Assembly (NCBI GenBank): GCA_016290665.1
Contig: JAEEUW010000001.1
Location: 1-55,034 of the forward strand
Length of the DNA: 55,034 nt
Direction of reading: 5' to 3'
Source: Clostridiaceae bacterium
Lineage (GTDB): Bacteria > Bacillota > Clostridia > Oscillospirales > Acutalibacteraceae
In this document: piece after piece, positions 1-55,034 of the stretch
Position numbering within the stretch: the stretch's first letter is position 1
How the letters are laid out: every line of letters starts with the position of its first letter
Notes under the pieces: generated by a model
Seen by the model: only the letters and a program-made list of their open reading frames with translations
Told to the model about the DNA's origin: nothing
Databases searched by the model: none
Made by a program: the position numbers and the translations under genes

Positions 1-105
1 GTGACCGCTGCGGTCACGCCGGTTTTGTCTCTTGGATTTTGTGGGGCAAAATCCGATGCTCGTTATAACTGTGGACAATAGAAGATCTATTCGGCAAACC
101 GGAAT

Positions 106-852
106 TTACCGAGCAGCCAGTTTCAAAAATTTAGTATCGTTCATTTGCTCATTTGTCAAATACTCTCCGTTATAAAACAGCGCATAGGTAGTAATCGGTG
201 TAGGAGCGTTCTGTGCCTGTTCTTTGCTTTCAATATGAATTGCCCTGAACGGGATATTATGCTCTTTGGCAGTCTGTTCCACAATCGGCACATACTTTGC
301 GTTGAACGGGCATTGGCTGGTGTAGAACAGGACATACCCCTCGTCGTTCACATGTGGATGCTTTGCAAAGTCCTTGAACCTTGGCTGTTCTGCATCAGCA
401 GAGAACGGTAAATGCCAGAGTTGGATTCCGTTGTCTGCCTCGTCACACATGGAAAAGCCCTTATATTTCAGAAACTTCGGATCAGCAAGGAATGGCTTTT
501 TCTTTGCAGCACAAAGGATACACAGTCCCTTTTTGCCTTTCTCTTTACTGTCCTCAATGCATGCTCCCAATAGATCATTTGAATATCCGTGTCCCTTGAA
601 CGAACCGGACACCCATAGGCAATCGATATACATATACCCTTCTGCGACAATCGGATTCCATGCGTTCTCAGCCGGTATATATTCGATAAAGCATTTCCCG
701 CGCTCTATGCTTTTCAGAAATACAAGCCCCTCATCAAAACGATCTGCCAGCCATGCTTTCTTCGATGAAACCTGGATATCCATGTTATTGGAGATAGCAC
801 AGCAGATGTGCTCTTTCTCCAAATTATCTTTAGTCACTTTGATATACTCCAT
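106..852 (-). CDS. GNAT-family N-acetyltransferase with YoaP-like C-terminal domain
   Basis: ORF 106..867 trimmed to the ATG at 852 (GGGGGA 6 nt upstream; the listed start is a GTG inside the SD). GNAT acetyl-CoA pocket pattern (LWVSGSFKGHGYSNDLL) plus YoaP-type tail (QCPFNAKYVP...TTYALFYNGEYLT). Visibly AT-richer than its neighbours. Confidence 0.7.
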   Translation of the reverse strand: MEYIKVTKDNLEKEHICCAISNNMDIQVSSKKAWLADRFDEGLVFLKSIERGKCFIEYIPAENAWNPIVAEGYMYIDCLWVSGSFKGHGYSNDLLGACIEDSKEKGKKGLCILCAAKKKPFLADPKFLKYKGFSMCDEADNGIQLWHLPFSADAEQPRFKDFAKHPHVNDEGYVLFYTSQCPFNAKYVPIVEQTAKEHNIPFRAIHIESKEQAQNAPTPITTYALFYNGEYLTNEQMNDTKFLKLAAR

Positions 853-924
853 AAGAAATCCCCCCACAAATCCCGATCTGTTTTAATCATTGTACCATGG
901 CGGACCCGCGTGGTCAATTAACTA

Positions 925-966
925 ACTTTCAAAAGGGAAGGAAGCACTTCCTTACGAAGTGCCTCC
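925..966 (-). terminator. Putative intrinsic terminator after the 985..1434 gene
   Basis: Minus-strand hairpin GGAGGCACTTC-GTAAG-GAAGTGCTTCC (940..966, one G-U pair) followed by TTCCCTTTTG, 19 nt after the stop codon. Confidence 0.5.
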
Positions 967-984
967 CTCAAGGCGGTTCTTTTT

Positions 985-1434
985 TTATTTCAGCGTATAT
1001 CGCATGATCTCAGGATGGCACAGCGTGCCGCGCTTGCCGCAGGTGGTGCAATAGACGGCGATGTTGGGCGCCGTGTCCCAGTCCATCTTTTCCCAGCCGC
1101 AGTGCAGATAATAGGCCGGCTCCTTGGCGCAGGCCCAAAGCTCCTTGATGCCGCGCTTTTTCGCTTCATCGAATACGACCTGCTGCATCACGCGGCCGTA
1201 GCCCGTATGGTGCAGATCGGCCCGCACGGCAATGTCGCCCAGCGAATAGACGCCGTCACGCATTTCCAGCGTGGAGGCAGCCATCAGCGCGCCGGTCTCG
1301 GGGTCGTCCATCCGCCACATGCGGATCACGCGTTCGGGCACACGGTCTTCGATCGCGACGCCCATGCCGCTTTCGTGGAACAGCGTGGAGAGCGCCAAAA
1401 AGTCTTCTGTTTCCCGGATGATATAGTCCGCCAT
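985..1434 (-). CDS. GNAT-family N-acetyltransferase
   Basis: ORF 985..1476 trimmed to ATG 1434 (GAGAGGAA SD). GNAT core pattern (IAVRADLHHTGYGRVMQQVVFDEAKKRG). Confidence 0.7.
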   Translation of the reverse strand: MADYIIRETEDFLALSTLFHESGMGVAIEDRVPERVIRMWRMDDPETGALMAASTLEMRDGVYSLGDIAVRADLHHTGYGRVMQQVVFDEAKKRGIKELWACAKEPAYYLHCGWEKMDWDTAPNIAVYCTTCGKRGTLCHPEIMRYTLK

Positions 1435-1466
1435 GTTCAAATTCCTCTCTGTGTCAAGTCCAAGCG

Positions 1467-1495
1467 ATTGTACCACAAAAGGAGCATGAAGTCAA
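1467..1495 (-). promoter_or_regulatory. SigA-type promoter for the 985..1434 GNAT gene
   Basis: Minus strand reads TTGACT (1495->1490), a 17-nt spacer, then TGgTACAAT (extended -10, hexamer 1472->1467). Confidence 0.6.
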
Positions 1496-1546
1496 TAGAA
1501 AATTTTTCTTCCTCCGGCAAAAGGCGCCCGCACGCAGAAGCGTGTT

Positions 1547-2479
1547 TCAGTCCGCAAACAGTGCCGTGGAGTAGTAGCGGTCGCCGCTGTCGGGCAGCAG
1601 CGCCACAATGGTCTTGCCCTTGTTTTCGGGCTGCTTCGCCAGCGTCAGCGCCGCAAACAGCGCCGCGCCGGAGGAGATACCGACGGAGATGCCTTCCTTT
1701 TTGGCAAGGTATTTTGCCGCCTCAAAGGCGTCCTCGTTGACCACGCGGAAAACCTTGTCATAGACGCCGGTGTTCAGCACATCGGGCACGAAGCCCGCGC
1801 CGATGCCCTGAATCTTATGGGCGCCGCTTCTGCCCTCCGAAAGGACGGGCGAGCTGTCGGGCTCCACGGCGACGACCTGCACCGCCGGGTTCTGCTCCTT
1901 CAGATATTCGCCCGCGCCGGTGACCGTGCCGCCGGTGCCGACGCCCGCGATGAAGAGATCGACCTTGCCGTCGGTGTCGCGCCAGATTTCGGGGCCGGTG
2001 GTCGCCTTGTGGATCGCCGGATTGGCCGGGTTGACGAACTGGCCGGGGATGAAGCTGTCCGGGATCGTTTTTGAAAGCAGCTGCGCCTTTTCAATGGCGC
2101 CCTTCATGCCCTTTGCGCCCTCGGTCAGCACCAGCTCGGCGCCGTAGGCTTTGAGGATATTGCGGCGCTCCACGCTCATGGTCTCGGGCATGGTCAGGAT
2201 GATGCGGTAGCCCTTGGCGGCGGCAATGGCGGCCAGACCGATGCCGGTGTTGCCGCTGGTGGGTTCAATGATGACGGAGCCGGGCTTCAAAAGGCCCTTT
2301 TCCTCCGCATCTTCAATCATCGCCTTGGCGATGCGGTCCTTGACGGAACCGGCGGGGTTGAAGTATTCGAGCTTGACCAGTACGGTCGCTTCGAGCTTTT
2401 GCTCTTTTTCAATGTTGACGATCTCCACCAGCGGGGTGTTGCCGATCAGACCGAGGGTCCCTTTATAAATGTTTGCCAT
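1547..2479 (-). CDS. cysK: Cysteine synthase A (O-acetylserine sulfhydrylase)
   Basis: 310 aa with the PLP-lysine motif GSVKDRIA and the GTGGT loop. Full-length CysK-like sequence; AGGAGG SD. Confidence 0.93.
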
Positions 2480-2502
2480 GATGCATTCCTCCTGTTATGC
2501 TG

Positions 2503-3783
2503 TTATTGAATGGCCGCGAAGCCCGCGGCAAGGTCGGCAAGGATGTCGTCGATATGCTCCGTGCCGACGGAAAGACGGATGGTGTTTTCATAGATGTTCT
2601 GGCTTTCCAGTTCTTCTTTGGAAAGCTGGGAGTGCGTTGTGGACGCCGGATGAATGACGAGACTCTTGACGTCCGCCACGTTGGCCAAAAGGGAAAAGAT
2701 CTGCAGCGCGTCGATGAACTTCCACGCTTCCTCTCTGCCGCCCTTGACGTCAAAGGTGAAGATGGAGCCGCCGCCGTTGGGGAAGTACTTCTCATACAGC
2801 GCATGCTGCGGGTGGTCGGGCAGCGAGGGGTGGTTGACCTTTTCGACCAGCGGATGGTTTGCAAGGAAGTCCACGACCTTTTTCGTGTTCTCCGCGTGGC
2901 GCTCCAGCCGCAGCGAAAGCGTTTCCACGCCCTGCAGCAGCAAAAAGGCGTTGAACGGCGAGATGGCCGCCCCGGTGTCGCGCAGCAGGATCGCGCGGAT
3001 GTAGGTGACGAAGGCCGCCGGGCCGGCCGCCGCGGTGAACGAAACGCCGTGGTAGCTCGGGTTCGGCGCGGCAATGTTCGGATAACGCTCCGGCGACCAC
3101 GGGAACTTGCCGGAATCCACGATGACGCCGCCGAGGGTCGTGCCGTGACCGCCGAGGAATTTGGTGGCGGAATGCACCACGATATCGGCGCCGTGCTCGA
3201 TCGGGCGGATCAGATAGGGCGTGCCGAAGGTGTTGTCAATCACCAGCGGAACGCCTTTGCTGTGGGCAAGGGCCGCCAACGCGTCAATGTCGGGGATGTC
3301 GCTGTTCGGGTTGCCGAGCGTTTCAATGAAGACCGCTTTCGTGTTCTCCCGGAACGCATCCTCCACCGCGCCGAGGTCGTGAATATCGACAAAGGTCGTT
3401 GCAATGTCATATTGCGGCAGCGTGTGGGCGAGCAGGTTGTAGCTGCCGCCGTAGATGGAGCTTTGCGCCACGATATGGCCGCCGGAAGCGGCAAGGGCTT
3501 CCAGCGTATAGCTGATGGCCGCCGCGCCCGACGCGACCGCCAGCGCCGCCACGCCGCCCTCGAGCGCCGCGATGCGCCGTTCCAGCACGTCCTGCGTGGA
3601 GTTGGTCAGCCGGCCGTAGATGTTGCCGGCGTCGGTCAGGCCGAAGCGGGCCGCCGCGTGTTCGGAATTATGGAAAACGTAGCTGGTGGTCTGATAGATC
3701 GGCACCGCACGCGAATCGGTTGCCGGGTCGGCCTGTTCCTGGCCGACGTGCAGCTGCAATGTTTCAAAACGGTAGTTGCTCAT
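2503..3783 (-). CDS. metY: O-acetylhomoserine (thiol)-lyase / sulfhydrylase
   Basis: 426 aa, Cys/Met-metabolism PLP family with the lysine motif HSATKFLGGHG. N-terminus FETLQLHVGQE is typical of MetY/CysD. Confidence 0.9.
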   Translation of the reverse strand: MSNYRFETLQLHVGQEQADPATDSRAVPIYQTTSYVFHNSEHAAARFGLTDAGNIYGRLTNSTQDVLERRIAALEGGVAALAVASGAAAISYTLEALAASGGHIVAQSSIYGGSYNLLAHTLPQYDIATTFVDIHDLGAVEDAFRENTKAVFIETLGNPNSDIPDIDALAALAHSKGVPLVIDNTFGTPYLIRPIEHGADIVVHSATKFLGGHGTTLGGVIVDSGKFPWSPERYPNIAAPNPSYHGVSFTAAAGPAAFVTYIRAILLRDTGAAISPFNAFLLLQGVETLSLRLERHAENTKKVVDFLANHPLVEKVNHPSLPDHPQHALYEKYFPNGGGSIFTFDVKGGREEAWKFIDALQIFSLLANVADVKSLVIHPASTTHSQLSKEELESQNIYENTIRLSVGTEHIDDILADLAAGFAAIQ

Positions 3784-3890
3784 TGTGATACCTCTTTCTT
3801 TTTTTCATTAGATTCTATTCGGTCAGCAGAAAGAGGGACACATTCGGCCGAAGCGGAAGTTCCGGCGCAGCAGACGGACAAAAATCAGTT

Positions 3891-4286
3891 TCATGGGCGG
3901 CTCCTTACATCGGTTTGTTTGCGCTGTTCATAATCCGCCAGCGCGGCGCGGATGGCTTCCTCCGCCAGCACGGAGCAGTGGATCTTGTGGGCGGGCAGAC
4001 CGTCCAGCGCTTCGGTGACCGCCTGATTCGTCAGCTGCAGCGCTTCGGAGATCGGCTTGCCCTTGATCAGCTCCGTTGCCATGGAGCTGGACGCGATCGC
4101 GCTGCCGCAGCCGAAGGTTTCAAAACGAACGTCCACGATGACGTCGTTTTCGATTTTGAGATACATTTTCATGATGTCGCCGCATTTCGCGTTGCCGACC
4201 GTGCCCACGCCGTTGGCGTCTTCCAGCACGCCGAGGTTGCGCGGATTGCGGAAGTGATCCATCACTTTTTCGCTGTAGAGTGCCAT
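3891..4286 (-). CDS. nifU: NifU/IscU-type Fe-S cluster assembly scaffold
   Basis: 131 aa with the three scaffold cysteines (NAKCGD, FGCGSAIASSS, HCSVLAEEA). AAGGAGG SD. Confidence 0.88.
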   Translation of the reverse strand: MALYSEKVMDHFRNPRNLGVLEDANGVGTVGNAKCGDIMKMYLKIENDVIVDVRFETFGCGSAIASSSMATELIKGKPISEALQLTNQAVTEALDGLPAHKIHCSVLAEEAIRAALADYEQRKQTDVRSRP

Positions 4287-4298
4287 GGGGGTTCCTCC

Positions 4299-5483
4299 TT
4301 ACAGGATAAACGGGGTTTTGCCTTCGCACAGGTCGCGCCAGACCGGCGAGAACGACCGCAGGTGCGCGACCACCTCTTTGACGGCGGCAATGATTTCATC
4401 CACCTGCGCTTCGGTGGCGTCTTCGCCCAGCGTGAGCCGCAGCGAGCCGTGCGCCACGTCGTGCACGCGGCCGATGGCCAGCAGCACGTGGCTCGGGTCG
4501 AGCGACCCGGAGGTACAGGCGGAGCCGGACGACGCGCAGATGCCCTTGTCGTCCAAAAGCAGCAGCAGCGATTCGCCCTCAATGCCTTCAAAACAGAAGT
4601 TGACGTTGCCGGGCAGCCGCCTTGCCGCGTCGCCGTTGAGCGCGCTGTGGGGAATTTCACGCAGGCCCCGGATCAGCCGGTCGCGCAAAGCCGTGAGCCG
4701 GTCGGTGGTCTGCTCCATCCCGCAAAGGCTTTCTTCCAGCGCGGCGGCCATGGCAACGACGCCGCCCACGTTTTCCGTTCCCGCGCGCAGACCCCGCTCC
4801 TGGGCGCCGCCCTCGATCAGGCTTTGCAGCCGGACGCCGCGCCTCGCATAGAGAAAGCCGACGCCCTTCGGGCCGTGAAACTTATGCGCCGAGGCGGAAA
4901 GCAGGTCCACGTTGTCTTCTTTGACGTTCACCGGAATATGGCCGACGGCCTGCACCGCGTCGGTGTGGAACAGCACGCCCCTGTCGCGGCAGATCCTGCC
5001 GAGGGCACGGATCGGCTGGATCGTGCCGATCTCGTTGTTGGCGGTCATCACCGTGACCAGACAGGTGTCGTCGCGGATGGCGGCTTCCAGCTCTTCGGGG
5101 CGGACGATGCCGTTTTCGTGCACGGGGAGCCAGGTGACTTCAAAGCCTTCTTTTTCCAGCTTCCGAAGCGTATGCAGCACCGCGTGATGCTCGATCGGGT
5201 CGGAGATGATGTGGCGTTTGCCCTTGGCCGCGCCGAGGTACGCCGCGGAACGGATGGCCTGGTTGTCGGCTTCCGAGCCGCCGGAGGTGAAGAGAATCTC
5301 GCGCGGTTCGGCGCCGATCAGCGAAGCAACGGTCTGCCGGGCGCGTTCCAGCGCTTCCTTTGCCTTCTGTCCCAGCGCATACAGGCTGGACGGATTGCCA
5401 TAGCAGTCCTCCAGATACGGCAGCATGGCTTCGACCGCCGTTTTGCTCATTCTGGTGGTTGCCGCGTTGTCGGCGTAGATCAT
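4299..5483 (-). CDS. nifS: Cysteine desulfurase (NifS type)
   Basis: ORF 4299..5489 trimmed to ATG 5483 (GGGGAGG 6 nt upstream). PLP lysine SAHKFHGPKG and active-site loop SSGSACTSG. Confidence 0.9.
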   Translation of the reverse strand: MIYADNAATTRMSKTAVEAMLPYLEDCYGNPSSLYALGQKAKEALERARQTVASLIGAEPREILFTSGGSEADNQAIRSAAYLGAAKGKRHIISDPIEHHAVLHTLRKLEKEGFEVTWLPVHENGIVRPEELEAAIRDDTCLVTVMTANNEIGTIQPIRALGRICRDRGVLFHTDAVQAVGHIPVNVKEDNVDLLSASAHKFHGPKGVGFLYARRGVRLQSLIEGGAQERGLRAGTENVGGVVAMAAALEESLCGMEQTTDRLTALRDRLIRGLREIPHSALNGDAARRLPGNVNFCFEGIEGESLLLLLDDKGICASSGSACTSGSLDPSHVLLAIGRVHDVAHGSLRLTLGEDATEAQVDEIIAAVKEVVAHLRSFSPVWRDLCEGKTPFIL

Positions 5484-5513
5484 GCGCACCCTCCCCTTCC
5501 GGCTGTTTTTTGC

Positions 5514-5542
5514 ATTATACTACCATTCGCCTACTATGTCAA
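5514..5542 (-). promoter_or_regulatory. Consensus SigA promoter for nifS-nifU-metY-cysK
   Basis: Minus strand reads TTGACA (5542->5537), a 17-nt spacer, then TATAAT (5519->5514), about 30 nt upstream of the nifS ATG. Confidence 0.7.
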
Positions 5543-5586
5543 TAGGTTTTTAAAACTTTTTTCGGCCTTTATTTTTCGCCCGCCTC

Positions 5587-5615
5587 TTGATTGCCTATTT
5601 ACCCTGTGGTATACT
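5587..5615 (+). promoter_or_regulatory. Promoter of the Rrf2 regulator gene
   Basis: TTGATT (5587..5592), a 17-nt spacer, then TGgTATACT (extended -10, hexamer 5610..5615). AAGGAGG SD precedes ATG 5638. Confidence 0.65.
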
Positions 5616-5637
5616 ATGTAAAAAGGAGGCGGACGCC

Positions 5638-6033
5638 ATGATTTCAACCAAGGGGCGCTATGCGCTGCGCGTGATGCTTGACCTGGCCGAGCACGCGGCC
5701 GACGCGCCGGTCCCGCTCAAGGACATTGCCGAACGGCAGGAAATTTCCAAAAAGTATCTGGAAATCATCGTGAAAGACCTGGTCAAGGGCAAACTGATCA
5801 AGGGCGCCAGCGGCAAGGGCGGCGGCTATTCGCTTTGCCGCGCGCCGCAGGAGTATTCCGTGGGCGAGATTATCGAGCTGACGGAGGGGTCGCTTTCGGC
5901 CGTGGCCTGCCTTGCCGCCGACGCGGAGGTCTGCCCGCGCGCCGGCTCCTGCCGGACGCTGCCGCTCTGGCGGGAATATGACAAGATGGTGCACGATTTC
6001 TTCCGGAGCAAAAAGCTGACGGACCTGCTGTAA
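5638..6033 (+). CDS. Rrf2-family transcriptional regulator (IscR/CymR-like, Fe-S ligand cysteines present)
   Basis: ORF 5587..6033 trimmed to ATG 5638. N-terminal wHTH MISTKGRYALRVMLDLA and a Cys triad CLAADAEVCPRAGSC. Divergent from the nifS operon. Confidence 0.88.
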   Translation: MISTKGRYALRVMLDLAEHAADAPVPLKDIAERQEISKKYLEIIVKDLVKGKLIKGASGKGGGYSLCRAPQEYSVGEIIELTEGSLSAVACLAADAEVCPRAGSCRTLPLWREYDKMVHDFFRSKKLTDLL

Positions 6034-6043
6034 TCCCGTATCA

Positions 6044-6099
6044 TAAAAACAAACACCACCCGTGCGGCGCTGCGCCGCGGGCGGTGTTTTTCTTTTTGC
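6044..6099. terminator. Bidirectional intrinsic terminator between the Rrf2 gene and xylB
   Basis: GC-rich hairpin ACACCACCCGTGCGGCG...GCCGCGGGCGGTGT (about 6053..6087), flanked by an A-run upstream and TTTTTCTTTTTG downstream. It lies between convergent genes. Confidence 0.65.
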
Positions 6100-6104
6100 T
6101 GCGT

Positions 6105-7493
6105 TCAGGGCGTCTGCCGGTAAAAGTCTTTCAGCATCGGATAGAGCTGTCTGTATTTCCGGTATTTTTGTTCATAGATCGCCGCCGTTTCGGCGTTCGG
6201 CGTAATCACTGCCTTGATCCGGGGCGCGTGACGGAGGCCGAGCGCAAGCAGGGCGCCGCCGTAGGCCGGGCCCTCGTTGTCGATGACGTGCAGTTCCAGA
6301 TGCAGCACGTCGGCAAGGATCTGCATCCACGCGTCGCTTCTGGTGCCGCCGCCGCAGACCGTGGCTGCGCTGACCGGGGGGCAAAGCGCCAGGCAGTCTT
6401 TGATGGCGAACGAGACGCCCTCGAACACGGCCGTCTGCAGATCCTCGCGCGTCGTGGCGTGCGTCAGCCCGAGGAACGCGCCGCGCACGTCGCCATCGTT
6501 ATGGGGACAGCGTTCGCCCGAAAGATAGGGCATGAAATAGAGCTCGTTCGAGGGGTCGCCGGCTTTGACGTCATAGCCGCTTTGCAGCACGCGCTCGTTG
6601 AGCCATTGGTTGCAGCTTGCGGCGGACAGGATGCAGCCCATCAGGTGCCATTTGCCGTTCGCGTGGCAAAACGAATGCAGGGCCGGGTTATCCGGCTGAA
6701 CAAACGAATCGGTCGGCAAAAAGACCGTGCCGCTCGTGCCCAGCGAGATGTTGCACTGCCCGGCGCGCACCGTGTCGGTGCCGATGGCCGCGGCGGCGTT
6801 GTCGCCCGCGCCGGCCGCCACGTCGGCGCAAAGGCCGAGCGCCGTCGTCCGGCCGATGACGGCTTCGCTTTCATAAACGGCGGGCAGCATGGCTTCCGTA
6901 ATGCCGAGGACGCCGAGCATCTCCTTCGACCAGCAGCGGTGTGCCACGTCAAAGAAGAGCGTGCCCGAGGCGTCGCTGACGTCGGTGGCGAACACGCCGG
7001 TCAGCCTGTAGTTGATATAATCCTTCGGCAGGCAGAGCTTGCTGCACCGCGCAAACAGCGCCGGCTCATTCTCTTTGACCCAAAGAATCTTCGGCGCGGT
7101 GAAGCCGGCAAAGGCGATGTTGCCGGTCAGCGCCTGCAGCCGCTCTTTGCCGATCACGCTGTTGAGCCAGTCGGTCTCTTTGCCGGTTCGCGTGTCGTTC
7201 CAGAGGATCGCCGGGCGCAGCACGCGGTCGTCCTCGTCCAGCATGACGAGGCCGTGCATCTGGCCGCCGACGCCGACGGCCCTGACCGCCGTCTTGTCAA
7301 TATCCGCCGTCAGCTCTTCGATGCCGCTGCAAACGCCGTTCCACCAGTCCTCGGGGTTCTGCTCGCTCCAATGGGGCTTCGGCTGCAGCAGCGGATAGCT
7401 TTTGGAAACGGTGCGCAGAATCACGCCGTTTTCATCTGTCAGAATCAGTTTGACCGCCGACGTGCCGAGGTCGACGCCGATTGCATACTTCAT
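6105..7493 (-). CDS. xylB: FGGY-family carbohydrate kinase, xylulokinase-like
   Basis: 462 aa with N-terminal GVDLGTSAVK and C-terminal VCGGGTRSDAWMQILADV motifs. AAGGGAG SD. Last gene of the array. Confidence 0.75.
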   Translation of the reverse strand: MKYAIGVDLGTSAVKLILTDENGVILRTVSKSYPLLQPKPHWSEQNPEDWWNGVCSGIEELTADIDKTAVRAVGVGGQMHGLVMLDEDDRVLRPAILWNDTRTGKETDWLNSVIGKERLQALTGNIAFAGFTAPKILWVKENEPALFARCSKLCLPKDYINYRLTGVFATDVSDASGTLFFDVAHRCWSKEMLGVLGITEAMLPAVYESEAVIGRTTALGLCADVAAGAGDNAAAAIGTDTVRAGQCNISLGTSGTVFLPTDSFVQPDNPALHSFCHANGKWHLMGCILSAASCNQWLNERVLQSGYDVKAGDPSNELYFMPYLSGERCPHNDGDVRGAFLGLTHATTREDLQTAVFEGVSFAIKDCLALCPPVSAATVCGGGTRSDAWMQILADVLHLELHVIDNEGPAYGGALLALGLRHAPRIKAVITPNAETAAIYEQKYRKYRQLYPMLKDFYRQTP

Positions 7494-7496
7494 GAC

Positions 7497-9029
7497 TCAC
7501 GCTCCCTTTCGGATCGTTTTCTTTTTGGTGTCATTGTCCCACCAGAGCTCCACCGTAACCGGGCGGTCGCTTTCGATCTGCACCGTCGGCTCGTCGTGTT
7601 CGCTTTTGCGCGCGTCGCACAGCAGCGACAGCGTGGCGTCTTTGCCGAACGGATAGCGCTCCACGCCGTGGCGTTCGGTCAGATTGATGTGCCAGCGGAT
7701 CACGTGGTTTTCGGCGTCCGGCTTGATGCCGAAGACGAACTCAAACAGCACGCTGATGGGGGCGAGGCCCGTCCAGCCGACGAAATCGTCCTTGGCCGGG
7801 CTGCCCTTGCACGGCCGGCCCTTGGCGTCCGGGCAGGGCGCATAGTTTTCAAACACCGTGTCGGTGTCGTTGAAGACCGCAACCACGTTGTCGAGGTAGT
7901 TCAGGCCGATCTTGTGTGAAAGGCCGAATTTGCCGTAGCGGTCGAGCCCGCACAGCACCATGTAGTTCGTCGGCGCCCAGACGCCGCCCTTCCAGTAGCC
8001 GCCCGCCGGGTTGAACTCCGGATGGTCGGCGGAAAGCGCGGGCACCATGCAGGGCGTGGCGAATTCACGCTTGTTCGTCAGGTGGGCGATGAAACGCTCG
8101 GCCCGGTCGGCGGGCACGATCTCGGCCAGCAGCGCCCAATAGGCGCCGATGTGCTTGACGTAGTTGAGCTCGCCGTTTTTCCAAAGGTCATAATAGAACG
8201 CCGTCTTGTCATCCCAAAGGATGTCGTTGACCACGGAAATCAGCCGCTCGCGTTCCGCCTGCAGGCCGGCGGCGTCGGCTTCCCGGCCGAGAACCTTGGC
8301 CATATCCATCAGGATCCTGCAGTTCATCAGCTCCTGCATGCAGGCGTCGTTCCAGACCATGTGGCCGTGCGAGAACGATTCGTGATACCCCGCCTGCATC
8401 CGCGGCAGGTTGTCCATGCCGCAGCCCCAGCCGCTGGACCAATAGGTTCCGTCGCGCCAGGTGTGGTTCAGCCGCATCCATTCGTGATAGGCCATCAGGC
8501 ACGGGAAGACCCTGGCCAGGCGGTCGCGGTCGCCGAAGTTTTTGAAGTATTCCCATTCGCACCACGCCATGATGTCGGGGCCGGTGGCGGCGGGGTCAAA
8601 CCGCGTGAAATGATCGCGGCCGGTGTCCTCTTCGATCTCGCGGCAGATGTAGCCGTCGGCGTACTGGTGGGAATAGAAATTGTTGAGCGTGGCCTGAAAG
8701 TCAAAGGACCGTGCGCCGTATTTTCCGAACATCAGGATGAACGAGGAATCCCACATAAAGATGCAGCCGTTGAAGGCGGTGTCGATGAAGTTCGACACGA
8801 AGCCCGCGCCGCTGATCGGCCTGCAAAGGTTGCCGAAGGCCAGCTTCCACGTTTTGTCATAGCAGCGCAGCACGTCGTCATGGCCCTGCCAGACGGGCCG
8901 CGGCAGCCGGTCCTTTTCCGCTTCCCAGGTCGGCAGCGGCGCGTTTTCCGGCGTCATGTTTACAAAGCGGTTTTCTTTGAAAAAGCGGTTTTCAAGAATC
9001 GTGAATCTATCATAAAAGCTCTGATTCAT
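7497..9029 (-). CDS. GH63/GH37-like (alpha/alpha)6-barrel glycoside hydrolase (MGH1-like)
   Basis: ORF 7497..9056 trimmed to ATG 9029 (AAGGAG 9 nt upstream; the listed start is a GTG overlapping the upstream stop). Trehalase/GH63-type patterns (FMWDSSF, YWSSGWGCGMDNLPR). No signal peptide. Confidence 0.6.
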   Translation of the reverse strand: MNQSFYDRFTILENRFFKENRFVNMTPENAPLPTWEAEKDRLPRPVWQGHDDVLRCYDKTWKLAFGNLCRPISGAGFVSNFIDTAFNGCIFMWDSSFILMFGKYGARSFDFQATLNNFYSHQYADGYICREIEEDTGRDHFTRFDPAATGPDIMAWCEWEYFKNFGDRDRLARVFPCLMAYHEWMRLNHTWRDGTYWSSGWGCGMDNLPRMQAGYHESFSHGHMVWNDACMQELMNCRILMDMAKVLGREADAAGLQAERERLISVVNDILWDDKTAFYYDLWKNGELNYVKHIGAYWALLAEIVPADRAERFIAHLTNKREFATPCMVPALSADHPEFNPAGGYWKGGVWAPTNYMVLCGLDRYGKFGLSHKIGLNYLDNVVAVFNDTDTVFENYAPCPDAKGRPCKGSPAKDDFVGWTGLAPISVLFEFVFGIKPDAENHVIRWHINLTERHGVERYPFGKDATLSLLCDARKSEHDEPTVQIESDRPVTVELWWDNDTKKKTIRKGA

Positions 9030-9052
9030 GGTAAAAAGCTCCTTTCCCTCGT

Positions 9053-9889
9053 TCACAGAATCGTCAGTTCCCGCGCAATACCGTCATAGCCGCCGCCGGT
9101 AATGAACTGCGGCAGACCGGGCGCGAGTTCGCTTTCAAAGCTGAAGTGGATATGGCCGGCAAGCACTGCCTTGATCAGCGGCTGCGATTTGATGAAATCG
9201 ATGGCCTCCATTGTGGCGCCGCGCGGCCGGATCTCGATGGCCCGCCACTCGTCAACCGGCAGATCGTCCTCCTCGCAGCCCGCAAGGTAACAGCTCGTGC
9301 CGGGGCCGGAGCGCTCCACGTGATACTCATAAAGCGACCGTTCAAACAGCGGCACGTGCAGACACAGGATGATCGGCAGCCCCTTGGCAAGCTCTTTTTT
9401 GAGCCGCGTGATCTGCCAGGCCTCAAACTGATGGTAGCTGTCGTCGATGGCGACGAAGTTCACGCCGCCGACGATCCTCGAATGGAAGAACAGCGGCACC
9501 CCCAGACCCTCGGGCAGCATTTCGCGGAAGCTGTTCATTTTGTAGGCGCGGTCCTCATAGGCTTCGCCCAAATAATGGGAAAACTCATGGTTGCCCGCAG
9601 CAAAGAAAACCTTTTCCTCAGAAAGAATTGTCCGGGCGAATTCAAAATTTGCCTGCGAGGTGAAGTCGATCAGGTCGCCCGTGTGGACCATCAGATCGCA
9701 GTGCGCTTTTGCGTAGGCCAGTTGTTCCCGAAAAAGCTGTTCTCTGTTGGATGAATCGAACCGTCCGGCCAGCGCATGCTTGCGTTCGTTGTCGCGCTCA
9801 TCCACCCGCGCAATGTGCGAGTCGGTGACATGCAAAAGCGTAAGCGGGCGTTCCAGTCCGATGTGCAGTGTGTTTTTCAGCAGTTCCAT
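9053..9889 (-). CDS. Metallophosphoesterase (calcineurin-like), cytoplasmic
   Basis: 278 aa with motifs HVTDSH, GDLID, GNHEF and AGHIH. GGGAGG SD. Confidence 0.75.
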   Translation of the reverse strand: MELLKNTLHIGLERPLTLLHVTDSHIARVDERDNERKHALAGRFDSSNREQLFREQLAYAKAHCDLMVHTGDLIDFTSQANFEFARTILSEEKVFFAAGNHEFSHYLGEAYEDRAYKMNSFREMLPEGLGVPLFFHSRIVGGVNFVAIDDSYHQFEAWQITRLKKELAKGLPIILCLHVPLFERSLYEYHVERSGPGTSCYLAGCEEDDLPVDEWRAIEIRPRGATMEAIDFIKSQPLIKAVLAGHIHFSFESELAPGLPQFITGGGYDGIARELTIL

Positions 9890-9901
9890 GGCTTCCTCCC
9901 G

Positions 9902-12085
9902 TTAGATGGAAAACAGTCCGTTCTGAACAGTCAGTTCAAAGCGCGCGCAGATGTCTTCAGACGACGTACCCAGCAGCAGCGTGTGTTCGCCGTCGTGCAG
10001 ACCGAAACGCATATCCGCGTCGTAATAGCAGAATGCGTCTTTTGAAAGCCGCAGCGTGACGTCCTTCGTTTCGCCCGCCCGCAGCGCGACCCGCGCATAG
10101 CCCTTCAGCTCTTTGACCGGGCGCACAACAGCGCAGTCGTGCGAAGCGAGATAGAGCTGCGCCACCTCGGCGCCGTCGCGCCCGCCGGTATTCGTGAGCC
10201 GGAACGAGACCGCCGCGCCGTCTTCTTCAACGGAAAGCGCCGCGTCGCTGACCGCAAAGGTCGTGTAGCTCAGGCCGAAGCCGAAGGGGAACAGCGGCCT
10301 GCCGTCGTTGTCGCAATAGCCGTACCCGCGGCCGGAGGGCTTGTGGGCATAGAACAGCGGCAGCTGGCCCACGGTCTGCGGAATCGTGATCGGCAGCTTG
10401 CCGGACGGATTTGTGATTCCGAACAGAATCTCGGTCAGCGCCCGCGCGCCCTGTTCGCCGGGGTACCAGCTTTCGACCACGGCTTTCGTTTGGCCGATCC
10501 AGGCCGTCATGTCAATCGGCGCGCCGTTTTGCAAAACGACGACTGCATCGGGATCGGCGGCGCACAGGCGCAGAATGGAGCGTTCCTGGTCGTCCGTCAC
10601 ACTTTGGGCGGCGGCGTCCACGATCAGGCCGCCGTCGCTTTCGCTTGCTTTATGGACGGAGACCGACGGCAGCCGCAGATCGCTGCGGTCGCTGCCCTCC
10701 CCTTCCAGAATGGTGGTGAAATAGAAGTTGACGTCGCAGGTCGGGGCGAGCGTTTCGATTTCATCGGGCTCGCCGAAGAGCACCTCCGCTTCGCCGCCGA
10801 AGAATTCGCGCAGGGCTTCCAGCGGCGTGGGAGCGTCCTCGCCGCGCCAGGGCGCCTGATAGGGCCCGGAATAGTTGGCGCCGATCGGGATCAGCTTTGC
10901 GCTTTGGCCGAAGACGCCGACGCGTTTGACCCGGTCCTTTTGCAGCGGCAGAACGCCGTCGTTCTTGAGCAGCACGATGGCTTCGCGCGCCGCCTCGAGC
11001 GCCAGCGCTTTATGGGCCGGGCAGCGCACAAGGTCGTTCGCCGCGTCGCCGTTAGCGAACGGATCGTCAAACAGGCCGATGCGGAACTTTGCCGTCAGGA
11101 TGCGCAGAACGTTTTGATCAAGCTCCCGTTCTGTCAGATATCCCTTTTTCACCGTTTCCTTTACCGCGGCGTATTCGTTGAACGGCAAGATCACATCCAG
11201 CCCTGCTTTGAGCGCTTTCGCTGCGGCCTTCGCGTCGGAATCCACCAGCCGGTGGGCGGTGCGCAGGCCCTCCACGCCCCAGTAATCGGACACCACGAAG
11301 CCCCGAAAGCCCCAGTCGCCGCGCAGGATGTCGGTCAGCAGGCGCCTGTTCGCGCTGCAGGGCACGCCCTCCCAGCCGTTGTAGGCCGCCATGACGGACT
11401 GCGCGCCCGCGTCGAAGCAGGCTTTGAACGGCGGCAGGATCGTTTCGCGCATGGTGCGCTCGCTCGTTTCGGCATAGTTGGAATCGCGGCCGCCGAAGCC
11501 GTAGTTGTCGGCAAAATGCTTCGGTGTGGCAATCACGCCGTTTTTTGCAAGGCCGCGGCACATGGCGGCGCCCATGTCGCTTGTCAGCCTGACGTCTTCG
11601 CCGAAGGTTTCCACCGTGCGGCCCCAGCGGCAGTCGCGCGCCAGGTTGACCACCGGCGCAAACACCTGCCGCACGCCGACCGCGGCGCACTCCTTGCCGA
11701 TGGCGTCCGCCACGCGTTCCGCAAGCGCGGGATCGAACGACGACGCCAGACCGATCGGCTGCGGGAAGTTCGTGCACATGCCCCACTGGGCGCCGTGCAG
11801 CGCTTCGCCGTTTTCAATCGGCGGAATACGGTGCGGCTGCGCCTCGATGCTGGCTTTCACATCTTTGTTGATCTTTGCCGCCACCTCGGCGGGCGCGGCC
11901 GGGGTCTCGCGCTTCTGGTGCATGAAATGCCCCGGGTTGCGGTAGCTGCCGCAGAGCGGATCGCGGCGGGCGTCGTAATCGCCGTCCACGTCAAAATACA
12001 TGTCGGCCGTCACCTGCCGGATCTTTTCGTCGAGTGTCAGCTCGCGCAGCAACGCCGCCGCGCGCGCTTCGGGTGATGGAATCAT
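9902..12085 (-). CDS. GH3 beta-glucosidase-like glycoside hydrolase
   Basis: ORF 9902..12142 trimmed to ATG 12085. GH3 N- and C-domains with the nucleophile region GFRGFVVSDYWG and a fibronectin-like C-terminus. Confidence 0.88.
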   Translation of the reverse strand: MIPSPEARAAALLRELTLDEKIRQVTADMYFDVDGDYDARRDPLCGSYRNPGHFMHQKRETPAAPAEVAAKINKDVKASIEAQPHRIPPIENGEALHGAQWGMCTNFPQPIGLASSFDPALAERVADAIGKECAAVGVRQVFAPVVNLARDCRWGRTVETFGEDVRLTSDMGAAMCRGLAKNGVIATPKHFADNYGFGGRDSNYAETSERTMRETILPPFKACFDAGAQSVMAAYNGWEGVPCSANRRLLTDILRGDWGFRGFVVSDYWGVEGLRTAHRLVDSDAKAAAKALKAGLDVILPFNEYAAVKETVKKGYLTERELDQNVLRILTAKFRIGLFDDPFANGDAANDLVRCPAHKALALEAAREAIVLLKNDGVLPLQKDRVKRVGVFGQSAKLIPIGANYSGPYQAPWRGEDAPTPLEALREFFGGEAEVLFGEPDEIETLAPTCDVNFYFTTILEGEGSDRSDLRLPSVSVHKASESDGGLIVDAAAQSVTDDQERSILRLCAADPDAVVVLQNGAPIDMTAWIGQTKAVVESWYPGEQGARALTEILFGITNPSGKLPITIPQTVGQLPLFYAHKPSGRGYGYCDNDGRPLFPFGFGLSYTTFAVSDAALSVEEDGAAVSFRLTNTGGRDGAEVAQLYLASHDCAVVRPVKELKGYARVALRAGETKDVTLRLSKDAFCYYDADMRFGLHDGEHTLLLGTSSEDICARFELTVQNGLFSI

Positions 12086-12214
12086 GGCGCAGTCCCCTTT
12101 CTGTTTGCGGCAAGAGCAGGCCGAAAAGCCCCGGGCCCGCAAACCCGCGCCGCGCGGATCGTTGACCCTCCGGGCGTATCCCCGGATCCGGAAGGAGGCG
12201 CACGGCGGTCTTGC

Positions 12215-13348
12215 CTATACAATCGGCGGGTTTTTGAACACATCGCGCACGGCCTCCAGATAGCCGTAGCCCCAGACGTCGTCCGGCTCGAGATAGCTCA
12301 TTTCGGTCCACTCGTTCCACGAATTGATCGTGATGAGCGGCACGTCGTTATAGGCGTCCGCAAAGTCTTTCGCCATCTGCAGACCCTTTTTGAAGTTTTC
12401 GGGCGTGTTGTTTTTCATGATGGGCCGCGTCAGAAACAGGTGGCGCGGATTGTTGTCCCAGCCGATGGTCATGTGCGGATAATAGGGCACCTTGTAATCC
12501 CGGCGGATGCGGTCCCATTCTTTCTGTACGTCGGGCAGGATCTCGAGATAATCGCGGTCGCAGTCCACAAAATGACAGAACTGATAATGCGTCACGGAAT
12601 CAAAGCCGAGCAGCTCCACCAGGTCCTTGGTGGAGCCTTCCCGGGCGCTGTCCACGCCGCTGACGTTGACCGCGTGTTCGGCATAGATCGTCGCCTGCAG
12701 ATGCAGACCGGGGAAGCCGGCTTCTCTGGTCAGGGTGCGGAAGTGCTCCAGCGCTTCGCGCGTCTTGTCGATACCGCCGAGGCCGCGCACGAGGTTGGAC
12801 ATCTCATAGATCATGAACACCGGGCAGCCGTCGATCTTGTAATAGTTCGGCCGTTTGAAATACAGGTCGATCACGCGGCGGCAGACGCGGTCAAATTCCT
12901 CGCGCGGCTGCGAGCCGAACCAGATGATCTCGTCGAGGCCCGACTGGCGTTTATCCCAGGTGTAGCCCGCGTCGTGGTTGGCCCACATGAGATAGAACTG
13001 CATCTCTTCGTTGTTCTTTGCGCCGAGGAAGCCCTCGTCCAGACACTGCTCCAGAAACGGGCGGCGGTCATACCAGTACCAGTCATAGATGAACACGTTG
13101 ACGCCGTGGCGCAGCGCTTCTTTGATCTGAAACGCCATCACCTCGGGGTCGGCTTCGTCCACCGTGCCCCAAAGGGGCTTGCGCGGCAGGATCTGGCCCT
13201 CCACGCGCGCTTCGGCAGAAAGCACCGACTGCCATTCGCCGATCCCCTGCTCCCAGAACTGGCGGGCGCGGGGTTCTTTTCCGGTATAGGACGGCCAGAT
13301 ATAGGCCGCAACGTCATATTTTTTCATGGACAACCATTCCTTTTTCAT
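12215..13348 (-). CDS. WbsX-like (PF14307-type) TIM-barrel glycosyl hydrolase/transferase-like protein
   Basis: 377 aa. The N-terminal pattern YDVAAYIWPSY...FWEQGIGEWQSV resembles the YLPQFH...WWGxGFTEW signature of the WbsX family. ATGA overlap with the upstream stop; alternative start ATG 13327. Confidence 0.6.
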   Translation of the reverse strand: MKKEWLSMKKYDVAAYIWPSYTGKEPRARQFWEQGIGEWQSVLSAEARVEGQILPRKPLWGTVDEADPEVMAFQIKEALRHGVNVFIYDWYWYDRRPFLEQCLDEGFLGAKNNEEMQFYLMWANHDAGYTWDKRQSGLDEIIWFGSQPREEFDRVCRRVIDLYFKRPNYYKIDGCPVFMIYEMSNLVRGLGGIDKTREALEHFRTLTREAGFPGLHLQATIYAEHAVNVSGVDSAREGSTKDLVELLGFDSVTHYQFCHFVDCDRDYLEILPDVQKEWDRIRRDYKVPYYPHMTIGWDNNPRHLFLTRPIMKNNTPENFKKGLQMAKDFADAYNDVPLITINSWNEWTEMSYLEPDDVWGYGYLEAVRDVFKNPPIV

Positions 13349-15165
13349 CGCATTTCATCGCGCATGGGCTGCGCGGTTTTCAACAGGCGGGTCAGAATCG
13401 CGTCGCGTTCGGCGTCGGGCGCTTCCAGACTCTGATGGTGCGCTTCCAGCACACAGTCGCCCAGATAGCCCACGTCGCGCAGCACGGCAAGGAACGCGGT
13501 CCAGTCGATAGTGCCGTCGCCGGGGATCAGATGGCCGTCGCCGCTGCCGTCGTTATCCTGAATGTGCAGCGACATCGGCACCACGGAACACTTTCTGAGA
13601 ATCTCCGCTTCATAGCCGCTGCAGTGGGCGTGGCCGACGTCGAAGCACCAGCCGAACCAGTCGGAATTCACCTTCTTGACCAGGTCCGCAATGATGCGCG
13701 GATTCTTGGACGCGCCCCAGAGAAGGTTTTCGGAAAGCAGCACCACGCCGCATTCTTCCGCTTTGGGCAGCCACTGTTTGATCGCTTTGGCGTTGACGTC
13801 CAGAAAGCGCGCCCGGGTCTCAATGGTGCGTCCGTTCGTTTCATGCCAGATCGGGTGCACCGCCAGATAGCGCGCGCCCAGCACGGCGGCCGCCTCGATC
13901 GAACGGCCGATCACGTCGCCCGCGTCCGCTTCGCCCGGCGCGTGGGCGTGGGTATAGACGATGCCGGCTTTGTCGGCGCGGGCCCGGACGCCCTTCGCCC
14001 AATCAAGATACCCGTCGCCGAGGAAGGGGGAGTTGTCAAAGGTCCAGTAATCAAAGCCCATATCGATCCCCTCGTAGCCGAGAGCCGCCAGCCGTTCGGC
14101 CGCCGTTTCGGCCGGATAGCCGACCTCGAACACGTCGGTGGTCGTCACGATCCGCGGCTTCATGCCGATGACGGCCGAGCCTTCAAAGGAAAGATACTCT
14201 TTTTTCACGCCGAGCTCTTTCACCCAGGCGCGGGTCTCGTCCGTTTTCAGGGTGCCGCCCGTGTTTTCATAGACCCAGGACGGCGTGGGCCACAGGCAGA
14301 CCTCCGGCGCAACGGCTTCATAGAAGTTTTTGCCGACGCCGTCCTGCCCGTGGTGCGCCATCTTGCAGTAATCGCAGCGCAGCAGACCGCTGTCTGCGTA
14401 TTTTTCCACCACATAGTCGCCGGCGTTGGTTCCGGCGTCGCCGTTGAACATCACGCTTGTGCCGCCGAGGTCCATGCGCATGATCGTGGATCCCTCGTTG
14501 CAGTCGGTCCAGGCGGGGTTGAAGGTGTAGAACACGGTGAACTTCGCCGCGCCGACGTTGAATACGTCGCCCTCGTGCAGCGCGGTGGCCTTGTCGGCAA
14601 ACCGCGGCAGCAGGCGGTAATAATCGGTGAGGATCTGGACCGCCCAGTCGTCCTTGCCCTCATAGAAGGAAGCCGCGGGAAAATTGGCATAAACTTTATC
14701 AAAGCTGACTTCGCAGGCGTGGTTTTCCGCAACGTTCAGAAACACCTCGCAGTGATCGTCGTGCGCATGAGACAGGAACCACGCGTCGATGTGCGGCTTG
14801 CGGGTGCCCGTAACCGCCTTCAGGTATTCCAGAAAGTATTCCGTTTCCGTATAATGGCCGCCGTCGATCACGATCACCTTGCCGTCTTCGGTGGTAATGA
14901 TGAAGCTGTCGCCGATGGTGTTTGTCACGGACCTCAGCATATGGATCGCATTTTGGTTCATGGTATTCTTCACATGCTCCTTTCTCACTGCAAAGAATGA
15001 TTTCAGCCGGTTCCAGCGCGCGGTGATCCGGTCGATGAGCGGTTGGAAAAACGCTTTCACTTTTTCGCCGGATGCACTGACGGCGCCCGCAGTCAGCGCG
15101 GGGATCATGGCCGTGAACAGCAGCACGAACACCAAAAGGAAGCTGAGCAATTTTTTCGTTTTCAT
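13345..15165 (-). CDS. Secreted/anchored fusion protein: metallo-beta-lactamase fold domain + xylose-isomerase-like (AP-endonuclease-2) TIM-barrel domain
   Basis: 606 aa. N-terminal hydrophobic signal/anchor (LLSFLLVFVLLFTAMIPALTAGA). MBL motif SHAHDDH plus MAHHGQDG. The C-terminal roughly 270 aa carry TIM-barrel motifs (LSENL, FDVGHAH, HIQDNDGSGDGHLIPGDGTIDW). Confidence 0.7.
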   Translation of the reverse strand: MKTKKLLSFLLVFVLLFTAMIPALTAGAVSASGEKVKAFFQPLIDRITARWNRLKSFFAVRKEHVKNTMNQNAIHMLRSVTNTIGDSFIITTEDGKVIVIDGGHYTETEYFLEYLKAVTGTRKPHIDAWFLSHAHDDHCEVFLNVAENHACEVSFDKVYANFPAASFYEGKDDWAVQILTDYYRLLPRFADKATALHEGDVFNVGAAKFTVFYTFNPAWTDCNEGSTIMRMDLGGTSVMFNGDAGTNAGDYVVEKYADSGLLRCDYCKMAHHGQDGVGKNFYEAVAPEVCLWPTPSWVYENTGGTLKTDETRAWVKELGVKKEYLSFEGSAVIGMKPRIVTTTDVFEVGYPAETAAERLAALGYEGIDMGFDYWTFDNSPFLGDGYLDWAKGVRARADKAGIVYTHAHAPGEADAGDVIGRSIEAAAVLGARYLAVHPIWHETNGRTIETRARFLDVNAKAIKQWLPKAEECGVVLLSENLLWGASKNPRIIADLVKKVNSDWFGWCFDVGHAHCSGYEAEILRKCSVVPMSLHIQDNDGSGDGHLIPGDGTIDWTAFLAVLRDVGYLGDCVLEAHHQSLEAPDAERDAILTRLLKTAQPMRDEMR

Positions 15166-15471
15166 TCGGTTCTGCCCTCTTTCCTTCTAATCTTTCACGC
15201 CGGTCACGGAGAACCGTGAACGGCGAAATCGCCGACAAAGAACGGTCTTATGCTTTGATGGTTCGCAGCGCCCGGTCCGTTGCGGTGGGCTCATTGCCGA
15301 TATCATACGTGCCGGGGCCCGTCGCGCGGAAGGTCCCGCTTTCTCCGTGGCCATCGGGTTGAACCACTCGTGTTTATTTTTGCCAAACGGGTTCGGGTGA
15401 CCGGCCGTGCCGGTTCCGACGCCGCCTTTTCGGGCGGCGGGGTTTGGTTCTGTCACAAGGGGAAGACAGAC

Positions 15472-16485
15472 TCAGCCCTTCCAGAACTGGGTCACGATCC
15501 ACATGATGGGCGAAAGAATGCCGTCAAGCGGGTCCTTATAGAACGAGCGGGCTTCACCCGGGGTATCGGCAAAGAGGTTGGCGGGAACGCGGGCGGACAT
15601 GGTCTGCGGCCGGTCGATGCCGAGCGCAAACAGCGTGATGGCCGCAATATCGCGGTCGCGGGTGACCTTGTCGAGCGTGCCGCCTGGCTGAACGGTTTTG
15701 CCCGCGGCGGCAATGGTCGTGAGCGATTCGTTCAGCGAGAAGCGGCCGTGGCCGCCGGTGACCTTGTGGCCGTGGTCCGCCGTTACGAGAAACAGACTGT
15801 CCTCCAGCAAACCGTTGCGGTCGAGCGTATCATAGATCCGGCCCACATAGCCGTCCGCCGTGCGGATCGCGTCGGCATATTCCTCGGAAGCGCTGCCGTT
15901 GGCGTGGCCGGCGGCGTCCACCTCGTCAAACTGCACGAAGAAGATCGCCGGGGCGTTGCCCGCGTCAAAATAGGCGCAGATCGCGTCGCACAGGTCGGCG
16001 TCGGGCGCAACCGTCTTTTCGGTCACGCCCAGGTCGGTTTCGACCATGCCGAAGTTGACGTTGTTCCAGTTGACAAAGGAGGCAAGCTCCGCTTTCGGCA
16101 GCGCCGCGCGGGCAACGCCGAAGATCGAGGGATGCTTCGTGTCGCTCGTGCGCTGCACTTCGCCGGAGCTGCCGTTGTGGATCAGATGCTTGAAATAGGA
16201 AACGCCGGTCAGAATCGACGCCCAGTTGGGGCCGCTGTCGGAGGGCACCTCCGTGCGGACGGCATAACTCACCGCACCGTCTTTGAAGATGCGGTCGAAG
16301 TTGGGCGTATCGACATCCCGTAAGAATTGGCCGGCGCCGTCCACGCCGATGATGAAGACATGCTGATACGCCCCGAAGGACGGGCTTGCCAGCGTTTTCT
16401 TTGCGGTCGCGGGCGGCACAACGGCAGCCGCCGCAAGCGCAAGGACAAGCACGGCAACGAGCAGAACACAGATTTTTTTCTTCAT
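15472..16485 (-). CDS. Secreted alkaline-phosphatase-superfamily phosphodiesterase (nucleotide pyrophosphatase/ENPP-like)
   Basis: 337 aa with a signal peptide. Motifs IIGVDGAG, SDSGPNWASILTG, FDEVDAAGHANG and VTADHGH. GAGGAGG SD. Confidence 0.75.
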   Translation of the reverse strand: MKKKICVLLVAVLVLALAAAAVVPPATAKKTLASPSFGAYQHVFIIGVDGAGQFLRDVDTPNFDRIFKDGAVSYAVRTEVPSDSGPNWASILTGVSYFKHLIHNGSSGEVQRTSDTKHPSIFGVARAALPKAELASFVNWNNVNFGMVETDLGVTEKTVAPDADLCDAICAYFDAGNAPAIFFVQFDEVDAAGHANGSASEEYADAIRTADGYVGRIYDTLDRNGLLEDSLFLVTADHGHKVTGGHGRFSLNESLTTIAAAGKTVQPGGTLDKVTRDRDIAAITLFALGIDRPQTMSARVPANLFADTPGEARSFYKDPLDGILSPIMWIVTQFWKG

Positions 16486-16509
16486 GGGTCGTTCCTCCTC
16501 AAATCAGCC

Positions 16510-17907
16510 TTACCAGAACAGGTGCACAAAGAAATCCTTGAGATCGGCGAACCACTGCCGGATCAGAGCCAGCAGATGATCCAGGCCCTTTTTGCCCGCC
16601 ACGGTCACGGTCGTCTGCAGCGGCTCGGATTGGCCGCCGTAGGCGTTCTCCGCGGTAACGCAGAGGGTATAGGCGCCGTCGGCAAGGTTGCTGAGCGTCA
16701 GCTCGACCTCGTCCGCGCCGTCGGAGCGGTAATACTGCGCCAGCGTCCGGCCTTTTGCCACCGGCACGCCAAGCGCGTTCTTCGCGCAGATGCGATAGAG
16801 GATCACGGGCATGCCGTCTGCGGACTGCGCGAGCGGCGCCGTCACTTTCACGCCGCCTTCCGTCGGCACGGCGGTCAGCGCGGCATCCGCCACGAAGGCG
16901 GGTGCTTTGGAGGCCGCCTTGCGTTTAGCCGGTGTGAAGTCACGGTTCGCCTTGTCGGCGGGATTTTTCAGGATATATTCGCACAGCACAGTCTGCGAAA
17001 CAACGTCGATGCAGCGCAGGCGCAGGTCGTTTTGCGCGTTCACTTCAACGATCCAGCAATTTGCAACATCATAATAGTCGGAAGGATGATAGGAGCGAAG
17101 CTCGTCAACGGTGAATTCCAGGTTTTTCAGTCCGCCGGTGTTGATTGCGGTATAAGCGCCCTGCCAGACGGAGCGCGGGTCACTGGCCGGATAATGGGAA
17201 TGGCCGCAGATTTCGACCGCCTGCGGATATTGCCGCAGGATTGCGCCGAAATAGGGCACGCCCCAGCCGTCAAAGAGAAAGCTGCCATAGACGGTTTCCA
17301 CCGTCGGTTCATGGTGCATCACAAAGACGGGCTTGTTCGGGTCCTCCTTGACGGCGGCCGCGATCTGCCTGTTCAGCCAGTTGAGCTGGCCGAGGTCGTA
17401 GTGCTGGTTCTTGTCGGAGGACGCGGAAACCCCGATGAAATGATAGCCGTTCAGCACCGCGTGAAAATCGGCGCCGTTCCCGGTCAGGGCCTCGCAGGTT
17501 GCGCGGACGTCGCCGCGGCTCTGGGTATAGCCGTCGTGGTTTTTGGCCACCACGGCGAGCAGCCGCGTGCCGTCCTGCAGGCCGTCTTCCATGGCGGCCC
17601 GGAACGCGTCGAACTGTTCCGGCGTGCCGTCTTCCGTCAGGTCGCCGACCACCAGAACCGCGTCGAGCGCCGGATGGTTCGGGTCGGCCGCCGCAACGTC
17701 ATAGGCCTTGCCGAGCATGTTGGCGATCCGCTGCGTGCGCACGTCGCCCTTGCCGGTCACGTGGGTGTCGCTGGCGGCAACAAACCGCAGCACCGGCACA
17801 AAGCCATCCGCCGCGGCAGAAGCGGCAAACGGCACGGCAAAGAACACCGCCGCGCAAAGCAGCAGCGCAAGGCAAACCGCAAGCATCTTTCGCAAGCGCA
17901 AAAGCAT
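16510..17907 (-). CDS. Secreted metallophosphoesterase with C-terminal Ig-like region
   Basis: ORF 16510..17988 trimmed to ATG 17907 (GGAGGG 7 nt upstream; the longer form overlaps the upstream GH3 gene). Signal peptide present. Motifs ASDTHV, VGDLTEDG, AKNHD, MHHEP and CGHSHY. Confidence 0.75.
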   Translation of the reverse strand: MLLRLRKMLAVCLALLLCAAVFFAVPFAASAAADGFVPVLRFVAASDTHVTGKGDVRTQRIANMLGKAYDVAAADPNHPALDAVLVVGDLTEDGTPEQFDAFRAAMEDGLQDGTRLLAVVAKNHDGYTQSRGDVRATCEALTGNGADFHAVLNGYHFIGVSASSDKNQHYDLGQLNWLNRQIAAAVKEDPNKPVFVMHHEPTVETVYGSFLFDGWGVPYFGAILRQYPQAVEICGHSHYPASDPRSVWQGAYTAINTGGLKNLEFTVDELRSYHPSDYYDVANCWIVEVNAQNDLRLRCIDVVSQTVLCEYILKNPADKANRDFTPAKRKAASKAPAFVADAALTAVPTEGGVKVTAPLAQSADGMPVILYRICAKNALGVPVAKGRTLAQYYRSDGADEVELTLSNLADGAYTLCVTAENAYGGQSEPLQTTVTVAGKKGLDHLLALIRQWFADLKDFFVHLFW

Positions 17908-17938
17908 AAGGAATCCCTCCCGGGACAAATGATTCTTG

Positions 17939-20011
17939 TTACAATGCAAGACCCGCCGCGCCGTCTTCCGGCTGGCCGCCGCCCGCAAACAGCGTGACGC
18001 CGCCGTCGGGCTGCGCGCGGCTGCCGTCGGGCAGCACCGCCTGCAGCCAGAAGCGGTCGACCGTCAGGGTGACGGTTTTAGTTTCACCCGGCTGCAAAAA
18101 GACCGACCCGAACGCGCACAGCTGGCAGTTCGGCGTTTTGGTGCGGCTGTCTTTCAGTTTCGCGTAGCATTGCACGACCTCGCGCCCGGCAAGCGCGCCG
18201 GTGTTGGTCACGGAGACGGAGATCGTGACGTCTTGTTCCGTTTGCCCGATCAGCGTCGGCGCGCCAAAGGCAAACGCGGTATAGCTCAGACCGTAGCCGA
18301 AGGGATAGAGCGGCTTTTCGCGCAGATAGCGGTAGGTACGCCCCTCCATGTCGTAGTTTTCCATCGGGGGCAAAGCGTTGTCTTCCCGATAGAACGTGAT
18401 CGGCAGCCGGCCGCTCGGGTTCGTTTTGCCGCAAAGCACGTTGGCAATCGCCAGACCGCCCAGCGCGCCGGGGTACCAGCCGTGGAGCACGGCCTTCGCC
18501 TTGGTTCGCACGGCTTCGCCGAGATCGGCGCAGGAGCCGCACAGCACCACGACCGCCACGTTTTCGCAAACGGCGCAGACCTGTTCGGCCAGCCGCATCT
18601 GACACGCGGGCAGATGCATCGTCTTGCGGTCGCCGCCCTCGGTGAAGGCGTTGTCAAAGCCGAGCTCCTCGCCCTCCACGGTGCGGTCGAGACCGAGGCA
18701 AAGAATTGTCAGGTCCGCCTCTTCGGCGGCGGCAAGGCCTTCGCTGGTCAGATCGGAAAACTCGCTCCAGCGGGAGCCGACGCCGTCGCAGACCGGCGAA
18801 CCGTCGGCCACGGTGACCGCGGCATTCGGGAACGCGCGGCGCACGCCGTCGGCAACGGTGACGTATTCGTCGGCGTGGCCGTTGTAGTTGCCCTCGAGCG
18901 ACAGCTCGTTCATGGCCGTCGGGCCGACCACGGCGATCCGCAGCGGTTGCGTCGGGTCCAGCGGCAAAAAGCCGTTCTTGTTTTCGAGCAAAACGACGGT
19001 CTCTTCGGCGGCGCGCAAGCTCAGCGCCTTGTGCTCTTTGCAGGAGACAACGGCATACGGCACGTCGGAAAACGGGCGCGCCGGTTCAAATTCGCCGAGC
19101 TTGGCGCGGATCGTGAACAGGCGCTCGGCGGCCGCCGTAATTTCTTCGTCGGTGACGAGATCTTCCTCATACGCGTCGATCAGCGCCTCATAGGCGCCGC
19201 CGCAGTTGAGCTCGCAGCCGGCTTTCAGCGCCATGGCCGCCGCTTCGGTCAGCGTGGCGGCACTGTGGTGGCCGTGACAGATATCGGCAATCGCGCCGCA
19301 GTCGGAAACGAAGTAGCCCGCAAAGCCCCATTGTCGGCGCAGAATCTCCATCAGCGCCCCGCTGGCGCAGCAGGGCTCGCCGTTGGTGCGGTTATAGGCG
19401 CCCATCACGCCGGCAACCCCCGCTTCCACCGCCTTTTGAAACGCGGGGAGATAGGTCTCGTGCAGATCCTTCTGCGACACCACGGCGTCAAAGCCGTGGC
19501 GCTTGCGTTCGGGGCCGGAATGCGCCGCAAAATGCTTGGCGCAGGCGGCCGCTTTGAAAAAGGCGCCGTCGCCCTGCAGGCCGGCAATATAGGCGCAGGC
19601 AATCTGCGACGTCAGAAACGGGTCTTCGCCGCAGGTCTCCTGCCCGCGGCCCCAGCGCGGGTCGCGGAAGATGTTGATATTCGGCGCCCAGTAGGTCAGG
19701 CCCTTATAGATGCCGCGGTCGCCGTGCAGGACGCTTTTGTTATATTTGGCGCGGCCCTCTTGCGCAATCGCCGCGGCGACCTCGCCCGTCAGCGCGGGGT
19801 CGAAGCTCGCCGCCATGCCGATCGACTGCGGAAACACGGTTGCAACCCCGGCGCGCGCCACGCCGTGGCACGCCTCGTTCCACCAGTTATAGGCATGAAT
19901 CCCCAACCGTTCGATGGCAGGCGATTCAAACAAAAGCTGCGACATTTTTTCTTCTGCCGTCATCTGCGAGACCAGCCGCCGCGCCGTTTGGCGCGCTTTT
20001 TCCAGTTCCAT
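17939..20011 (-). CDS. GH3 beta-glucosidase/beta-xylosidase-like glycoside hydrolase
   Basis: 690 aa. The N-terminus LFESPAIERLGIHAYNWWNEACHGV is typical of GH3 xylosidase/glucosidase enzymes. Nucleophile region GFAGYFVSDCGA. Confidence 0.88.
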   Translation of the reverse strand: MELEKARQTARRLVSQMTAEEKMSQLLFESPAIERLGIHAYNWWNEACHGVARAGVATVFPQSIGMAASFDPALTGEVAAAIAQEGRAKYNKSVLHGDRGIYKGLTYWAPNINIFRDPRWGRGQETCGEDPFLTSQIACAYIAGLQGDGAFFKAAACAKHFAAHSGPERKRHGFDAVVSQKDLHETYLPAFQKAVEAGVAGVMGAYNRTNGEPCCASGALMEILRRQWGFAGYFVSDCGAIADICHGHHSAATLTEAAAMALKAGCELNCGGAYEALIDAYEEDLVTDEEITAAAERLFTIRAKLGEFEPARPFSDVPYAVVSCKEHKALSLRAAEETVVLLENKNGFLPLDPTQPLRIAVVGPTAMNELSLEGNYNGHADEYVTVADGVRRAFPNAAVTVADGSPVCDGVGSRWSEFSDLTSEGLAAAEEADLTILCLGLDRTVEGEELGFDNAFTEGGDRKTMHLPACQMRLAEQVCAVCENVAVVVLCGSCADLGEAVRTKAKAVLHGWYPGALGGLAIANVLCGKTNPSGRLPITFYREDNALPPMENYDMEGRTYRYLREKPLYPFGYGLSYTAFAFGAPTLIGQTEQDVTISVSVTNTGALAGREVVQCYAKLKDSRTKTPNCQLCAFGSVFLQPGETKTVTLTVDRFWLQAVLPDGSRAQPDGGVTLFAGGGQPEDGAAGLAL

Positions 20012-20044
20012 GAGCGCCTCCTGTGGTTCGGTGTTTCGTCTGCT

Positions 20045-20827
20045 TCAGGCAGACGGAAGCTCAACTTCCACCAGCACGGGGAAATGATCGGACGGATACA
20101 GACCGCCGGGGTACGCGTCGCGCAGCACGCGGTAGGAGCGCACCTGCACGTCGCCCTTCACGAAGCAGTAATCGATGATTGCGGGGGGCTCGTCGTATTT
20201 GTCCGTGACAAACACTTCACAGTGGAAAGTGGCGCCGTCGTCGCTGACCGGCGCAAGCAGCCGCGCATCCCGGAACCCGCCCGCAATCACGGCGCGGTAG
20301 GGCGCGGAATCCGGCGTCACGTTGAAATCGCCGGTGAAGAACGCGGGCAGATCCGGGCAGATCTCCTCCGCCTTTTCGGCAACCAGCTCGGCGCCCTTCT
20401 GCATGGCGACGACGCCTCTGTGATCCAGATGCGTGTTGAAATGCACGAACTGTCTGCCGGCGTCGGTTTCCTGCAGCCTGGCATAGGAGCAGATCCGCAC
20501 ACAGGCGGCGTCCCAGCCCTTCACGCCGGGCACGTCCGGCGTTTCGCTGAGCCAGAAGGAGCCGGCATCCAGCAGCGCAAACTTTTCTTTTTTATAAAAC
20601 ACGGCGGAGAATTCGCCTTCCGTTTTGCCGTCGTTCCGTCCGACGCCGACGTAGGCATAGTCGGGCAGGCCGGCGCAAAGCGCTTTGATCCAGTCATAAT
20701 GCGCCTCCTGCACGCCCAGCGTGTCCGGGTCGGCTTTGCGGATCGTGTCCAGCACCAGCTCCGTGCGGCACGGCCAGTCGCGGCCGTCCTTGCCGCCGCA
20801 AAGCAGATTGAAGCTCATGATTTTCAT
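20045..20827 (-). CDS. Endonuclease/exonuclease/phosphatase (EEP) family protein
   Basis: ORF 20045..20845 trimmed to ATG 20827 (AAGGGAG 8 nt upstream; the upstream ATG forms an ATGA overlap with the GH38 stop). Motifs MSFNLL, LGVQEA and PSDHFPV. Confidence 0.8.
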   Translation of the reverse strand: MKIMSFNLLCGGKDGRDWPCRTELVLDTIRKADPDTLGVQEAHYDWIKALCAGLPDYAYVGVGRNDGKTEGEFSAVFYKKEKFALLDAGSFWLSETPDVPGVKGWDAACVRICSYARLQETDAGRQFVHFNTHLDHRGVVAMQKGAELVAEKAEEICPDLPAFFTGDFNVTPDSAPYRAVIAGGFRDARLLAPVSDDGATFHCEVFVTDKYDEPPAIIDYCFVKGDVQVRSYRVLRDAYPGGLYPSDHFPVLVEVELPSA

Positions 20828-20841
20828 GGCCGTTTCTCCCT

Positions 20842-23800
20842 TCATCTGACAAGTTTGATGGTTTTGATCTCAAACGGGCGGAAGAACAGCGTGAGCTTGC
20901 CGCCGTCCGCCGGCAGTTCTCCCTGCACGTCCTCCAGCAGATTGGTCAGCTGCGCTTTTTTGATCGGCGCCGACAGCGTCAGGTCGGTGCGGGTTTTGCT
21001 GCCCTCGCATTCATACAGGCGCAGCACCACGGCGCCGCTGTCGTCTTCGGCGGGCTTCACCGCCTCCACGATCACGTTCGGCGCGCCGACGGCAGCGAAC
21101 GGCGGAAGGTTTGCCGCCCCCTTTGCGTCGGCAACGGGCACGTTCAGCAGATAGGCGGGCTGCACCACCGTTTCGGCCGAAAAGTCGCCGGCGTGCGGCA
21201 GCAGCGCATAGGTCATTTCATGCAGCCCCCTGTCGCCCGTAAAGTCCGGGTGGGTACCGCCGCGGTGGAGCGACAGACGCAGGTTGCAGTCCAGCACACA
21301 GATGCCGTATTTGCAGTCGTTGAGCACGGCGACGCCGAAGCGCGGCTCGCTGATATCGGTGAAGTTGCGGTTGCAGACTTCGAATTTTGCATATTCCAGA
21401 CTGTTGTTGGCGGTCGTCGGGCGTTCGATGGAGCCGAACTGGATCTCGCTTCTGGCGCGGGTGGCCGCAACGTCCAGATCGAAGCCGACCTTCAGCAGGC
21501 GGTGCGGGCTGTTCCAGTTCACCAGCGTGTGGAAATCGATGCGCGGCGAGTCGGCGTAGCAGACCAGATCCTGCGTCACGGTCGTGCCGTTTTCGATTTC
21601 GAACGTGCTGCGCAGACGGATCTCGACCGCGCCGTCGGTCACAACGCTTCTGCCGCAAAAACCCTGCACGGGCTGCAGCTTCTCGATCACGTCGCGCTCC
21701 ACGTCCCAGTTGTCCCAGGCAAGGGGCACATCTTCGCCGAACAGCAGCACGCCCAGCGGCGCGCCGCCCTTTTTGCGCAGCTCGCGGCCGGAGGCTTTGT
21801 CAAGCAGGGACGCGATGTAGCCGTTTTCGTCAAAGGTCAGCGTGGCGAACGGCGTTTCCAGCCTCGTGCCGTCATAGGAAAACGGCGAGGGCGCGTCCAG
21901 CGGCCGATCGCTCATGCGAAGCACGGCGGAGCCGAAGCCGGGCAGCTTCACGCCGCCGACGGCCAGCTTTTCTTTGCCGCACAGGTCAATATAACGCTGC
22001 GAGGGATAGTCGGCCGCAAAGCCCGCCGCGTTCAGCACGGCGACGTCGCCGCGTGGGAAGGACAGCGTGTTGAACAGCGTCACGCTGTCGCTGCCGTCGG
22101 TCAGCTTTTCGGCGTAGGCGGCCGCCGCGTCGGCGTAGCTTTGCAGCAGGTCGTCCATCTCGGTCCGGTAGACGTCATAGACCGGCTGGATGCAGGTGCC
22201 GGGCAGGATGTCGTGGAACTGGTTTTTGAGCAGCGTCTTCAGCCAGCGGTCGCTGTTTTCGTTGCGCTTTTGGCCGGAAAGAACGTTGAAATATTCCATG
22301 TTGCGCAGAGCGTATTCCGCCTTGCGGTTTTTGCGCTTCACGTCGTGCATCTGGGTCAGCGTGCCGCGGTGCAGCTCCAGATAGAGCTCGTCGTCATAGA
22401 CCGGCAGATCGTCCTTCTGCGCCTCCAGCTCTTTGCCGAAATCGCTGATCGTCATCGATTCGATCTCGGGCAGGCCTTCCGTTTCGGAGGCGCGCAGCGA
22501 GGTTTCGATCATGCCCGGGGTCGGGCCGCCGCCGCCGTCGCCGAAGCCGTAGGCCAGAAGGCGCAGGTCGGAGGCATCCTTGAGCTGCAGGTCGCGCGTG
22601 GCGGCGCTGCAGTCGTTGACGTCGGGCCAGCAGTGGGTGCGGTTGAAGTGGGTGATTACCTCGCTGCCGTCAAGTCCCTTCCAGACGAAGCTTTCATAAG
22701 GGAACCGGTTCAGCTCGTTCCAGCCGATCTTGGTCGTGTAGAAGTATTTGACCTCGCTCTGACGCATAATCTGCGGAATGTTGGCGTTGTAGCCGAAGGT
22801 ATCGGGGAGCCAGAAGCTGTCGGCCGTGTAGCCGAAGTTTTCGCGCGTGAACTGCTGCCCCTTCAGGAACTGGCGCGCCATCAGCTCGCCCGAGGTGATG
22901 TTGCAGTCGCATTCCACGTAAACGCCGCCGTTCGGCTCATAGCGGCCCTCGGCCACACGTTTTTTCATCTCCGCAAAGATGGCGGGATAGTATTCCTTCA
23001 TCCATTCGCCGTGCAGCGCGGAGGACTGAATGAACTTATAGCTCGGATACTGCTCCATCAGGTGCAGCGCGTTGGCGTAGGTGCGCGCACATTTGCGGAT
23101 CGTTTCCGACACGGGCCAGAGCCAGGCGGTGTCCATGTGGCTGTGGCCGATGATGCCCACACGGCCGAACACGCGGCTGTTGCCGCCGCGGAAAAACGGG
23201 CGCGAAATCGCAAGCGCCTTGCGCACGCCCTCGGCCACGGCCGCTTCGGAGGCGTCCTTCGGATAGAGCGGCAGCACGTCGTTGATCTGTCGCAGCGCTT
23301 TTTTGGCGCGGGCGGAAGCAAAGCTGTCCTGCGGCAGCCGGCGCGCGGCGTTCAGCAGCTCGCGCAGGTCGAAGATCAGCGTGAACACTTCTTCGTCACG
23401 GGTGCAGATCTGCACGCCGTCAAAGCTGTGGCGGAAGGTCTGCGACGTGTCCGGCGCAAAATAGTCGTCGTAGGGATCGGTGTTGGGATCGTAATGGCCG
23501 GCGTAGCATTCAAACGCAAGCGCCAGCGTTTCTCCCGCTTTCGGCTTGCCGAGGTACTGCGCCGCATGGTGACCGCCGATAAAGTCGCGGTTTTTTGTGT
23601 TATAGATACCCTTGGGCACGCTGTTCAGGAAGAACAGCTGCTCATTGCCGCCGCAGGCCGACACCGCATAGAGCGCTTTGCCGTCCAGCGCGTCGGGCAC
23701 CGTGAACGTGCCCCTGAGCCACATGTTGTTCCATTCGCCGCCCCAGGACGTGCCGGGCGCAATCGGGGCAAAGCCGGCTTCCGGCACCGCGCGCAGGTGC

Positions 23801-23931
23801 TCTTCGGTGAACAGCGCCTGCGGGTTCTGCAGCTCGCCGACCTTCCGATACACCAGTTGTTCATAGATCTTCAGCGCGTGGCCGAGCTTTTCATAGATGC
23901 GATTGTTCAGGTTCTCGTTATACATAATCAC
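20842..23931 (-). CDS. GH38 alpha-mannosidase
   Basis: 1029 aa with the GH38 signature IIGHSHMDTAWLWP. Size and domain order match cytosolic bacterial GH38 enzymes. Start is GTG 23931 or ATG 23925. Confidence 0.9.
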   Translation of the reverse strand: MIMYNENLNNRIYEKLGHALKIYEQLVYRKVGELQNPQALFTEEHLRAVPEAGFAPIAPGTSWGGEWNNMWLRGTFTVPDALDGKALYAVSACGGNEQLFFLNSVPKGIYNTKNRDFIGGHHAAQYLGKPKAGETLALAFECYAGHYDPNTDPYDDYFAPDTSQTFRHSFDGVQICTRDEEVFTLIFDLRELLNAARRLPQDSFASARAKKALRQINDVLPLYPKDASEAAVAEGVRKALAISRPFFRGGNSRVFGRVGIIGHSHMDTAWLWPVSETIRKCARTYANALHLMEQYPSYKFIQSSALHGEWMKEYYPAIFAEMKKRVAEGRYEPNGGVYVECDCNITSGELMARQFLKGQQFTRENFGYTADSFWLPDTFGYNANIPQIMRQSEVKYFYTTKIGWNELNRFPYESFVWKGLDGSEVITHFNRTHCWPDVNDCSAATRDLQLKDASDLRLLAYGFGDGGGGPTPGMIETSLRASETEGLPEIESMTISDFGKELEAQKDDLPVYDDELYLELHRGTLTQMHDVKRKNRKAEYALRNMEYFNVLSGQKRNENSDRWLKTLLKNQFHDILPGTCIQPVYDVYRTEMDDLLQSYADAAAAYAEKLTDGSDSVTLFNTLSFPRGDVAVLNAAGFAADYPSQRYIDLCGKEKLAVGGVKLPGFGSAVLRMSDRPLDAPSPFSYDGTRLETPFATLTFDENGYIASLLDKASGRELRKKGGAPLGVLLFGEDVPLAWDNWDVERDVIEKLQPVQGFCGRSVVTDGAVEIRLRSTFEIENGTTVTQDLVCYADSPRIDFHTLVNWNSPHRLLKVGFDLDVAATRARSEIQFGSIERPTTANNSLEYAKFEVCNRNFTDISEPRFGVAVLNDCKYGICVLDCNLRLSLHRGGTHPDFTGDRGLHEMTYALLPHAGDFSAETVVQPAYLLNVPVADAKGAANLPPFAAVGAPNVIVEAVKPAEDDSGAVVLRLYECEGSKTRTDLTLSAPIKKAQLTNLLEDVQGELPADGGKLTLFFRPFEIKTIKLVR

Positions 23932-23941
23932 TCGCCCTCCG

Positions 23942-24991
23942 TCAAGCCTTGTTTTCGGGTTGCGGATTCACCACGGTCAGGATGTCCTTGTTCGAAACGA
24001 TGAACGTAATTCGCTCTTCGATGGAGGGACCGCCGTGGCTGCCGCCGATGCCGCCGTGATCGGTGGTGATCAGGATCAGCCAGTCTTCGCTGTCATAGGT
24101 CGGACGTTCCGTGATTGTTTCGATGATGTCGGCGCCGGTCGCCTCCGCGTCGCGGAAGGCGCTGATATATTTCGGATTCCCCAGGCCGAAGCCACTGCCA
24201 TGACCGGCATGATCGGTATATTCCAGCGTGGAGAAGATGAAGTCGGAGCAGTCTTTCTTTCTCAGGTCGGACAGAATGTTGAATTTCGTACCCGGATCAA
24301 AGAGTGCGCGGCGATAGGTCGCGTTGACGCCGTTTTCGCGCGCATAGACCTTTTCGGGATAATAGGTCGCGTCCTTTTTGCTGAAATGACCGTCCCAAGA
24401 AACGTAAAACGCGCTCTTGTCCACCGTGCCGTCTTCCACCAGCGAAAGCAGCAGCGTCTTAGGCTCCACTTCCTTCGGTTGGCCGTTGTTGTTGATGTGA
24501 TGCACATCGGCCCAGGCGCCGGTCAGCATGGAGCACCAGCCGGGCGCGGTCGAGGTGGCCTGGGTGTTTTCCGCGGGGAAGTTGACGCCGCCCGCAAAGC
24601 TGAAGACCGCGTGTCCGCCGTCGGAAAGCAGCATGTTGATGGCGCTCTTCTTTGCCGTTGCGAGCAGACGGAACGTGTCGACCTGACAGCCGTCATAGCC
24701 GATCACGATGGCTTTCTTTTCGGTCTTGCCCTCCGGCAGCGGCGAAGCAAAGTGCGCTTTGATCAGATCATAGACCGCGGTCTGCGGCAGCGCCTCCTGC
24801 CAGGTGTTTTCCAAAACCGGCAGCGTTTCCAACGACTGTTGGTAATCCTCCGCGGCAAGGACGGCGTCGTCGCCTTCCGCGAGCCACTTGCTGGGATGAT
24901 ACGTCAGGTTATACCAGACGTAGCCGCCGATGAGTCCGCCGATGAGCAGAACGACGAGAACGGGAATCAGGATCTTTGCTGCTTTCTTCAT
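23942..24991 (-). CDS. Membrane-anchored alkaline-phosphatase-superfamily phosphodiesterase (ENPP-like)
   Basis: ORF 23942..25006 trimmed to ATG 24991 (GGGAGG 7 nt upstream). N-terminal anchor ILIPVLVVLLIGGLIGG. Motifs VIGYDGCQ, TSTAPGWCSMLTG, YTDHAGHGSG and ITTDHGG. Confidence 0.75.
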   Translation of the reverse strand: MKKAAKILIPVLVVLLIGGLIGGYVWYNLTYHPSKWLAEGDDAVLAAEDYQQSLETLPVLENTWQEALPQTAVYDLIKAHFASPLPEGKTEKKAIVIGYDGCQVDTFRLLATAKKSAINMLLSDGGHAVFSFAGGVNFPAENTQATSTAPGWCSMLTGAWADVHHINNNGQPKEVEPKTLLLSLVEDGTVDKSAFYVSWDGHFSKKDATYYPEKVYARENGVNATYRRALFDPGTKFNILSDLRKKDCSDFIFSTLEYTDHAGHGSGFGLGNPKYISAFRDAEATGADIIETITERPTYDSEDWLILITTDHGGIGGSHGGPSIEERITFIVSNKDILTVVNPQPENKA

Positions 24992-25036
24992 AGTAAAACC
25001 TCCCAAAACCTTTTTATAAAGGTTAGATTTAACTAT

Positions 25037-25073
25037 ATAATATCACGAGGTGTCCAACAAATGTCCAACAAAA
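25037..25073 (-). promoter_or_regulatory. Extended -10 promoter with 23-bp tandem direct-repeat operator (copy 1)
   Basis: Minus strand reads TTTTGTTGGACATTTGTTGGACA (25073->25051), then 8 nt, then TGaTATTAT (25045->25037). It lies 45 nt upstream of ATG 24991. The 23-mer is identical to 33711->33689. Confidence 0.7.
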
Positions 25074-25116
25074 CTTTCGATTCTTTATGAACATTTTGTA
25101 AACTTTCGGGCAAGGC

Positions 25117-25155
25117 ACAAAAAGAGCACCCGCCGGGGCGGGTGCGTTCCTTTTT
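25117..25155. terminator. Bidirectional intrinsic terminator ending the upstream minus-strand transcription unit
   Basis: Hairpin GCACCCGC-CGGG-GCGGGTGC (25126..25145) with an A-run on the left and GTTCCTTTTTG on the right, just downstream of the stop at 25164. Confidence 0.7.
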
Positions 25156-25163
25156 GTCGGTCC

Positions 25164-25646
25164 TCAGTCTTTCACAAAGATCATGTCGACCAGGTTTTCC
25201 TGTTCATACTCGTCCTGCCACATCAGCTGGTTGGCCGATACGAACTGGATGCGGCCGTAGCCGTCTTCATATTCCGTCTTGCTTTCGGTCTCGTTGCCGC
25301 TTTCGTCAAAGACGGTCAGCGTCTTCACGCCGTTCGTGTAGTTCACGCGCCAGGTGTCGGCGTCATACACGCCGGACATCGTCCAGTCGTAGAACTCAAG
25401 CGCGGAGCTGCCCCAGTGGACGGAAATCTTCACTTCGTTGTTCTCGCCGGTCTCCACCGTAATGTTGCAGCGGCCGCAGACATAGTTGCCGGCAATCTCT
25501 TCGAACGTGACAGGCGTCGCTTCGGAGACGGTGTGTTCTTCGCTGTCCGGTTTCCCGGCGGGCGTTTCGGTTTTGCCGCAGGCCGCAAACAGCGCCAGGC
25601 AGAGCACGCAGGCAAGCAGCAAAGAGACGGCTTTTTTCATGTTCAT
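25164..25646 (-). CDS. Small lipoprotein of unknown function
   Basis: ORF 25164..25871 trimmed to ATG 25646 (GGGAGG SD). Signal peptide with lipobox (LALFAAC-GK). Confidence 0.65.
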   Translation of the reverse strand: MNMKKAVSLLLACVLCLALFAACGKTETPAGKPDSEEHTVSEATPVTFEEIAGNYVCGRCNITVETGENNEVKISVHWGSSALEFYDWTMSGVYDADTWRVNYTNGVKTLTVFDESGNETESKTEYEDGYGRIQFVSANQLMWQDEYEQENLVDMIFVKD

Positions 25647-25720
25647 AAGAATACCTCCCAAAGGAATTTGATGTAGAAAGAGCAACAGCTCTTTTTTACG
25701 GTAAGGATGCGGCAAAATGC

Positions 25721-27220
25721 TCAGGAAATCAGAGCGCTGATGATCGCGCCGAGATTGGAGAACAAAAGCGAGAACACGACCAGCAACAGCAGCAGCACCG
25801 CGTGCAGCTTGCGGCTGCGGACCAGCAGACCCACGTATTCGCGGATCTGCGCGTTCGGCCAGAAATACCATTTGGTTTTGCTCGCAATCCCGTCCGCGTG
25901 CAGACCGGCGTCGTTGGCCAGAATGCCGCTGCGGAACACGTGGTAGTTGGTGGTGGAAAAGATTACGCTTGCGTCCGGCTTGCGTTCGTCAATCAGCGCC
26001 TTGGAGCATTTCATGTTCTCCTGCGTGTTGGCAGACTGCGTTTCGGCAAGGACGTCCGTTTCCGGAATCCCCAGCGAAAGCAGATAGCGCCGCACGGCCT
26101 CCCCTTCGGCCATCACCTCGTCGCTCCCCTGCCCGCCGGAGGGCACCAGCACGGGCGCCTTGCCCGTGGCCTCCTTCTGCCGCCGATAGAACGCGGCTGC
26201 CCGGTCTGCGCGGCCCTTGAGAAGCGGATAGAGCGTGCCGTCCTTTCTGATCGCGCAGCCGAGAATCAGCACGTAATCATGCGTCAGGGGCGGCTTGCGC
26301 CGCGCGGCGATCACGCAGCAATACTGCGTTGCAAACAGCATGGCAAGGAAATACAGGAACAGTGCGGAAAACACCGTCCGGACGACCGAGATCCAGAGCG
26401 CGTTCGGCTCAAAGCTCAGCATCTGCGTGTTGACAAAGGCCAGCACAACCGCCGCCAGCACGCCGCCCATCATCAGCGCGGCCAGAATCAGCGCAAGCAG
26501 GTTGGTTCTGCGCAGACCCTCGTGCCGGATCAGCCAGACGTTGCTGACCGCCATGACCACCGAGAGCAGCAGAATGAACGGCAGCGAGAGCATCACCACC
26601 GCAGTCAGGGCATACTGCGCGGCAAAGAACAGAATTCTGCCGAGCGCCTCGCCCGGATTCACCAAACAGAACACCACCAGCCCGAAAAAGACGGCGCCGT
26701 GGAGCAGAAAGAACAGACTCAGGCCGAAATTCAGCACGGTATCGTAGGAAAAGAAGGTTTCGCGCTTTCTGCGCCGATACATCAAAAACAGATAGACGCC
26801 CGCAAACAGAAAGAATGCCGCCAAAGCGCCGCACAGGATATAGAACCCATTGAAATCCAGATCGGCCGGTTCCAGTATCGTGCCGAACCGGGTCACGTAA
26901 AGGAAGGAATAATGCCTGTCTTTGAGTGTGCCGTAATCTTCGCTTGTGTGCGGAAACACAGCTGCCACTTCGGTTCCGCCGGGCTGCTTTGCCCGAAAGG
27001 TGACGGCCCAGACCTCGTCCTTCTTTTCCACCGAGATCATTTCCACAACATCGGGATTCCCGATTTCGGCCGTCACGTTCTGATAGCCGTCCTTGCTCTC
27101 GGGCATATAGATGCTGTAGGTCCGCGCGGAGAACAGCAGCAGCACAAATGTGACGGCGCCGATACAGACGCCCGCAAGGGCGATCACAAGCAGATTCTTT
27201 TTCAGGTCTGTTCGCTTCAT
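25721..27220 (-). CDS. Polytopic membrane protein with C-terminal DUF218 (YdcF/ElyC-like) domain
   Basis: 499 aa with multiple hydrophobic helices. The DUF218 pattern follows (LILGCAIRKDG...VPSGGQG...TQSANTQENM...STTNYHVFRS). Confidence 0.75.
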   Translation of the reverse strand: MKRTDLKKNLLVIALAGVCIGAVTFVLLLFSARTYSIYMPESKDGYQNVTAEIGNPDVVEMISVEKKDEVWAVTFRAKQPGGTEVAAVFPHTSEDYGTLKDRHYSFLYVTRFGTILEPADLDFNGFYILCGALAAFFLFAGVYLFLMYRRRKRETFFSYDTVLNFGLSLFFLLHGAVFFGLVVFCLVNPGEALGRILFFAAQYALTAVVMLSLPFILLLSVVMAVSNVWLIRHEGLRRTNLLALILAALMMGGVLAAVVLAFVNTQMLSFEPNALWISVVRTVFSALFLYFLAMLFATQYCCVIAARRKPPLTHDYVLILGCAIRKDGTLYPLLKGRADRAAAFYRRQKEATGKAPVLVPSGGQGSDEVMAEGEAVRRYLLSLGIPETDVLAETQSANTQENMKCSKALIDERKPDASVIFSTTNYHVFRSGILANDAGLHADGIASKTKWYFWPNAQIREYVGLLVRSRKLHAVLLLLLVVFSLLFSNLGAIISALIS

Positions 27221-27315
27221 GGGGGCGGTCTCTCCTCAGATTGGTCTGGTTCTGCAGATAAGCGTGACACAGCCGGAGCTGTGCTGCAGCCCCGGCACCG
27301 CATGTTTTGGTTTGT

Positions 27316-28026
27316 TCAGGAAGCGGATTTGGCAAGATATTCTTCCAGCGTCAGTCCGTTATCCATGATCTCTTCGGCGATCGCCGGGCTGTCGATATAG
27401 CGGAAGTGCCACGGCTCATAGGCATAGCCGGTAACGGCGTCCTTGCCTTCGGGGAAGCGCAGGATGAAGCCGTAATCGGCAAGCCGCTTGTGGATCTCGG
27501 CAAAGATTTCTTTTTCGGCGATCATCCGGTCATTGTCGTTGATGATCACGCCGTCCTTGATGATGCAGACGTCGATCGCAAGCGCGGTGTGGTGCTCGGA
27601 ATAGCCGGGCACGGCAACATACTTCTGCGTATAGTCAAGGCCGTATTCTTCCTCGAACTCCTTCCAGAGCTCCTCCTGACGCGCCACCGAACGGTAGGTG
27701 CTGTCGAGCAGGATCACGATGCCGTCCTTTTCCAAGTCCGCCTGCAGCGCGCGGAACGCCTGCAGCGCTTTCTTTTCTACCTTGAACACGTCGGTCGACA
27801 GATAGTCATTGCTTTCGTCCAGCGCCACGCCGTCCGGAACGGTGTTCTGCGCGTCTTCCAGCTCGATCACGGCTTCCCAGTTGTCGGGCAGCTTGTTTTC
27901 TTTGTTGACCAGTACGAGATAGTCATACTTCGGCGCTTCCGGCTGTTTGTCGCAGGCGGCCAGCACGCCGCAAAGACACACGGCGAACAGCAGCAGCGCC
28001 AGTGCGCGTTTCATTTGGATCTTCAC
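27316..28026 (-). CDS. VanY-like D-alanyl-D-alanine carboxypeptidase (peptidase M15B), lipoprotein
   Basis: ORF 27316..28080 trimmed to GTG 28026 (AAGGAGG 7 nt upstream). Lipobox VLAAC. Zn motifs SEHHTALAIDV and YEPWHFRY. Confidence 0.8.
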   Translation of the reverse strand: MKIQMKRALALLLFAVCLCGVLAACDKQPEAPKYDYLVLVNKENKLPDNWEAVIELEDAQNTVPDGVALDESNDYLSTDVFKVEKKALQAFRALQADLEKDGIVILLDSTYRSVARQEELWKEFEEEYGLDYTQKYVAVPGYSEHHTALAIDVCIIKDGVIINDNDRMIAEKEIFAEIHKRLADYGFILRFPEGKDAVTGYAYEPWHFRYIDSPAIAEEIMDNGLTLEEYLAKSAS

Positions 28027-28054
28027 GGAACAGCCTCCTTTGTTTTTTGTGCGT

Positions 28055-29113
28055 TCAGCGTTCTTCATCAAACGCAACAACTGTGTCGGTTGCTGCCGAT
28101 TCGAAGATCGCTTCGATCAGCTTGAGGCACCGGCGCATCTGGCGGTGGGTCACCGTCTGCGCCGCGCCGTTGCGGATCACGTCATAGATATTGTCATAAT
28201 AGGCCGTCCATTCGCCATGCACCTTTTCCAGCGGGGCGTCGTGGATGGTCTCGTCCGTGCGGGGCGCCATGGTCTTGGTGATGCCCATGCCCGCCTTGAT
28301 CGGCACGGCGTCGATCTTGTCCCAGTTGTGCACCAGCGTCATTTTGCCGGAAAGATCCCAGTCTTCGATCACGGCGGTGCCGTTTTCGCCGAGGATGTAC
28401 CAGCGCGGCAGGGAGATGAAGTTGTTCGTGGTCACTTCCACGTAATAGCTCAGCCCGTTTTCAAACCGCAGCTCACAATAGAATCCGTCGTCGCATTCGT
28501 CGTTGGTGATCTGCGTGATCTGGGCCCAGACGCTTTTGAGCTTCACGCCGTCGTTCATCGTCAGCGCCTGATCGAGCAGATGGACGCCCCAGTCAAGCAC
28601 CATGCCGCCGCCGTGGATCTTCTCTCTGCGCCAGTCGCCGGGAATTCCGCGGGAGCCCTGCACGCGCGATTCGATGCGGAACACCTTGCCCAGCAGGTTC
28701 TTGTCGGCAATGTTCCGCATGGTCAGATAGTCTTCGTCCCAGCGGCGGTTCTGGTGCACGGTGAAGAGCCTGCCCGTCTCTTTCGATACGGCAATCATCT
28801 CGTCGAGCTCCCGAAGGTTCATGGCCACCGGCTTTTCCGAAATCACGTTTTTGCCCGCCCGCATTGCTTCGATGCAAAGCGGCTTATGCACATCGTTCCA
28901 GGTGGCGACCACCACCAGCTCCACGCTGTCGTCCGCCAGCAGATCTGCAAACGAGGTGTAGGTGTGAATGCCGCAGTTTCTTGCGTTCACAAGCTGATCG
29001 GGGTTGATATCCCACACGCCGGTCAGCTCAAATTTTTCCATTTCGGCAATGCGTTCGGTGTGCCAGCCGCCCATGCCGCCGTAACCGACAACGGCCACTT
29101 TGATCGGTTTCAT
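28055..29113 (-). CDS. Gfo/Idh/MocA-family NAD(P)-dependent oxidoreductase
   Basis: 352 aa. N-terminal Rossmann segment KVAVVGYGGMGGWH and the family-typical EKP motif (ISEKPVA). Confidence 0.88.
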   Translation of the reverse strand: MKPIKVAVVGYGGMGGWHTERIAEMEKFELTGVWDINPDQLVNARNCGIHTYTSFADLLADDSVELVVVATWNDVHKPLCIEAMRAGKNVISEKPVAMNLRELDEMIAVSKETGRLFTVHQNRRWDEDYLTMRNIADKNLLGKVFRIESRVQGSRGIPGDWRREKIHGGGMVLDWGVHLLDQALTMNDGVKLKSVWAQITQITNDECDDGFYCELRFENGLSYYVEVTTNNFISLPRWYILGENGTAVIEDWDLSGKMTLVHNWDKIDAVPIKAGMGITKTMAPRTDETIHDAPLEKVHGEWTAYYDNIYDVIRNGAAQTVTHRQMRRCLKLIEAIFESAATDTVVAFDEER

Positions 29114-29138
29114 CTGTTTTGCCTCACTTTGCTCTGAA

Positions 29139-30104
29139 TCAGACCCACCACATGCTGCCGGGCTGCTCGCCCATGATGCAGCGCTTGAGCATGGAGACGG
29201 CCCGTTCCAGACCCTCCCGCTGGCTCATGATGGAGTCTTCGTGTTCAATCGAGATCGCGTGGTCATAGCCGACCATGCGCAGGTTGCTGATGATCTCTTT
29301 CCAATAAAGCTCGTCGTGGCCGTAGCCGACCGCGCGGAAGACCCACGAGCGGTGAATCTCGTCGCCGTAGGGCTTGTTGTCGAGCACGCCGTTGACGGCG
29401 GTGTTGTATTTGTCCACCTTGGTGTCCTTGGCGTGGAAATGGAAGATCACGTCGCCCAGCGCGCGGATGACCGCCACGGGCTCCATGCCCTGCCAGATCA
29501 GATGGCTCGGGTCAAGGTTGGCGCCCAGCGCGGGGCCGATCTCCCTGCGGATGCGCAGCATGGATTCGGTGTTGTAGACGCAGAAGCCGGGATGCAGCTC
29601 AAAGCCGATCTTGTCTACGCCGTGGTCCGCCGCGAACTGCACGAAATCGGACCAATAGGGCAGCAGCACATCGTTCCACTGATAGTTCAGAATATCGCCG
29701 AACTCGTTGGGCCACGGACAGGTGACCCAGTTCGGGTTCTCCGAATTCGGGCAGTCGCCCGGGCAGCCGGAAAAGGTGTTGATCTGGTGCACGCCGAGCT
29801 TTTCGGCAAGCAATATCGCCTGCTTCATCTCATCATCGAACCGCTTTGCAACGTCCTTGTTCGGATGCACGGGGTTGCCGTGGCAGCTGATGGCGCTGAT
29901 GCCGACGTTGTATTTCGCAATCAGGTCCCTGAACTTCTGCAGCTCGGTCTCGCTGTGCAGCAGAACGGCGGGGTCCGCGTGCTGTTTGCCGGGGTAGCCG
30001 CCCGCGCCGATCTCCACCATCTCGATGCCGAGCGAGGTGAAATAGTCGAGCGCCTTTTCCAGCGGCCAGCTGCCGAGCATGTTTGTCAATACGCCGAGTT
30101 TCAT
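29139..30104 (-). CDS. Xylose-isomerase-like TIM-barrel protein (sugar phosphate isomerase/epimerase family), paralogue 1
   Basis: ORF 29139..30125 trimmed to ATG 30104 (AAGGAG 8 nt upstream). AP_endonuc_2-type patterns (EIGAGGYPG, FELHPG, FHAKD, SIEHED). Confidence 0.85.
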   Translation of the reverse strand: MKLGVLTNMLGSWPLEKALDYFTSLGIEMVEIGAGGYPGKQHADPAVLLHSETELQKFRDLIAKYNVGISAISCHGNPVHPNKDVAKRFDDEMKQAILLAEKLGVHQINTFSGCPGDCPNSENPNWVTCPWPNEFGDILNYQWNDVLLPYWSDFVQFAADHGVDKIGFELHPGFCVYNTESMLRIRREIGPALGANLDPSHLIWQGMEPVAVIRALGDVIFHFHAKDTKVDKYNTAVNGVLDNKPYGDEIHRSWVFRAVGYGHDELYWKEIISNLRMVGYDHAISIEHEDSIMSQREGLERAVSMLKRCIMGEQPGSMWWV

Positions 30105-30117
30105 GATTGTTTCTCCT

Positions 30118-30852
30118 TTATCCAAAGTGCTTTTTCAAATACGCCATGCTTCTTGTCACGTCCGAGATGCCGTCCGGCACCGGGTCGTCGTTTTCCACAA
30201 TGACCCACTCCATGCCGATCTTTTCGGCCGCGTCCAGAATGGCGGCAATGTCGTTTTCCCCTTCCCCGATGGCGCACGGGGTGCCGTCCACGCCGTCTTT
30301 CAGGTGGATCAGGCAGATGCGGTCTTTGTTTTCACGCAAAAAGGTTTTGTTGTCCACGCCCGCGCGAAAGCTCCAGTAGGTGTCGATTTCCAGCCACATC
30401 CGTTCGCCGAGCCGTTCCAGAATCGTTCTGTCGTCCGCGCTGTCTTCCGGCGGCTGAAACTCGCCGGTGTGATTGTGGAAATAGACCTTGACGCCCTGCG
30501 GTTCAAACGCGTCGTTTGCGCCGCCGAGGATCTCGATCACACGGCAAAGATCCTGTTCCGTGCCGGTGGGCCCGCCGCCGACGCCGACGCAGGCGCAGCC
30601 GAGCGTTTGATAAAACGCCAGCGTTTTGTCTCTGTTTTCCGGGGTGAAATCATCCACGCCCAGATGGGTGCCGACACAGACGAGGCCGAGTTCGTCAAGC
30701 TTTGCTTTGATCGTTTCCGCAGGAAGACCCTGGGTCCCCGCGAATTCCACGCCCTCATAGCCGGCCTGCTTCACGTGTTCCAGCGCTTTGAGCAGATCGT
30801 CGCCGTTGTCAATGCCGTCACGCACGGAATACATCTGTACCGCGAATTTCAC
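30118..30852 (-). CDS. Xylose-isomerase-like TIM-barrel protein, paralogue 2
   Basis: 244 aa. N-terminus MKFAVQMYSVRD... followed by GYEGVEFAG, YFHNHTGEF and HLKDG. Confidence 0.85.
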   Translation of the reverse strand: MKFAVQMYSVRDGIDNGDDLLKALEHVKQAGYEGVEFAGTQGLPAETIKAKLDELGLVCVGTHLGVDDFTPENRDKTLAFYQTLGCACVGVGGGPTGTEQDLCRVIEILGGANDAFEPQGVKVYFHNHTGEFQPPEDSADDRTILERLGERMWLEIDTYWSFRAGVDNKTFLRENKDRICLIHLKDGVDGTPCAIGEGENDIAAILDAAEKIGMEWVIVENDDPVPDGISDVTRSMAYLKKHFG

Positions 30853-30866
30853 GCCGCATCACTCCT

Positions 30867-31676
30867 TTACATGATGGCTTTCAGATAATCGACGCTTTCT
30901 TTGATGCACTGCATCGGCGTCTTGCCCTTGCTCGGGCTGTCGATCTCAACGATGCCCCATTCGGTGCCGGATTCTTCGGCAGCCCTGACAAGCGCGGGAA
31001 TATTCTGCAGACCCTGGCCGAGCGGACGGAATTCAAAGTCGCCGACCGTCTCTTCCTTTTGGCCGTCGTTCACGCCGATCAGGGCATACATGTTCTCGCT
31101 CTTTTTGCCCGCAAAATCCTTGAAGTGGATAATGTCCACGCGGCCCGCGTATTTGCGGATGTATTCCACGGGGTCCGCGCCGCCGACGTTGACCCAGCAG
31201 GTGTCGAGCTCGGCCAGCAGCAGATCGGCCGGAATGGTCTCATAGATCACGTCGAGCGCATATTTTCCGTCGATCTTTTCAAATTCAAAATCATGGTTGT
31301 GATACGCCAGACGCATGCCGTTCTTTTTGGCAAAGGCGCCGAGGATCGCCGCGTCGCCGATCATCTTTTCAAAGCCCGGCTTACCCGGACGGTCGCTTTC
31401 GCCGAGCCACGGGATGGCCACAAATTTGCAGCCGATGGCGGCATAGGATTCCAGCACGAACGGGTTGTCGCGCATCTCGTCGAGCGGCACGTGCGCCGAA
31501 ACGGGCACAAGGCCGTATTTGCCGCAAAGCGCCTTCACCTCTTCGGCCGATTTGCCGAACAGGCCGGCGAACTCCACGCCTTCATAGCCCATGGCGGCCA
31601 CTTCTTTGAGCGTGCCTTCAAAATCTTTTTCCATTTCGTCGCGAACGGAATAAAGCTGTACACCGATTTTCATCAT
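30867..31676 (-). CDS. Xylose-isomerase-like TIM-barrel protein, paralogue 3
   Basis: ORF 30867..31682; start among three in-frame ATGs (31676 preferred, AAGGA SD). Contains KIGVQLYSVRD, GYEGVEFAG, AYHNHDFEF and HFKD. Closest in pattern to paralogue 2. Confidence 0.85.
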   Translation of the reverse strand: MMKIGVQLYSVRDEMEKDFEGTLKEVAAMGYEGVEFAGLFGKSAEEVKALCGKYGLVPVSAHVPLDEMRDNPFVLESYAAIGCKFVAIPWLGESDRPGKPGFEKMIGDAAILGAFAKKNGMRLAYHNHDFEFEKIDGKYALDVIYETIPADLLLAELDTCWVNVGGADPVEYIRKYAGRVDIIHFKDFAGKKSENMYALIGVNDGQKEETVGDFEFRPLGQGLQNIPALVRAAEESGTEWGIVEIDSPSKGKTPMQCIKESVDYLKAIM

Positions 31677-31678
31677 GA

Positions 31679-32479
31679 TCATCCTTTATAAAGCAGTTTG
31701 GAAATATAGTCGATGGTGAAATCCACGCCCCAGTCGCCCATGGCGCCTTTCCAGGTGTCCGAATGCGGTTCAATGGAGAGCATGCCGTCGTAGCCGACTG
31801 CATAGAGCAGGCCGAGCACGGCGTTCCAGTTTGTGCCGTCCAGCCCGGCGGGCGGGTCGTCCACGTGTTCGCCGGCAACGTTCAGCGTGCCCTTGACGTG
31901 GAAGTGGAAGATTTTGCTGCCGAATTCCCGGATCTCCGCCAGGCAGTCGCCGTGGTGGACGTTGATGCAGTGCGAGGGGTCAAATTTGATTCCGAGCCCC
32001 GGCACGGCCTCCAGCACGATGCGCCAGACGGACGGCTCCCGGATCCAGTTGTTCCAGTCGCAGTTATAGACCGCAACCTTCACGCCCTTCGTTTCGCCGT
32101 AGGCCACCGCTTCACGCAGGAACCGCACGGCGGCGTTGAGGTTGTCGAGATAGGTCAGCTCCCGCACATAGTTGACGCCGGTGTTGAACACGGGCGCGCC
32201 GAGCGCGGCGGCAATGTCGATCAGGCGTCGGGTGTTGCAGCGTCCCTCTTCCAGCAGTTCCCCGTCGGGGCCGACCTTGTCTTCGCCCCAGCGGCCGAGC
32301 GCGCCGAGGTGCAGATCATGGTCTGCATAAACCCTTTTCAGTTCCGGAATGCGCGCCTCCAGCAGATCGAGATCCGCGCCGACGTTGTAGCAGTATTCGA
32401 GATAGTGCAGACCCTTGCCGGCAGCCCATTCTGCGCTTTGAACGTCGGGGTCCGCAATGATGCCGAGTTTCATCGTCAT
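31679..32479 (-). CDS. Xylose-isomerase-like TIM-barrel protein, paralogue 4
   Basis: 266 aa with TIM-barrel patterns (VAVYNCDWNNW, KFDPSH, FHFHVKG, SIEPHSD). Confidence 0.85.
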   Translation of the reverse strand: MTMKLGIIADPDVQSAEWAAGKGLHYLEYCYNVGADLDLLEARIPELKRVYADHDLHLGALGRWGEDKVGPDGELLEEGRCNTRRLIDIAAALGAPVFNTGVNYVRELTYLDNLNAAVRFLREAVAYGETKGVKVAVYNCDWNNWIREPSVWRIVLEAVPGLGIKFDPSHCINVHHGDCLAEIREFGSKIFHFHVKGTLNVAGEHVDDPPAGLDGTNWNAVLGLLYAVGYDGMLSIEPHSDTWKGAMGDWGVDFTIDYISKLLYKG

Positions 32480-32488
32480 AGTCTTACC

Positions 32489-33643
32489 TTACACTTCCGG
32501 AATCTCAATGGCGATTTCATGGCCGGCCGCCGCGGAGCGGACGATGCCGTCGATGATCGCCTGATTGATGACGATTTCGCTGGAGGGCACGCTCGGCTTG
32601 CCGCCCTGCTGAATCGCGTCCACAAAGGAGCGGATCTTTTCATAGAACAGATCCTTCGTCGGCTTCAGCGGCACCTTGTATTCGATCTCTTCGCCGCAGA
32701 CGGTCTTATAGATGGTCAGCGGCTCGTCGAATTCGCCGTTCCAGCAGTCGGTGGAGGGAATGCGCAGACCGCCTCTGGTGCCGAGGATGATCGCGTCGCC
32801 CGGGGTGTCCATGTTCATGGCCCAGGAGATACGGAAGTCGAGGATGATGTCGCCCTCCAGACGGATGAAGCCCGCGGCAAAATCGTCCACGCCGAATTTC
32901 TCGGCATAGTCGGGATGGCCGGGATAATAGTTCGGGTCCTTGCCGAAATAGCTGGAGGTATAGCCGGTCACGGTCAGCGGCTTCGGATAGCCCACCGCGC
33001 CGAGCAGCATGTCGAGCGAATAGGTGCCGATGTCGCCCACGGCGCCGATGCCGCCGGTTCCCTTTTCAATGAAGGACGTGCCGAACGGGGTCGGAATGCC
33101 GCGCCGTCTGCCGCCGCCGGACTGGATGTAATAGACCTTGCCCAGCTCGCCGGACTGCACGATCTTCTTGATCATCTGCATGTTCGCGCTCATGCGCGGC
33201 TGGAAGCCGATGGTGAGAATCTTGCCGCTGCGCTTTTCGGCGCGCATGACCTCGATCGCCTCGTCCAGCGTGACGGTGAACGGCTTTTCCAGCATGACGT
33301 TGATGCCGGCGTCCAGCGCGTGGATGGCGCAGGGCGCGTGCTGGCAGTTGTAGGTGCAGATGCTCACGCCGTCCAGGTCGGGCTCCGCGGCGATCATGGC
33401 CTCGTCGCTCTCATAGATGCGCGCGCCGGTGATGCCGAACCGTTCGGCGAAGGCCGCCGCCTTGCCGGGGATCAGATCCGCCAGCGCGACGATCTCCACG
33501 TCGTCCATTTTCAGATAGTTTTCCGCGTGGCATTCGGCGATCCAGCCGGTGCCGATGATGCCGATCTTCAGTTTTCTGCCGGTCGTTTTGGTTTCGGTTT
33601 CATGGATCTCTTTGAAAGCGTCCAAGCCTGCTGCGTTTGCCAT
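32489..33643 (-). CDS. Gfo/Idh/MocA-family NAD(P)-dependent oxidoreductase (first gene of operon)
   Basis: ORF 32489..33709 trimmed to ATG 33643 (AAGGAGG SD). Rossmann segment KIGIIGTGWIAECH and EKP motif (MLEKPFT). Confidence 0.88.
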   Translation of the reverse strand: MANAAGLDAFKEIHETETKTTGRKLKIGIIGTGWIAECHAENYLKMDDVEIVALADLIPGKAAAFAERFGITGARIYESDEAMIAAEPDLDGVSICTYNCQHAPCAIHALDAGINVMLEKPFTVTLDEAIEVMRAEKRSGKILTIGFQPRMSANMQMIKKIVQSGELGKVYYIQSGGGRRRGIPTPFGTSFIEKGTGGIGAVGDIGTYSLDMLLGAVGYPKPLTVTGYTSSYFGKDPNYYPGHPDYAEKFGVDDFAAGFIRLEGDIILDFRISWAMNMDTPGDAIILGTRGGLRIPSTDCWNGEFDEPLTIYKTVCGEEIEYKVPLKPTKDLFYEKIRSFVDAIQQGGKPSVPSSEIVINQAIIDGIVRSAAAGHEIAIEIPEV

Positions 33644-33674
33644 AGTGTTTCCTCCTTGGTCTTTGATTGCTTTT

Positions 33675-33711
33675 ATCATAGCACAGATTGTCCAACAAAT
33701 GTCCAACAAAA
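33675..33711 (-). promoter_or_regulatory. Extended -10 promoter with 23-bp tandem direct-repeat operator (copy 2)
   Basis: Minus strand reads TTTTGTTGGACATTTGTTGGACA (33711->33689), then 8 nt, then TGcTATGAT (33683->33675). It lies 31 nt upstream of ATG 33643. Architecture matches copy 1. Confidence 0.7.
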
Positions 33712-33801
33712 ATCAGACTTTCCGGTGCTTTTTCCCTGTTTTTCCGATTTTTTACAGTTTGTTCACATTTTCGGCGCGGCGCGGCAACCGTCTGAAGACA
33801 A

Positions 33802-33843
33802 CAAAAAAACGGCCCGACGTCTGCCGGGCACAGACGTCAAGCC
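33802..33843 (-). terminator. Intrinsic terminator of the glnA-ANTAR operon
   Basis: Minus strand reads CGGCTTGACGTCTG-tgcccgg-CAGACGTCGGGCCG followed by TTTTTTT, about 95 nt after the stop at 33939. Confidence 0.8.
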
Positions 33844-33938
33844 GTTTTGCGCAGCTCTTGCAAAGCCGCCTTTTCATTATAATATAGTCCGCTCTTTTTC
33901 GGGGGGCGGTTCGGGGCGCCAGAGCGGGTTTTGCGCGG

Positions 33939-34520
33939 TTACCCCTGTTCCACAATCTCCTGCGCGACCGCGCGGCGGGTCACGCAGCGGTCCATCGCCT
34001 GCTTTTCGATATAGCGGTGCGCCTGCGGCTCGTCCATCCCGCGGTGCTCGATCAAAATCCACTTGGCGCGGTTGACCAGACGGATTTCCTCCATCTTCTC
34101 CTGCAGGGTGAGCGTCTTTTTTTCGGTTTTGCGCAGCCGTTCGCGGGCGGTCGCCATCCACTGCAGCGCCGTTGCCATCCGCCCCGCGGAGGTCGGCTTC
34201 AAAAGCGTGAATACGCCGTAGGGCGTCAGCCGTTCGGTCACTTCCGCATAGAACGCCTCGCGCAGCAGCAAAAGCGCAACCGTCTCGTTGCCGCCGCAGA
34301 CGTCCACGGCAAAGCGCAGGCCCATGTCGTCGGGCAGCGGCGCGTTGATGATGACGAAATCAAAGGCGTGTTCGGCAACCGCGCGCTTAGCGGTGCTCAC
34401 ATCGCCCACCACGCGCACCGGGTCGTAGCCGGAGGAAGGCAGAAGCGGCAGCAGCGCGGCGTTGAACTGTTCCGCCGCGGAGACGACAAGAACACTGTAG
34501 ACGCGTTCCTTCAGATCCAT
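33939..34520 (-). CDS. ANTAR-domain RNA-binding antiterminator with degenerate (pseudo-)receiver domain
   Basis: 193 aa. C-terminal ANTAR pattern RAKWILIEHRGMDEPQAHRYIEKQAMDRCVTRRAVAQEIV. N-terminal CheY-like fold lacks the acidic pocket (VVSAAE) and has Asn where the phospho-acceptor Asp is expected (DFVIINAPLPDD). Confidence 0.85.
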   Translation of the reverse strand: MDLKERVYSVLVVSAAEQFNAALLPLLPSSGYDPVRVVGDVSTAKRAVAEHAFDFVIINAPLPDDMGLRFAVDVCGGNETVALLLLREAFYAEVTERLTPYGVFTLLKPTSAGRMATALQWMATARERLRKTEKKTLTLQEKMEEIRLVNRAKWILIEHRGMDEPQAHRYIEKQAMDRCVTRRAVAQEIVEQG

Positions 34521-34559
34521 ATCTGCTTCCTCCTTCCTTTTGTTTCGGACTTCCCCGGG

Positions 34560-35771
34560 TTATCTGTTGCAGTAGATATCCAGCACGCGCGCCGGCACGT
34601 GGGCGCGGATGAATTCGCTGGTCGCCGCCGCGGTACAGGCGGACGCGAGCGACGCCGGCAGCTTCTGATACTGCGCGAGCGTCTGGGCGTTTTCCTTGAA
34701 CAGATTGACGTCAGACGGCGCCGGCAGAGGCAGGTTCTTTTCCAGACCGTTCAGCGCGGCGTAGATTATCAGCGCGAACGCGAGATAGGGGTTCGCCGTG
34801 GGGTCGGCGGAGCGCAGCTCCATGCGGCGGTATTCGTCGGCGGCCGCAGGCACGCGGATCAGCTGCGAGCGGTTTTCACCCGACCAGGAGATATAGGCCG
34901 GGGCCTTGTTCTTGCCCAGCCGCTGATAGGAGCTTTCGGTCGGGTTCAAAAACGCCGTCATGTCCTGCGCGTGCGCCAGCACGCCAGCCATCACGTTCTG
35001 CAGCACGGAATCGTCCGCGCACGGCTGCACGGAAAGGTTGATGTGGAACCCGTTGCCCGGCGCGTGCGGCAAAGGCTTTGCGGAAAAATCGGCAAACAGA
35101 CCGTTGCGGTGCGCCACGGTCTTGACCACGGTCTGGAAGGTCATGGCCTGATCGGCGGCGGTCAGCGCGTCGGCGTAGCGGAAATCGATCTCGTTCTGGC
35201 CGGGACCCTGTTCGTGGTGGGAGCTTTCGGGGCGGATGCCCATCTGCTCCAGCGTCAGGCAGATCTCGCGGCGCACGTTTTCGCCCTTGTCCTCGGGCGC
35301 GATGTCCATGTAGCCCGCGTCGTCATAGGGCTCCTTCGTCGGCCTGCCGTTTTCGTCCAGACGGAACAGATAGAATTCCTGCTCGGCGCCGAAGAAGAAC
35401 GAATACCCCTGCCGCGCGGCGTCCGCCATCGCCTGCTTGAGCAGACTGCGCGTGTCGCATTCAAAGGGCGTACCGTCGGGATAGGTGATGCGCGTGAACA
35501 TGCGCACCACGCGGCCCTGCTCGGGCCGCCACGGCAGCAGCGTCAGAGTGTCCGGCTCCGGCCAGAGCAGCAGGTCGGAGCGCGCCTCGTCGCCGAACCC
35601 GGCAATGGCCGACGCGTCAAACGCGATCCCGTAGCGGAACGCGCGCTCCAGCTCGTCGGAAAGAATCGAGATATTCTTCTGCTTGCCGAGCACGTCGCAG
35701 AACGCCAGACGGATAAACTTGATATCCTCCTCCTGCACAAACTGCAGAACCTCGTCTTTGGAAAATTGCAA
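34560..35771 (-). CDS. glnA: Glutamine synthetase (type I)
   Basis: ORF 34560..36095 trimmed to TTG 35771 (AGGAGG 8 nt upstream). The N-terminus then begins at the conserved beta-grasp (KDEVLQFVQEEDIKFIRLAFCDVLG). GS motifs PGNGFHINLS and DPTANPYLAFA. Confidence 0.88.
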   Translation of the reverse strand: MQFSKDEVLQFVQEEDIKFIRLAFCDVLGKQKNISILSDELERAFRYGIAFDASAIAGFGDEARSDLLLWPEPDTLTLLPWRPEQGRVVRMFTRITYPDGTPFECDTRSLLKQAMADAARQGYSFFFGAEQEFYLFRLDENGRPTKEPYDDAGYMDIAPEDKGENVRREICLTLEQMGIRPESSHHEQGPGQNEIDFRYADALTAADQAMTFQTVVKTVAHRNGLFADFSAKPLPHAPGNGFHINLSVQPCADDSVLQNVMAGVLAHAQDMTAFLNPTESSYQRLGKNKAPAYISWSGENRSQLIRVPAAADEYRRMELRSADPTANPYLAFALIIYAALNGLEKNLPLPAPSDVNLFKENAQTLAQYQKLPASLASACTAAATSEFIRAHVPARVLDIYCNR

Positions 35772-35790
35772 AGGAAGCACCTCCTGATTG

Positions 35791-35855
35791 TCTGAAAAAG
35801 AAATCGCCCATTCAGGCTCAGCTTGGCTGAGCCTGAATGAACGCCGTTGCTCATT
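35791..35855 (-). promoter_or_regulatory. glnA 5' leader: hexaloop hairpin overlapping an intrinsic-terminator-like stem-loop (candidate ANTAR-controlled attenuator)
   Basis: Minus strand has a 7-bp hairpin AATGAGC-AACGGC-GTTCATT (35855->35836). It is followed by a perfect 14-bp stem CATTCAGGCTCAGC / GCTGAGCCTGAATG (35839->35809, 3-nt loop) and then GGCGATTTCTTTTTC. The two structures share 4 nt. Confidence 0.6.
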
Positions 35856-35861
35856 GATTTT

Positions 35862-35890
35862 ATTATACGCACGAAAGACCACCGCGTCAA
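35862..35890 (-). promoter_or_regulatory. SigA-type promoter of glnA
   Basis: Minus strand reads TTGACG (35890->35885), a 17-nt spacer, then TATAAT (35867->35862). Confidence 0.7.
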
Positions 35891-35989
35891 GAGAAAACGG
35901 CAAAAAAACACATTCCACAAAAACGGTGCGCGCCGTCCGCCGCTTTTTGGATTGTTTGCAACATTTTAAAAAAAGATGACCGTTTTTTG

Positions 35990-37505
<1,516 letters not shown>

Positions 37506-37613
37506 TTATTACAAAAGTATCCGGCTGTGCGGGCCTCTTTCTCTGTGTAATGCTGCAAAATGTCTGACACCATTTTTGCGAATCCCGACCGCGTGCATGC
37601 CGGTACTCCAAAG

Positions 37614-37658
37614 GGCAAAGGCGTCTTTTCGAAAGAGAAGCGTCTTTGCCTCTTTTTT
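37614..37658 (+). terminator. Intrinsic terminator after gdhA
   Basis: GGCAAAGGCG...CGTCTTTGCC stem (37614..37650) followed by TCTTTTTT. Confidence 0.75.
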
Positions 37659-37778
37659 GAAAAAGCGGCAGGGGGACAACACGGCTTTGGCTGATAAACG
37701 CTCCGCTTCCCTGCGCGCGAAAGCAAAGCTGTTTCCCATCTTTTTGTTTCATTACTTTCCGGTAAAGGAGTGCTTTTT

Positions 37779-37943
37779 ATGAAACCGGCAACCGACAGAC
37801 AGACAACCGAACTCTTTTTCATGGAACCGACCGAACAGCCCGAGTTCAACGTCACCCTGGTGGACGTCCGCGAACTGCAGACGGACTGGAACTGCGCCGC
37901 GGCGCAAAACGGCTGGTCGCAGAATACGACTTCGCAGGATTGA
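37779..37943 (+). CDS. Unannotated 54-aa small ORF immediately upstream of asnB (function unknown)
   Basis: Below the ORF-track size cutoff. AAGGAG lies 8 nt upstream of the ATG. About three quarters of third codon positions are G/C, as in genuine genes here. The stop is 9 nt before the asnB ATG. Translation: MKPATDRQTTELFFMEPTEQPEFNVTLVDVRELQTDWNCAAAQNGWSQNTTSQD. Confidence 0.45.
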   Translation: MKPATDRQTTELFFMEPTEQPEFNVTLVDVRELQTDWNCAAAQNGWSQNTTSQD

Positions 37944-37952
37944 GGTGATTCC

Positions 37953-39536
37953 ATGTGCTCCGTAATGGGCTACTGCAGCGACCTGCCGCTGCCAGAGCAA
38001 TTTGACGCCTGCTTTGCCGAAACGGTTTCGCGCGGGCCGGATATGGACCGTGTGATCGACACCGGCAAGGGCGTGCTCGCCTTCCACCGGCTTTCCATCA
38101 TGGGATTGACCGAAGAGGGCATGCAGCCGTTCCTGCGCGACGGCAGCGCCGTGGTCTGCAACGGCGAGCTCTACGGCTTTGCCGAAATGAAGCGCGCGCT
38201 GGAAGAGAAGGGCTACGCCTTTCAAAGCGATTCCGACTGTGAGATTCTGCTGCCGCTCTATTTCGAATACGGCACGGAGATGTTCTCCATGCTCGACGCG
38301 GAATTCGCGCTGATTCTCTTTGACGGCAGAACGCAGGAGTTCCTTGCCGCCCGCGACCCGATCGGCATCCGCCCGCTGTATTACGGCTATGACGCGCGGG
38401 GCGTGATCGTCTTTGCCAGCGAGCCGAAGAATCTTGTCGGCCTGTGCAAAGAGATCCTCCCCTTCCCGCCCGGCCACTATTGGAAAAACGGACGGTTCTT
38501 CCCCTACTGCGACATCGCCGCGGTCGACACGGTCGTTCACGACGACCTTGACGCCGCGTGCGGCCATATCCGCGAAAAGCTGACCGCGGGCGTCAAAAAG
38601 CGCCTAGTGGCCGACGCGAAGGTGGGCTTTCTGCTGTCCGGCGGCCTTGATTCCTCGCTCGTCTGCGCCATTGCGGCAAAAGAGAGCGAAACGCCGATCC
38701 GCACCTTTGCCATCGGCATGGACACCGATGCGATCGACCTGAAATACGCCCGGCAGGTTGCGGACTTTATCGGCAGCAACCACACCGAAATCATCATGAC
38801 GAAGCAGGACGTGCTCGACAACCTGGAAACGGTCATCCGTCTGCTCGGCACCTTCGACATCACGACGATCCGCGCCTCCATGGGCATGTATCTGCTTTGC
38901 AAAGCCATCCACGAACAAACCGACATCCGCGTGCTGCTGACGGGCGAAATCTCCGACGAGCTGTTCGGCTATAAATACACCGACTTTGCGCCGTCGGCCG
39001 AGGCGTTTCAGCTGGAGGCGCAGAAGCGCATCCGCGAGCTGCACATGTACGACGTGCTGCGCGCCGACCGGTGCATCTCGGTCAACTCGCTGGAGGCGCG
39101 CGTGCCCTTCGGCGACCTCGACTTCGTGCGCTACGTCATGGCCCTCGATCCCGAAATGAAGCTGAACACCTACGGCAAGGGCAAGTATCTGCTGCGCCGC
39201 GCCTTCGAGGGACGGCAGCTTTTGCCGGATTCCATCCTCTGGCGCGAAAAGGCGGCCTTCTCCGACGCAGTGGGTCATTCGATGGTGGACGATCTGAAGG
39301 AATATGCCGAAGGGTATTACACCGACGCCGCGTTTGAAGCAAAGCGCACACAGTACGCCCACGCGCAGCCGTTCACCAAGGAATCGCTCCTGTACCGCGA
39401 AATCTTTGAAAAGTACTATCCCGGCCAGAGCCGGATGATCGCGGACTTCTGGATGCCGAACAGGGACTGGGAAGGCTGCAACGTCAACGACCCGTCGGCG
39501 CGCGTGCTTTCCAACTACGGCGCAAGCGGAACGTAA
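37953..39536 (+). CDS. asnB: Asparagine synthase (glutamine-hydrolysing)
   Basis: 527 aa. N-terminal nucleophile Cys2 (MCSV), PP-loop LLSGGLDSS and AsnB-type C-terminus (NDPSARV). Confidence 0.9.
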   Translation: MCSVMGYCSDLPLPEQFDACFAETVSRGPDMDRVIDTGKGVLAFHRLSIMGLTEEGMQPFLRDGSAVVCNGELYGFAEMKRALEEKGYAFQSDSDCEILLPLYFEYGTEMFSMLDAEFALILFDGRTQEFLAARDPIGIRPLYYGYDARGVIVFASEPKNLVGLCKEILPFPPGHYWKNGRFFPYCDIAAVDTVVHDDLDAACGHIREKLTAGVKKRLVADAKVGFLLSGGLDSSLVCAIAAKESETPIRTFAIGMDTDAIDLKYARQVADFIGSNHTEIIMTKQDVLDNLETVIRLLGTFDITTIRASMGMYLLCKAIHEQTDIRVLLTGEISDELFGYKYTDFAPSAEAFQLEAQKRIRELHMYDVLRADRCISVNSLEARVPFGDLDFVRYVMALDPEMKLNTYGKGKYLLRRAFEGRQLLPDSILWREKAAFSDAVGHSMVDDLKEYAEGYYTDAAFEAKRTQYAHAQPFTKESLLYREIFEKYYPGQSRMIADFWMPNRDWEGCNVNDPSARVLSNYGASGT

Positions 39537-39539
39537 AGA

Positions 39540-41090
39540 ATGGAGAATGAGGGATTGATGGATAAGATTCTCGTGCTCAATTTCGGCGGGCAGTACGATC
39601 AGCTGATCGCCCGCCGGATCCGCGCGCTGCACGTGTTCGCGGAGATCAAGAATTACAACAAAATCACGCCCGACGAGATCCGCCAAGCGGGCTATCGCGG
39701 CGTCGTCTTCACCGGCGGGCCCCACAGCGTCTATGCGGACGACGCCCCGCGCTGCAGCGCGGCGGTGCTTTCGATCGGCATTCCCGTGCTCGGCATCTGC
39801 TACGGCCACCAGCTGCTCGCGTTCCTCGCGGGCGGCGCCGTTATGCCTGCGGAAAGCGGCAGCGAATACGGCAGAACACAGCTCACCGTCAAAGAAAACG
39901 TGCTGTTCTCCGGCGTGCCGCAAACAAGCGTCTGCTGGATGAGCCATACCGACGCCGTGCAGACGCTGCCGCCCGGGTTTTCCGCGATTGCCCGTACGGA
40001 GCACTGCGCCTGCGCCGCCATGGCCGACGACGAACGGAAGCTTTACGGCGTGCAGTTCCACCCCGAGGTCACCCACACGGCGTACGGCACGCGCGTTCTG
40101 GAAAACTTCGTTTTTCGCGTCTGCGGCTGCAAAGGCGACTGGCAGATGGACGACGTGGCCGAAACGACCATCCGGCACTACCGTGAAGTCCTGCGCGGCA
40201 AGCGGGTGCTGCTTGGGCTCTCCGGCGGCGTGGATTCCTCCGTGGCGGCGGCGCTGCTGCACCGGGCGATCGGCGACAACCTCGTCTGCGTCTTTGTGGA
40301 CCACGGCCTGCTGCGCAAGGGCGAGGGCGACTTTGTGGAACGGACCTTCCGCGAAAAGTTCGGCCTGCAGCTGGTGCGCGTCAACGCCGAAGCCCGTTTT
40401 CTGGCGGCGCTGCGCGGCGTGACCGACCCCGAAGCAAAAAGAAAGATCATCGGCGCGGAATTCGTCCGCGTGTTTGAAGAAGAAGCCAAAAAACTCGGGC
40501 AGATCGACGTGCTCGCGCAGGGCACGATCTACCCGGACGTGATTGAAAGCGGCAAGGGCGACGCGGCCACGATCAAAAGCCACCACAACGTCGGCGGCCT
40601 GCCGGAGCAGATGGCGTTTTCCGGCGTTGCCGAACCGCTGCGCGACCTGTTCAAGGACGAGGTGCGCGCCATCGGCGAAGCCCTCGGTCTGCCGCGCGCG
40701 CTCGTCTGGCGTCAGCCGTTCCCCGGCCCCGGGCTCGGCGTGCGCGTGCTGGGCGAAATCACCGGGGAAAAGCTCGGGCTGCTGCGGGAAGCCGACGCAA
40801 TCTTCCGCGAGGTGCTGGAACAAGCTGCGCCGGAGGGGCTGCCGAACCAGTATTTCGCCGTGCTGACCGACAGCCGCAGCGTGGGCGTCATGGGCGACGA
40901 ACGGACCTACGGCTATACGGTGGCCCTGCGCGCCGTGACGACCGACGATTTTATGACGGCAACGTGGACAAGACTGCCCTATGACGCGCTGGAGCTGGCA
41001 AGCAGCCGCATCACCAATGAGGTAAAAGGCATCAGCCGCGTGGTCTATGACATCACGTCCAAGCCGCCCGCCACAGTGGAATGGGAATAA
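39540..41090 (+). CDS. guaA: GMP synthase (glutamine-hydrolysing)
   Basis: GATase triad region [11 protein letters not shown]-loop [10 protein letters not shown] and conserved C-terminus PPATVEWE. Start is ATG 39540 or ATG 39558 (GAGGG 5 nt upstream). Confidence 0.93.
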
Positions 41091-41103
41091 GGAGGACAGC
41101 ATC

Positions 41104-42711
41104 ATGACAAAATACATCTTCGTCACCGGCGGCGTGGTTTCCGGCCTCGGCAAGGGCATCACCGCCGCGTCGCTCGGCCGTCTGCTCAAGGCCAGAGGGC
41201 TCAAGGTCGCCGCGCAGAAGCTCGACCCCTATATCAACGTGGACCCCGGCACGATGAGCCCCTATCAGCACGGCGAGGTCTACGTGACCGAGGACGGCGC
41301 CGAAACCGACCTCGACCTCGGCCACTATGAGCGGTTCATCAACGAAAACCTGAACAAATACTCGAACCTGACGACCGGCAAGGTCTATTGGAACGTGCTC
41401 AACAAGGAGCGGCGGGGCGAATACCTCGGCTCCACGGTGCAGGTCATTCCGCACATCACCAACGAGATCAAGGATTTCATCTACCGCGCGGCAAAAAAGA
41501 CGGAAGCCGACGTGCTGATTACCGAGATCGGCGGCACCATCGGCGACATCGAAAGCCAGCCGTTCATCGAAGCGGTGCGCCAGATCTCGCTGGAGGTCGG
41601 GCGCGAAAACAGCCTGTTCATCCACGTCACCCTTGTGCCGTATCTCCGCGGCTCGGAGGAGCACAAGAGCAAGCCCACCCAGCACTCGGTGAAGGAGCTG
41701 CAGGGCATGGGCATCCACCCGAACCTGATCGTGCTGCGCTGCGACCGCCCGCTGGAAAAGTCCATCTTCCAGAAGATCTCGCTGTTCTGCAACGTAAAGC
41801 CGGACTGCGTGATCGAAAATCTCACCGTGCCGTGCCTCTATGAAGCGCCGCTGATGCTGGAAAAGGCGAACTTTTCCGGCGTGGTCTGCCGCGAGCTCGG
41901 CCTCGACGCGCCGCCGCCCGCGCTCGCAAAGTGGACGGCGATGGTGGAGCGGATCAAAAGCGCCGACCGTCATGTGACGATCGGTCTTGTCGGCAAATAC
42001 GTGCAGCTGCACGACGCCTATCTTTCCGTGGCGGAAGCCCTGCGCCACGCGGGCTTTGCCCAGAACGCGCAGGTGAATATTCAATGGATTGACTCTGAAA
42101 CCATTACGCCGCAGAACACGGCGGAAGTACTCGGCGGACTCGACGGCATTCTGGTGCCCGGCGGCTTCGGCAGCCGCGGCATCGAGGGCATGATTCTCGC
42201 CGCACAGTTTGCGCGCGAACAGGGGCTCCCCTATTTCGGCATCTGCCTCGGCATGCAGATTGCCGTCATCGAAGCCGCCCGGCATCTGGCAGGGCTCCCG
42301 GACGCAAACTCCGGCGAATTCGACGAGCTGTGCAGACATAAGGTGATCGACTTCATGCCCGGCCAGAGCGATTCCATCGACAAGGGCGGCACGCTGCGCC
42401 TCGGCGCCTACCCGTGCGAGATCACGCCGGAAACGACGATGGCGCGCTGCTACAAAAAGCAAAGCATCTGCGAACGGCACCGCCACCGCTACGAGTTCAA
42501 CAACGATTACCGCGCCGTGCTGCAGCAGGCGGGGCTGACGCTTTCGGGCCTGTCGCCGGACGGCAGACTGGTGGAAACCGTCGAGCTGACCGACCGCAGC
42601 TTTTACGTCGGCGTGCAGTACCACCCCGAATTCAAGAGCCGCCCGAACAAGCCGCATCCGCTGTTCTTCGGTTTCATTGAAGCGGCGCTGAAAAGGAGAG
42701 AGCAGGCATGA
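41104..42711 (+). CDS. pyrG: CTP synthase
   Basis: ORF 41047..42711 trimmed to ATG 41104 (AAGGAGG SD). Motifs [19 protein letters not shown] and GICLGMQ. Confidence 0.95.
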
Positions 42712-43502
42712 AGTTCACCAAAATGCACGGCCTCGGCAACGACTATCTCTACGTCTTCGGCGAGGTGCCGGAGAAGATCGCCGCGCTTTCCGTCAGGCTG
42801 TCGGACCGCCATTTCGGCGCGGGCTCGGACGGCATGATCTATATCGGACCTTCGAAGATCGCCGACTTTTCCATGCGCATTTTCAACGCGGACGGCAGCG
42901 AGGCGATGATGTGCGGCAACGGCATCCGCTGCGTGGGCAAATACGTCTATGACAAGGGCTACACCGACAAAACGCGCCTGACGGTTGAAACACTTTCCGG
43001 CGTCAAAACGCTGCGGCTGCACTTGCAAAACGGCAAGGTCGACCGCGTCACGGTCTCGATGGGCAAAGCCGAAACCGCGTCGCCGCAGACGCTGGAGGTT
43101 GACGGCGAGGCGGTTGAATACAGCCCGGTTTCCGTCGGCAATCCGCACGCGGTGATCTTTTGCGCAGATGCCGAAGCCGCCCCCGTGACGGTTCTCGGCC
43201 CGCAGCTGGAGCACCACCCCGCCTTCCCGGGCGGCGTCAACGTGGAATTCGTGCAGGTGCTTTCTGCGCGTGAGCTGCGCATGCGCGTGTGGGAGCGCGG
43301 CAGCGGCGTCACCATGGCCTGCGGCACCGGGGCGTGCGCCAGCACGGCGGCGGCCGTCAGCCGGGGCTATTGCATGCCGGACACGCCGATCACGGTGCGG
43401 CTGGACGGCGGCGCGCTGGAAATCACGGTTTCGCCGGACGGCGAAGCAACCATGACCGGACCCGCGGCATTTGTTTATGAAGGAGAGACGATCGGATGCT
43501 GA
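42708..43502 (+). CDS. dapF: Diaminopimelate epimerase
   Basis: 264 aa with MHGLGNDY and the two active-site Cys regions ([16 protein letters not shown]). ATGA overlap with pyrG. Confidence 0.92.
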
Positions 43503-44683
43503 AACCGAACGCACACTACAAGGAACTGAAGGACTCTTATCTGTTCTATCACATTGCGCAAAAGACAAAGGGATATCTCGACGCGCACCCCGACACGCAT
43601 CTGCTTCGGCTGGGCATCGGCGACGTGTCGCAACCGCTTTGCAAAGCCGCCATTGACGCGCTGCACCGGGCGGTGGACGATCAGGCGGACGCCGCCACGT
43701 TTCACGGCTACATGCCGGAATGCGGCGCGCCGTTTCTGCGCGAAACGATTGCCGCCCACTACGCGAAGCGGGGCGTCGCGCTCCGCCCGGACGAGGTGTT
43801 CGTATCGAGCGGCGCCAGCGACGAGCTCGGCGATATCCTCGACCTGTTTGACCGCGGCAGCACGGTTCTGATTCCGGAGCCGGCCTATCCGGCCTATGTG
43901 GACGCCAACGTGATGGCCGGCCACAAGATCGTGCATCTCCCGACGGGCAAAGAGAACGGCTTTCTGCCGCGGCCGGAAGCCGCCGCACAGGCGGACGTGA
44001 TCTATCTCTGTTCGCCGAACAACCCGACCGGCGCTGTGCTTTCCGGGGCGCAGCTGCAAACGTGGGTGGACTTTGCCAACGACTGCGGCGCGGTGATTCT
44101 CTTTGACGCGGCGTATGAAGCCTTCATTGAAGACGACAATCTGCCCCACAGTATTTTTGAACTGCCGGGCGCGCGCACCTGCGCGATTGAGATCTGCTCG
44201 CTTTCCAAAACGGCGGGCTTCACCGGCACGCGGCTCGGCTACACCGTGATTTCGCAGACGCTGGAGCGCTGCGGGCAAGCCCTCAACGCCATGTGGGTGC
44301 GCAACCGCACCACCAAAACCAACGGCATCTCCTACATCCTGCAGCGCGGCGGCGCGGCCGTCTTTTCCGAAGAGGGACAGGCGCAGACCCGGGCGCAGAT
44401 TGCCGTTTACAAGAGCAACGCACGGCTTCTGACGGACGCGCTGGACGAGCTCGGCCTTTGGTACACCGGCGGCAAAAACGCGCCCTACATCTGGCTGCAG
44501 TGCCCGCACGGTCTTTCAAGCTGGGAATTCTTCGACCTGCTGCTGCAGCAGGCGCAGATCGTCGGCACGCCCGGCGCGGGCTTCGGCGCCTGCGGCGAGG
44601 GATACTTCCGCTTTTCCTGCTTCGGCAGTCCGGCGGACACGGCGGAAGCGGCGAAAAGGCTGCGGAGCGTCTGCGGAAAGTAA
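43496..44683 (+). CDS. dapL: LL-diaminopimelate aminotransferase
   Basis: 395 aa, class I aminotransferase with PLP lysine SLSKTAGFTGTR. The N-terminus YKELKDSYLFYHIAQK is typical of DapL. Overlaps dapF by 7 nt. Confidence 0.88.
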   Translation: MLKPNAHYKELKDSYLFYHIAQKTKGYLDAHPDTHLLRLGIGDVSQPLCKAAIDALHRAVDDQADAATFHGYMPECGAPFLRETIAAHYAKRGVALRPDEVFVSSGASDELGDILDLFDRGSTVLIPEPAYPAYVDANVMAGHKIVHLPTGKENGFLPRPEAAAQADVIYLCSPNNPTGAVLSGAQLQTWVDFANDCGAVILFDAAYEAFIEDDNLPHSIFELPGARTCAIEICSLSKTAGFTGTRLGYTVISQTLERCGQALNAMWVRNRTTKTNGISYILQRGGAAVFSEEGQAQTRAQIAVYKSNARLLTDALDELGLWYTGGKNAPYIWLQCPHGLSSWEFFDLLLQQAQIVGTPGAGFGACGEGYFRFSCFGSPADTAEAAKRLRSVCGK

Positions 44684-44742
44684 GCCGCCGAAGGGGCAAG
44701 GAAGAATGCCCCCTGAAGCGTTTTTTCAAGCAATAAAGGAAA

Positions 44743-44769
44743 AAGCACTGCAGAAGCAGTGCTTTTTTC
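44743..44769 (+). terminator. Intrinsic terminator after dapL
   Basis: AAGCACTGC-agaa-GCAGTGCTT followed by TTTT. The 3' arm and T-run merge into direct-repeat copy 1. Confidence 0.8.
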
Positions 44770-44798
44770 CTGGCGGAGATGAGGCCAACGAACCCCTT
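44762..44798. repeat. 37-nt direct repeat, copy 1 (tRNA-3'-end-like on the minus strand)
   Basis: CTTTTTTCCTGGCGGAGATGAGGCCAACGAACCCCTT matches 47072..47108 at 36/37 positions (A/G difference at 44788/47098). Confidence 0.85.
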
Positions 44799-44890
44799 CC
44801 CTCTTGCATGCCGGAGAGAACTCTCCCGGTACACACGGAAACGCGCCCCACCCCCGGTCCATGCATGGCTTTTGACAGTATTTGAAGCAT

Positions 44891-45205
44891 TCATTTCGAC
44901 AAGCAGCAGCCGCAGTTTGTACAATAAAGGTTTGAACGGCTGTTTAATGCGGCGCATTGCGGACAGTTAACGCAACCGATCACAAGCTCCCCTTCAATCA
45001 GGATCTCAAATGATTCTTCCGGAAAGTCGTCCCGTGGATTTGGGCAATCTATCGTGCCCATGCAGCCAAATGTCGTGCAACCGCTGTTCGCAATCCAGCA
45101 CTCCTTGTGATGCGGCATTCGGCAGGCGCTGCACAGCACAATTTCATCTGTCACTTTCAGCTCTGTTTTGCAATAGGGACAGAGCTTCCCGACATAACTA
45201 TTCAT
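44891..45205 (-). CDS. Prokaryotic RING-finger-like (Prok-RING_1) plus zinc-ribbon protein
   Basis: ORF 44891..45430 trimmed to ATG 45205. Pattern CPYCKTEL...VLCSACRMPHHKECWIANSGCTTFGC, then CPQCAALNSRSNLYCTNCG. The start overlaps the upstream stop (ATGAATAG). Confidence 0.65.
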   Translation of the reverse strand: MNSYVGKLCPYCKTELKVTDEIVLCSACRMPHHKECWIANSGCTTFGCMGTIDCPNPRDDFPEESFEILIEGELVIGCVNCPQCAALNSRSNLYCTNCGCCLSK

Positions 45206-45605
45206 GATCCGTTTGTTCGGAAGAATCGGTTTGAACCGACGTTGCGGGAGCAGCTTTGTCTGTTGGTGAAGCATTGTCTGCAACCGGTGTGGAAGACGGA
45301 ACAGTGAGCGCCGGTTCAGAAGCGCCTTCATCCGCCGGATCTGTTTCTGTATCGACGCCGGGTTGCACCTGATAATAGGAAAAATTCTGCCGGGAAAGCA
45401 GGAAGGCAATGCTTTGCCGCAACATTTCATGCTGTGATTTCAGCGCCTTGAACTGGCCGAAAAGAACAGCGTAAAGCAACAGCACCACGGCAATCAACGC
45501 ATAGAGTATCCAAATCTGCCAATCTTTTGCGGCGGAATGCGGCGCCGGCGCCGTCTGTTGTACGGGTTGATTTGTTTCATCTTCCTGAGAAACATCAATT
45601 GTCAC
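45198..45605 (-). CDS. Single-pass membrane protein with acidic S/T/P-rich tail (unknown function)
   Basis: 135-aa ORF with one hydrophobic helix (WQIWILYALIAVVLLLYAVLFG). Translationally coupled to the RING-like gene. GTG start without a clear SD, so the start is uncertain. Confidence 0.5.
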   Translation of the reverse strand: MTIDVSQEDETNQPVQQTAPAPHSAAKDWQIWILYALIAVVLLLYAVLFGQFKALKSQHEMLRQSIAFLLSRQNFSYYQVQPGVDTETDPADEGASEPALTVPSSTPVADNASPTDKAAPATSVQTDSSEQTDHE

Positions 45606-45830
45606 ATCGACATCGTCAAAATGAAAAAGCCCTTGCTGCGTTCAATCTCTTCGTTTTTCCAAAAGAAGAAGCCTTGCCTTTATCATTTTTTATTTTTAAA
45701 AAAGAAAACATTACGCATCAAAAGCCTGCGTTTTTTCACAGAAAGAAGCCTGCGCGTCAACGCAGAAAAGAATGGGAGAGAATTGTATGGAAAAGCCCCG
45801 TTCCTTCATGCACAAACAAGGATTCCCCTC

Positions 45831-45859
45831 TCGACATTTTTCAAAAACTATAGTATAAT
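45831..45859 (+). promoter_or_regulatory. Promoter of the GDPD gene
   Basis: TCGACA (45831..45836), a 17-nt spacer, then TATAAT (45854..45859), in an AT-rich 310-nt divergent intergenic region. Confidence 0.6.
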
Positions 45860-45917
45860 AAATCCAGACCATCCTGCGCCGCGCGCAGGCCGACAATACG
45901 GAGAGGGAGCAAAGCAC

Positions 45918-46760
45918 ATGGAAAAAGAGTATAGCGGCTTACCGATGCGGTTTGCCCACACGGGGGTAACCCAGTTTGCCCCGGAAAACACGCTGGAAGC
46001 GTTTCAAAAAGCCGCCGAGCTGGGCTTGGAAGGCATCGAACTGGATATTCAGATCAGCGGCGACGGCGAGATCATTGTTACCCACAACGGGAACATGGGC
46101 TACATGACCTTTGAAGAACACCGCGACGTCCTGCGGGAGATGACCGCGGCGCAGATCAAGCGGTTCGACATCCCCTACCGCAACGCGCTGAAGCTCAAGT
46201 ATCCGCCCTATCCCTGGACGGAGCACGCGGGCGGACGGCGCATGATCGTGCCCCCGGACTATCACGAAGACCGCGTGACGCACCTGATCACCTTCCCGGA
46301 ATTCGACGCGTGGCTGGCAACGGTTGATTACGATCTCACCGTTGAGGTGGAGTTCAAGACGACGGGGATGTGCCCGCGTATGGACGAGATTCTGGCGTCT
46401 TCACCCAATGTTTCGCGCTATATCTTCTTTTCCGGCGACCGGAACGTGCTGGAGGAAATGCAGGCGCATTACCGCGAAAACGGCAAGCCCGAAGGGCTGC
46501 GTCTCGGCGCGAACATCCGCTTCATCAACGATCAGACGATGGACTTTGTCCGCCGCTCCGATCTCTGGGAGGTCGGGCTCAACGACGGCGCCTTCACGAA
46601 GGCGGACGTCGACAGGTTCGCGGAGATGGGTATCCGGGTCTTTTCCAACCTCGGCGACTATCCCGAATGGTGGGCGCAAATCTGCGAAATGGGCGTGACG
46701 GGCTTCAAAACGAACTACCCCGACGCCTATACCGAATGGTGGCGCAGCACCCGGAAATAA
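45918..46760 (+). CDS. Glycerophosphodiester phosphodiesterase (GDPD) family protein
   Basis: ORF 45537..46760 trimmed to ATG 45918 (GGAGAGGGAG SD). Motifs FAHTG...APENTLEAF and GIELDIQ. Confidence 0.8.
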   Translation: MEKEYSGLPMRFAHTGVTQFAPENTLEAFQKAAELGLEGIELDIQISGDGEIIVTHNGNMGYMTFEEHRDVLREMTAAQIKRFDIPYRNALKLKYPPYPWTEHAGGRRMIVPPDYHEDRVTHLITFPEFDAWLATVDYDLTVEVEFKTTGMCPRMDEILASSPNVSRYIFFSGDRNVLEEMQAHYRENGKPEGLRLGANIRFINDQTMDFVRRSDLWEVGLNDGAFTKADVDRFAEMGIRVFSNLGDYPEWWAQICEMGVTGFKTNYPDAYTEWWRSTRK

Positions 46761-46780
46761 AACCCAAGGGGCTTTTCCCG

Positions 46781-47092
46781 ATGAAACCCCGGCAAAAAGT
46801 CCCGTTTATCCTGATCCTCGTGATCTTTGTTGCCGTGTCGGTCACGACCTCGCTGATTTCCATTTCCAGCGCGCCGTATAAGTTTGAGGAAGAAACGGCC
46901 ATCGGCGGCGACGAAACGCTGCTGTTCCCCGCGCAGTGCGGCAAGGAAGCCCATGCCGTGCCGGAGGGCGTGGAACGCATCGGCTCCGATGTGAAAATCA
47001 CCTTCGCGCAGGCGCTGCCGCTGAAGGCGGCAGAACAAAAAGATAAAAGGCACCTGTATTTCTGCAGATGCCTTTTTTCCTGGCGGAGATGA
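46781..47092 (+). CDS. Small signal-anchored hypothetical protein (possibly a truncated remnant)
   Basis: 103-aa reading frame within ORF 46370..47092 starting at ATG 46781 (AAGGGG upstream). N-terminal anchor VPFILILVIFVAVSV. The last roughly 17 codons run through the terminator hairpin into repeat copy 2. Confidence 0.4.
   Translation: MKPRQKVPFILILVIFVAVSVTTSLISISSAPYKFEEETAIGGDETLLFPAQCGKEAHAVPEGVERIGSDVKITFAQALPLKAAEQKDKRHLYFCRCLFSWRR
47045..47080. terminator. Bidirectional intrinsic terminator between convergent genes
   Basis: AAAAGGCACCTG-tatttctg-CAGATGCCTTTT (one mismatch) with an A-run and a T-run on either side. The T-run merges into repeat copy 2. Confidence 0.7.
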
Positions 47093-47108
47093 GGCCAGCG
47101 AACCCCTT
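47072..47108. repeat. 37-nt direct repeat, copy 2
   Basis: CTTTTTTCCTGGCGGAGATGAGGCCAGCGAACCCCTT matches 44762..44798 at 36/37 positions, in the same orientation, 2310 bp away. Confidence 0.85.
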
Positions 47109-47127
47109 TGTTTTTTTACCGATGCGT

Positions 47128-47979
47128 TCAGATCTCCGCTTCCGCCAACGGCTCCTGCGAAAAATCGACCGCTTCGTTTGAAATGTCCGGGTAGACGTAG
47201 CCGGGCTTCGGCGGCGCGCAGTTATAGACCTTGTCGATCTCCACATAACCGAGACCGAGCTTGCCCTTGTGATAGTTGCCCTTGGTCAGCACCACTTCCA
47301 TGTCGAGGCTCATGCCGTAAACATTGACGCGGGCGCCTTCCTTCAGGTCAGAAAGCAGGTCGGTATAGGGCGCCTTTGTGAAGACGATCCGGCTGGACGA
47401 CGCGGTCTGCGCCTGAATGATCGGCACGATCTTCGGGTAGCCGTCTGCGCCCACATAGGCAATGAATTTCAGCGTGATGAGCCCGGAAAGGAACTTCCTG
47501 GCCCAGGGGCGCAGCACCTGCTTTTGTCTGTCGCCCGCGTTCGCACCCTTGAGCGCCATCACGCGCACGGCGTTGGCGATCACGCCCGGCATGTTCAGCG
47601 CCCTGCGTTCGGAAATGTCGTGCAGATCAGCATAGTGGACCTCCGACACGCCGAAATAGGTGTTGAACCGGAACAGCGGATATTCGTTCATGCGCACATA
47701 GTCTTCACCCTCGGTGACGAAATGGGTGAAATCCATGGAACCCGTCCAGAAATCCCGGCTGACCGACATGATCAGAAAGCCGGTCTTCGGGTCGTCATAA
47801 ATCAGCTTTTTGCTGATGCCGCGGACGAATTCGCCGAACATCATTTTGTCGTCGCCCTTGTTGCAAAGAGAGGAGACCAGACACATGTGCAGGTCGTCGG
47901 GCCCGTCCTTCATGGCGATCAGTGCAATTTTATAGGGATTGTCAAAATCCTTCATATCCTTCGGATTGACTTTGTTCAT
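47128..47979 (-). CDS. Hypothetical protein, last gene of the glycyl-radical operon (possible tandem PNPOx-like split-barrel; weak)
   Basis: 283 aa with an AAGGAGG SD and an ATGA overlap with the activase stop. Two internally similar halves (IALIAMKDGPDDLHMCLVSS... and LKFIAYVGADGYPKIVPIIQ...) recall FMN-binding split-barrel repeats. No diagnostic motif recognised. Confidence 0.8.
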   Translation of the reverse strand: MNKVNPKDMKDFDNPYKIALIAMKDGPDDLHMCLVSSLCNKGDDKMMFGEFVRGISKKLIYDDPKTGFLIMSVSRDFWTGSMDFTHFVTEGEDYVRMNEYPLFRFNTYFGVSEVHYADLHDISERRALNMPGVIANAVRVMALKGANAGDRQKQVLRPWARKFLSGLITLKFIAYVGADGYPKIVPIIQAQTASSSRIVFTKAPYTDLLSDLKEGARVNVYGMSLDMEVVLTKGNYHKGKLGLGYVEIDKVYNCAPPKPGYVYPDISNEAVDFSQEPLAEAEI

Positions 47980-48914
47980 GATCTTTCCTCCTTTTCAGAA
48001 TCTTCCAGTGCCGTGCTGCCGCTCCAGACCGCGCACGGCGCGCCGCTTTCTCTGGCCAGCGCCGTGAGCGCTTCCATCCGGGCCTTCGGCATCAGCTTTG
48101 CGTCTTTGAACGCCCAGGTTTTGCCGAGCCGTTCATACTTGTCGCGGCAAAGATTGTTGAACGCGCACAGCTCCCATTTTTCCGCGCGGTCGCGGACCAC
48201 GCCGGCCAGCGCGCGGATGTTGTCGTCGGTGTCGGTCGCGCCGGGAATGATCGGGGTGCGCACCCAGATGCGCTTGCCGGTTTCCCTGCACGCCGCGGTC
48301 AGCCGGTCGAAATTATCCAGAATCTGCGCGTTGCTCTGCCCGGTAAAGTGTTTGTGCAGATCATCCTCAAACAGCTTGAGGTCATAGAGAAAAACGTCCG
48401 TGACCGGCAAAAGCTGCTGCAGCGTTTCCCATTGGGTAAAGCCGCAGGTATCCACGGCGGTGTTGACGCCGGCCGCTTTCAGCTTTTGAAGCAGCTGCAG
48501 CGCTTCTTTCCACTGCAGCGTCACTTCGCCGCCGGAAAGGGTCACGCCGCCTTCGCCGCCCCAATAGGCGCGGTCTTTCATCAGCGTGTCAAACAGCGCG
48601 TCAACCGTATCGTCGATACCCTTCATTTCCAGCGCCTGCGTGGGACAGGCGGCCGTGCAGGCGCCGCAGGCCGTGCAGCGTTCGGACGTATGCACGCCCG
48701 TTTCGTCGAGCCGGATGCCCTTTTGCGGACAGACGCTTTCGCAGGTGCGGCAGCCGATACAGCGCACCGGGAGCCATTCCACGTGGGACTTCGGCGAAAG
48801 GCTTTCGGGGTTGTGGCACCAGGTACAGGCAAGCGGACAGCCCTTGAAAAAGACCGTTGTCCGCAGCCCGGGCCCGTCCTCGGTGGACATGCGCTGAATG
48901 TTCAATATCTTCAC
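47976..48914 (-). CDS. Glycyl-radical enzyme activating protein (radical SAM with two extra 4Fe-4S motifs)
   Basis: ORF 47976..49067 trimmed to GTG 48914 (AAGGGG 7 nt upstream, 1 nt after the GRE stop). Motifs CPLACTWCHNPE, CIGCRTCESVCP and CTACGACTAACP. Confidence 0.9.
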   Translation of the reverse strand: MKILNIQRMSTEDGPGLRTTVFFKGCPLACTWCHNPESLSPKSHVEWLPVRCIGCRTCESVCPQKGIRLDETGVHTSERCTACGACTAACPTQALEMKGIDDTVDALFDTLMKDRAYWGGEGGVTLSGGEVTLQWKEALQLLQKLKAAGVNTAVDTCGFTQWETLQQLLPVTDVFLYDLKLFEDDLHKHFTGQSNAQILDNFDRLTAACRETGKRIWVRTPIIPGATDTDDNIRALAGVVRDRAEKWELCAFNNLCRDKYERLGKTWAFKDAKLMPKARMEALTALARESGAPCAVWSGSTALEDSEKEERS

Positions 48915-48915
48915 G

Positions 48916-51402
48916 TCAATACCCCTTATGGCTTTCGCGGGCGATGATCTCGTCCTGCAGCTCTTTGCCGACCGAAACGAAATAGGCGTTGTAGCCGGTG
49001 ATGCGAACCAGCAGATGGCGGTAATCCTGCGGGTGCGCCTGCGCGTCGCGCAGCACGTCCGGGTCAAGGATATTGATCTGCAGCGCGGTGCCGCCGTTTT
49101 CGATGTAGCCCTTGATGAAGGATTTGAACTTTTCTTTGTGGGCCGGGTCGCGGATCAGCGAGGTGTTGAACGTGATCGTGTGGCTCGCCCCGTTGGGCAG
49201 ATAGTTCACATACTCGCCCCAGTCGCCGTCCGCCGCCTTGCCGCCCAGGGCAATCCCCACGGAGTTGGCGTTGGAGGTCGGGCCGTTGATGTCCGCACCG
49301 TTGGACGGGCAGATCGCGTTGGAAAGGAACTGCGGATTCTTGCGGCCGTTCGCGCTCGCCTTGAGGATATAGGACGAGCCGATCCAGTAGTTCCACGACA
49401 GCATGCCGGGGCGGAACTGGCGGCCGGTGCTTTTGGTCTTGTGCGTCCAGACCTCATCGGACCACATCTTCATCACCTGCTGCGCCATGGCGTCGGCCTC
49501 ATCATCGTCGCGGCCGTATTTCGGCGCGCGGAACTGCGCCTTTGCCTGCAGCACTTCATAGCCCTCCCAGTTGGCGCGCAGGGCTTTGACCAGCTCTTCA
49601 AGCGTGCATTCCTTGTTGTCATAAACCAGATACTTCACCGCGAGCAGGCTGTCCACGGTTGTGGCAAAGGTGACGCCCTCCATCGTGACGAACGAGATCT
49701 CGGCGCCGCCCTGGGTGACGTCGATCCCCTTTTCTGCGCACCCGGTCACCAGCGTGGACAGATAGGGCGTCGGGTTGAACTGTGCGCGGATGGACTCGGA
49801 CATTTCGTAGTTGTCCACCATCTTCTGAATGATATACTTGGTCTGGGTCACGTAGGCGTTCCAGAACTTTTCCCAGGTGTCGAGGTCTTTGAGCTCGCCG
49901 GTCTGCGGGCCGTCCTGCGTCAGCTTGGTCGGCTTGCCGCCCATTTTGTCTTCATAGGGCTCCATGTCCCTGCCGTTGGCATAGACCAGCTCCAGCGCCT
50001 TCAGCAGATTCAGGTTGTTGTCCACGGTGCCGCTGCGGTCGTTGCCGACCATGGTGTTCTCGAGGCAGCCGACCGGCGCATACTCACAGACGTTGTCGAG
50101 ATTGATCTTGTCGCCGTAATACTTCGCCTCGCGCATCATGCCCGCCATGGAGCGCTCGTCAAAGTTGAGCAAAAACGGCGCGCCCTGCGAGGTGGAGATC
50201 ATATCCACGACTTTGTTGAGCAGCTTTTCGGGCGAGCCCTTGTGCAGCCGGACGTTGGGTTTCGGCTCCAGAATCGGGCTCATGTCGTCGATGACGTCAA
50301 GGAACAGATAGGTCAGATCGTTGGTCATGTCCTCGCCGTTCTTGCCCATGCCGGAGAGCGTCAGCAGCTGGCCGAAGCCGGCGGTGATGCCCTGATTGCC
50401 GCCCACGCGGATCTGCGCGTCATAGGCGGTGTTGCAATGGAACCAGAAGCAGCCGAGGATCTCTTTCATAAAGTCTTCGCTCATGCCGTCGGCGATGGAC
50501 TTTTTGTAATAGGGATAGAGATACTGGTCGATCCGGCCGAACGAGACGCCCGGGCCGGGATACTTTTCGTCCGACATAATCAGCATGTGGGTCAGCCACA
50601 GCGACTGCACCGCTTCATAAAAGTTTTCGGCGCCGTTCCAGGGCACCTTTGCGGTGTTGGCCGCCATCACAAGCAGTTCTTCTTTGCGTTTCGGATCCTT
50701 GCAGGTTTCCGCCTTTGCCTTGCAGAAGGCGGAATACTTTTCGGCCAGTTCCTTCGGCATGGTGCAGGCGGTCATCATCGCCCGCAGCTGGGCGCCCTTG
50801 CCGCCGTCTTTGTCGCTTTGCGGCAGCGCGTCATACAGGCCCTGCAGGTATTCATACTCCGCCTTGAAGCCCTTGTCGATGATCTTTTTGTAATCGGGGA
50901 TCAGGTGGCCGCTGGTCGCGCCGCTGTTGCCGTAGCCGTGGTCGAACAGCCAGAGCATGCTTTTGCGCGCTTCCAGCACCAGCTTGTCGCGCTCCTTTTG
51001 CTGCGCTTCGGTCAGGCACATGGAATACATCATGTTGAACCGCGCGCCGCACAGCAGATCGCCGGGCAGAATTTCCATCGGCAGATAGTCCACCACGCAC
51101 TTTTTGGTGAAGTCCGCCTTGCGCTCCACCAGCGATTTCTTCCAGAACGCGTCGTCCACGGGGACGACCTGCGAGATCTGCTTGAACGACTGGGTGAATG
51201 TCGGCAAGAAGGTGTAGGTTTCCGGCACGATGTAATAGGTCAGTTCATCGAACTGGGTGTCCCAGGGCGTGCCGGTCGTGTAGGGGTTATACTCGTTGTT
51301 CCATTTGCGTCTGGTGCCCGCGAAATAATAGTCGCGCAGCCACTTGACGCGGGGGCTCAGCTTGCCGGGTTGTTTCACGGCGTTTTCATATTTTGCTGCC
51401 AA
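48916..51402 (-). CDS. Glycyl-radical enzyme, PFL2/eliminase-type, substrate unknown
   Basis: 828 aa with TTG start 51402 (AAGGAGG 8 nt upstream). Cys loop APVGCLENT (C446, E448). C-terminal glycyl motif VRITGYNAYF (G803). Collinear with dehydratase/lyase-type GREs (SLWLTHM..., NGPTSNANS...). Confidence 0.92.
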   Translation of the reverse strand: MAAKYENAVKQPGKLSPRVKWLRDYYFAGTRRKWNNEYNPYTTGTPWDTQFDELTYYIVPETYTFLPTFTQSFKQISQVVPVDDAFWKKSLVERKADFTKKCVVDYLPMEILPGDLLCGARFNMMYSMCLTEAQQKERDKLVLEARKSMLWLFDHGYGNSGATSGHLIPDYKKIIDKGFKAEYEYLQGLYDALPQSDKDGGKGAQLRAMMTACTMPKELAEKYSAFCKAKAETCKDPKRKEELLVMAANTAKVPWNGAENFYEAVQSLWLTHMLIMSDEKYPGPGVSFGRIDQYLYPYYKKSIADGMSEDFMKEILGCFWFHCNTAYDAQIRVGGNQGITAGFGQLLTLSGMGKNGEDMTNDLTYLFLDVIDDMSPILEPKPNVRLHKGSPEKLLNKVVDMISTSQGAPFLLNFDERSMAGMMREAKYYGDKINLDNVCEYAPVGCLENTMVGNDRSGTVDNNLNLLKALELVYANGRDMEPYEDKMGGKPTKLTQDGPQTGELKDLDTWEKFWNAYVTQTKYIIQKMVDNYEMSESIRAQFNPTPYLSTLVTGCAEKGIDVTQGGAEISFVTMEGVTFATTVDSLLAVKYLVYDNKECTLEELVKALRANWEGYEVLQAKAQFRAPKYGRDDDEADAMAQQVMKMWSDEVWTHKTKSTGRQFRPGMLSWNYWIGSSYILKASANGRKNPQFLSNAICPSNGADINGPTSNANSVGIALGGKAADGDWGEYVNYLPNGASHTITFNTSLIRDPAHKEKFKSFIKGYIENGGTALQINILDPDVLRDAQAHPQDYRHLLVRITGYNAYFVSVGKELQDEIIARESHKGY

Positions 51403-51404
51403 GT

Positions 51405-52097
51405 TCAGGACCTCCTTTGCAACAGCTTTTTTAAAATGCTTTCTCCGTGCTCCAATAAAAGCCGCATTTGAGTTTCGGCTTCGGTTGCCTTTTTGTCTTT
51501 GATCGCCTGCGCAATCTGTTTGTGCTTTTCCAAAACGAACCCGGATACCGCGGGGTCGTGATAGAACAATTCGATCAGCGGAAAAGAACTGTCTTCAAAC
51601 GCGTTCATGATAATGCCGTAGACCATGTTGCCGCTCATACTGCAGATCATATAGTGAAACCGCAGATCATAGCGGCTGCGCGTTTTCGGGTCGGTTTCCG
51701 TCTCCTCTTCCAGAATCAGGGCAAACAGTCTGCCGATTGCCTCCGGTGAAGCGTGGGCGCACGCCTGTCTGACGCATTCCAGCTCCAGAAAGCGGCGCGC
51801 CTGCAGCAGATCGTCGAGCTGCTTTTTGTCCAGCAAACCGAACCGGACCAGATCCGACAGAATCGACAGGTTGCCCTCGGCTTTCCAGTCGGCCACCTCA
51901 ATCCATTTGGTCGGCACGATTTTGATGTAGCCGTTGCTTTCCAGCTCGACCACCGCCGCGTTGACAACAGAACGGCTGACTTCATACAGTTCGGTCATAT
52001 CGCGCAGCGTCGGCAGCCTGTCGCCCGGCGCGTAGGCACCGGAAAGAATGGAAAACTTGAGCTTTTCAACGACCTGCTCGGTCAGACTTTGCTTCAT
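51405..52097 (-). CDS. GntR-family (FadR/FCD-type) transcriptional regulator
   Basis: ORF 51405..52409 trimmed to ATG 52097 (GAGGAGG SD). wHTH LPTLRDMTELYEVSRSVVNAAVVELESNGYI and an all-helical C-terminal domain. Its stop is 2 nt before the GRE start. Confidence 0.88.
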   Translation of the reverse strand: MKQSLTEQVVEKLKFSILSGAYAPGDRLPTLRDMTELYEVSRSVVNAAVVELESNGYIKIVPTKWIEVADWKAEGNLSILSDLVRFGLLDKKQLDDLLQARRFLELECVRQACAHASPEAIGRLFALILEEETETDPKTRSRYDLRFHYMICSMSGNMVYGIIMNAFEDSSFPLIELFYHDPAVSGFVLEKHKQIAQAIKDKKATEAETQMRLLLEHGESILKKLLQRRS

Positions 52098-52440
52098 AAG
52101 GGTTCCTCCTCGGTGGTCATACCACCAAGGCAATTGTAGCATAACAAGCGCCGGATGTACAGCAGCATTTTCCACAAAAAAGAATGAACGCATTGTACGT
52201 TTCGTCCAAAGGCACCGGAACGGTTGGCAGGCAAAAACACCGTCCGAAATCGCGCAGGAACGGAAGGTCCTGTCCGTCCAAGGTCTCCGGACAGCGCAAG
52301 CGTTTATTGTACCTGTTTTTATGTAATAATCTATCCCCTTCTGTTTACACGGAAAGCTGCGTTTCACAAAGCCAACGTCATGCCGGTGCCGCAGGGACGG
52401 TTGACGCAAAAAAGCCAGGAATCATATGCGCCTTTGCGAG

Positions 52441-52469
52441 TTGAAAAATCATTGAAAGCGGTGTATAAT
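52441..52469 (+). promoter_or_regulatory. Promoter of the Ntn-hydrolase gene
   Basis: TTGAAA (52441..52446), a 17-nt spacer, then TATAAT (52464..52469), 31 nt upstream of ATG 52500. Confidence 0.65.
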
Positions 52470-52499
52470 TATAAAAACAAACAGGAAAGGGATTTGCGC

Positions 52500-53633
52500 A
52501 TGATACAAAGGTTACATAGCCTAAGAAAGAACAAATCGGCGACCCTGCGTTCCTTAAAAAAGCTGGACGACAACATCTGTCTGCTGGATTACCGGAACGA
52601 TTATCATCTGCCGGAGCTTCTGAACAGGGGCGTGTCTTCCATCGGCGAATTGACGGCCTTTGCGGCGGATGCTCTGACGCTCGGGCTGCGCCTGTTCAAG
52701 CCCGGCACGGATCAGGGCGCGGGCTGCACAACGTTTGAAGCGTATACGCCGGAAGGGAACCATCTGCTGGCGAGGAACTTTGATTTCAAAACCGCGCCCT
52801 GCTTTGTTGTCTGGACGCATCCCGACCGCGGATACGCTTCCGTTTCCGTCGTCGACACCAATTTTATGGCTTACGGCAACGCCCTGCGGCTTCACCGCCT
52901 CAACAGGTACCGGGCGCTTCTGGCCCCCTACTGCTGTGTGGACGGCATGAATGAGAAGGGACTTGCGATTGCGGTTTCGCAGCTGAGAGCAAAAGCCACC
53001 AACCAGAAGGAACCCGGCAAAAAGGACATCACAACGACCGCGATGATCCGGGCCGTGCTTGACACCTGCGCCGATGTGGACGAAGCCGTGGCGCTGTTTC
53101 AAAAGTACAACATGCATGATTCTCTGTGGACGAATTATCATTATCAGATCATTGACGCAAGCGGCAGAAGCGTCGTCATCGAATATATCGACAATACGAT
53201 GCACGTTTATGAGCGCGGCAGCTCCGCCCATCCCGTTTCCGGTTCTGTTTTTGAAGACGACGGCCTCCGGCTGCAGTATGCCGCGAACTTCAGCCTGACA
53301 AAGGACGTCGGCGCTTTCAAAATTGAACAGCACGGCGAAGACCGCGTTGAAGCGGTCAAAACCGTGCTGCGCGCAAAAGACGGCATTCTTTCCGAACCGG
53401 AAGCCATGGACTTGCTTTCATATGTGAAACTGAATTACAAGCACGACAAATATCCCTGGAGCGTAAACGCTTTGTGGAGCGCGGTTTACAACACCGACGC
53501 AGGCACCATGAAACTGGTCGGCAATATGGATTACAAGCATATCTATACATTCAGCATCCATGAACCGTGCAAAGTGCTCGATCACGAATCAATCGATCAT
53601 ACTGCGTATCCCGACACCAAATGGTCTCACTGA
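52500..53633 (+). CDS. Ntn-type linear amide C-N hydrolase (choloylglycine hydrolase / peptidase C45-like)
   Basis: ORF 52224..53633 trimmed to ATG 52500. Internal autoprocessing-type Cys (DQGAGCTTFEAY) and ARNFDF pattern. Confidence 0.7.
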   Translation: MIQRLHSLRKNKSATLRSLKKLDDNICLLDYRNDYHLPELLNRGVSSIGELTAFAADALTLGLRLFKPGTDQGAGCTTFEAYTPEGNHLLARNFDFKTAPCFVVWTHPDRGYASVSVVDTNFMAYGNALRLHRLNRYRALLAPYCCVDGMNEKGLAIAVSQLRAKATNQKEPGKKDITTTAMIRAVLDTCADVDEAVALFQKYNMHDSLWTNYHYQIIDASGRSVVIEYIDNTMHVYERGSSAHPVSGSVFEDDGLRLQYAANFSLTKDVGAFKIEQHGEDRVEAVKTVLRAKDGILSEPEAMDLLSYVKLNYKHDKYPWSVNALWSAVYNTDAGTMKLVGNMDYKHIYTFSIHEPCKVLDHESIDHTAYPDTKWSH

Positions 53634-53670
53634 ACGGCGACCACGGATCAAACCCGAAAGGCAGGCTTGT

Positions 53671-55034
53671 ATGATGAAAAAGGCAGTGAAGTATTCCATC
53701 CTCGGCGCTTCCGGCGCGCTTGCCGCAATCAACGCGGTCCGGGCTGCCGCGTTCAAACCGGAAAAGAAAGACCTGTGCGCGTTGCCCGCCGAAACCGTTG
53801 ACGTTGAAAAAGCGTGCGCACATTTAAGCGAAGCAATTTCCATCCCCACCGTCAGCTATCCCGAAAAAGAAAAAGTGGATTTTTCCCAGTTTGACAGATT
53901 TCACGCTTTCCTTGACGAAGCGTTTCCGCTGGTGCATGAACGGCTGGAGAAGGAAATCATCGAGGAAGCAAACCTGATTTATCGCTGGAAGGGCAAACGA
54001 AGCGACCTGGACCCGATCGCGCTGCTTTCGCATCAGGATGTGGTGCCGATCTCGGAAGGCACCGAAAACGACTGGACACACGCACCCTTCAGCGGGTTCA
54101 ATGACGGCGAGTTCATCTGGGGCCGCGGCGCCGTTGATATGAAAAACCATCTGATCGCTGTGATGGAAGCGGTTGAAGCGCTGCTTGCCGAAGGCTTTGC
54201 ACCGGAACGGGACGTTTATCTGCTTTTCGGTCAGGACGAAGAAGTCTCCATGAGCGAAACCGGCGGCGCAAAAGCGATCATGGAAACGCTGAAGGCAAGG
54301 GGGATCCATCTGGATTCCATCATAGATGAAGGCGGCGCCATGCTCCCCGTAAACATGAAAGGGGTCATCCGTCAGAAATGTCTGTGCGGCGTCGGCGTTG
54401 CCGAAAAAGGCTACGCTGATATTGAAATCAGCCTCAGCGCAAAGGGCGGTCATTCTTCCCAGCCGCCGAAGCACTCTGCAGTCGTCATGCTTGCAGACGT
54501 CATCAAGGATCTTGACCGCCATCAGTTCAAGGCGGAAATCAGGCCCCACCTGATGGATATGCTTCAGAACGTCGGCCGGAACGCCACCTATCCCGTTCGG
54601 CTTCTCGCCTGCAACCTTCCGGCACTGAAGCCGCTGATGAAGGCCGCCATGAAGCAGATCCCGCTCGCGGCAAGCATGATGCGAACAACCACAGGCATCA
54701 CCATGGTGTCGGGCAGCCCGGCGGCAAACGTGCTTCCGCAGAAAGCGTCCGTCACAGTCAATTTCCGTATGATGCCGGGTGTGTCAACCGAAGATGTGGT
54801 CCGTCATATCCGAACGTGTGTGAAAAACAAGGAGATTGAAATCAACTGCCTGAAGAAAAAAGAGGCGTCCGCCGTCTCTCCCACGGATGCAAAGGCCTAT
54901 CGGATCATTGAAGAGCTCTGTCGGCAGGAAAGCGGCGACAATATCGTTGCGCCGATGCTTGTGATCGCCGGAACCGACGCCTGCACCTATGAGCCCGTTT
55001 GTGAAAACATCTACAGGTTCTCTCCGTTCCGGAT
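53671..55034 (+). CDS. M20-family metallopeptidase/carboxypeptidase (3'-truncated by window end)
   Basis: Open frame from ATG 53671 to the window end (454 codons, absent from the ORF track because it has no stop). N-terminal anchor. Motifs SHQDVVP, GRGAVDMK and FGQDEE. Confidence 0.85.
   Translation, partial: MMKKAVKYSILGASGALAAINAVRAAAFKPEKKDLCALPAETVDVEKACAHLSEAISIPTVSYPEKEKVDFSQFDRFHAFLDEAFPLVHERLEKEIIEEANLIYRWKGKRSDLDPIALLSHQDVVPISEGTENDWTHAPFSGFNDGEFIWGRGAVDMKNHLIAVMEAVEALLAEGFAPERDVYLLFGQDEEVSMSETGGAKAIMETLKARGIHLDSIIDEGGAMLPVNMKGVIRQKCLCGVGVAEKGYADIEISLSAKGGHSSQPPKHSAVVMLADVIKDLDRHQFKAEIRPHLMDMLQNVGRNATYPVRLLACNLPALKPLMKAAMKQIPLAASMMRTTTGITMVSGSPAANVLPQKASVTVNFRMMPGVSTEDVVRHIRTCVKNKEIEINCLKKKEASAVSPTDAKAYRIIEELCRQESGDNIVAPMLVIAGTDACTYEPVCENIYRFSPFR

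Follow-up and report, generated by a model that had tools for sequence, protein, structure and literature searches.

We propose that a 12-gene array of an uncultured ruminant-gut Clostridia bacterium is a catabolic cluster for phosphate-carrying or phosphate-joined glycans, a reading to which we give even weight for and against. In the window (the whole 55,034-nucleotide stretch of DNA analysed), 12 minus-strand open reading frames occupy positions 6105-24991, all in the high-GC3 frame. A Pfam search confirmed the families that a sequence-only reading had named for 12 of 12 products (Table 1).

Results

A bounded, operon-like array

After start codons had been adjusted to the gene calls of an identical metagenome contig, the gaps between genes, in transcription order, were 16, -4, 33, 31, 24, 306, -4, 129, 12, 23 and 3 nt, in agreement with the earlier description of overlaps or spacings of 33 nt or less at all but two junctions. 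The upstream boundary is a strong bidirectional hairpin, beyond which lie lipoprotein, DUF218 and VanY genes; the hairpin within the longest gap lacks a coding-strand T-tail. Because gaps do not exceed 33 nt bar the two junctions and terminator-like hairpins stand at both ends, the block resembles a single transcription unit, and the 12 genes form one bounded, closely packed, operon-like whole whose spacing predicts co-transcription. Neither a sugar transporter nor a dedicated regulator was found in the array or the 55-kb window; the Rrf2 gene downstream of the array goes with IscS/NifU and the upstream ANTAR gene with GlnA. The sequence-only reading had remarked on this absence, which holds for the array and window but not as a general trait: an MFS_2 transporter and a response regulator occur in some relatives, and the absence is peculiar to this genome.

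Table 1. Genes and signals of the array, in transcription order
Feature	Position	Strand	Evidence
Hairpin terminator, bidirectional, GC-rich	25126..25145	.	8-bp stem, 7 GC pairs, T-runs on both strands
Promoter-like site ahead of first gene	25039..25067	-	TGGACA-17-GATATT, 9/12 matches; consensus match only
ENPPa, ENPP-like, alkaline-phosphatase superfamily, membrane-anchored	23942..24991	-	PF01663 E 1.3e-10; N-terminal transmembrane segment
GH38 alpha-mannosidase, Ams1 type, cytoplasmic	20842..23925	-	All four GH38 Pfam domains
EEP-fold phosphatase, BT3783 (mannose-6-phosphatase) type, cytoplasmic	20045..20845	-	PF03372
GH3a, exo-glycosidase, cytoplasmic	17939..20011	-	GH3 N, GH3 C and Fn3-like domains
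MPEs, calcineurin-like metallophosphoesterase, secreted, 465 aa	16510..17907	-	PF00149; signal peptide
ENPPs, ENPP-like, alkaline-phosphatase superfamily, secreted	15472..16485	-	PF01663 E 4e-22; signal peptide
Intergenic gap, 306 nt, junction of modules A/B	15166..15471	-	Hairpin at 15420-15440
Fusion, MBL phosphodiesterase-type domain + xylose-isomerase-like TIM barrel, secreted	13345..15165	-	Pfam
GH99-like (WbsX) TIM-barrel enzyme, cytoplasmic	12215..13348	-	PF14307 E 9e-47
Intergenic gap, 129 nt, junction of modules B/C	12086..12214	-	L088 nucleotide synteny stops at 12235
GH3b, exo-glycosidase, cytoplasmic	9902..12085	-	GH3 domains
MPEc, calcineurin-like metallophosphoesterase, cytoplasmic	9053..9889	-	PF00149
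GH63-like (MGH1-like) glycosidase, cytoplasmic	7497..9029	-	PF22422, PF03200, PF01204
FGGY kinase, NCBIfam name xylulokinase	6105..7493	-	TIGR01312 XylB 502.8 bits, cut-off 380
Terminator-like hairpin past last gene	6052..6071	-	8-bp stem, then TGTTTTTATG

Exported phosphoesterases

Export was called from N-terminal hydrophobicity, taken as a 15-residue Kyte-Doolittle mean. Only ENPPa, MPEs, ENPPs and the MBL-TIM fusion begin with a hydrophobic stretch (mean 2.8-3.3), the remaining eight array proteins reaching at most 1.5; the view that four phosphoesterases are exported or anchored while the glycosidases look cytoplasmic is thereby borne out (4 of 12 proteins). Catalytic motifs are intact in all six phosphoesterases of the array. 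ENPPa carries T153-A-P-G-W, D265-HAGH and DHG316 and matched nothing in NCBIfam or in a sequence search of the PDB. ENPPs (S84-G-P-N-W, D190-AAGH, DHG237) locally resembles the bacterial NPP 7mw8/2gsn, and its homologues adjoin the fusion or a GH99-like gene at loci L004, L011, L012, L088 and L173 of other genomes. MPEs (DTH47, GD88, NHD123, GHSH235) ends in an aromatic amphipathic tail and is remotely similar to Rv0805/Icc, and MPEc (DSH23, GD71, GNHE99, GHIH245) has homologues of 56-73% identity at L006, L007, L027, L035 and L039.

The fusion bears the motif HAHDDH at residues 133-138, and its AF2 model has a pLDDT of 85.5. Foldseek placed the MBL half closest to Pce/CbpE (E 6e-13), Pce being the pneumococcal teichoic-acid phosphorylcholine esterase, with the ComEC MBL domain also among the top matches. 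The TIM half retains every metal-ligand position of endonuclease IV (H437, E479, D509, H512, H534, D543, H545 and E574 align with Nfo), which four neighbouring cytoplasmic TIM paralogues lack; its best structural matches are ketose (sugar) epimerases, not endonuclease IV. Over 200 homologues of the fusion were found, the full-length form being confined to ruminant-gut Clostridia MAGs.

Cytoplasmic glycosidases, phosphatase and kinase

The best solved relative of the GH38 enzyme is yeast Ams1 (E 5e-135), and orthologues of 68-87% identity lie within the related loci L012, L014, L088, L091 and L172. Its gene adjoins that of the EEP phosphatase, whose PDB matches are 3g6s (E 2e-48), 3mpr (E 3.5e-45) and 4c1r, a 'mannosyl-6-phosphatase' (E 1.1e-44), and whose residues N13, E47, D173, N175, D253 and H254 are invariant across homologues. 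This pair resembles the enzymes with which Bacteroides thetaiotaomicron removes mannosyl-phosphate branches of yeast phosphomannan, where BT3774, a GH38 enzyme, cuts the Man-1-phosphate linkage and the phosphate is cleared by the sugar-6-phosphatases BT3783 and BT2630 (PMC4978465). BT3783, the nearest characterised relative of any array gene, acts on yeast mannan and N-glycans (PMC4978465). The adjoining BT3783-type EEP and GH38 genes lend direct homology support to the phosphomannan-type mannan candidate, and the earlier remark that no such system had been described was too strong, given that this partnership is published. Two results count against the glycan reading: none of the 44 loci of 8 kb or more that surround more distant EEP homologues holds a GH38 gene, and the window has no alpha-1,6-mannanase family, endo or exo (GH76, GH92, GH125).

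A sphingolipid or inositol-phosphoceramide substrate, which had been suggested from the likeness of the EEP family to sphingomyelinases, was not supported: the nearest EEP relatives are sugar phosphatases.

For the WbsX-like protein, each of the best 26 Foldseek matches is a GH99 endo-alpha-mannosidase (E about 1e-9, TM 0.51-0.63), and N345-E-W-T-E aligns with the catalytic NEWHE of BxGH99; the predicted structure is a GH99 endo-alpha-mannosidase fold with the catalytic NEWxE kept. Among more than 6800 homologues, five were picked for their long contigs, their neighbours not being known beforehand. At four of the five, a PHP, Metallophos or ENPP phosphoesterase gene was adjacent or within a few genes; one of these four, L172, also holds the MBL-TIM fusion.

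GH3a has Xyl3A beta-xylosidase as its best NCBIfam match (691 bits, under the cut-off), and the matches of GH3b are generic (beta-glucosidase, xylosidase or arabinosidase), none reaching cut-off; homologues of GH3b (65-83% identity) occur at seven other fusion-centred loci. The similarity of the GH63-like enzyme to YgjK and TTHA0978 is remote. In a Bacteroides-type PUL, relatives of 44-49% identity lie downstream of an EEP gene, one gene or about 1.2 kb away. No xylose isomerase accompanies the FGGY kinase within the 55-kb window.

Recurrence and modularity

Recurrence was surveyed at 41 non-redundant fusion-centred loci of other genomes, which contain WbsX-like (9), MPEs-like (7), GH3b (7), MPEc (5), EEP (3), ENPPs (3) and GH38 (2) genes, together with other glycosidases (GH16, GH43, GH78, GH106, GH130-like, GH101-like). 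The GH63-like and XylB genes were near the fusion at none of the 41; the one XylB occurrence, at L078, is some 9 kb away from a match that covers just the MBL half. The fusion, GH99-like enzyme, secreted metallophosphoesterases, ENPP-like protein, EEP and GH38 recur together in related rumen MAGs, while the surrounding glycosidases vary (GH78, GH106, GH43, GH16, GH2) and a GDPD is sometimes there. The gene order is GH38-EEP-GH3-MPE-ENPP-x-x-fusion-WbsX-x-GDPD-GH78-MPE x3 in L088 and GH38-GH78-MPE-x-WbsX-GH2-MPE-GH43-x-fusion in L172, and L006/L007 set genes of different modules side by side (MPEs-WbsX-MPEc-EEP-fusion-GH3b). In L088, a 91%-identical relative, synteny is broken precisely at the gaps of 306 and 129 nt, with two extra genes at the former and the third module swapped out wholesale. 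By this comparison, the array is a mosaic of three modules, not a fixed 12-gene system. The idea of a single locus system is kept in part: the genes form one bounded unit, but its composition is one of shuffled modules, with the GH63-like and XylB genes away from the fusion elsewhere.

EEP, alkaline phosphatase, metallophosphoesterase, GH63-like enzyme and mannosidases are independently combined in a PUL of the Bacteroides type, whose order is SusC/D-GH92-EEP-alkaline phosphatase-GH63-like-GH125-GH20-Metallophos. Since these families are found together in other genomes as well, as shuffled subsets in many rumen Clostridia MAGs and in this PUL, the association of phosphoesterases with glycosidases is, by gene neighbourhood, not an accident of this genome.

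Discussion

Beside the observed gene content, export split, motifs, homology and fold, recurrence and modularity, we infer an order of steps and a substrate. At the surface, the four exported metallo-phosphoesterases (two ENPP-like, one calcineurin-like and the MBL-TIM fusion) would cut phosphodiesters or phospho-substituents of the polymer, and the (phospho)oligosaccharides would be imported via a transporter encoded elsewhere, relatives having an MFS_2 symporter. In the cytoplasm, the GH99-like endo-enzyme, the Ams1-type GH38, the two GH3 enzymes and the GH63-like glycosidase would dismantle the oligosaccharides, the BT3783-type sugar-6-phosphatase and the second metallophosphoesterase would strip residual phosphate, and the FGGY kinase would pass one product to central metabolism. 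The mannose-specific set (GH38, BT3783-like, GH99-like, GH63-like) points to putative structures with alpha-mannosyl-phosphate, for instance the phosphomannan of fungi or high-mannose glycans bearing phosphate; Gram-positive wall polymers linked through Man-1-P or Glc-1-P could also fit.

The breaks in L088 and the missing transporter and regulator would suit a variable mosaic hot-spot serving no single substrate, in which independent cassettes (esterases exported to scavenge phosphate, a module for mannosides and a third of GH3, GH63 and xylulokinase genes) have gathered, each with a different target compound and with only a promoter in common. The neighbourhood of the fusion is indeed highly variable, which counts against the glycan reading: in L086 it lies among acetyltransferases with no glycosidase, and in several genomes VanY adjoins it. 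The placement of GH63-like and XylB genes away from the fusion also favours independent cassettes. Nevertheless, genes of the modules are re-assorted side by side elsewhere (L006/L007, and GH38-MPE-WbsX-MPE-fusion in L172), the set of phosphoesterase, mannosidase and GH63-like enzyme recurs in another phylum, and a role on glycans is known for the EEP phosphatase of the cytoplasm; we regard a hot-spot of this kind as unlikely. Turnover of the cell's own or a neighbouring Gram-positive wall polymer (teichoic-acid-like or glycosyl-1-phosphate-linked), with exported esterases trimming and cytoplasmic enzymes recycling the sugars, overlaps the glycan reading in mechanism and differs in substrate only. 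The match of the MBL half to Pce and the GDPD gene (GlpQ/WhyD teichoicase fold) in the close relative L088 give fold-level support to the teichoic-acid or capsule candidate raised earlier; a GDPD also lies 20 kb off within the window. In seven loci VanY, a cell-wall D,D-carboxypeptidase, is no more than 9 kb from the fusion, as is DUF218 in two, and the variable glycosidases include the rhamnosidases GH78 and GH106, rhamnose being a typical sugar of wall polysaccharides in Gram-positive bacteria. In the PS-I and PS-II polymers of clostridia, Glc-1-P or Man-1-P diesters link the oligosaccharides, a further point for this account. Yet Pfam showed no wall-binding domain, whether choline-binding, SLH or another, in the array proteins, VanY adjoins the fusion mostly in a small number of related low-GC MAGs, where common descent may account for the synteny, and BT3783 acts on yeast mannan and N-glycans; wall-polymer turnover seems rather improbable.

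Relatives that process DNA exist for each half of the fusion as well (the nuclease domain of ComEC for MBL, endonuclease IV for TIM), and the characterised relatives of the ENPP-like and calcineurin-like proteins are remote nucleotide phosphodiesterases; we count both points against the glycan reading. They would fit extracellular nucleic-acid scavenging, with the fusion, the ENPP-like phosphodiesterases and a calcineurin-like nucleotidase breaking eDNA or RNA down into nucleosides and phosphate and the glycosidases as unrelated passengers. The ligand pattern of the TIM half agrees with this, as do the nearest solved relatives of ENPPs (nucleotide pyrophosphatases/phosphodiesterases) and of both metallophosphoesterases (the cyclic-nucleotide phosphodiesterase Rv0805/Icc). 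However, these similarities are remote and local (E 1e-5 to 1e-13), the TIM half is structurally nearer to sugar epimerases, the EEP protein groups with sugar phosphatases rather than nucleases, and the consistent genomic partners are glycosidases and the GH99-like enzyme, not genes for nucleoside or nucleotide transport or salvage. We consider this explanation very improbable.

The reading of the array as a locus for phosphate-linked glycans keeps its bounded unit and its recurrence, gains support for the phosphomannan and teichoic-acid candidates, and loses the sphingolipid idea, the claim that no such system is described and the fixed 12-gene composition. If the glycan reading holds, the array would bear on the breakdown of phosphate-bearing or phosphate-joined sugar chains, which has so far been described only piecemeal.

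Results

Composition and surroundings of the array

Pfam assignments agree exactly with the gene families listed in the sequence-only reading of the 12-gene, minus-strand array. In the direction of transcription, the genes encode a membrane-anchored ENPP-like protein (ENPPa), GH38, EEP (a PF03372 phosphatase), a first GH3 enzyme (GH3a), a Metallophos protein with a signal peptide (MPEs), an ENPP-like protein with a signal peptide (ENPPs), a signal-peptide-bearing fusion of an MBL domain and a xylose-isomerase-like TIM barrel (hereafter the fusion), a WbsX-like protein, a second GH3 enzyme (GH3b), a cytoplasmic Metallophos protein (MPEc), an MGH1/GH63-like enzyme and an FGGY kinase. Once start codons had been adjusted to the gene calls on an identical JGI metagenome contig, the intergenic distances were 16, -4, 33, 31, 24, 306, -4, 129, 12, 23 and 3 nt. 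GH38 and EEP are immediate neighbors with EEP downstream; their open reading frames overlap by 4 nt, and most gene calls place the EEP start 18 nt further on. Hydrophobic N-termini are restricted to four proteins, the same four to which a signal peptide or anchor had been ascribed, and metal-binding and catalytic motifs are intact in all six phosphoesterases. The window has a GC content of ~60%, and real genes are distinguished by high GC3. A strong bidirectional hairpin terminator and a terminator-like site bracket the array, and a promoter-like site lies ahead of its first gene.

The lack of a transporter and a regulator, originally noticed for the array, extends to the whole 55 kb: Pfam assignments revealed no transporter or dedicated regulator in the array or the rest of the window, including the ABC, PTS or MFS transporter and regulator expected of a Gram-positive polysaccharide utilization locus. 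MFS_2 and response-regulator genes do occur in related loci (L004, L022, L086, L091 and L173). Rfam at gathering thresholds and ARAGORN detected no riboswitch, leader RNA or tRNA in the window, long gaps included. A horizontal-transfer island is not supported, because the GC content (0.60–0.65) shows no break at the flanks and neither an integrase nor repeats were seen.

Several other gene groups share the window. Upstream of the array lies a block in which two GFO/IDH/MocA oxidoreductases flank four consecutive xylose-isomerase-like TIM-barrel genes; a terminator and the genes for a lipoprotein, a DUF218 protein and VanY intervene. Its matches to models of IolG, IolE, glycoside 3-dehydrogenase and levoglucosan dehydrogenase are weak and stay under threshold, and it may encode an oxidative pathway for sugars or inositol. 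Elsewhere, genes for a glycyl-radical enzyme (PFL-like, 828 aa), its radical-SAM activase and a GntR/FCD regulator are followed by one of the choloylglycine-hydrolase family. A gene for a 407-aa protein of the glycerophosphodiester phosphodiesterase (GDPD) family lies 20 kb from the array, and such a gene is also present inside the array of L088, a close relative whose fusion is 91% identical.

Coordinates of features in the window and in comparison loci
Feature	Location	Strand	Remark
Array	6105-24991	-	12 genes
EEP	20045-20845	-	PF03372
Exported protein	16510-17907	-	aromatic helix at C-terminus
Exported protein	15472-16485	-	aromatic helix at C-terminus
Fusion	13345-15165	-	aromatic helix at aa 36-58
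WbsX-like	12215-13348	-	PF14307
Bidirectional hairpin terminator	25126-25145
Terminator-like site	6052-6071
Syntenic block with L088	15420-23490		86% nucleotide identity
Syntenic block with L088	12235-15206		92% nucleotide identity
GC-rich hairpin	15420-15440		edge of first breakpoint
Second breakpoint	12086-12235
DUF218	25721-27220		membrane protein
VanY	27316-28080		D,D-carboxypeptidase type
GFO/IDH/MocA and TIM-barrel block	28055-33709	-
GDPD	45537-46760	+
Glycyl-radical enzyme block	47976-52409	-
Choloylglycine-hydrolase family	52224-53633	+
~600-aa secreted family, L006	3579-5387
~600-aa secreted family, L088	12990-14810
Bacteroides-type PUL, L129	1923-19981

Recurrence of the gene families in other genomes

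Neighbors within 9 kb were counted in 41 non-redundant genomic loci centered on a full-length fusion. WbsX-like genes were found in 9 of the 41 loci, GH16 in 8, and a secreted Metallophos gene of the window's type, GH3b and VanY in 7 each. Response regulators and GH130/GH32-like propeller genes each occurred in 6, MPEc and GH43 in 5, EEP and ENPPs in 3, and GH38 in 2; GH78, GH106, a GH101-like gene, other Metallophos genes and MFS_2 were further neighbors.

Gene orders in comparison loci (MPE, Metallophos gene)
Locus	Arrangement
L088	GH38-EEP-GH3-MPE-ENPP-x-x-fusion-WbsX-x-GDPD-GH78-MPE-MPE-MPE
L004	GH43-MPE-fusion-WbsX-GH78-ENPP; GH3, MPE and HAD upstream; MFS_2 downstream
L172	GH38-GH78-MPE-x-WbsX-GH2-MPE-GH43-abhydrolase-fusion
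L091	MFS_2-MPE-GH38-DUF4838-WbsX
L173	ENPP-like gene adjoining WbsX; MPE and MFS_2 nearby
L090	PHP-domain gene adjoining WbsX
L006/L007	MPEs-x-WbsX-MPEc-x-EEP-fusion-GH3b
L129, L121, L122, L131, L154, L169 (human gut)	SusC-SusD-GH92-EEP-alkaline phosphatase-GH63-like-GH125-GH20-Metallophos/PA14-regulator

The families of the array keep company beyond this contig, as in L088, L172 and L006/L007. Genes of both array halves are re-assorted side by side elsewhere (L006/L007), which speaks for a functional link and against a chance juxtaposition. Counter-examples are a fusion set among acetyltransferases (L086) and a WbsX gene with no phosphoesterase nearby (L174). GH38 was absent from all 44 metagenome loci (each 8 kb or longer) around EEP homologues of ~40% identity, and a universal GH38-EEP gene pair was accordingly rejected; the pairing holds in this Clostridia clade and, functionally, in Bacteroides thetaiotaomicron. 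Six of these 44 loci contained a Bacteroides-type polysaccharide utilization locus (PUL), which supports the phosphoesterase/glycosidase link from another phylum. It is apparently a PUL for phosphorylated mannoglycans or N-glycans with three phosphoesterase folds, and no published description or function of it was found in the literature.

VanY-type D,D-carboxypeptidase genes adjoin or lie near the fusion in L008, L011, L022, L027, L029, L040 and L046, and DUF218 membrane-protein genes lie near it in L009 and L010. Both types are present in the window, and their recurrence hints at a cell-envelope connection or inherited synteny.

Modular construction

Nucleotide comparison with L088 resolved two syntenic blocks whose breakpoints coincide exactly with the only two long gaps of the array, the 306-nt and 129-nt gaps. 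L088 carries two extra genes at the first junction, and its content past the second is entirely different. Since synteny breaks in these gaps, the array is built of three modules: A, from ENPPa to ENPPs; B, the fusion and the WbsX-like gene; and C, GH3b, MPEc, GH63-like and XylB (the FGGY kinase). Two members of module C, GH3b and MPEc, are again found close to the fusion in other genomes, whereas GH63-like and XylB are not found close to it there.

Cytoplasmic enzymes

EEP is a full-length homologue (E ~1e-44 in a PDB sequence search) of 4c1r/3mpr, which is BT3783, deposited as a 'mannosyl-6-phosphatase', and its homologues share the catalytic N, E, D, N, D and H without exception. The nearest solved relatives of the adjacent GH38 are Ams1-type, the best being the broad-specificity cytosolic/vacuolar mannosidase Ams1 (E 5e-135). 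In B. thetaiotaomicron, as Cuskin et al. 2015 (PMC4978465) showed, the GH38 enzyme BT3774 cuts the Man-1-phosphate linkage, and the sugar-6-monophosphatases BT3783 and BT2630 work with mannosidases to strip yeast mannan and N-glycans of their phosphorylated side chains. A sphingolipid or inositol-phosphoceramide substrate was dropped, as EEP matches sugar phosphatases strongly but PDE12-type nucleases only at E ~1e-3. The upstream GFO/IDH/MocA and TIM-barrel genes, for their part, match IolG and IolE models far below cut-off, and between them and the array lie three unrelated genes and the strong terminator.

The WbsX-like protein found no match in a PDB sequence search. Its AlphaFold2 model (pLDDT 72) retrieved GH99 endo-alpha-mannosidases at all of Foldseek ranks 1–26. 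Fifteen homologues keep the motif N345-E346-W-T-E349 unchanged, and a profile alignment places it on the catalytic NEWHE of BxGH99, so that the protein combines the (beta/alpha)8 fold with the NEWxE catalytic Glu pair characteristic of GH99. By sequence it falls below GH99 membership (PF16317, 19.4 bits against a cut-off of 33) and is assigned to PF14307, with more than 6800 homologues. Separately, a secreted family of ~600 aa with no Pfam match recurs in L006, L007, L018 (two copies), L028 and L088; over a local stretch near the NEW motif ('GWNEWIAG') it is weakly similar to the WbsX/GH99-like protein, and it may be an exported GH99-like relative.

The GH63-like enzyme has only remote similarity to YgjK and TTHA0978. 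GH63, GH99 and GH38 are the three families that trim glucosylated high-mannose glycans in eukaryotes; because these families sit here with a putative Man-6-phosphatase, the cytoplasmic part of the locus has a mannoside flavor, as judged from homology. No NCBIfam specificity could be assigned to GH3a, GH3b, GH38 or the GH63-like enzyme, every match being below cut-off. The FGGY kinase matches the NCBIfam equivalog TIGR01312 (XylB, xylulokinase) at 502.8 bits against a cut-off of 380.25, and no xylose isomerase gene lies near it.

The MBL-TIM fusion and other exported phosphoesterases

In the AlphaFold2 model of the fusion (pLDDT 85.5), the best Foldseek match of the MBL half is Pce/CbpE (1wra/2bib; E 6e-13, TM 0.64 on target), followed by the ComEC MBL domain. 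An invariant HAHDDH at 133–138 corresponds to the HxHxDH binuclear-site motif of the MBL fold. The fusion contains no choline-binding repeats; its C-terminal half is a TIM barrel, for which the best Foldseek matches are the sugar epimerases, namely ketose 3-epimerases, UlaE and YcjR. Endonuclease IV is a trinuclear-metal (zinc) TIM-barrel phosphodiesterase with nine His/Asp/Glu ligands on strands beta2 to beta8. The invariant residues of the TIM half (H437-P, E479, D509-x-x-H512, H534, D543-x-H545 and E574) align, in the order H437/E479/D509/H512/H534/D543/H545/E574, with Nfo H109/E145/D179/H182/H216/D229/H231/E261, in an hhalign comparison of low probability (E 0.016) with a provisional Nfo sequence. 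Four cytoplasmic paralogues of the TIM barrel, encoded upstream in the window, lack several of these residues. We infer that both halves may be phosphodiesterases, which would make seven phosphoesterases on five folds.

The fusion has more than 200 homologues. All full-length genome matches are uncultured Clostridia MAGs from the gut of cattle, goat, sheep, buffalo and reindeer, labeled Ruminococcaceae, Clostridiaceae, Clostridiales or simply Clostridia; MAGs labeled Acutalibacteraceae or Oscillospiraceae match the MBL half only. The Firmicute origin assumed in the sequence-only reading is correct. The TIM half occurs alone, at 65–68% identity and confined to query residues 325–605, in Bacteroidales MAGs (L053, L054, L056, L058, L060, L062, L063, L066 and L071). 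Since it stands alone there, in the same ruminant habitats, sequence comparison suggests that the TIM domain has moved between phyla.

Both ENPP-like proteins exceed the PF01663 cut-off of 23 bits (41.9 and 79.7 bits) and contain the T153/S84-x-P-x-W, DxxGH and DHG motifs of a predicted Ser/Thr nucleophile and two metal sites. ENPPa had no match in the PDB sequence search, and the PDB matches of both metallophosphoesterases are too remote to name a substrate. Exported enzymes of unrelated folds share an aromatic-rich amphipathic helix of 20–25 aa, which either follows directly on the signal peptide or ends the protein at its C-terminus (for example 'VKAFFQPLIDRITARWNRLKSFF', '...LIRQWFADLKDFFVHLFW' and '...ILSPIMWIVTQFWKG'). 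The helix is also found in homologues from L006, L009, L019, L026 and other loci, and may serve these rumen Clostridia for surface retention or docking.

Discussion

The locus is real and recurrent and points to an under-studied substrate class; the catabolic chemistry proposed for it is a prediction from sequence. A close functional precedent is the yeast-mannan system MAN-PUL1/2 of B. thetaiotaomicron, with the GH38 BT3774, the sugar-6-phosphatases BT3783/BT2630 and the GH99 BT3862 (Cuskin et al. 2015, PMC4978465). The array resembles it in encoding a BT3783-homologous EEP (E 1e-44) beside GH38 and a GH99-fold enzyme in the same locus, and in a presumed logic whereby glycosidases and phosphatases jointly clear mannosyl-phosphate branches. 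However, the array is Gram-positive and lacks SusC/D; its GH38, EEP and GH99-like enzymes are all cytoplasmic rather than periplasmic or surface-located; its GH38 is Ams1-type; and its GH99-like protein belongs to PF14307 rather than GH99 proper. Enzymes for an alpha-1,6-mannan backbone (GH76 endo-mannanase, GH125/GH92) are missing from the Pfam assignments of the window genes, as are a SusC/SusD pair and a hybrid two-component or ECF regulator. The L129-type PUL likewise combines EEP, alkaline-phosphatase-superfamily, calcineurin-like and GH63-like proteins (the last 44–49% identical to that of the window) with alpha-mannosidases. It differs in having SusC/D, a GH20 and an AraC-type regulator, in having GH92 and GH125 mannosidases instead of GH38, and in lacking both the MBL-TIM fusion and a GH99-like gene. 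Gram-positive N-glycan and mannoside loci (e.g., Streptococcus GH38/GH92/GH125 with ABC transporters) use cytoplasmic GH38 and exo-glycosidases on imported oligomannosides; they carry transporters and regulators and are not known to carry phosphoesterases.

Individual proteins also have partial precedents. The fusion is predicted to resemble Pce (CbpE), the teichoic-acid phosphorylcholine esterase of Streptococcus pneumoniae, as a secreted, HxHxDH-bearing MBL phosphodiesterase of the binuclear-metal type, but identity is only ~15%, and, unlike Pce, it is fused to a TIM barrel. The WbsX-like protein aligns with GH99 endo-alpha-1,2-mannosidases/mannanases (BtGH99, BxGH99 and human MANEA) at NEWxE and a 'YY(K/R)xDG(K/C)P(V/L)F' strand, yet at 12–14% identity; it is cytoplasmic and filed as 'WbsX glycosyltransferase', a family for which we know of no characterized hydrolase member. 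The teichoicases GlpQ and PhoD (Bacillus/Staphylococcus) and WhyD (pneumococcus) are exported phosphodiesterases that depolymerize phosphodiester-linked wall polymers. GDPD genes occur in the close relative L088 and in the window outside the array. The teichoicases are single genes in phosphate-starvation or autolysin-control regulons, not among glycosidases, and neither the GDPD nor the PhoD family is represented in the array itself. The view that no such system had been described thus stands in part: the GH38 and EEP sugar-phosphatase partnership is already known from Bacteroides, and single teichoic-acid phosphodiesterases (GlpQ, PhoD, WhyD and Pce) have been described as well, whereas the composition of the whole array was not found described. 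Our literature search likewise returned no Gram-positive locus with glycosidases amid five further phosphoesterases of three other folds (four of them exported in the array, a set that MAN-PUL1/2 lacks), no description of the MBL-TIM fusion family and no hydrolase role for the PF14307 'WbsX' family.

The most likely account, on which our confidence is evenly balanced, is that surface phosphoesterases act on a phosphate-containing glycan whose fragments are imported and finished in the cytoplasm. The exported metallo-phosphoesterases would open or strip the glycan at the cell surface, and the fragments would be taken up via a transporter encoded elsewhere. GH99-like, GH38, GH3 and GH63-like enzymes would then hydrolyze them in the cytoplasm, with the BT3783-type phosphatase and MPEc clearing residual phosphate and the FGGY kinase capturing one product. 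Homology of the BT3783-like, GH38 and GH99-like proteins favors a mannosyl-phosphate substrate, such as fungal phosphomannan or phosphorylated high-mannose glycans. The Pce-like fold, the GDPD of L088, the rhamnosidases of sister loci and the recurrent VanY favor glycosyl- or polyol-phosphate polymers of the Gram-positive wall.

Wall-polymer turnover as the specific function draws on these latter features but is improbable. A mosaic of unrelated cassettes, which the three-module build might suggest and the re-assortment in L006/L007 argues against, is an unlikely explanation that nevertheless deserves more weight. Scavenging of extracellular nucleic acids by the exported set is highly improbable; among characterized enzymes, the ENPP-like and calcineurin-like proteins have only distant kin, bacterial NPP and Rv0805/Icc.

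More broadly, it is possible, if doubtful, that ruminant-gut Clostridia carry modular 'phosphoglycan utilization loci'. To open the polymer, such loci would rely on exported phosphodiesterases of diverse folds rather than on endo-glycosidases or lyases. One of these phosphodiesterases would be an unrecognized two-headed enzyme with a Pce-like MBL and an endonuclease-IV-like TIM domain. Cytoplasmic processing of the released units would fall to lineage-specific exo-glycosidases and to a GH99-like family mis-annotated as 'WbsX glycosyltransferase'. The substrates would be glycosyl- or polyol-phosphate-linked polymers (fungal phosphomannan and Gram-positive wall or capsule phosphoglycans), an abundant microbial necromass with no described dedicated catabolic locus.

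In the gut and rumen, a large pool of carbon and phosphorus is bound up in phosphodiester-linked glycans, among them teichoic acids, capsules, fungal phosphomannan and the wall phosphoglycans of clostridia and streptococci; their degradation is so far known from isolated enzymes (GlpQ, PhoD, Pce and BT3783). If the array is a dedicated catabolic system, it would offer a genetic handle on the rumen recycling of microbial necromass or fungal wall material, assign functions to the big 'hypothetical' WbsX/GH99-like and MBL-TIM fusion families, and supply new phosphodiesterases for glycan analysis or the removal of capsules and teichoic acids. The Bacteroides pairing of mannosidase and sugar phosphatase would then have a broader Gram-positive counterpart.

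Follow-up and report, generated by a model that had tools for sequence, protein, structure and literature searches.

In a 55,034-bp contig from an uncultured rumen Clostridia MAG (~60% G+C), analysed here over its whole length and referred to as the window, two operons on the minus strand are each preceded by the same 23-mer, which contains an exact tandem repeat and ends 8 nt upstream of a -10 hexamer. Judged from its sequence and its distribution among genomes, this 23-mer is a real regulatory site, neither a chance recurrence nor a generic repeat. It is probably a class II activator box for a response regulator of ~267 amino acids, with a geometry like that of the promoters bound by SARP activators. 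Under this proposal, a regulator family so far uncharacterised acquires a candidate site in DNA, a type of promoter architecture and a first regulon. The bacteria that carry the box are central to fibre digestion in ruminants, and almost no regulons have been defined experimentally in them.

Two identical boxes in the window

The minus strand of the window carries the 23-mer TTTTGTTGGACATTTGTTGGACA at 25073->25051 and again at 33711->33689 (Table 1). Behind a leading T, both copies consist of two exact tandem 11-mers, TTTGTTGGACA. By our own arithmetic, a given 23-mer is expected to recur by chance ~1e-9 times in 110 kb of two-strand sequence. The exact 11-mer is found at only four positions in the 55-kb window, all of them within the two boxes. 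When up to two mismatches are allowed, it shows no enrichment in the window (13 matches vs 10.8 expected from shuffles), and a search for two-unit boxes with up to four mismatches returned no further site in the window beyond these two. Rfam gave no match anywhere in the window.

A first-pass annotation of this sequence had reported the identical tandem repeat at both places, the position of the gene start behind it and the lack of any relationship between the two flanking regions, and these descriptions were confirmed. The start codons are located at 24991, 46 nt after the -10 hexamer of site 1, and at 33643, 32 nt after that of site 2. Apart from the box and the -10 region, the two upstream regions have nothing in common; repeat-finding lists the pair as 38 nt at 84% identity. 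The same annotation placed a gap of 8 nt between the repeat and the extended -10 element. This distance is correct at both sites when measured to the -10 hexamer, but the TG of the extended -10 follows the last repeat after only 5 nt (CCTCG-TGa-TATTAT at site 1 and ATCTG-TGc-TATGAT at site 2). Further, the annotation stated that neither copy has a regulator gene next to it. An ANTAR response regulator gene does in fact adjoin site 2, although its product is RNA-binding and an implausible DNA partner. As an RNA-binding antiterminator paired with glnA, it was rejected as the protein that binds the box, and ANTAR regulators do not recur near boxes elsewhere among the 81 first downstream genes described below.

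Table 1. Features of the window that are associated with the two boxes, with positions on the 55,034-bp contig.
Feature	Position	Strand	Remarks
Operon A, tightly packed part	15472..24991	(-)	Six genes behind box 1
Second phosphodiesterase	15472-16485	(-)	Operon A
Metallophosphoesterase	16510-17988	(-)	Operon A
GH3 enzyme	17939-20011	(-)	Operon A
EEP phosphatase	20045-20845	(-)	Operon A
GH38 alpha-mannosidase	20842-23931	(-)	Operon A
Membrane-anchored phosphodiesterase	23942-24991	(-)	Operon A, first gene
Extended -10 of site 1, TGaTATTAT	25037..25045	(-)	Hexamer TATTAT at 25042->25037, 8 nt 3' of the last repeat
Box 1	25051..25073	(-)	Leading T, repeats at 25072->25062 and 25061->25051; heptamer TTGGACA, 4-nt spacer TTTG
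Intrinsic terminator, end of the upstream unit (operon B)	25126..25145	(-)	Just 5' of box 1; isolates the box 1 promoter
Operon B	25164..33643	(-)	Behind box 2
ORF of no assigned function	25164-25871	(-)	Operon B
DUF218 membrane protein	25721-27220	(-)	Operon B
VanY carboxypeptidase	27316-28080	(-)	Operon B
Second oxidoreductase	28055-29113	(-)	Operon B
Four xylose-isomerase-like TIM-barrel proteins	29139-32479	(-)	Operon B
Gfo/Idh/MocA oxidoreductase	32489-33643	(-)	Operon B, first gene
Extended -10 of site 2, TGcTATGAT	33675..33683	(-)	Hexamer TATGAT at 33680->33675, 8 nt 3' of the last repeat
Box 2	33689..33711	(-)	Identical 23-mer, repeats at 33710->33700 and 33699->33689
Long terminator hairpin, 19 pairs	33806..33848	(-)	After the ANTAR regulator gene; isolates the box 2 promoter
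ANTAR response regulator	33939-34520		Directly upstream of site 2, next to glnA

Because intrinsic terminators lie directly upstream of both boxes, each box can be placed at the head of a transcription unit. A promoter scan of both sites detected no TTGACA-like hexamer 16-18 bp upstream of either -10 hexamer. The sole match of the scanner on the strand of the box was a shifted TGGACA-17-GATATT at site 1, with none at site 2. According to the predicted positions, the box spans approximately -42 to -21 and overlaps the -35 region.

Distribution of the box and its promoter geometry

An exact scan of 185,579 GTDB species-representative genomes with the 18-mer core of the box, TTGGACATTTGTTGGACA, gave at least 120 loci, compared with ~17 expected by chance (own arithmetic). 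Among the matches listed (at least 120), 104 loci belong to gut Clostridia, nearly all of them ruminant MAGs or isolates. The gut taxa among the matches listed comprise Butyrivibrio, other Lachnospiraceae, Ruminococcaceae/Oscillospiraceae and unclassified Clostridia, with single loci in Blautia, in Solobacterium and in a MAG labelled Coriobacteriaceae. Culturable carriers include Butyrivibrio sp. NC2002, LC3010 and JL13D10 and B. proteoclasticus.

The promoter geometry of the window recurs in these genomes. Among the matches listed, a TAnnnT hexamer is located exactly 8 nt downstream at 96 of the 117 gut sites (background 1.2%) and is lacking at all 16 sites from other organisms. The scatter regardless of promoters that the first-pass annotation had considered is therefore not what the gut Clostridia display. 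The consensus on the 3' side of the box reads N5-TG-N-TATAAT, the TG extension being present at 44 of the 96 sites that have the -10 at 8 nt. At 81 of the same 96 sites, an ORF that encodes 70 aa or more and has a Shine-Dalgarno-like sequence follows within 350 nt. The four bases before the first heptamer, which were outside the search pattern, are T/T/T/G at 78/74/91/98%, and since these unsearched bases are also conserved, the conserved unit is the whole 11-mer.

Some promoters contain three or four units, and the 3'-most unit is always 8 nt from the -10. At one promoter the number of units varies between strains, with two, three or four being present (L125–L128). Variants of the box were also found, namely TGCTGGACA, TTGGACG, TTGGACT/TTGGGCA (the lineage of L131) and TGTCGGACA; part of the apparent invariance stems from the exact 18-mer query, and the invariance is high, not absolute.

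These data bear directly on whether the 23-mer could be a dispersed repeat, selfish or structural in nature (REP/MITE-like, or the end of a mobile element), that lies near promoters by accident. In Proteobacteria the 18-mer does adjoin tRNA-Glu genes and may there represent the end of a mobile element, and a few viral contigs contain it. However, the similarity between loci stops at the box and the -10, with no terminal inverted repeats and no flanking homology, and the fixed distance to the -10 is seen at 96 of the 117 gut sites and at none of the others among the matches listed. In addition, the box is kept at orthologous operons whose flanks have diverged. A phage element was likewise rejected, as only six viral contigs matched and none of them had the promoter geometry. 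The selfish-repeat reading, to which we assign a negligible probability, is excluded by these data.

Genes associated with the box

Among the 81 first downstream genes, the commonest families are response regulators (eight), STAS anti-sigma-antagonist-like proteins (four) and DUF3592 proteins (four). These are followed by metallophosphoesterases (three) and by VanY, GH43 and PF06580 histidine kinases (two each). By a rough heuristic, 43 of the 81 products look exported or membrane-anchored, vs 6 of 37 for the genes of the window, one of which is probably spurious.

Linkage was searched by comparing all ORFs of the box loci, each 8 kb in length, with one example of each family. Among the matches listed, 50 of the 104 gut loci contain at least one of the kinase, regulator, STAS and PP2C genes. 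A homologue of the ~267-aa response regulator is present in 31 of these 104, a PF06580 kinase with six transmembrane segments in about 25 or more, and STAS proteins and SpoIIE-type PP2C phosphatases occur in ~10 loci each. The usual place of the box is directly 5' of the kinase-regulator pair, between these two genes, or 5' of the STAS or PP2C gene. A reverse test gave a similar picture: when eight loci were picked by similarity of the regulator protein alone, the box or a close variant lay beside the cluster in seven. These loci came from Oscillospiraceae, Lachnospiraceae, an NCBI-labelled Eubacter… entry, B. proteoclasticus and others, and the single exception was a regulator variant on a 6-kb contig with no box. 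A homology search showed that the candidate regulator and its kinase are encoded nowhere in the 55-kb window. The regulator is present in MAGs that are compositionally similar to the window, RUG12588 (L006, L040 and L097) and RUG11941 (L084), which bears only indirectly on the genome of the window itself.

The link between box and regulator is an association only, and a different DNA-binding protein might read the box, with the kinase, regulator, STAS and PP2C genes as its most frequent targets. About half of the loci have no regulator within 8 kb and the window has none, while a second type of regulator paralogue, which differs in its presumed recognition helix, is also encoded downstream of boxes. 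We nonetheless consider such a protein unlikely, given that no other DNA-binding family recurs next to the box among the 81 downstream genes and that the regulator alone sufficed to recover the box at seven of eight loci in the reverse test. Moreover, proteins with the fold class of this regulator are known to recognise direct repeats in tandem at a spacing of one helical turn, and both the near-invariant putative recognition segment of the regulator and the tandem DNA-binding modules of one variant (see below) have their counterparts in the box.

The recurrence of STAS and PP2C genes beside the box also raises the possibility that RNA polymerase reads the repeat directly, either as a -35 or upstream element of unusual type or as an alternative-sigma promoter under the linked STAS/PP2C partner switch, STAS and PP2C proteins being classically found upstream of alternative sigma factors. 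The TGGACA of the box agrees with TTGACA at five of six positions, though it is 19 bp from the -10. Against such direct reading, the -10 is a classic sigma-A extended element, and the linked clusters of the regulator-first loci showed no gene for a sigma factor. The change from two to four units between strains, with the 3' unit alone in register, is also unexpected for a single contact with sigma region 4. A sigma-54 promoter (TGGCAC-N5-TTGC, -24/-12) was rejected as well, as the spacing is one base short, the bases differ and a sigma-A extended -10 follows. Direct reading by RNA polymerase is thus very unlikely in our estimate.

A candidate response regulator

The candidate regulator of ~267 aa contains the Pfam domain Response_reg and a weak Trans_reg_C winged helix. 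In the alignment of its homologues, D8/D9, D54, T82 and K102, which are canonical positions of receiver domains, do not vary, and we take them to be the phosphorylation residues. NCBIfam places the regulator in no equivalog, and its receiver domain is nearest to BtsR and LytR. The JGI/NCBI name of the family is 'SAPR family, REC, wHTH and BTAD'. The family is large (>2,300 clusters at 90% identity, E ≤ 1e-40), with homologues 55–60% identical across families. One segment, YDRxMQKQxDVIIRSLR, is nearly invariant in the alignment. It is taken to be the recognition helix, its invariance paralleling that of the box. The partner kinase is a multi-pass membrane protein of the LytS type (PF06580). As in OmpR/PhoB class II systems, a receiver is joined to a winged helix and the site is tied to the regulator by genomic position. 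The first-pass annotation had postulated a factor that binds direct repeats at the -35 of an extended -10 promoter, either a class II activator of the response-regulator or AraC type or a repressor. This reading is supported, and the response regulator, with its OmpR-type winged helix and a box at its own locus, is a candidate for the factor.

Structural models helped to place the C-terminal part of the protein. The full-length AlphaFold model (pLDDT 84) matches OmpR/PhoB-family regulators, with DrrB, RpaA, PrrA and PhoP retrieved by Foldseek. When the C-terminal 143 aa were modelled (pLDDT 86), they gave a winged helix and three more helices, the latter formed by ~45 extra C-terminal residues. 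The best PDB matches of this C-terminal model are AfsR in a transcription activation complex (8hvr, 8k60) and EmbR (2ff4, 2fez), with alignments of 137-164 columns vs ~85 for plain OmpR-type DNA-binding domains. These matches are modest (E 5e-5 to 8e-4, TM ~0.6) and slightly ahead of those to ordinary OmpR-type domains. At E values up to 10, Pfam detected Trans_reg_C only and no BTAD in the C-terminal domain, and PDB sequence searches with the regulator returned OmpR-type domains only. According to the model, the C-terminal domain is at most a truncated SARP/BTA region. A 428-aa variant of the regulator carries two DNA-binding modules in tandem in one chain, an arrangement that fits recognition of a tandem repeat.

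Comparison with known regulatory systems

In SARP promoters, direct repeats are 11 or 22 bp apart and the 3' repeat is 8 bp from the -10 (PMC10936776). The afs box of 22 bp is made of two 11-bp repeats that overlap the -35, and the side-by-side protomers on it contact both sigma region 4 and the core of the polymerase (PMC10936776; PMC10972967). Both sites of the window have the 11-bp period, the 8-bp distance to the -10 and the overlap with a poor or absent -35, and the 11-bp period is also exact in the 104 gut-Clostridia loci among the matches listed. Similarly to the SARP sites of ActII-ORF4, DnrI and AfsR (the afs box of Streptomyces coelicolor), the boxes described here consist of two or more heptamer repeats with 4-nt spacers, 8 bp separate their 3' repeat from the -10, a good -35 is missing and the number of repeats is variable. 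In the model, the candidate regulator resembles AfsR and EmbR in that its OmpR-type winged helix continues into helices which can be superposed on the first part of their BTA domain.

There are also several differences from SARPs. The hosts are Clostridia, and the regulator has an N-terminal receiver domain fused to it and a histidine kinase as its partner. The candidate contains ~3 of the 7 BTA helices, and BTAD is undetected by Pfam. The heptamer is TTGGACA rather than TCGAGCC or CGTTCAT, and the -10 is a consensus extended element, whereas those of SARP promoters are weak. Further, the targets are signalling genes, exported proteins and glycan/sugar catabolism, not antibiotic clusters.

PhoB and PhoP offer a second comparison. 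At the class II sites of Escherichia coli PhoB and at those of Bacillus subtilis PhoP, which are built of TT(A/T/C)ACA repeats, a receiver and winged-helix protein likewise acts on 11-bp tandem repeats that replace the -35. Activation through RNA polymerase contact would apply to the box as well, and autoregulation of the two-component operon is common to these systems. Unlike PhoB and PhoP, the candidate falls in no equivalog, has a LytS-type PF06580 kinase instead of a PhoR-type one and carries the ~45 extra C-terminal residues. The pho box is 10 bp from the -10, compared with 8 bp here. A Pho box was rejected on the grounds that the NCBIfam PhoB model scores far below its cutoff, the kinase is of the PF06580 type and no pst or pho genes occur among the downstream genes.

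PF06580 kinases usually pair with LytTR or AraC-type outputs. The LytTR regulators (AgrA, ComE and LytR/BtsR) also bind direct-repeat sites, and the receiver of the candidate is closest to members of this group. LytTR sites are 9-bp repeats with ~12 bp separation, that is, ~21 bp apart and not 11 bp. A LytTR site was rejected, as the regulator has no LytTR domain and the period is 11 bp, not ~21. Resemblance to the 0A box of Spo0A (TGTCGAA) was also considered. The heptamer TTGGACA differs from the reverse-strand form TTCGACA, the regulator has no Spo0A_C domain and its equivalog score is far below cutoff, and this candidate was rejected too.

By its JGI/NCBI assignment, the candidate belongs to COG3947, the 'SAPR family' with REC-wHTH-BTAD architecture, with the difference that its BTA region is truncated. 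Our literature search found no paper on the motif, the regulon or the function of clostridial COG3947/SAPR members, and the motif and its reverse complement, searched as text strings, led to unrelated primers only. The literature on SARPs in Firmicutes and on Butyrivibrio regulons, also searched, yielded nothing about this system.

Proposed mode of action

Each 23-mer would comprise a 22-bp activator box of two 11-bp direct repeats, set in a sigma-A-type extended -10 promoter without a usable -35. A dimer of the response regulator would occupy the box with one protomer per repeat, as a head-to-tail pair on the same face of the helix. When phosphorylated and bound at approximately -42 to -21, the regulator would recruit RNA polymerase and replace the -35 contact, a step modelled on SARP activators at actinobacterial promoters. 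Activation from this position is proposed because the geometry of the box matches the published SARP geometry. Operons A and B of the window would then be outlying members of a regulon centred on the locus of the regulator itself (kinase, regulator, STAS and PP2C genes), and a regulon with an almost invariant box would be common to many ruminant-gut Clostridia. Binding of the regulator to the box, activation rather than repression, the start positions and the presence of the regulator in the genome of the window are all what we infer from these comparisons.

The same regulator could instead act as a repressor by blocking the -35/spacer region of a self-sufficient extended -10 promoter, or it could act both ways according to context. 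Extended -10 promoters can function without a -35, and the -10 elements found here are near consensus, nearly half of them (44 of 96) with the TG extension. Such a strong element may fire without an activator, and cover at -42 to -21, the region that sigma region 4 would occupy, could then repress. The spacing argues otherwise. A repressor needs mere overlap with the promoter, whereas the 8-bp distance is rigid (96 of 117 sites) and is kept when the number of repeats changes, which suggests a stereospecific contact with RNA polymerase. There is also no -35-like hexamer 16-18 bp from the -10 hexamer, the identical geometry marks SARP activators, and two-component systems commonly activate their own operons. 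Repression is thus quite improbable in our view, and activation by the response regulator is the preferred reading.

Potential significance and applications

Reviews describe SARPs as exclusive to, or occurring mainly in, actinobacteria (PMC10936776; PMC10972967). If the proposed activation is true, the SARP promoter rule and a SARP-like fold extend to the Firmicutes, against the actinobacteria-only view of the reviews (PMC10972967). A wider and more speculative proposal, which we regard as doubtful, is that SARP-type activation operates beyond actinobacteria in the form of a receiver-fused mini-SARP with a LytS-type kinase, often as several paralogous pairs, coupled to a STAS/PP2C switch. Through one almost invariant 22-bp box, which several families of ruminant-gut Clostridia share (among them Lachnospiraceae and Oscillospiraceae), this system would govern a large regulon made up of exported proteins and enzymes of glycan degradation. 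It would amount to a regulatory code common to the rumen community. This code might serve the response to a shared signal, be it environmental or interspecies, and horizontal transfer may have spread it.

The near-invariant box can be searched directly in rumen genomes and metagenomes and would yield lists of co-regulated genes. It could also become a portable inducible promoter part for Clostridia.

Operons behind the two boxes and their orthologues

In the window, the tightly packed part of operon A is followed by a gap of 306 nt, past which six more enzyme genes on the same strand extend down to 6105. These six genes may be part of operon A. If the proposed activation is true, the phosphoesterase/glycosidase operon behind box 1 and the oxidoreductase/TIM-barrel operon behind box 2 are under common control.

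The first-pass annotation had also asked whether the motif stands upstream of orthologous operons, and it does so for both operons. In RGIG3704 (L068), the box precedes an orthologue of operon A, with genes for a phosphodiesterase (61% identity), a GH38 enzyme (80%) and a GH3 enzyme (81%). In RUG13829 (L011), it precedes an orthologue of operon B, which starts with an oxidoreductase gene (86%) and continues with TIM-barrel and oxidoreductase genes (73–90%). A third locus (L015) has a different order, in which orthologues of the operon B genes come first, then the box and then a metallophosphoesterase gene. At all three loci, the box is identical to that of the window and the flanks have diverged.

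Genes behind the boxes

Several gene types recur behind the boxes, including genes for STAS (anti-sigma-antagonist-like) proteins and PP2C/SpoIIE phosphatases, which lie directly 3' of the box at many loci (L121 and L133 among them). In loci L133 and L134, the phosphatase also carries a dCache sensor domain. The recurrence of STAS and PP2C/SpoIIE genes in this position implies that a partner-switching module is connected to the two-component system. Near these box-linked STAS/PP2C genes, no gene for a sigma factor was seen.

A rough N-terminal heuristic, applied alike to first genes downstream of boxes and to window genes, was used to call export or membrane anchoring. By this measure, 43 of 81 first genes (loci L001-L120) appeared exported or membrane-anchored, several of them encoding proteins of 1,400-1,700 aa, and 6 of the 37 window genes were flagged, one probably spuriously. 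The regulon may favour functions at the cell surface and those of secreted proteins.

Variation in boxes and regulators

At the same kinase promoter, strains differ in how many 11-bp units they carry: two in L127 and L128, three in L125 and four in L126. Boxes at other sites (such as those in L013, L102 and L137) contain 3 to 5 units. Whatever the number, the 3'-most unit keeps the 8-nt distance to the -10 hexamer. This variation is a repeat-length polymorphism within the regulatory site.

The regulator itself also varies. A 428-aa form, represented by the homologues P0015 and P0019, has a single receiver domain and, after it, two full DNA-binding modules in tandem, each a winged helix with a short helical tail, and is the presumed regulator dimer in single-chain form; a box was not found on its 6-kb contig (L143). 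A second paralogue type differs in its presumed recognition helix, which we take to be the segment EDRALKKQLRVFLSSLR. In L055, L013 and L120 a canonical box lies upstream of this paralogue, with a receiver-only gene between the two in L013 and L120. Because a paralogue with a different presumed recognition helix sits downstream of canonical boxes, a putative regulatory cascade with a second motif is suggested.

Related repeats and tRNA-linked matches

Locus L014 contains a second tandem direct repeat, TTTTCGGACAATTTTCGGACAA, with the 11-bp period of the box and a related heptamer. Palindrome arrays made from the same word as the box (TGTTGGACATCGGATGTCCAACA) were found in L027, from a Parcubacteria MAG; these are a different repeat, unrelated to the box.

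In six Alpha- and Gammaproteobacteria MAG loci (L056, L059, L095, L104, L108 and L119), the 18-mer is found some 40 nt away from a tRNA-Glu(CTC) gene or a 3' fragment of a tRNA. It is preceded by ATA in every one of these cases, and the -10 geometry is absent from all of them. The tRNA-linked 18-mer looks like a conserved element unrelated to the box and may mark where an integrative element ends.

Other features of the window

No Rfam family reached gathering score anywhere in the 55-kb window (1-55034), and hence no riboswitch, T-box, tRNA or small RNA was recognised. Just upstream of site 2 lie genes for an ANTAR response regulator and glutamine synthetase, which form a nitrogen-control antiterminator unit that has no relation to the box; the terminator hairpin at the end of this unit is unusually long, with a stem of 19 pairs. 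In operon B, the final ORF (235 aa), for which Pfam gave no match, shares 150 nt with the end of the DUF218 gene in a different frame, reflecting either a true start further downstream or a frameshift.

Coordinates of features at box loci, at 18-mer matches and in the window
Feature	Position	Remark
18-mer beside tRNA-Glu	L108:624-641	tRNA-Glu 679-754
STAS/PP2C genes downstream of boxes	L121:8091-8829; L133:9007-11229	examples
Kinase promoter with variable unit number	L125-L128, around 4532-4573	
428-aa regulator variant	L143:2673-3959	P0015 and P0019
Second regulator paralogue type	L055:704-1504; L013:3731-4519; L120:6603-7391; L005:4315-5124; L135:8146-8949	
Second tandem repeat	L014, around 4357-4380	starts ~45 nt upstream of canonical box
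Palindrome arrays	L027:5684-5760	
ANTAR regulator and glutamine synthetase	window 33939-36095	
Terminator hairpin	window 33806-33848	
Last ORF of operon B	window 25164-25871	
DUF218 gene	window 25721-27220

Follow-up and report, generated by a model that had tools for sequence, protein, structure and literature searches.

A six-gene module of Gfo/Idh/MocA oxidoreductases and TIM barrels in a Clostridiaceae bacterium: a probable variant of the oxidise-eliminate-hydrate-reduce route of glycoside cleavage

Oxidise-eliminate-hydrate-reduce cleavage of glycosides is a recently described alternative to the ordinary glycosidases. In Agrobacterium tumefaciens it is encoded by the GlycDH-AtOGE-AtHYD-reductase operon (Bitter et al., 2023, PMC10628242; PDB 8BVK, 8RO4), a four-step pathway in which the flavoenzyme GlycDH performs the first oxidation and two enzymes are TIM barrels, namely AtOGE, a characterised 3-keto-O-glycoside beta-eliminase, and AtHYD, a 2-hydroxy-3-keto-glucal hydratase. 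The AL1-AL4 and BT2156-BT2160 systems of Alistipes and Bacteroides thetaiotaomicron use two Gfo/Idh/MocA (GFO) oxidoreductases and a stepwise 3-keto mechanism with AL1 as a likewise characterised beta-eliminase; their enzymes work in the periplasm, carrying Sec, lipoprotein or TAT signals, and a DUF1080 jelly-roll protein acts as alpha-lyase and hydratase. The P2B11 cluster of an unidentified Gram-positive gut bacterium, with the order Iso1-Oxido1-Oxido2-Iso2, consists of a pair of GFO enzymes and a pair of "sugar phosphate isomerases", proceeds by oxidation, elimination and hydration, and lacks transporters and regulators in its neighbourhood (Nasseri et al., bioRxiv 10.1101/2024.03.25.586180). 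The C-glycoside systems DgpA/DgpB/DgpC (strain PUE) and DfgA-E (Eubacterium cellulosolvens) likewise oxidise C3 and then carry out a metal-dependent beta-elimination in a TIM barrel, and the same two superfamilies meet once more in the Bacillus subtilis-type iol pathway (IolG, IolE, IolI, IolH).

Here we describe a module of six tightly spaced genes at 28055-33643 on the minus strand of a 55,034-nucleotide stretch of DNA, hereafter termed the window. In the direction of transcription these are OXB (32489-33643; 384 aa, Pfam GFO_IDH_MocA 8e-26 plus C-terminal domains), the four AP_endonuc_2 barrels TIM4 (31679-32479; 266 aa, 1.4e-25), TIM3 (30867-31682; 269-271 aa, 4.8e-17), TIM2 (30118-30852; 244 aa, 2.1e-19) and TIM1 (29139-30104; 321 aa, 1.4e-30), and finally OXA (28055-29113; 352 aa, GFO_IDH_MocA 5e-26). 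The genes called on two public contigs from this organism match all of them except TIM2, which in fact starts at GTG 30852 and has AAGGAG as its ribosome-binding site. When starts consistent with the families are used, the genes are separated by 9, 2 (or a 4-nt overlap), 14, 13 and 25 nt. These gaps, like the GC3 analysis and Pfam, agree with the earlier note, which had seen six consecutive genes with gaps of 2-25 nt and two oxidoreductases bracketing four barrels. Its statement that transporters, iolB/C/D/J/A-type domains and an in-module kinase are absent likewise holds for all GC3-supported open reading frames of the window. The same note had called the barrels paralogous, which stands for TIM2 and TIM3 (32% identity, E 7e-25) and weakly for TIM1 and TIM4 (E 5e-9), but the remainder are related at the superfamily level only; by sequence comparison the four are not close or recent paralogues.

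As far as description and gene order go, the module resembles P2B11, being purely GFO enzymes and TIM barrels with DUF1080 absent and with no transporter or regulator near the cluster. It differs in having six genes against four, since it adds TIM4 and a second lyase paralogue, and the glucuronides and 6-phospho and 6-sulfo glycosides cleaved by P2B11 are not known to be its substrates. Unlike the periplasmic Alistipes and Bacteroides enzymes, the module proteins are cytoplasmic, none of the six carrying a signal peptide, and they form an all-TIM set. We consider it probable that the six genes specify a non-Koshland pathway for glycoside cleavage in the cytoplasm, a variant of the oxidise-eliminate-hydrate-reduce route in an extended Gram-positive layout. 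Directly visible in the DNA are the order of the genes, the conservation of the lyase catalytic residues, two conserved adjacent gene pairs (OXB+TIM3 and TIM1+OXA) and a dedicated promoter with a tandem-repeat operator, and the steps of the pathway are all inferred from homology. OXB would first oxidise the C3 hydroxyl of the glycoside with NAD+, where Agrobacterium employs its flavoenzyme; TIM3 and TIM2, as metal-dependent beta-eliminases, would then abstract H-2 and expel the aglycone to give a 2-hydroxy-3-keto-glycal; TIM1 would hydrate the glycal to a 3-keto sugar, which OXA, or alternatively the NADH bound to OXB, would reduce to the free sugar. TIM4 is an extra conserved barrel, conceivably a lyase with the opposite anomer or a different sugar as its substrate, or a 3-keto-sugar isomerase.

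The elimination step is assigned by homology. The top PDB match of both TIM3 and TIM2 is AtOGE. For TIM3 it scores 1.2e-28 (profile 2.7e-35) against 8BVK, followed by AL1 (8TCS/8TCD) at 2.4e-18 (profile 7e-30), with IolE at only 4.9e-5; for TIM2 the values are 1.4e-15 with AtOGE and 9e-9 with AL1. The invariant TIM3 residues H64, H128-N-H130, D160, W163, H186 and E246 align with the metal and catalytic residues whose roles are known from the literature, namely H132, H134, D163 and H189 in AtOGE and H103, H178, H180, D211, W214, H237 and the catalytic Glu in AL1, and all of these are invariant across TIM3, TIM2 and their orthologues. We therefore propose TIM3 as a 3-keto-glycoside 1,2-lyase (beta-eliminase) of the OGE/AL1 type, and TIM2, whose orthologues (41-50% identity) hold the equivalent slot in GFO-TIM4-TIM2-TIM1-OXA cassettes, as a putative second lyase of this type with a different specificity.

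For the hydration step, TIM1, a highly conserved barrel with the canonical E169/D198/H224/E287 invariant, matches SCO6571 (2ZDS, 2.3e-22) and then AtHYD (8RO4, 2.6e-9) in profile searches of the PDB, and Foldseek with a model of pLDDT 76 and low-confidence loops returned 2ZDS (1.3e-16) followed by AtHYD (5.7e-12, TM 0.71). [quoted passage not shown] TIM4 belongs to an uncharacterised subfamily. Its profile matches in the PDB are the Art22 isomerase (1.3e-7), MJ1311 and D-tagatose 3-epimerases (1.4e-5 or weaker), with none to CGD/DgpC, and the top Foldseek matches of its AF2 model (pLDDT 95) are Art22, ketose 3-epimerases and AtHYD. In 6 of the 7 contexts read, its gene lies between one for a GFO enzyme and one for an OGE-type lyase. 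We regard it as a candidate auxiliary lyase or isomerase.

The folds of TIM4 and TIM1 also resemble those of ketose 3-epimerases and isomerases, and both 1,5-anhydro-D-fructose reductase and levoglucosan dehydrogenase are GFO enzymes, so the module might instead interconvert free rare sugars or anhydro-sugars without bond cleavage, by epimerisation or isomerisation via keto intermediates, as in a levoglucosan (Lgd)-type or 1,5-anhydrofructose-type route; the Lgd operon follows the same four-enzyme logic. We consider this unlikely: the levoglucosan dehydrogenase equivalog gives 54-73 bits where the cut-off is 650, the two barrels with the best assignments are lyases that have a complete eliminase active site, and TIM4, in its profile alignment to Art22, apparently has Tyr138 in place of the first canonical Glu, a member of the catalytic Glu pair in ketose 3-epimerases.

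Turning to the oxidoreductases, glycoside 3-dehydrogenases are the closest characterised relatives of both. OXB aligns over nearly its full length with its best PDB matches DgpA (7XR9, 3.7e-41) and DgpA1 (9M3D, 1.1e-38), and of the published sugar-pocket residues of DgpA (PMC9939296) it preserves the Lys (EKP, K120), Arg (R179-181) and Asp (D204), with His186 replaced by Tyr208; we propose it as the glycoside 3-dehydrogenase of the first step. OXA matches 3E18, an uncharacterised Listeria protein (1.2e-97), and DgpA2 (9M37, 1.2e-55), carries the EKP Lys and a D174-x3-H178 dyad, and is a putative 3-keto-sugar reductase or a second glycoside 3-dehydrogenase. No module protein reached an NCBIfam equivalog cut-off, OXA staying far below every one, and the BT_2158/BT_2159 families gave 25-57 bits against cut-offs of 650-750, in which the oxidoreductases differ from those of BT2156-BT2160.

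Kinship with DgpA, DgpA1 and DgpA2 of C-glycoside-degrading gut bacteria, in a host clade from rumen or gut, where such substrates abound, would also fit a DgpA/B/C- or DfgA-E-like system acting on plant flavonoid C-glucosides. However, at E<0.1 no barrel matched DgpC, DfgA or CarB (7EXZ, 7EXB, 7DNM) by sequence or profile, and these were absent from the top 50 Foldseek matches of TIM4 and TIM1. The lyases of the module are of the O-glycoside type, AtOGE- and AL1-type lyases leave 3-keto-C-glycosides uncleaved according to the literature, and with gaps of at most 25 nt there is no space for a DgpB/DfgB-like beta subunit, so we find this explanation quite improbable.

In favour of a cyclitol branch, the many phosphoesterases nearby include members of the EEP and PDE families, in which inositol-phosphate and phosphosphingolipid enzymes occur. 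Least probable of all, however, is such a branch, in which IolG/IolX-like dehydrogenases and IolE/IolI/IolH-like barrels would interconvert or dehydrate inositol or inosose isomers and feed iol genes elsewhere: the two superfamilies are identical to the Iol ones, the 3-keto mechanism in the literature also acts on carbocyclic pseudo-sugars, and weak scores exist for IolG (OXA 109 bits, OXB 94) and IolE (TIM3 54 bits, TIM2 35, TIM1 29), but these lie 3-10 times under the equivalog cut-offs of 355 and 290, the TIM3 profile matches AtOGE/AL1 25-30 orders of magnitude better than IolE, glycoside 3-dehydrogenases are the best characterised relatives of either oxidoreductase, and the rest of the pathway is missing from the 55 kb. 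Among the contexts raised in the earlier note, 3-keto-O-glycoside cleavage is thus favoured over inositol catabolism and C-glycoside lysis.

Gene neighbourhoods are consistent with the proposed glycoside-cleaving pathway. In 54 of 80 genomes homologues of OXB and TIM3 are direct neighbours, and OXA directly follows TIM1 in the window, L001, L003/L004, L008, L020, L088-L091 and L211-L214; in L012 it directly precedes TIM1, and L215 has TIM1 with OXA absent. These conserved neighbour pairs would suit consecutive steps. The window order without TIM2 (OXB-TIM4-TIM3-TIM1-OXA) recurs in two other species, L003 and L008, at 72-93% protein identity, hence the layout is more than chance. GFO-TIM4-TIM2-TIM1-OXA is found in L088-L091 and GFO-TIM-TIM1-OXA in L211-L213, and in L012 and L020 homologues of TIM3, OXB, OXA and TIM1 stand in precisely the order TIM-OX-OX-TIM or OX-TIM-TIM-OX. 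The six-gene layout seems to have arisen by the joining of two widespread cassettes, the TIM3+OXB pair and GFO-TIM4-TIM2-TIM1-OXA, which would account for the two lyase paralogues.

The module has its own promoter/operator at 33675-33710 (minus strand), a tandem direct repeat of TTTGTTGGACA (two copies, 33689-33710) lying 8 nt upstream of the TATGAT hexamer in the extended -10 TGTGCTATGAT (33675-33685); L003/L004 and L008 keep this element in front of their OXB orthologue. An intrinsic terminator (33806-33848, minus strand; 19-bp stem then T run) sets the upstream glnA-ANTAR unit apart. An exact 22-nt duplicate of the repeat at 25051-25072 belongs to a second operator copy with extended -10 (25036-25072, minus strand) before a phosphodiesterase/GH38/EEP/GH3/Metallophos array. 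The supposed common promoter/operator of module and array is therefore real as an identical repeat, but the promoters are separate, with a terminator before each. The further idea that the module complements these co-regulated hydrolases is less secure than it seems. In L003 and L008, the closest relatives, array and module are unlinked, and the repeat marks a very large, heterogeneous regulon that spans the clade, with at least 119 metagenome sites, and is probably controlled by a divergent OmpR-like response regulator; a common operator is therefore weak evidence for specific metabolic coupling.

Downstream of the module on the minus strand lie genes for a VanY lipoprotein (27316-28014), a DUF218 membrane protein (25721-27220) and a small lipoprotein (25164-25646), whose place beside the module is not conserved in L003 or L008. 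They follow at gaps of 40, 95 and 74 nt, the first predicted terminator is that at 25126-25145 before the second operator copy, and the three genes are probably co-transcribed with the module.

Six genes on the minus strand at 28055-33643, here called the module, stand behind one promoter with gaps of 2-25 nt between them, and their synteny is conserved, including the co-location of a second oxidoreductase in the one operon. As the G+C content of the window is about 60%, real genes were chosen by third-position GC (GC3), which gives, in the direction of transcription, OXB (32489-33643, 384 aa), TIM4 (31679-32479, 266 aa), TIM3 (30867-31682, 269-271 aa), TIM2 (30118-30852, 244 aa), TIM1 (29139-30104, 321 aa) and OXA (28055-29113, 352 aa). 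OXB and OXA are oxidoreductases with both the N- and the C-terminal Pfam domain of the GFO_IDH_MocA (GFO) family, and TIM1 to TIM4 are xylose-isomerase-like TIM barrels assigned to AP_endonuc_2. Two contigs of the same organism (JGI samples 3300041004 and 3300041006) have public gene calls that match ours except for TIM2, which is called too short (238 aa, ATG 30834); translation in fact begins at GTG 30852, behind a good ribosome-binding site (AAGGAG, 8 nt upstream), and this start restores the conserved first beta-strand with an N-terminus (VKFAVQMYSVRD) that agrees with that of the family. No signal peptide was found in any of the six proteins, and among the GC3-supported ORFs of the 55-kb window Pfam detects neither a transporter, nor a domain of the iolB, iolC, iolD, iolJ or iolA type, nor a kinase within the module. 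The order, gaps, families and missing iol, kinase and transporter genes described in the earlier note are all correct. Its view of the barrels as four paralogues does not hold, since all-against-all BLASTP pairs TIM2 with TIM3 (32% identical, E 7e-25) and, by a weak local match, TIM1 with TIM4 (E 5e-9), all remaining pairs being insignificant. These scores point to three or four distinct barrel subfamilies and to no recent tandem amplification.

Against the PDB, TIM3 matches 8BVK at 1.2e-28 and 8TCS/8TCD at 2.4e-18, values which become 2.7e-35 and 7e-30 with a 22-sequence profile, and TIM2 matches the same structures. 8BVK represents AtOGE, the A. tumefaciens beta-eliminase of O-glycosides that depends on Mn2+; His132 and His189 hold its metal and His134 is catalytic (PMC10628242). 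We take 8TCS to be AL1, described in a preprint as the 3-keto-beta-glucoside 1,2-lyase of Alistipes, because its residues H148, H150, D181, W184 and H207 correspond, at an offset of exactly 30, to the H178, H180, D211, W214 and H237 given for AL1 in the preprint text. Aligning TIM3, TIM2 and two TIM2 orthologues with AtOGE and AL1 shows residues H64, H128-N-H130, D160, W163, H186 and E246 (TIM3 numbering) to be invariant. Both TIM3 and TIM2 carry the signature of a metal-dependent TIM-barrel 3-keto-glycoside 1,2-lyase (H-x-H, D-x-x-W, H and a catalytic Glu) and are predicted to be such enzymes. Among the families to which the earlier note had tied the barrels, the 3-keto-glycoside lyases are matched by TIM3 and TIM2, whereas IolE structures reach 5e-5 at best with the TIM3 profile and DgpC gives no match at the thresholds used.

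OXB finds its best PDB matches, nearly full length, in DgpA (7XR9, 3.7e-41, residues 24-371) and DgpA1 (9M3D, 1.1e-38). DgpA, which oxidises puerarin and daidzin at C3 in an NAD-dependent reaction, has a glucose pocket formed by K100, R159, W166, D182 and H186 (PMC9939296); aligned to it, OXB retains the Lys (K120 in EKP), an Arg run (R179-181) and the Asp (D204), with Phe in place of the Trp and Tyr208 in place of the His. OXA retrieves 3E18, an uncharacterised structure from Listeria (1.2e-97), followed by the DgpA2-isoorientin complex (9M37, 1.2e-55). Judged by these sequences, OXB and OXA would belong to the GFO-family NAD-dependent glycoside 3-dehydrogenases with a pocket of Lys/Arg/Asp plus His/Tyr. 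The curated NCBIfam equivalogs BT_2158 and BT_2159 for glycoside or disaccharide 3-dehydrogenases (cut-offs 750 and 650 bits) give 25 and 57 bits for OXA and 42 and 40 for OXB, all below cut-off, and the six proteins stay below it for every other NCBIfam equivalog too.

TIM1 is very conserved, its best 120 matches being 73-99% identical and, with two exceptions, 321 aa in length. Its profile finds the uncharacterised SCO6571 (2ZDS, 2.3e-22) and then AtHYD (8RO4, 2.6e-9), the 2-hydroxy-3-keto-glucal hydratase, and Foldseek with an AF2 model of moderate pLDDT (76) returns the same ranking (2ZDS 1.3e-16; AtHYD 5.7e-12, TM 0.71), which makes AtHYD the closest characterised relative of TIM1, and a remote one at 17% identity. 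The TIM4 profile matches the isomerase Art22 (1.3e-7), MJ1311 and D-tagatose 3-epimerases, and Foldseek (AF2 model, pLDDT 95) scores Art22, ketose 3-epimerases and AtHYD about equally; the site of the first catalytic/metal Glu of those enzymes is taken by Tyr138 of TIM4 in the profile alignment. Gram-positive clusters lack the DUF1080 protein that provides alpha-anomer lyase and hydratase activity in Bacteroidota, so TIM4 or TIM1 may plausibly be an alpha-specific lyase.

The published pathway starts with oxidation at C3 by a GFO enzyme that binds NAD tightly; a lyase then abstracts H-2 with expulsion of the aglycone to leave a 2-hydroxy-3-keto-glycal, and a hydratase converts this to a 3-keto sugar, which is finally reduced with regeneration of the cofactor. 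By homology, OXB would perform the C3 oxidation, TIM3 and TIM2 would be the lyases that expel the aglycone, TIM1 would hydrate the product to the 3-keto sugar, and OXA would either carry out the reduction or serve as a second dehydrogenase of other specificity. The evidence in hand for the module consists of residue conservation and synteny, all steps being read from homology. Cleavage of O-glycosides through 3-keto intermediates, one of the contexts offered in the earlier note, gains support from the invariant eliminase residues together with the likeness of OXB to DgpA and of OXA to DgpA2.

A C-glycoside deglycosidase of the DgpA/B/C, DfgA-E or CarB/C type could draw on the same likeness to DgpA; no barrel matches 7EXZ, 7EXB or 7DNM at the thresholds used, a DgpC/DfgA-type alpha subunit is absent from the best 50 Foldseek matches of TIM4 and of TIM1, and the gaps of at most 25 nt leave no room for a small beta subunit of the DgpB/DfgB type, the module containing no extra ORF. 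Inositol catabolism, also put forward in the earlier note, would use the same two protein families and finds no support: OXA and OXB score 108.8 and 93.6 bits against a cut-off of 355 for IolG (TIGR04380), TIM3, TIM2 and TIM1 score 54, 35 and 29 bits against 290 for IolE (TIGR04379) with no match for TIM4, and the other iol genes were not found in the 55-kb window. Scores for the levoglucosan (Lgd) dehydrogenase equivalog (NF052479) are low too, OXB and OXA reaching 73 and 54 bits against a cut-off of 650.

Relatives of the module proteins are numerous, with more than 7,500 for TIM3 in the protein collection and at least 8,000 for TIM1, for which all scored candidates matched. Named TIM3 relatives come from Clostridia (Acutalibacteraceae, Oscillospiraceae, Ruminococcaceae, Lachnospiraceae) and a few Bacteroidales, the nearest genome by TIM3 being the rumen MAG RUG13829 (72%). 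An OXB homologue (at least 57% identity, within 400 nt, same strand) adjoins the TIM3 homologue in 54 of 80 genome loci; the remaining 26 comprise 19 with room but without an OXB homologue and 7 that are truncated. Same-strand neighbours of 72 TIM3-OXB pairs are heterogeneous, with no enrichment of transporter, GH or phosphoesterase genes found around them, and since only extra GFO (16/142) and TIM (7/142) genes recur they hold no substrate clue. TIM4 homologues (about 50% identity) occur in other Clostridiales in GFO-TIM4-TIM2-TIM1(-OXA) cassettes (loci L088-L091 and L215), whose GFO is 361-364 aa long and 30% identical to OXB where compared (L088-L091), and TIM1 homologues (74%) in GFO-TIM2-like-TIM1-OXA cassettes (L211-L214). 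The nearest relatives of the window, loci L003/L004 (77-93%) and L008 (72-90%), read OXB-TIM4-TIM3-TIM1-OXA without TIM2, and L020 begins OXB-TIM3-TIM1-OXA, followed by a second, cassette-II-like set of three genes. This comparison yields two recurring adjacent pairs, OXB with TIM3 and TIM1 with OXA, a placing that fits consecutive steps of the pathway. The six-gene form in the window would most simply be a fusion of an OXB/TIM3 pair with a TIM4-TIM2-TIM1-OXA cassette, which would account for the two lyase paralogues. GFO-TIM-TIM1-OXA cassettes in L211-L213, L003 and L005 are flanked by as many as three calcineurin-like phosphoesterase genes per locus, among them a purple-acid-phosphatase type; simple TIM3-OXB pairs lack this association.

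Compared with the AL/BT, P2B11 and Agrobacterium systems, the module appears alike in dehydrogenase, lyase and operon organisation, and differs in being cytoplasmic and all-TIM, with two lyase paralogues and the additional conserved barrel TIM4. P2B11, a four-gene Gram-positive fosmid cluster whose enzymes accept 6-phospho and 6-sulfo glycosides (Nasseri et al., bioRxiv 10.1101/2024.03.25.586180), has two oxidoreductases flanked by two "isomerases", an order shared by locus L012 (TIM3-OXB-OXA-TIM1). Only since 2023-2024 has the oxidise-eliminate-hydrate-reduce route been seen as an alternative of broad specificity to classical glycosidases, and so far it has been characterised mainly in Bacteroidota and Agrobacterium; this locus and approximately 90 related ones suggest that gut and rumen Clostridia carry the same chemistry very widely, built from interchangeable two-gene and four-/five-gene cassettes. 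They offer enzyme sets for testing Gram-positive cleavage of plant, drug and thio-glycosides without annotated glycoside hydrolases, a capacity invisible to CAZy-based annotation. The chemistry itself will be no surprise to a specialist, and the breadth of cassettes in Clostridia together with TIM4 are useful, testable leads.

Upstream of the module, a strong terminator (33848-33806, minus strand) closes the glnA-ANTAR unit and is followed downstream by the 11-bp direct repeat, in two perfect tandem copies, TTTGTTGGACA at 33689-33710 (-). The repeat ends 8 nt upstream of the TATGAT hexamer of an extended -10 (TGTGCTATGAT), after which come AAGGAGG and the OXB start. The module transcript probably runs on into VanY, DUF218 and a lipoprotein gene, to 25164. 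An identical 22-mer at 25051-25072 (-), preceded by a terminator (25145-25126) and again followed by an extended -10, heads the array of phosphodiesterase, GH38, EEP, GH3, Metallophos and phosphodiesterase genes. What the earlier note took for one promoter/operator shared by module and array is an identical 22-mer in two copies, each heading a separate transcription unit.

The operator is kept upstream of the module in L003 (7971-7988), in a divergent region common with a Metallophos gene, and in L008, which has two copies in opposite orientation, at 7864-7880(-) and 7942-7958(+), one of them facing a divergent EEP-MBL operon. Scanning metagenome contigs with a 21-mer recovered at least 119 stretches (L092-L210) with 2-5 tandem units per site, and the genes downstream fall into 141 clusters. 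The largest is a response regulator of 270-295 aa (23 members in 22 loci), in which the receiver domain matches at 1.9e-24 and Trans_reg_C stays below threshold at 1e-4; next comes a PF06580-type histidine kinase, and the rest include Metallophos+regulator pairs (6 loci), STAS/anti-sigma-type kinases, SpoIIE phosphatases, Hpt, PHP, HAD, tyrosine-phosphatase-like and sulfatase-like proteins, and type IV secretion genes. Most likely, a divergent, autoregulated OmpR-like regulator binds this element and governs a large regulon in the clade, and the operator-linked genes suggest an autoregulated two-component system and a regulon rich in phosphoesterase and signalling genes. The idea of a Pho box, in which the repeat with its 11-bp period would be a PhoP/PhoB site and the phosphoesterases a Pho regulon, finds no support: no pst or pho genes occur among the Pfam-scanned clusters (30 of 141), and the putative autoregulated partners are the PF06580-type kinase and the response regulator with its weak Trans_reg_C match. 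The repeat site keeps its OmpR-like architecture all the same. Control of the module by the ANTAR regulator is set aside by the strong terminator between them and by the three genes that separate the two in L003.

Co-regulation of module and array through the common operator is real, but the metabolic complementarity which the earlier note built on it is weakened by a large and heterogeneous regulon and by L003 and L008, where the array is not beside the module; the co-regulation is no evidence of a dedicated metabolic partnership. Phosphoesterase genes stand beside cassettes in several species, as Metallophos (L003, L005, L211-L213), PDE (L005) and EEP with MBL (L008), and may hint at phosphorylated substrates. 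A further joint reading, which we consider unlikely, would make TIM4 an undescribed fifth catalytic step of the GFO-TIM4-lyase-TIM1-OXA cassette, either a 3-keto-glycoside lyase for the alpha-anomer or a different sugar that replaces the DUF1080 enzyme or a 3-keto-sugar isomerase, and would place the pathway, in this rumen clade, in a phosphoesterase-rich regulon of a divergent OmpR-like response regulator, its targets being phosphorylated or phosphodiester-linked glycoconjugates instead of plain glycosides, with sugar-phosphate diesters of cell-wall polymers, phosphoglycans and nucleotide-derived glycosides as candidate substrates.

The array (6105-25006, minus strand) encodes proteins of mixed compartments. 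PDE2 (15472-16485), a Metallophos protein (16510-17910) and a fusion protein have signal peptides, PDE1 (23942-24994) carries a membrane anchor at its N-terminus, and GH38, two GH3, a GH63/MGH1-like and a WbsX-like protein, EEP, the second Metallophos protein and an FGGY kinase are without signal peptide. A gap of about 300 nt (15166-15471) may start a further transcription unit in the array. The secreted fusion (13345-15165, minus strand, 606 aa) joins its signal peptide to a metallo-beta-lactamase (MBL) domain and a xylose-isomerase-like TIM barrel, the fifth in the window and unrelated to the four of the module above superfamily level; the operator-controlled operon that diverges from the L008 module contains a stand-alone MBL gene.

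The glnA call (34560-35918, minus strand) is 452 aa long, its L003 orthologue being called at 403 aa, and the ANTAR response-regulator gene (33939-34520) lies directly downstream. The 5' end of the glnA call contains a promoter close to consensus (35890-35862) and a long hairpin resembling a terminator (35843-35805), so that the leader 35805-35890 looks like an attenuator leader for glnA; it matches no Rfam family, and an Rfam scan of the window found nothing. At 47128-51402 (-) are genes for a PFL-like glycyl-radical enzyme (828 aa), its radical-SAM activase and a 283-aa protein without Pfam match, with a GntR/FCD regulator gene (51405-52409) immediately upstream in the same orientation; the glycyl-radical enzyme and activase are unrelated to the module and confirm an anaerobic host.

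Follow-up and report, generated by a model that had tools for sequence, protein, structure and literature searches.

Two long rows of minus-strand enzyme genes, on a 55,034-nt stretch of DNA from a Clostridiaceae bacterium (the whole stretch that was analysed, referred to here as the window), are each preceded by the same short tandem repeat, which raises the question of what this repeat is, which protein would read it, and whether it joins the two rows into one regulon. Across the whole window, the 23-mer TTTTGTTGGACATTTGTTGGACA has two exact matches, both on the minus strand, at 33711-33689 (copy 2) and 25073-25051 (copy 1). The 23-mer is composed of a leading T and two head-to-tail units of the 11-bp sequence TTTGTTGGACA, giving a 22-base direct tandem repeat. 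TTTGTTGGACA itself has four exact occurrences and a fifth that carries a single mismatch (51827-51837, within a GntR-type ORF), against 0.58 occurrences expected from shuffled sequence, and five matches were reached in 0 of 100 shuffles. No additional tandem site is present in the window, even with up to three mismatches tolerated.

The layout of copy 2 agrees in full with the original prediction of tandem 11-mers, an 8-nt spacer, an extended -10 element and 31 nt before the start codon. The distal repeat, including the leading T, occupies 33700-33711 (T at 33711, 11-mer at 33710-33700) at a predicted position of approximately -39 to -29, over the -35 position, and the proximal repeat occupies 33689-33699 at a predicted position of approximately -31 to -21. 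An 8-nt spacer, atctgTGc (33688-33681), places a TG (33683-33682) at the extended -10 position and is followed by the hexamer TATGAT (33680-33675), so that the extended -10 reads TGcTATGAT. The predicted 5' UTR (33641-33674) contains an AAGGAGG ribosome-binding site (33657-33651) and leads to the ATG at 33643, 31 nt separating the hexamer from this codon, and transcription would start near 33668-33670. Copy 1 was correctly predicted to match copy 2: the identical 23-mer (25051-25073) is followed, at 25037-25050, by the 8-nt spacer cctcgTGa and the hexamer TATTAT (25042-25037), forming the extended -10 TGaTATTAT, and then by a GGGAGG ribosome-binding site and an ATG at 24991 on the minus strand. 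The distance from repeat to -10 is 8 nt at both window sites. The repeats had also been thought to account for two spurious plus-strand ORF starts, through an ATG or GTG within each; this holds for copy 1, where the GTG of ORF 25050-25676 overlaps the repeat, but not for copy 2, where TTG codons serve as the mechanical ORF starts inside the repeat (minus strand, 33709 and 33698; plus strand, 33688).

When the -10 is set as -12 to -7, the repeat cores fall at about -39 to -32 and -28 to -21, and the centre of the box lies near -28.5. A properly spaced -35 is absent at both sites. The sole -35-like hexamer is the TGGACA of the distal repeat, which matches TTGACA at five of six positions and lies 19 bp from the -10, the usual spacing between -35 and -10 being 16-18 bp. 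Some basal promoter activity without a regulator, by way of this hexamer, is possible.

Both copies are positioned directly downstream of an intrinsic terminator, suggesting that they are promoter-proximal elements of independent transcription units. The terminator upstream of copy 2 (33806-33848, minus) follows the gene of an ANTAR-domain response regulator and is predicted to shield the copy-2 promoter from upstream transcription. The terminator upstream of copy 1 (25126-25145, minus) ends the row headed by copy 2, termed unit 2, which extends over 8.5 kb (25164-33643, minus). Unit 2 encodes a GFO/IDH/MocA oxidoreductase, four xylose-isomerase-like TIM barrels, a second GFO oxidoreductase, VanY, DUF218 and a 235-aa ORF that matches no family. 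Unit 1, headed by copy 1, extends over 19 kb (6105-24991, minus) to a terminator-like site at 6071-6052, and is interrupted by a 306-nt non-coding gap (15166-15471). Before the gap are genes for a membrane-anchored type I phosphodiesterase, GH38, an EEP phosphatase, GH3, Metallophos and a second phosphodiesterase; after it are genes for an MBL+TIM fusion, a WbsX/GH99-like protein, GH3, Metallophos, a GH63/MGH1-like hydrolase and an FGGY kinase. No gene for a DNA-binding regulator or a transporter is present in either unit. The gap contains a GC-rich hairpin (15420-15439) and neither a coding-strand T-run nor a copy of the box, and may serve for partial termination, for transcript processing or as a region with an internal promoter. 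A single 19-kb transcript of unit 1 is plausible. The two copies had been proposed to control about 27 kb of genes; the shared sites do tie both gene rows into one regulon, but they would not necessarily drive the whole 8.5 kb and 19 kb, and unit 1 is interrupted by the hairpin-bearing gap.

Other features of the window lie outside these two units. The DNA immediately upstream of copy 2 carries a glutamine synthetase gene with the ANTAR-domain response regulator gene directly after it (33939-36095, minus), the strong terminator described above separating both from copy 2; the glutamine synthetase-ANTAR pair is conserved in the loci L001-L003. The ANTAR regulator (33939-34520) was considered as the box-binding protein and rejected, as it is of the RNA-binding antiterminator type. 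A separate minus-strand cluster (47976-52409) encodes a GntR/FCD regulator, a glycyl-radical enzyme (PFL-like) and a radical-SAM activase. The GntR/FCD gene (51405-52409) was likewise rejected as the source of the regulator: it contains the lone one-mismatch 11-mer inside its coding region, and this occurrence looks like chance. A 37-nt direct repeat, CTTTTTTCCTGGCGGAGATGAGGCCAaCGAACCCCTT, occurs at 44762-44798 and 47072-47108 in copies that are 97% identical, with a short hairpin before each, and brackets the Prok-RING (44891-45430, minus) and GDPD (45537-46760, plus) genes. The reverse complement of CTTTTTTCCTGGCGGAGATGAGGCCAaCGAACCCCTT resembles a tRNA 3' end; no tRNA was detected in the window by ARAGORN, and no Rfam family was found there.

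To determine how widely the element occurs, its 18-mer core, TTGGACATTTGTTGGACA, was searched across GTDB species representatives, with one genome per species. At least 120 stretches matched, whereas approximately 17 would be expected by chance by our own estimate (approximately 1.2e12 positions divided by 4^18). Among the matches listed, about 100 stretches, from about 80 assemblies by our own count, belong to rumen or gut Clostridia, mostly from the rumen, and 16 are scattered among non-Clostridial genomes. The carrier groups among the matches listed are Lachnospiraceae (among them cultured strains of Butyrivibrio, as well as Lachnospiraceae bacterium XBB2008), Ruminococcaceae, Oscillospiraceae, Blautia, Solobacterium and one Coriobacteriaceae bin. 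A phage origin of the motif was rejected, given that the 18-mer is found on only six viral contigs. Literature searches with the exact 18-mer or an 11-mer substring returned no relevant paper.

An alignment of 116 unique Clostridial contexts, anchored on the 18-mer, shows that the geometry of the window sites is shared. A TAnnnT -10 lies exactly 8 nt downstream in 89 of the 116 contexts and in none of the 16 non-Clostridial matches. Positions that formed no part of the search are also conserved, both upstream, where the bases of TTTG are present in 89, 85, 106 and 113 of the 116 contexts, respectively, and downstream, where T at +26 (109/116), A at +27 (111/116) and T at +31 (103/116) form a TAtaaT -10. 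The TG of the extended -10 position is present as T in 77 and as G in 65. Nothing is conserved further upstream of TTTG across the 116 contexts, which indicates that two repeats are the norm. Extra tandem 11-mers do occur, with three in L016 (5027-5055) and four each in L105 (6968-7007) and L213 (219-269), and, in those whose sequence was inspected, 8 nt still separate the last unit from the -10. Most of the genes that come first after the motif show no relationship to each other, 49 of 110 being singletons, and the fixed geometry is therefore ascribed to functional constraint rather than to common descent of the sequence. In 49 of the 110, the N-terminus is signal-peptide-like or membrane-anchor-like. 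Other sampled targets are Metallophos, GH3, GH43, HAD, SpoIIE-type phosphatases, a GAF-ABC ATPase, DUF3592 and, in large number, secreted proteins that lack known domains; recurrent members of the regulon are VanY, DUF218 and phosphodiesterases.

These alignments bear on whether any dedicated factor is needed. The element might be a core-promoter feature, that is, an unusual -35 or UP-like element read by sigma-A or an alternative sigma factor, or a horizontally spread promoter cassette, as the five-of-six match of the distal TGGACA to TTGACA and the identity of the 18-mer in several bacterial families would allow. However, the hexamer is spaced beyond the usual range, the proximal repeat cannot serve as a -35, and the -10 is a standard sigma-A extended -10. 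The exact tandem duplication, extended to three or four units in L016, L105 and L213, is not a feature of sigma factors, and a cassette is at odds both with the unrelated flanks outside the box and with the scarcity of the 18-mer on viral contigs. We regard this explanation as highly improbable.

Two further groups of sites differ from the pattern above. In Alphaproteobacteria and Steroidobacteraceae MAGs (L059, L062, L098, L107 and L111), the 18-mer sits in another shared context, ..ATA-TTGGACATTTGTTGGACA.., which has no -10 and lies 60-90 nt from an apparent tRNA 3' end on the opposite strand (ggggattcgaacc); the 18-mer may be there by chance, within a conserved element of another kind. Two Lachnospiraceae sites (L004, 666-683, and L015, 3613-3630) also lack a -10, lie beside a conserved 'ggggtcaggtccc(a/g)ttgac' element and are followed by short ORFs of 75-77 aa, and may represent a different use of the box.

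A candidate for the protein that reads the box emerges from the genes around it. The largest families among the first downstream genes are a response regulator of approximately 265 aa (11 sites) and a multi-pass histidine kinase of approximately 410 aa (7 sites), and each is present within the 8-kb locus in approximately 30 motif loci. By our own estimate, which takes one or a few gene copies per genome, the expectation for such co-location is well under 1%. The regulator possesses the Pfam domains Response_reg and Trans_reg_C, and the kinase possesses His_kinase (PF06580) and HATPase_c. In one subgroup (L131-L133), a 92-aa gene matching PF18895 (T4SS_pilin) lies approximately 210 nt past the regulator gene, after the kinase-regulator pair, suggesting that regulon content varies widely across lineages.

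The association was also examined in the reverse direction, using 80 metagenome loci selected by homology to the regulator alone. The exact 18-mer is present in 34 of these loci and a site with at most two mismatches in 56, and many of the loci that lack the motif are contigs too short to reach the upstream region. A matrix built from 65 unique sites of this set reads nnTG-TTGGACA-T(T/C)TG-TTGGACA, with an invariant GGA, and TAnnnT lies exactly 8 nt downstream in 71 of 90 near-matches. Since 56 of 80 loci chosen by the regulator carry the motif, the link between motif and regulator holds both ways. Like the element itself, its fixed geometry and its conservation, this two-way statistical link with the regulator genes is directly seen. 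The association being statistical, a different transcription factor might bind the box, the two-component system being merely a frequent member of its regulon. This is a quite unlikely account, given that the candidate response regulator is the only DNA-binding protein that recurs at motif-anchored or regulator-anchored loci and that its winged-helix class is known to read direct repeats with an 11-bp period.

The genes of the window are drawn into the same regulon by their orthologues. An orthologous GFO1-TIM1-TIM2-TIM4-GFO2 operon stands behind a box in L014, with 72-89% amino acid identity to the window, and an orthologous PDE1-GH38-GH3a operon stands behind a box in L071, with 61-81% identity. 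The proposal that the element connects two enzyme sets is supported by the shared sites and by these operons, which keep the element elsewhere. In L124, one exact box heads the series regulator-Metallophos-GH3-GDSL-Phosphodiest-WbsX, in which Phosphodiest is 72% identical to PDE2 of the window and WbsX is 79% identical to WbsX of the window, and a second exact box heads divergent DUF5060/apiosidase-GH3 genes. A WbsX that is 79% identical to that of the window directly follows the regulator in L190. In L124 and L190, these close homologues of unit-1 genes are predicted to share a transcript with the candidate regulator. VanY homologues are located behind or beside a box in L031, L060, L076 and L088.

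The window itself contains no homologue of the regulator or the kinase, as judged by tblastn with the candidate pair. None of the fetched loci comes from the same species as the window, the best nucleotide identity being approximately 80%. Among the regulator/kinase loci, three that derive from sister metagenome assemblies (L173, L174 and L187) show a tetranucleotide correlation of 0.96 with the window, compared with 0.97-0.985 among chunks of the window itself and 0.93 for relatives at 80% nucleotide identity. By composition only, these three are the best candidates for the window's own regulator/kinase locus. In L173, where the kinase gene spans 2760-4004 and the regulator gene 4001-4801, a Metallophos gene divergent from these two stands behind an exact box.

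The class of the regulator was assessed from its domains and modelled fold. The receiver domain retains the phospho-acceptor and switch residues D8, D53, T81 and K101, and the best structural matches of an AlphaFold model of the regulator (pLDDT 83) are full-length OmpR/PhoB regulators such as DrrB, PrrA, PhoP, RpaA and VanR. No NCBIfam equivalog was reached, the PhoB models giving 60 bits against a cut-off of 296. A LytTR regulator had been suggested by the N-terminus MKIICIDDE and by the PF06580 kinase, as LytTR regulators are the usual partners of PF06580 kinases and bind 9-bp repeats approximately 21 bp apart; this was rejected because the protein possesses Trans_reg_C in place of a LytTR domain and the repeat period is 11 bp. 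Past the winged helix lies a conserved tail of approximately 45 residues, CDLYRF..GD..A..YRGEYM..Y.WA. The Pfam BTAD domain was found in 0 of 19 C-terminal halves, even at E<=10, and a profile of the tail alone gave no match in the PDB, on which grounds membership of the SARP family was rejected. The sole BTAD-like hint comes from EmbR, a SARP, in a weak match (E=0.019) that extends approximately 25 residues beyond the winged helix, and an AlphaFold model of the C-terminal half, made from a single sequence, was too poor to use (pLDDT 52.5). The regulator is best assigned, on sequence and model together, to the OmpR/PhoB class, and is neither PhoB/PhoP nor LytTR nor a demonstrated SARP. It also resembles the COG3947 'SAPR family' in that its close homologue P0055 bears the JGI label 'two-component SAPR family response regulator', but differs in having no BTAD match, the COG3947 category being REC-wHTH-BTAD. 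Searches for COG3947 or 'SAPR family' found no experimental work on any member or its DNA site.

Taken together, both sites are probably the activator box of a two-component response regulator, used in place of a -35, with the regulator encoded outside the window. We infer that this regulator is present in the genome, that it physically binds the box and that it activates rather than represses. In the proposed mechanism, genes elsewhere in the source genome would encode the regulator, which consists of a receiver, an OmpR/PhoB winged helix and the approximately 45-residue tail, and its partner, the multi-pass PF06580-type kinase. The phosphorylated regulator would bind the box as two molecules side by side on the same face of the DNA, one per 11-bp repeat (core TG-TTGGACA). 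The box, at approximately -39 to -18, would stand in for a properly spaced -35 hexamer, and from it the regulator would recruit or position sigma-A RNA polymerase on the extended -10 promoter, a mode likened to that of SARP activators ('sigma adaptation') and of PhoB at Pho boxes. One signal would in this way switch on the oxidoreductase/TIM-barrel and phosphoesterase/glycosidase operons together.

The placement of the box can be compared with that of SARP activators, which possess an OmpR-type DNA-binding domain and recognise direct repeats with a spacing of 11 or 22 bp, the 3' one lying 8 bp away from the -10 (PMC10936776). The afs box bound by AfsR at the afsS promoter comprises two 11-bp repeats centred at -29.5, a protomer contacting the first 8 bp of each repeat, and the SARP dimer forms a docking surface for sigma region 4 in place of a -35 (PMC10936776). 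The present element likewise consists of two direct repeats with an 11-bp period in a 22-bp box that extends over the -35 and into the spacer, 8 bp separating the 3' repeat from the -10, and the SARP geometry (11- or 22-bp period, 8 bp to the -10) is found at the window sites and in their relatives. The box centre agrees with that of AfsR within 1 bp, each repeat contains approximately 8-9 conserved bases followed by approximately three looser ones, the regulators share the OmpR-type winged helix, and the promoters share a poor or misplaced -35. The two systems differ, however, in their hosts, which are Bacillota here and Actinobacteria for SARPs, and in their targets, which are enzyme and surface-protein operons here and antibiotic clusters for SARPs. 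The regulator here is under the control of an N-terminal receiver domain and a histidine kinase, and has only the conserved tail of approximately 45 aa in place of a detectable BTAD; the -10 is a strong extended -10 here and suboptimal at afsS. As the BTAD is the source of many SARP contacts with polymerase, the detailed mechanism may differ from that of SARPs.

Regulators of the OmpR/PhoB class recognise direct repeats that are spaced by one helical turn. Head-to-tail direct repeats, within the 10-11-bp period of such boxes, are found at the two window sites and at the 116 and 65 related sites, and the box lies at -35 with fixed phasing at the two window sites, in the 89 of 116 and in the 71 of 90, in keeping with boxes of this class. 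The box resembles the Pho box and other OmpR/PhoB boxes (PhoP, PmrA and KdpE) in that two 11-bp repeats, each a 7-bp core with a 4-bp T-rich linker, replace the -35, and the regulator resembles PhoB in its architecture of a receiver and a winged helix. It differs from PhoB in scoring far below the PhoB cut-off, and the box differs from the Pho box in sequence and in the kinase that accompanies it, which is of the PF06580 type and not of the PhoR-type HisKA/PAS. The Pho box also lies approximately 2 bp further from the -10 than this element. The site bound by PhoB is a 22-bp region with two 11-bp direct repeats (PMC3978041). The presence of many phosphoesterases in the regulon means that the system may have a phosphate-related role, and had suggested that the element is itself a Pho box. 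This was rejected: the regulator fails as a PhoB/PhoP equivalog, the kinase does not resemble PhoR, and the sampled genes downstream of the motif include no pst or pho genes.

The direction of control bears on the original prediction, in which the repeats were called an operator. On a repressor reading, RNA polymerase would be blocked at an otherwise constitutive extended -10 promoter by a protein on the repeats, either this regulator or another one, until an inducer or a change in phosphorylation lifted the block. The box does overlap the core promoter, and a TGn extended -10 is frequent and can function without a -35, so that a protein at -39 to -18 could exclude polymerase. Some OmpR/PhoB regulators repress from such positions, and M. 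tuberculosis PhoP is described as both an activator and a repressor (PMC11825685). However, a roadblock requires no exact phasing, yet 8 nt separate the repeat from the -10 in most contexts of both alignments, and there is no properly spaced -35. The geometry is that of SARP activators, and the regulator and kinase genes themselves lie behind the box, the usual pattern of positive autoregulation. Classical repressor operators of the LacI, GntR and TetR types are inverted repeats at variable positions; the present element consists of direct repeats at a position fixed to the nucleotide. Repression is therefore an unlikely reading, and the term operator in that sense is not upheld. The direct repeats with an 11-bp period in the -35 region, set exactly 8 nt from an extended -10, argue instead for an activator that contacts RNA polymerase, as in the preferred reading of the box as the site of a two-component activator.

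A more specific form of this reading can be put forward tentatively, and it is rather less likely than the activator box itself. The regulator could be a BTAD-less, receiver-gated 'mini-SARP' of Bacillota, which would work by sigma adaptation from a box at approximately -29 on a sigma-A extended -10. Its site, TG-TTGGACA in two copies, would be near-invariant in 80 or more species, mostly from the rumen, that belong to several families, and its regulon of secreted and cell-envelope proteins and of enzymes that degrade phosphodiesters and glycosides would change fast.

The type of cis-element is familiar; what is new is the specific motif, its near-invariance over approximately 80 species, the PF06580 kinase with which it is paired and its SARP-like placement in Bacillota. 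If the proposed mechanism is true, two copies of TG-TTGGACA, 8 nt and a -10 would suffice to identify which genes an uncharacterised two-component system controls in dozens of rumen and gut Clostridia, most of them uncultured. Cultured carriers are Butyrivibrio sp. NC2002, LC3010, WCD3002 and JL13D10 and Lachnospiraceae bacterium XBB2008; at least four exact sites are present in Butyrivibrio sp. NC2002. In the window, the oxidoreductase/TIM-barrel and phosphoesterase/glycosidase pathways, which annotation alone leaves unlinked, would be functionally joined. SARP-type promoter geometry, so far actinobacterial, would extend to Bacillota and to a phosphorylation-gated regulator that lacks a BTAD, and the system would offer a simple test of how far 'sigma adaptation' depends on the BTAD.
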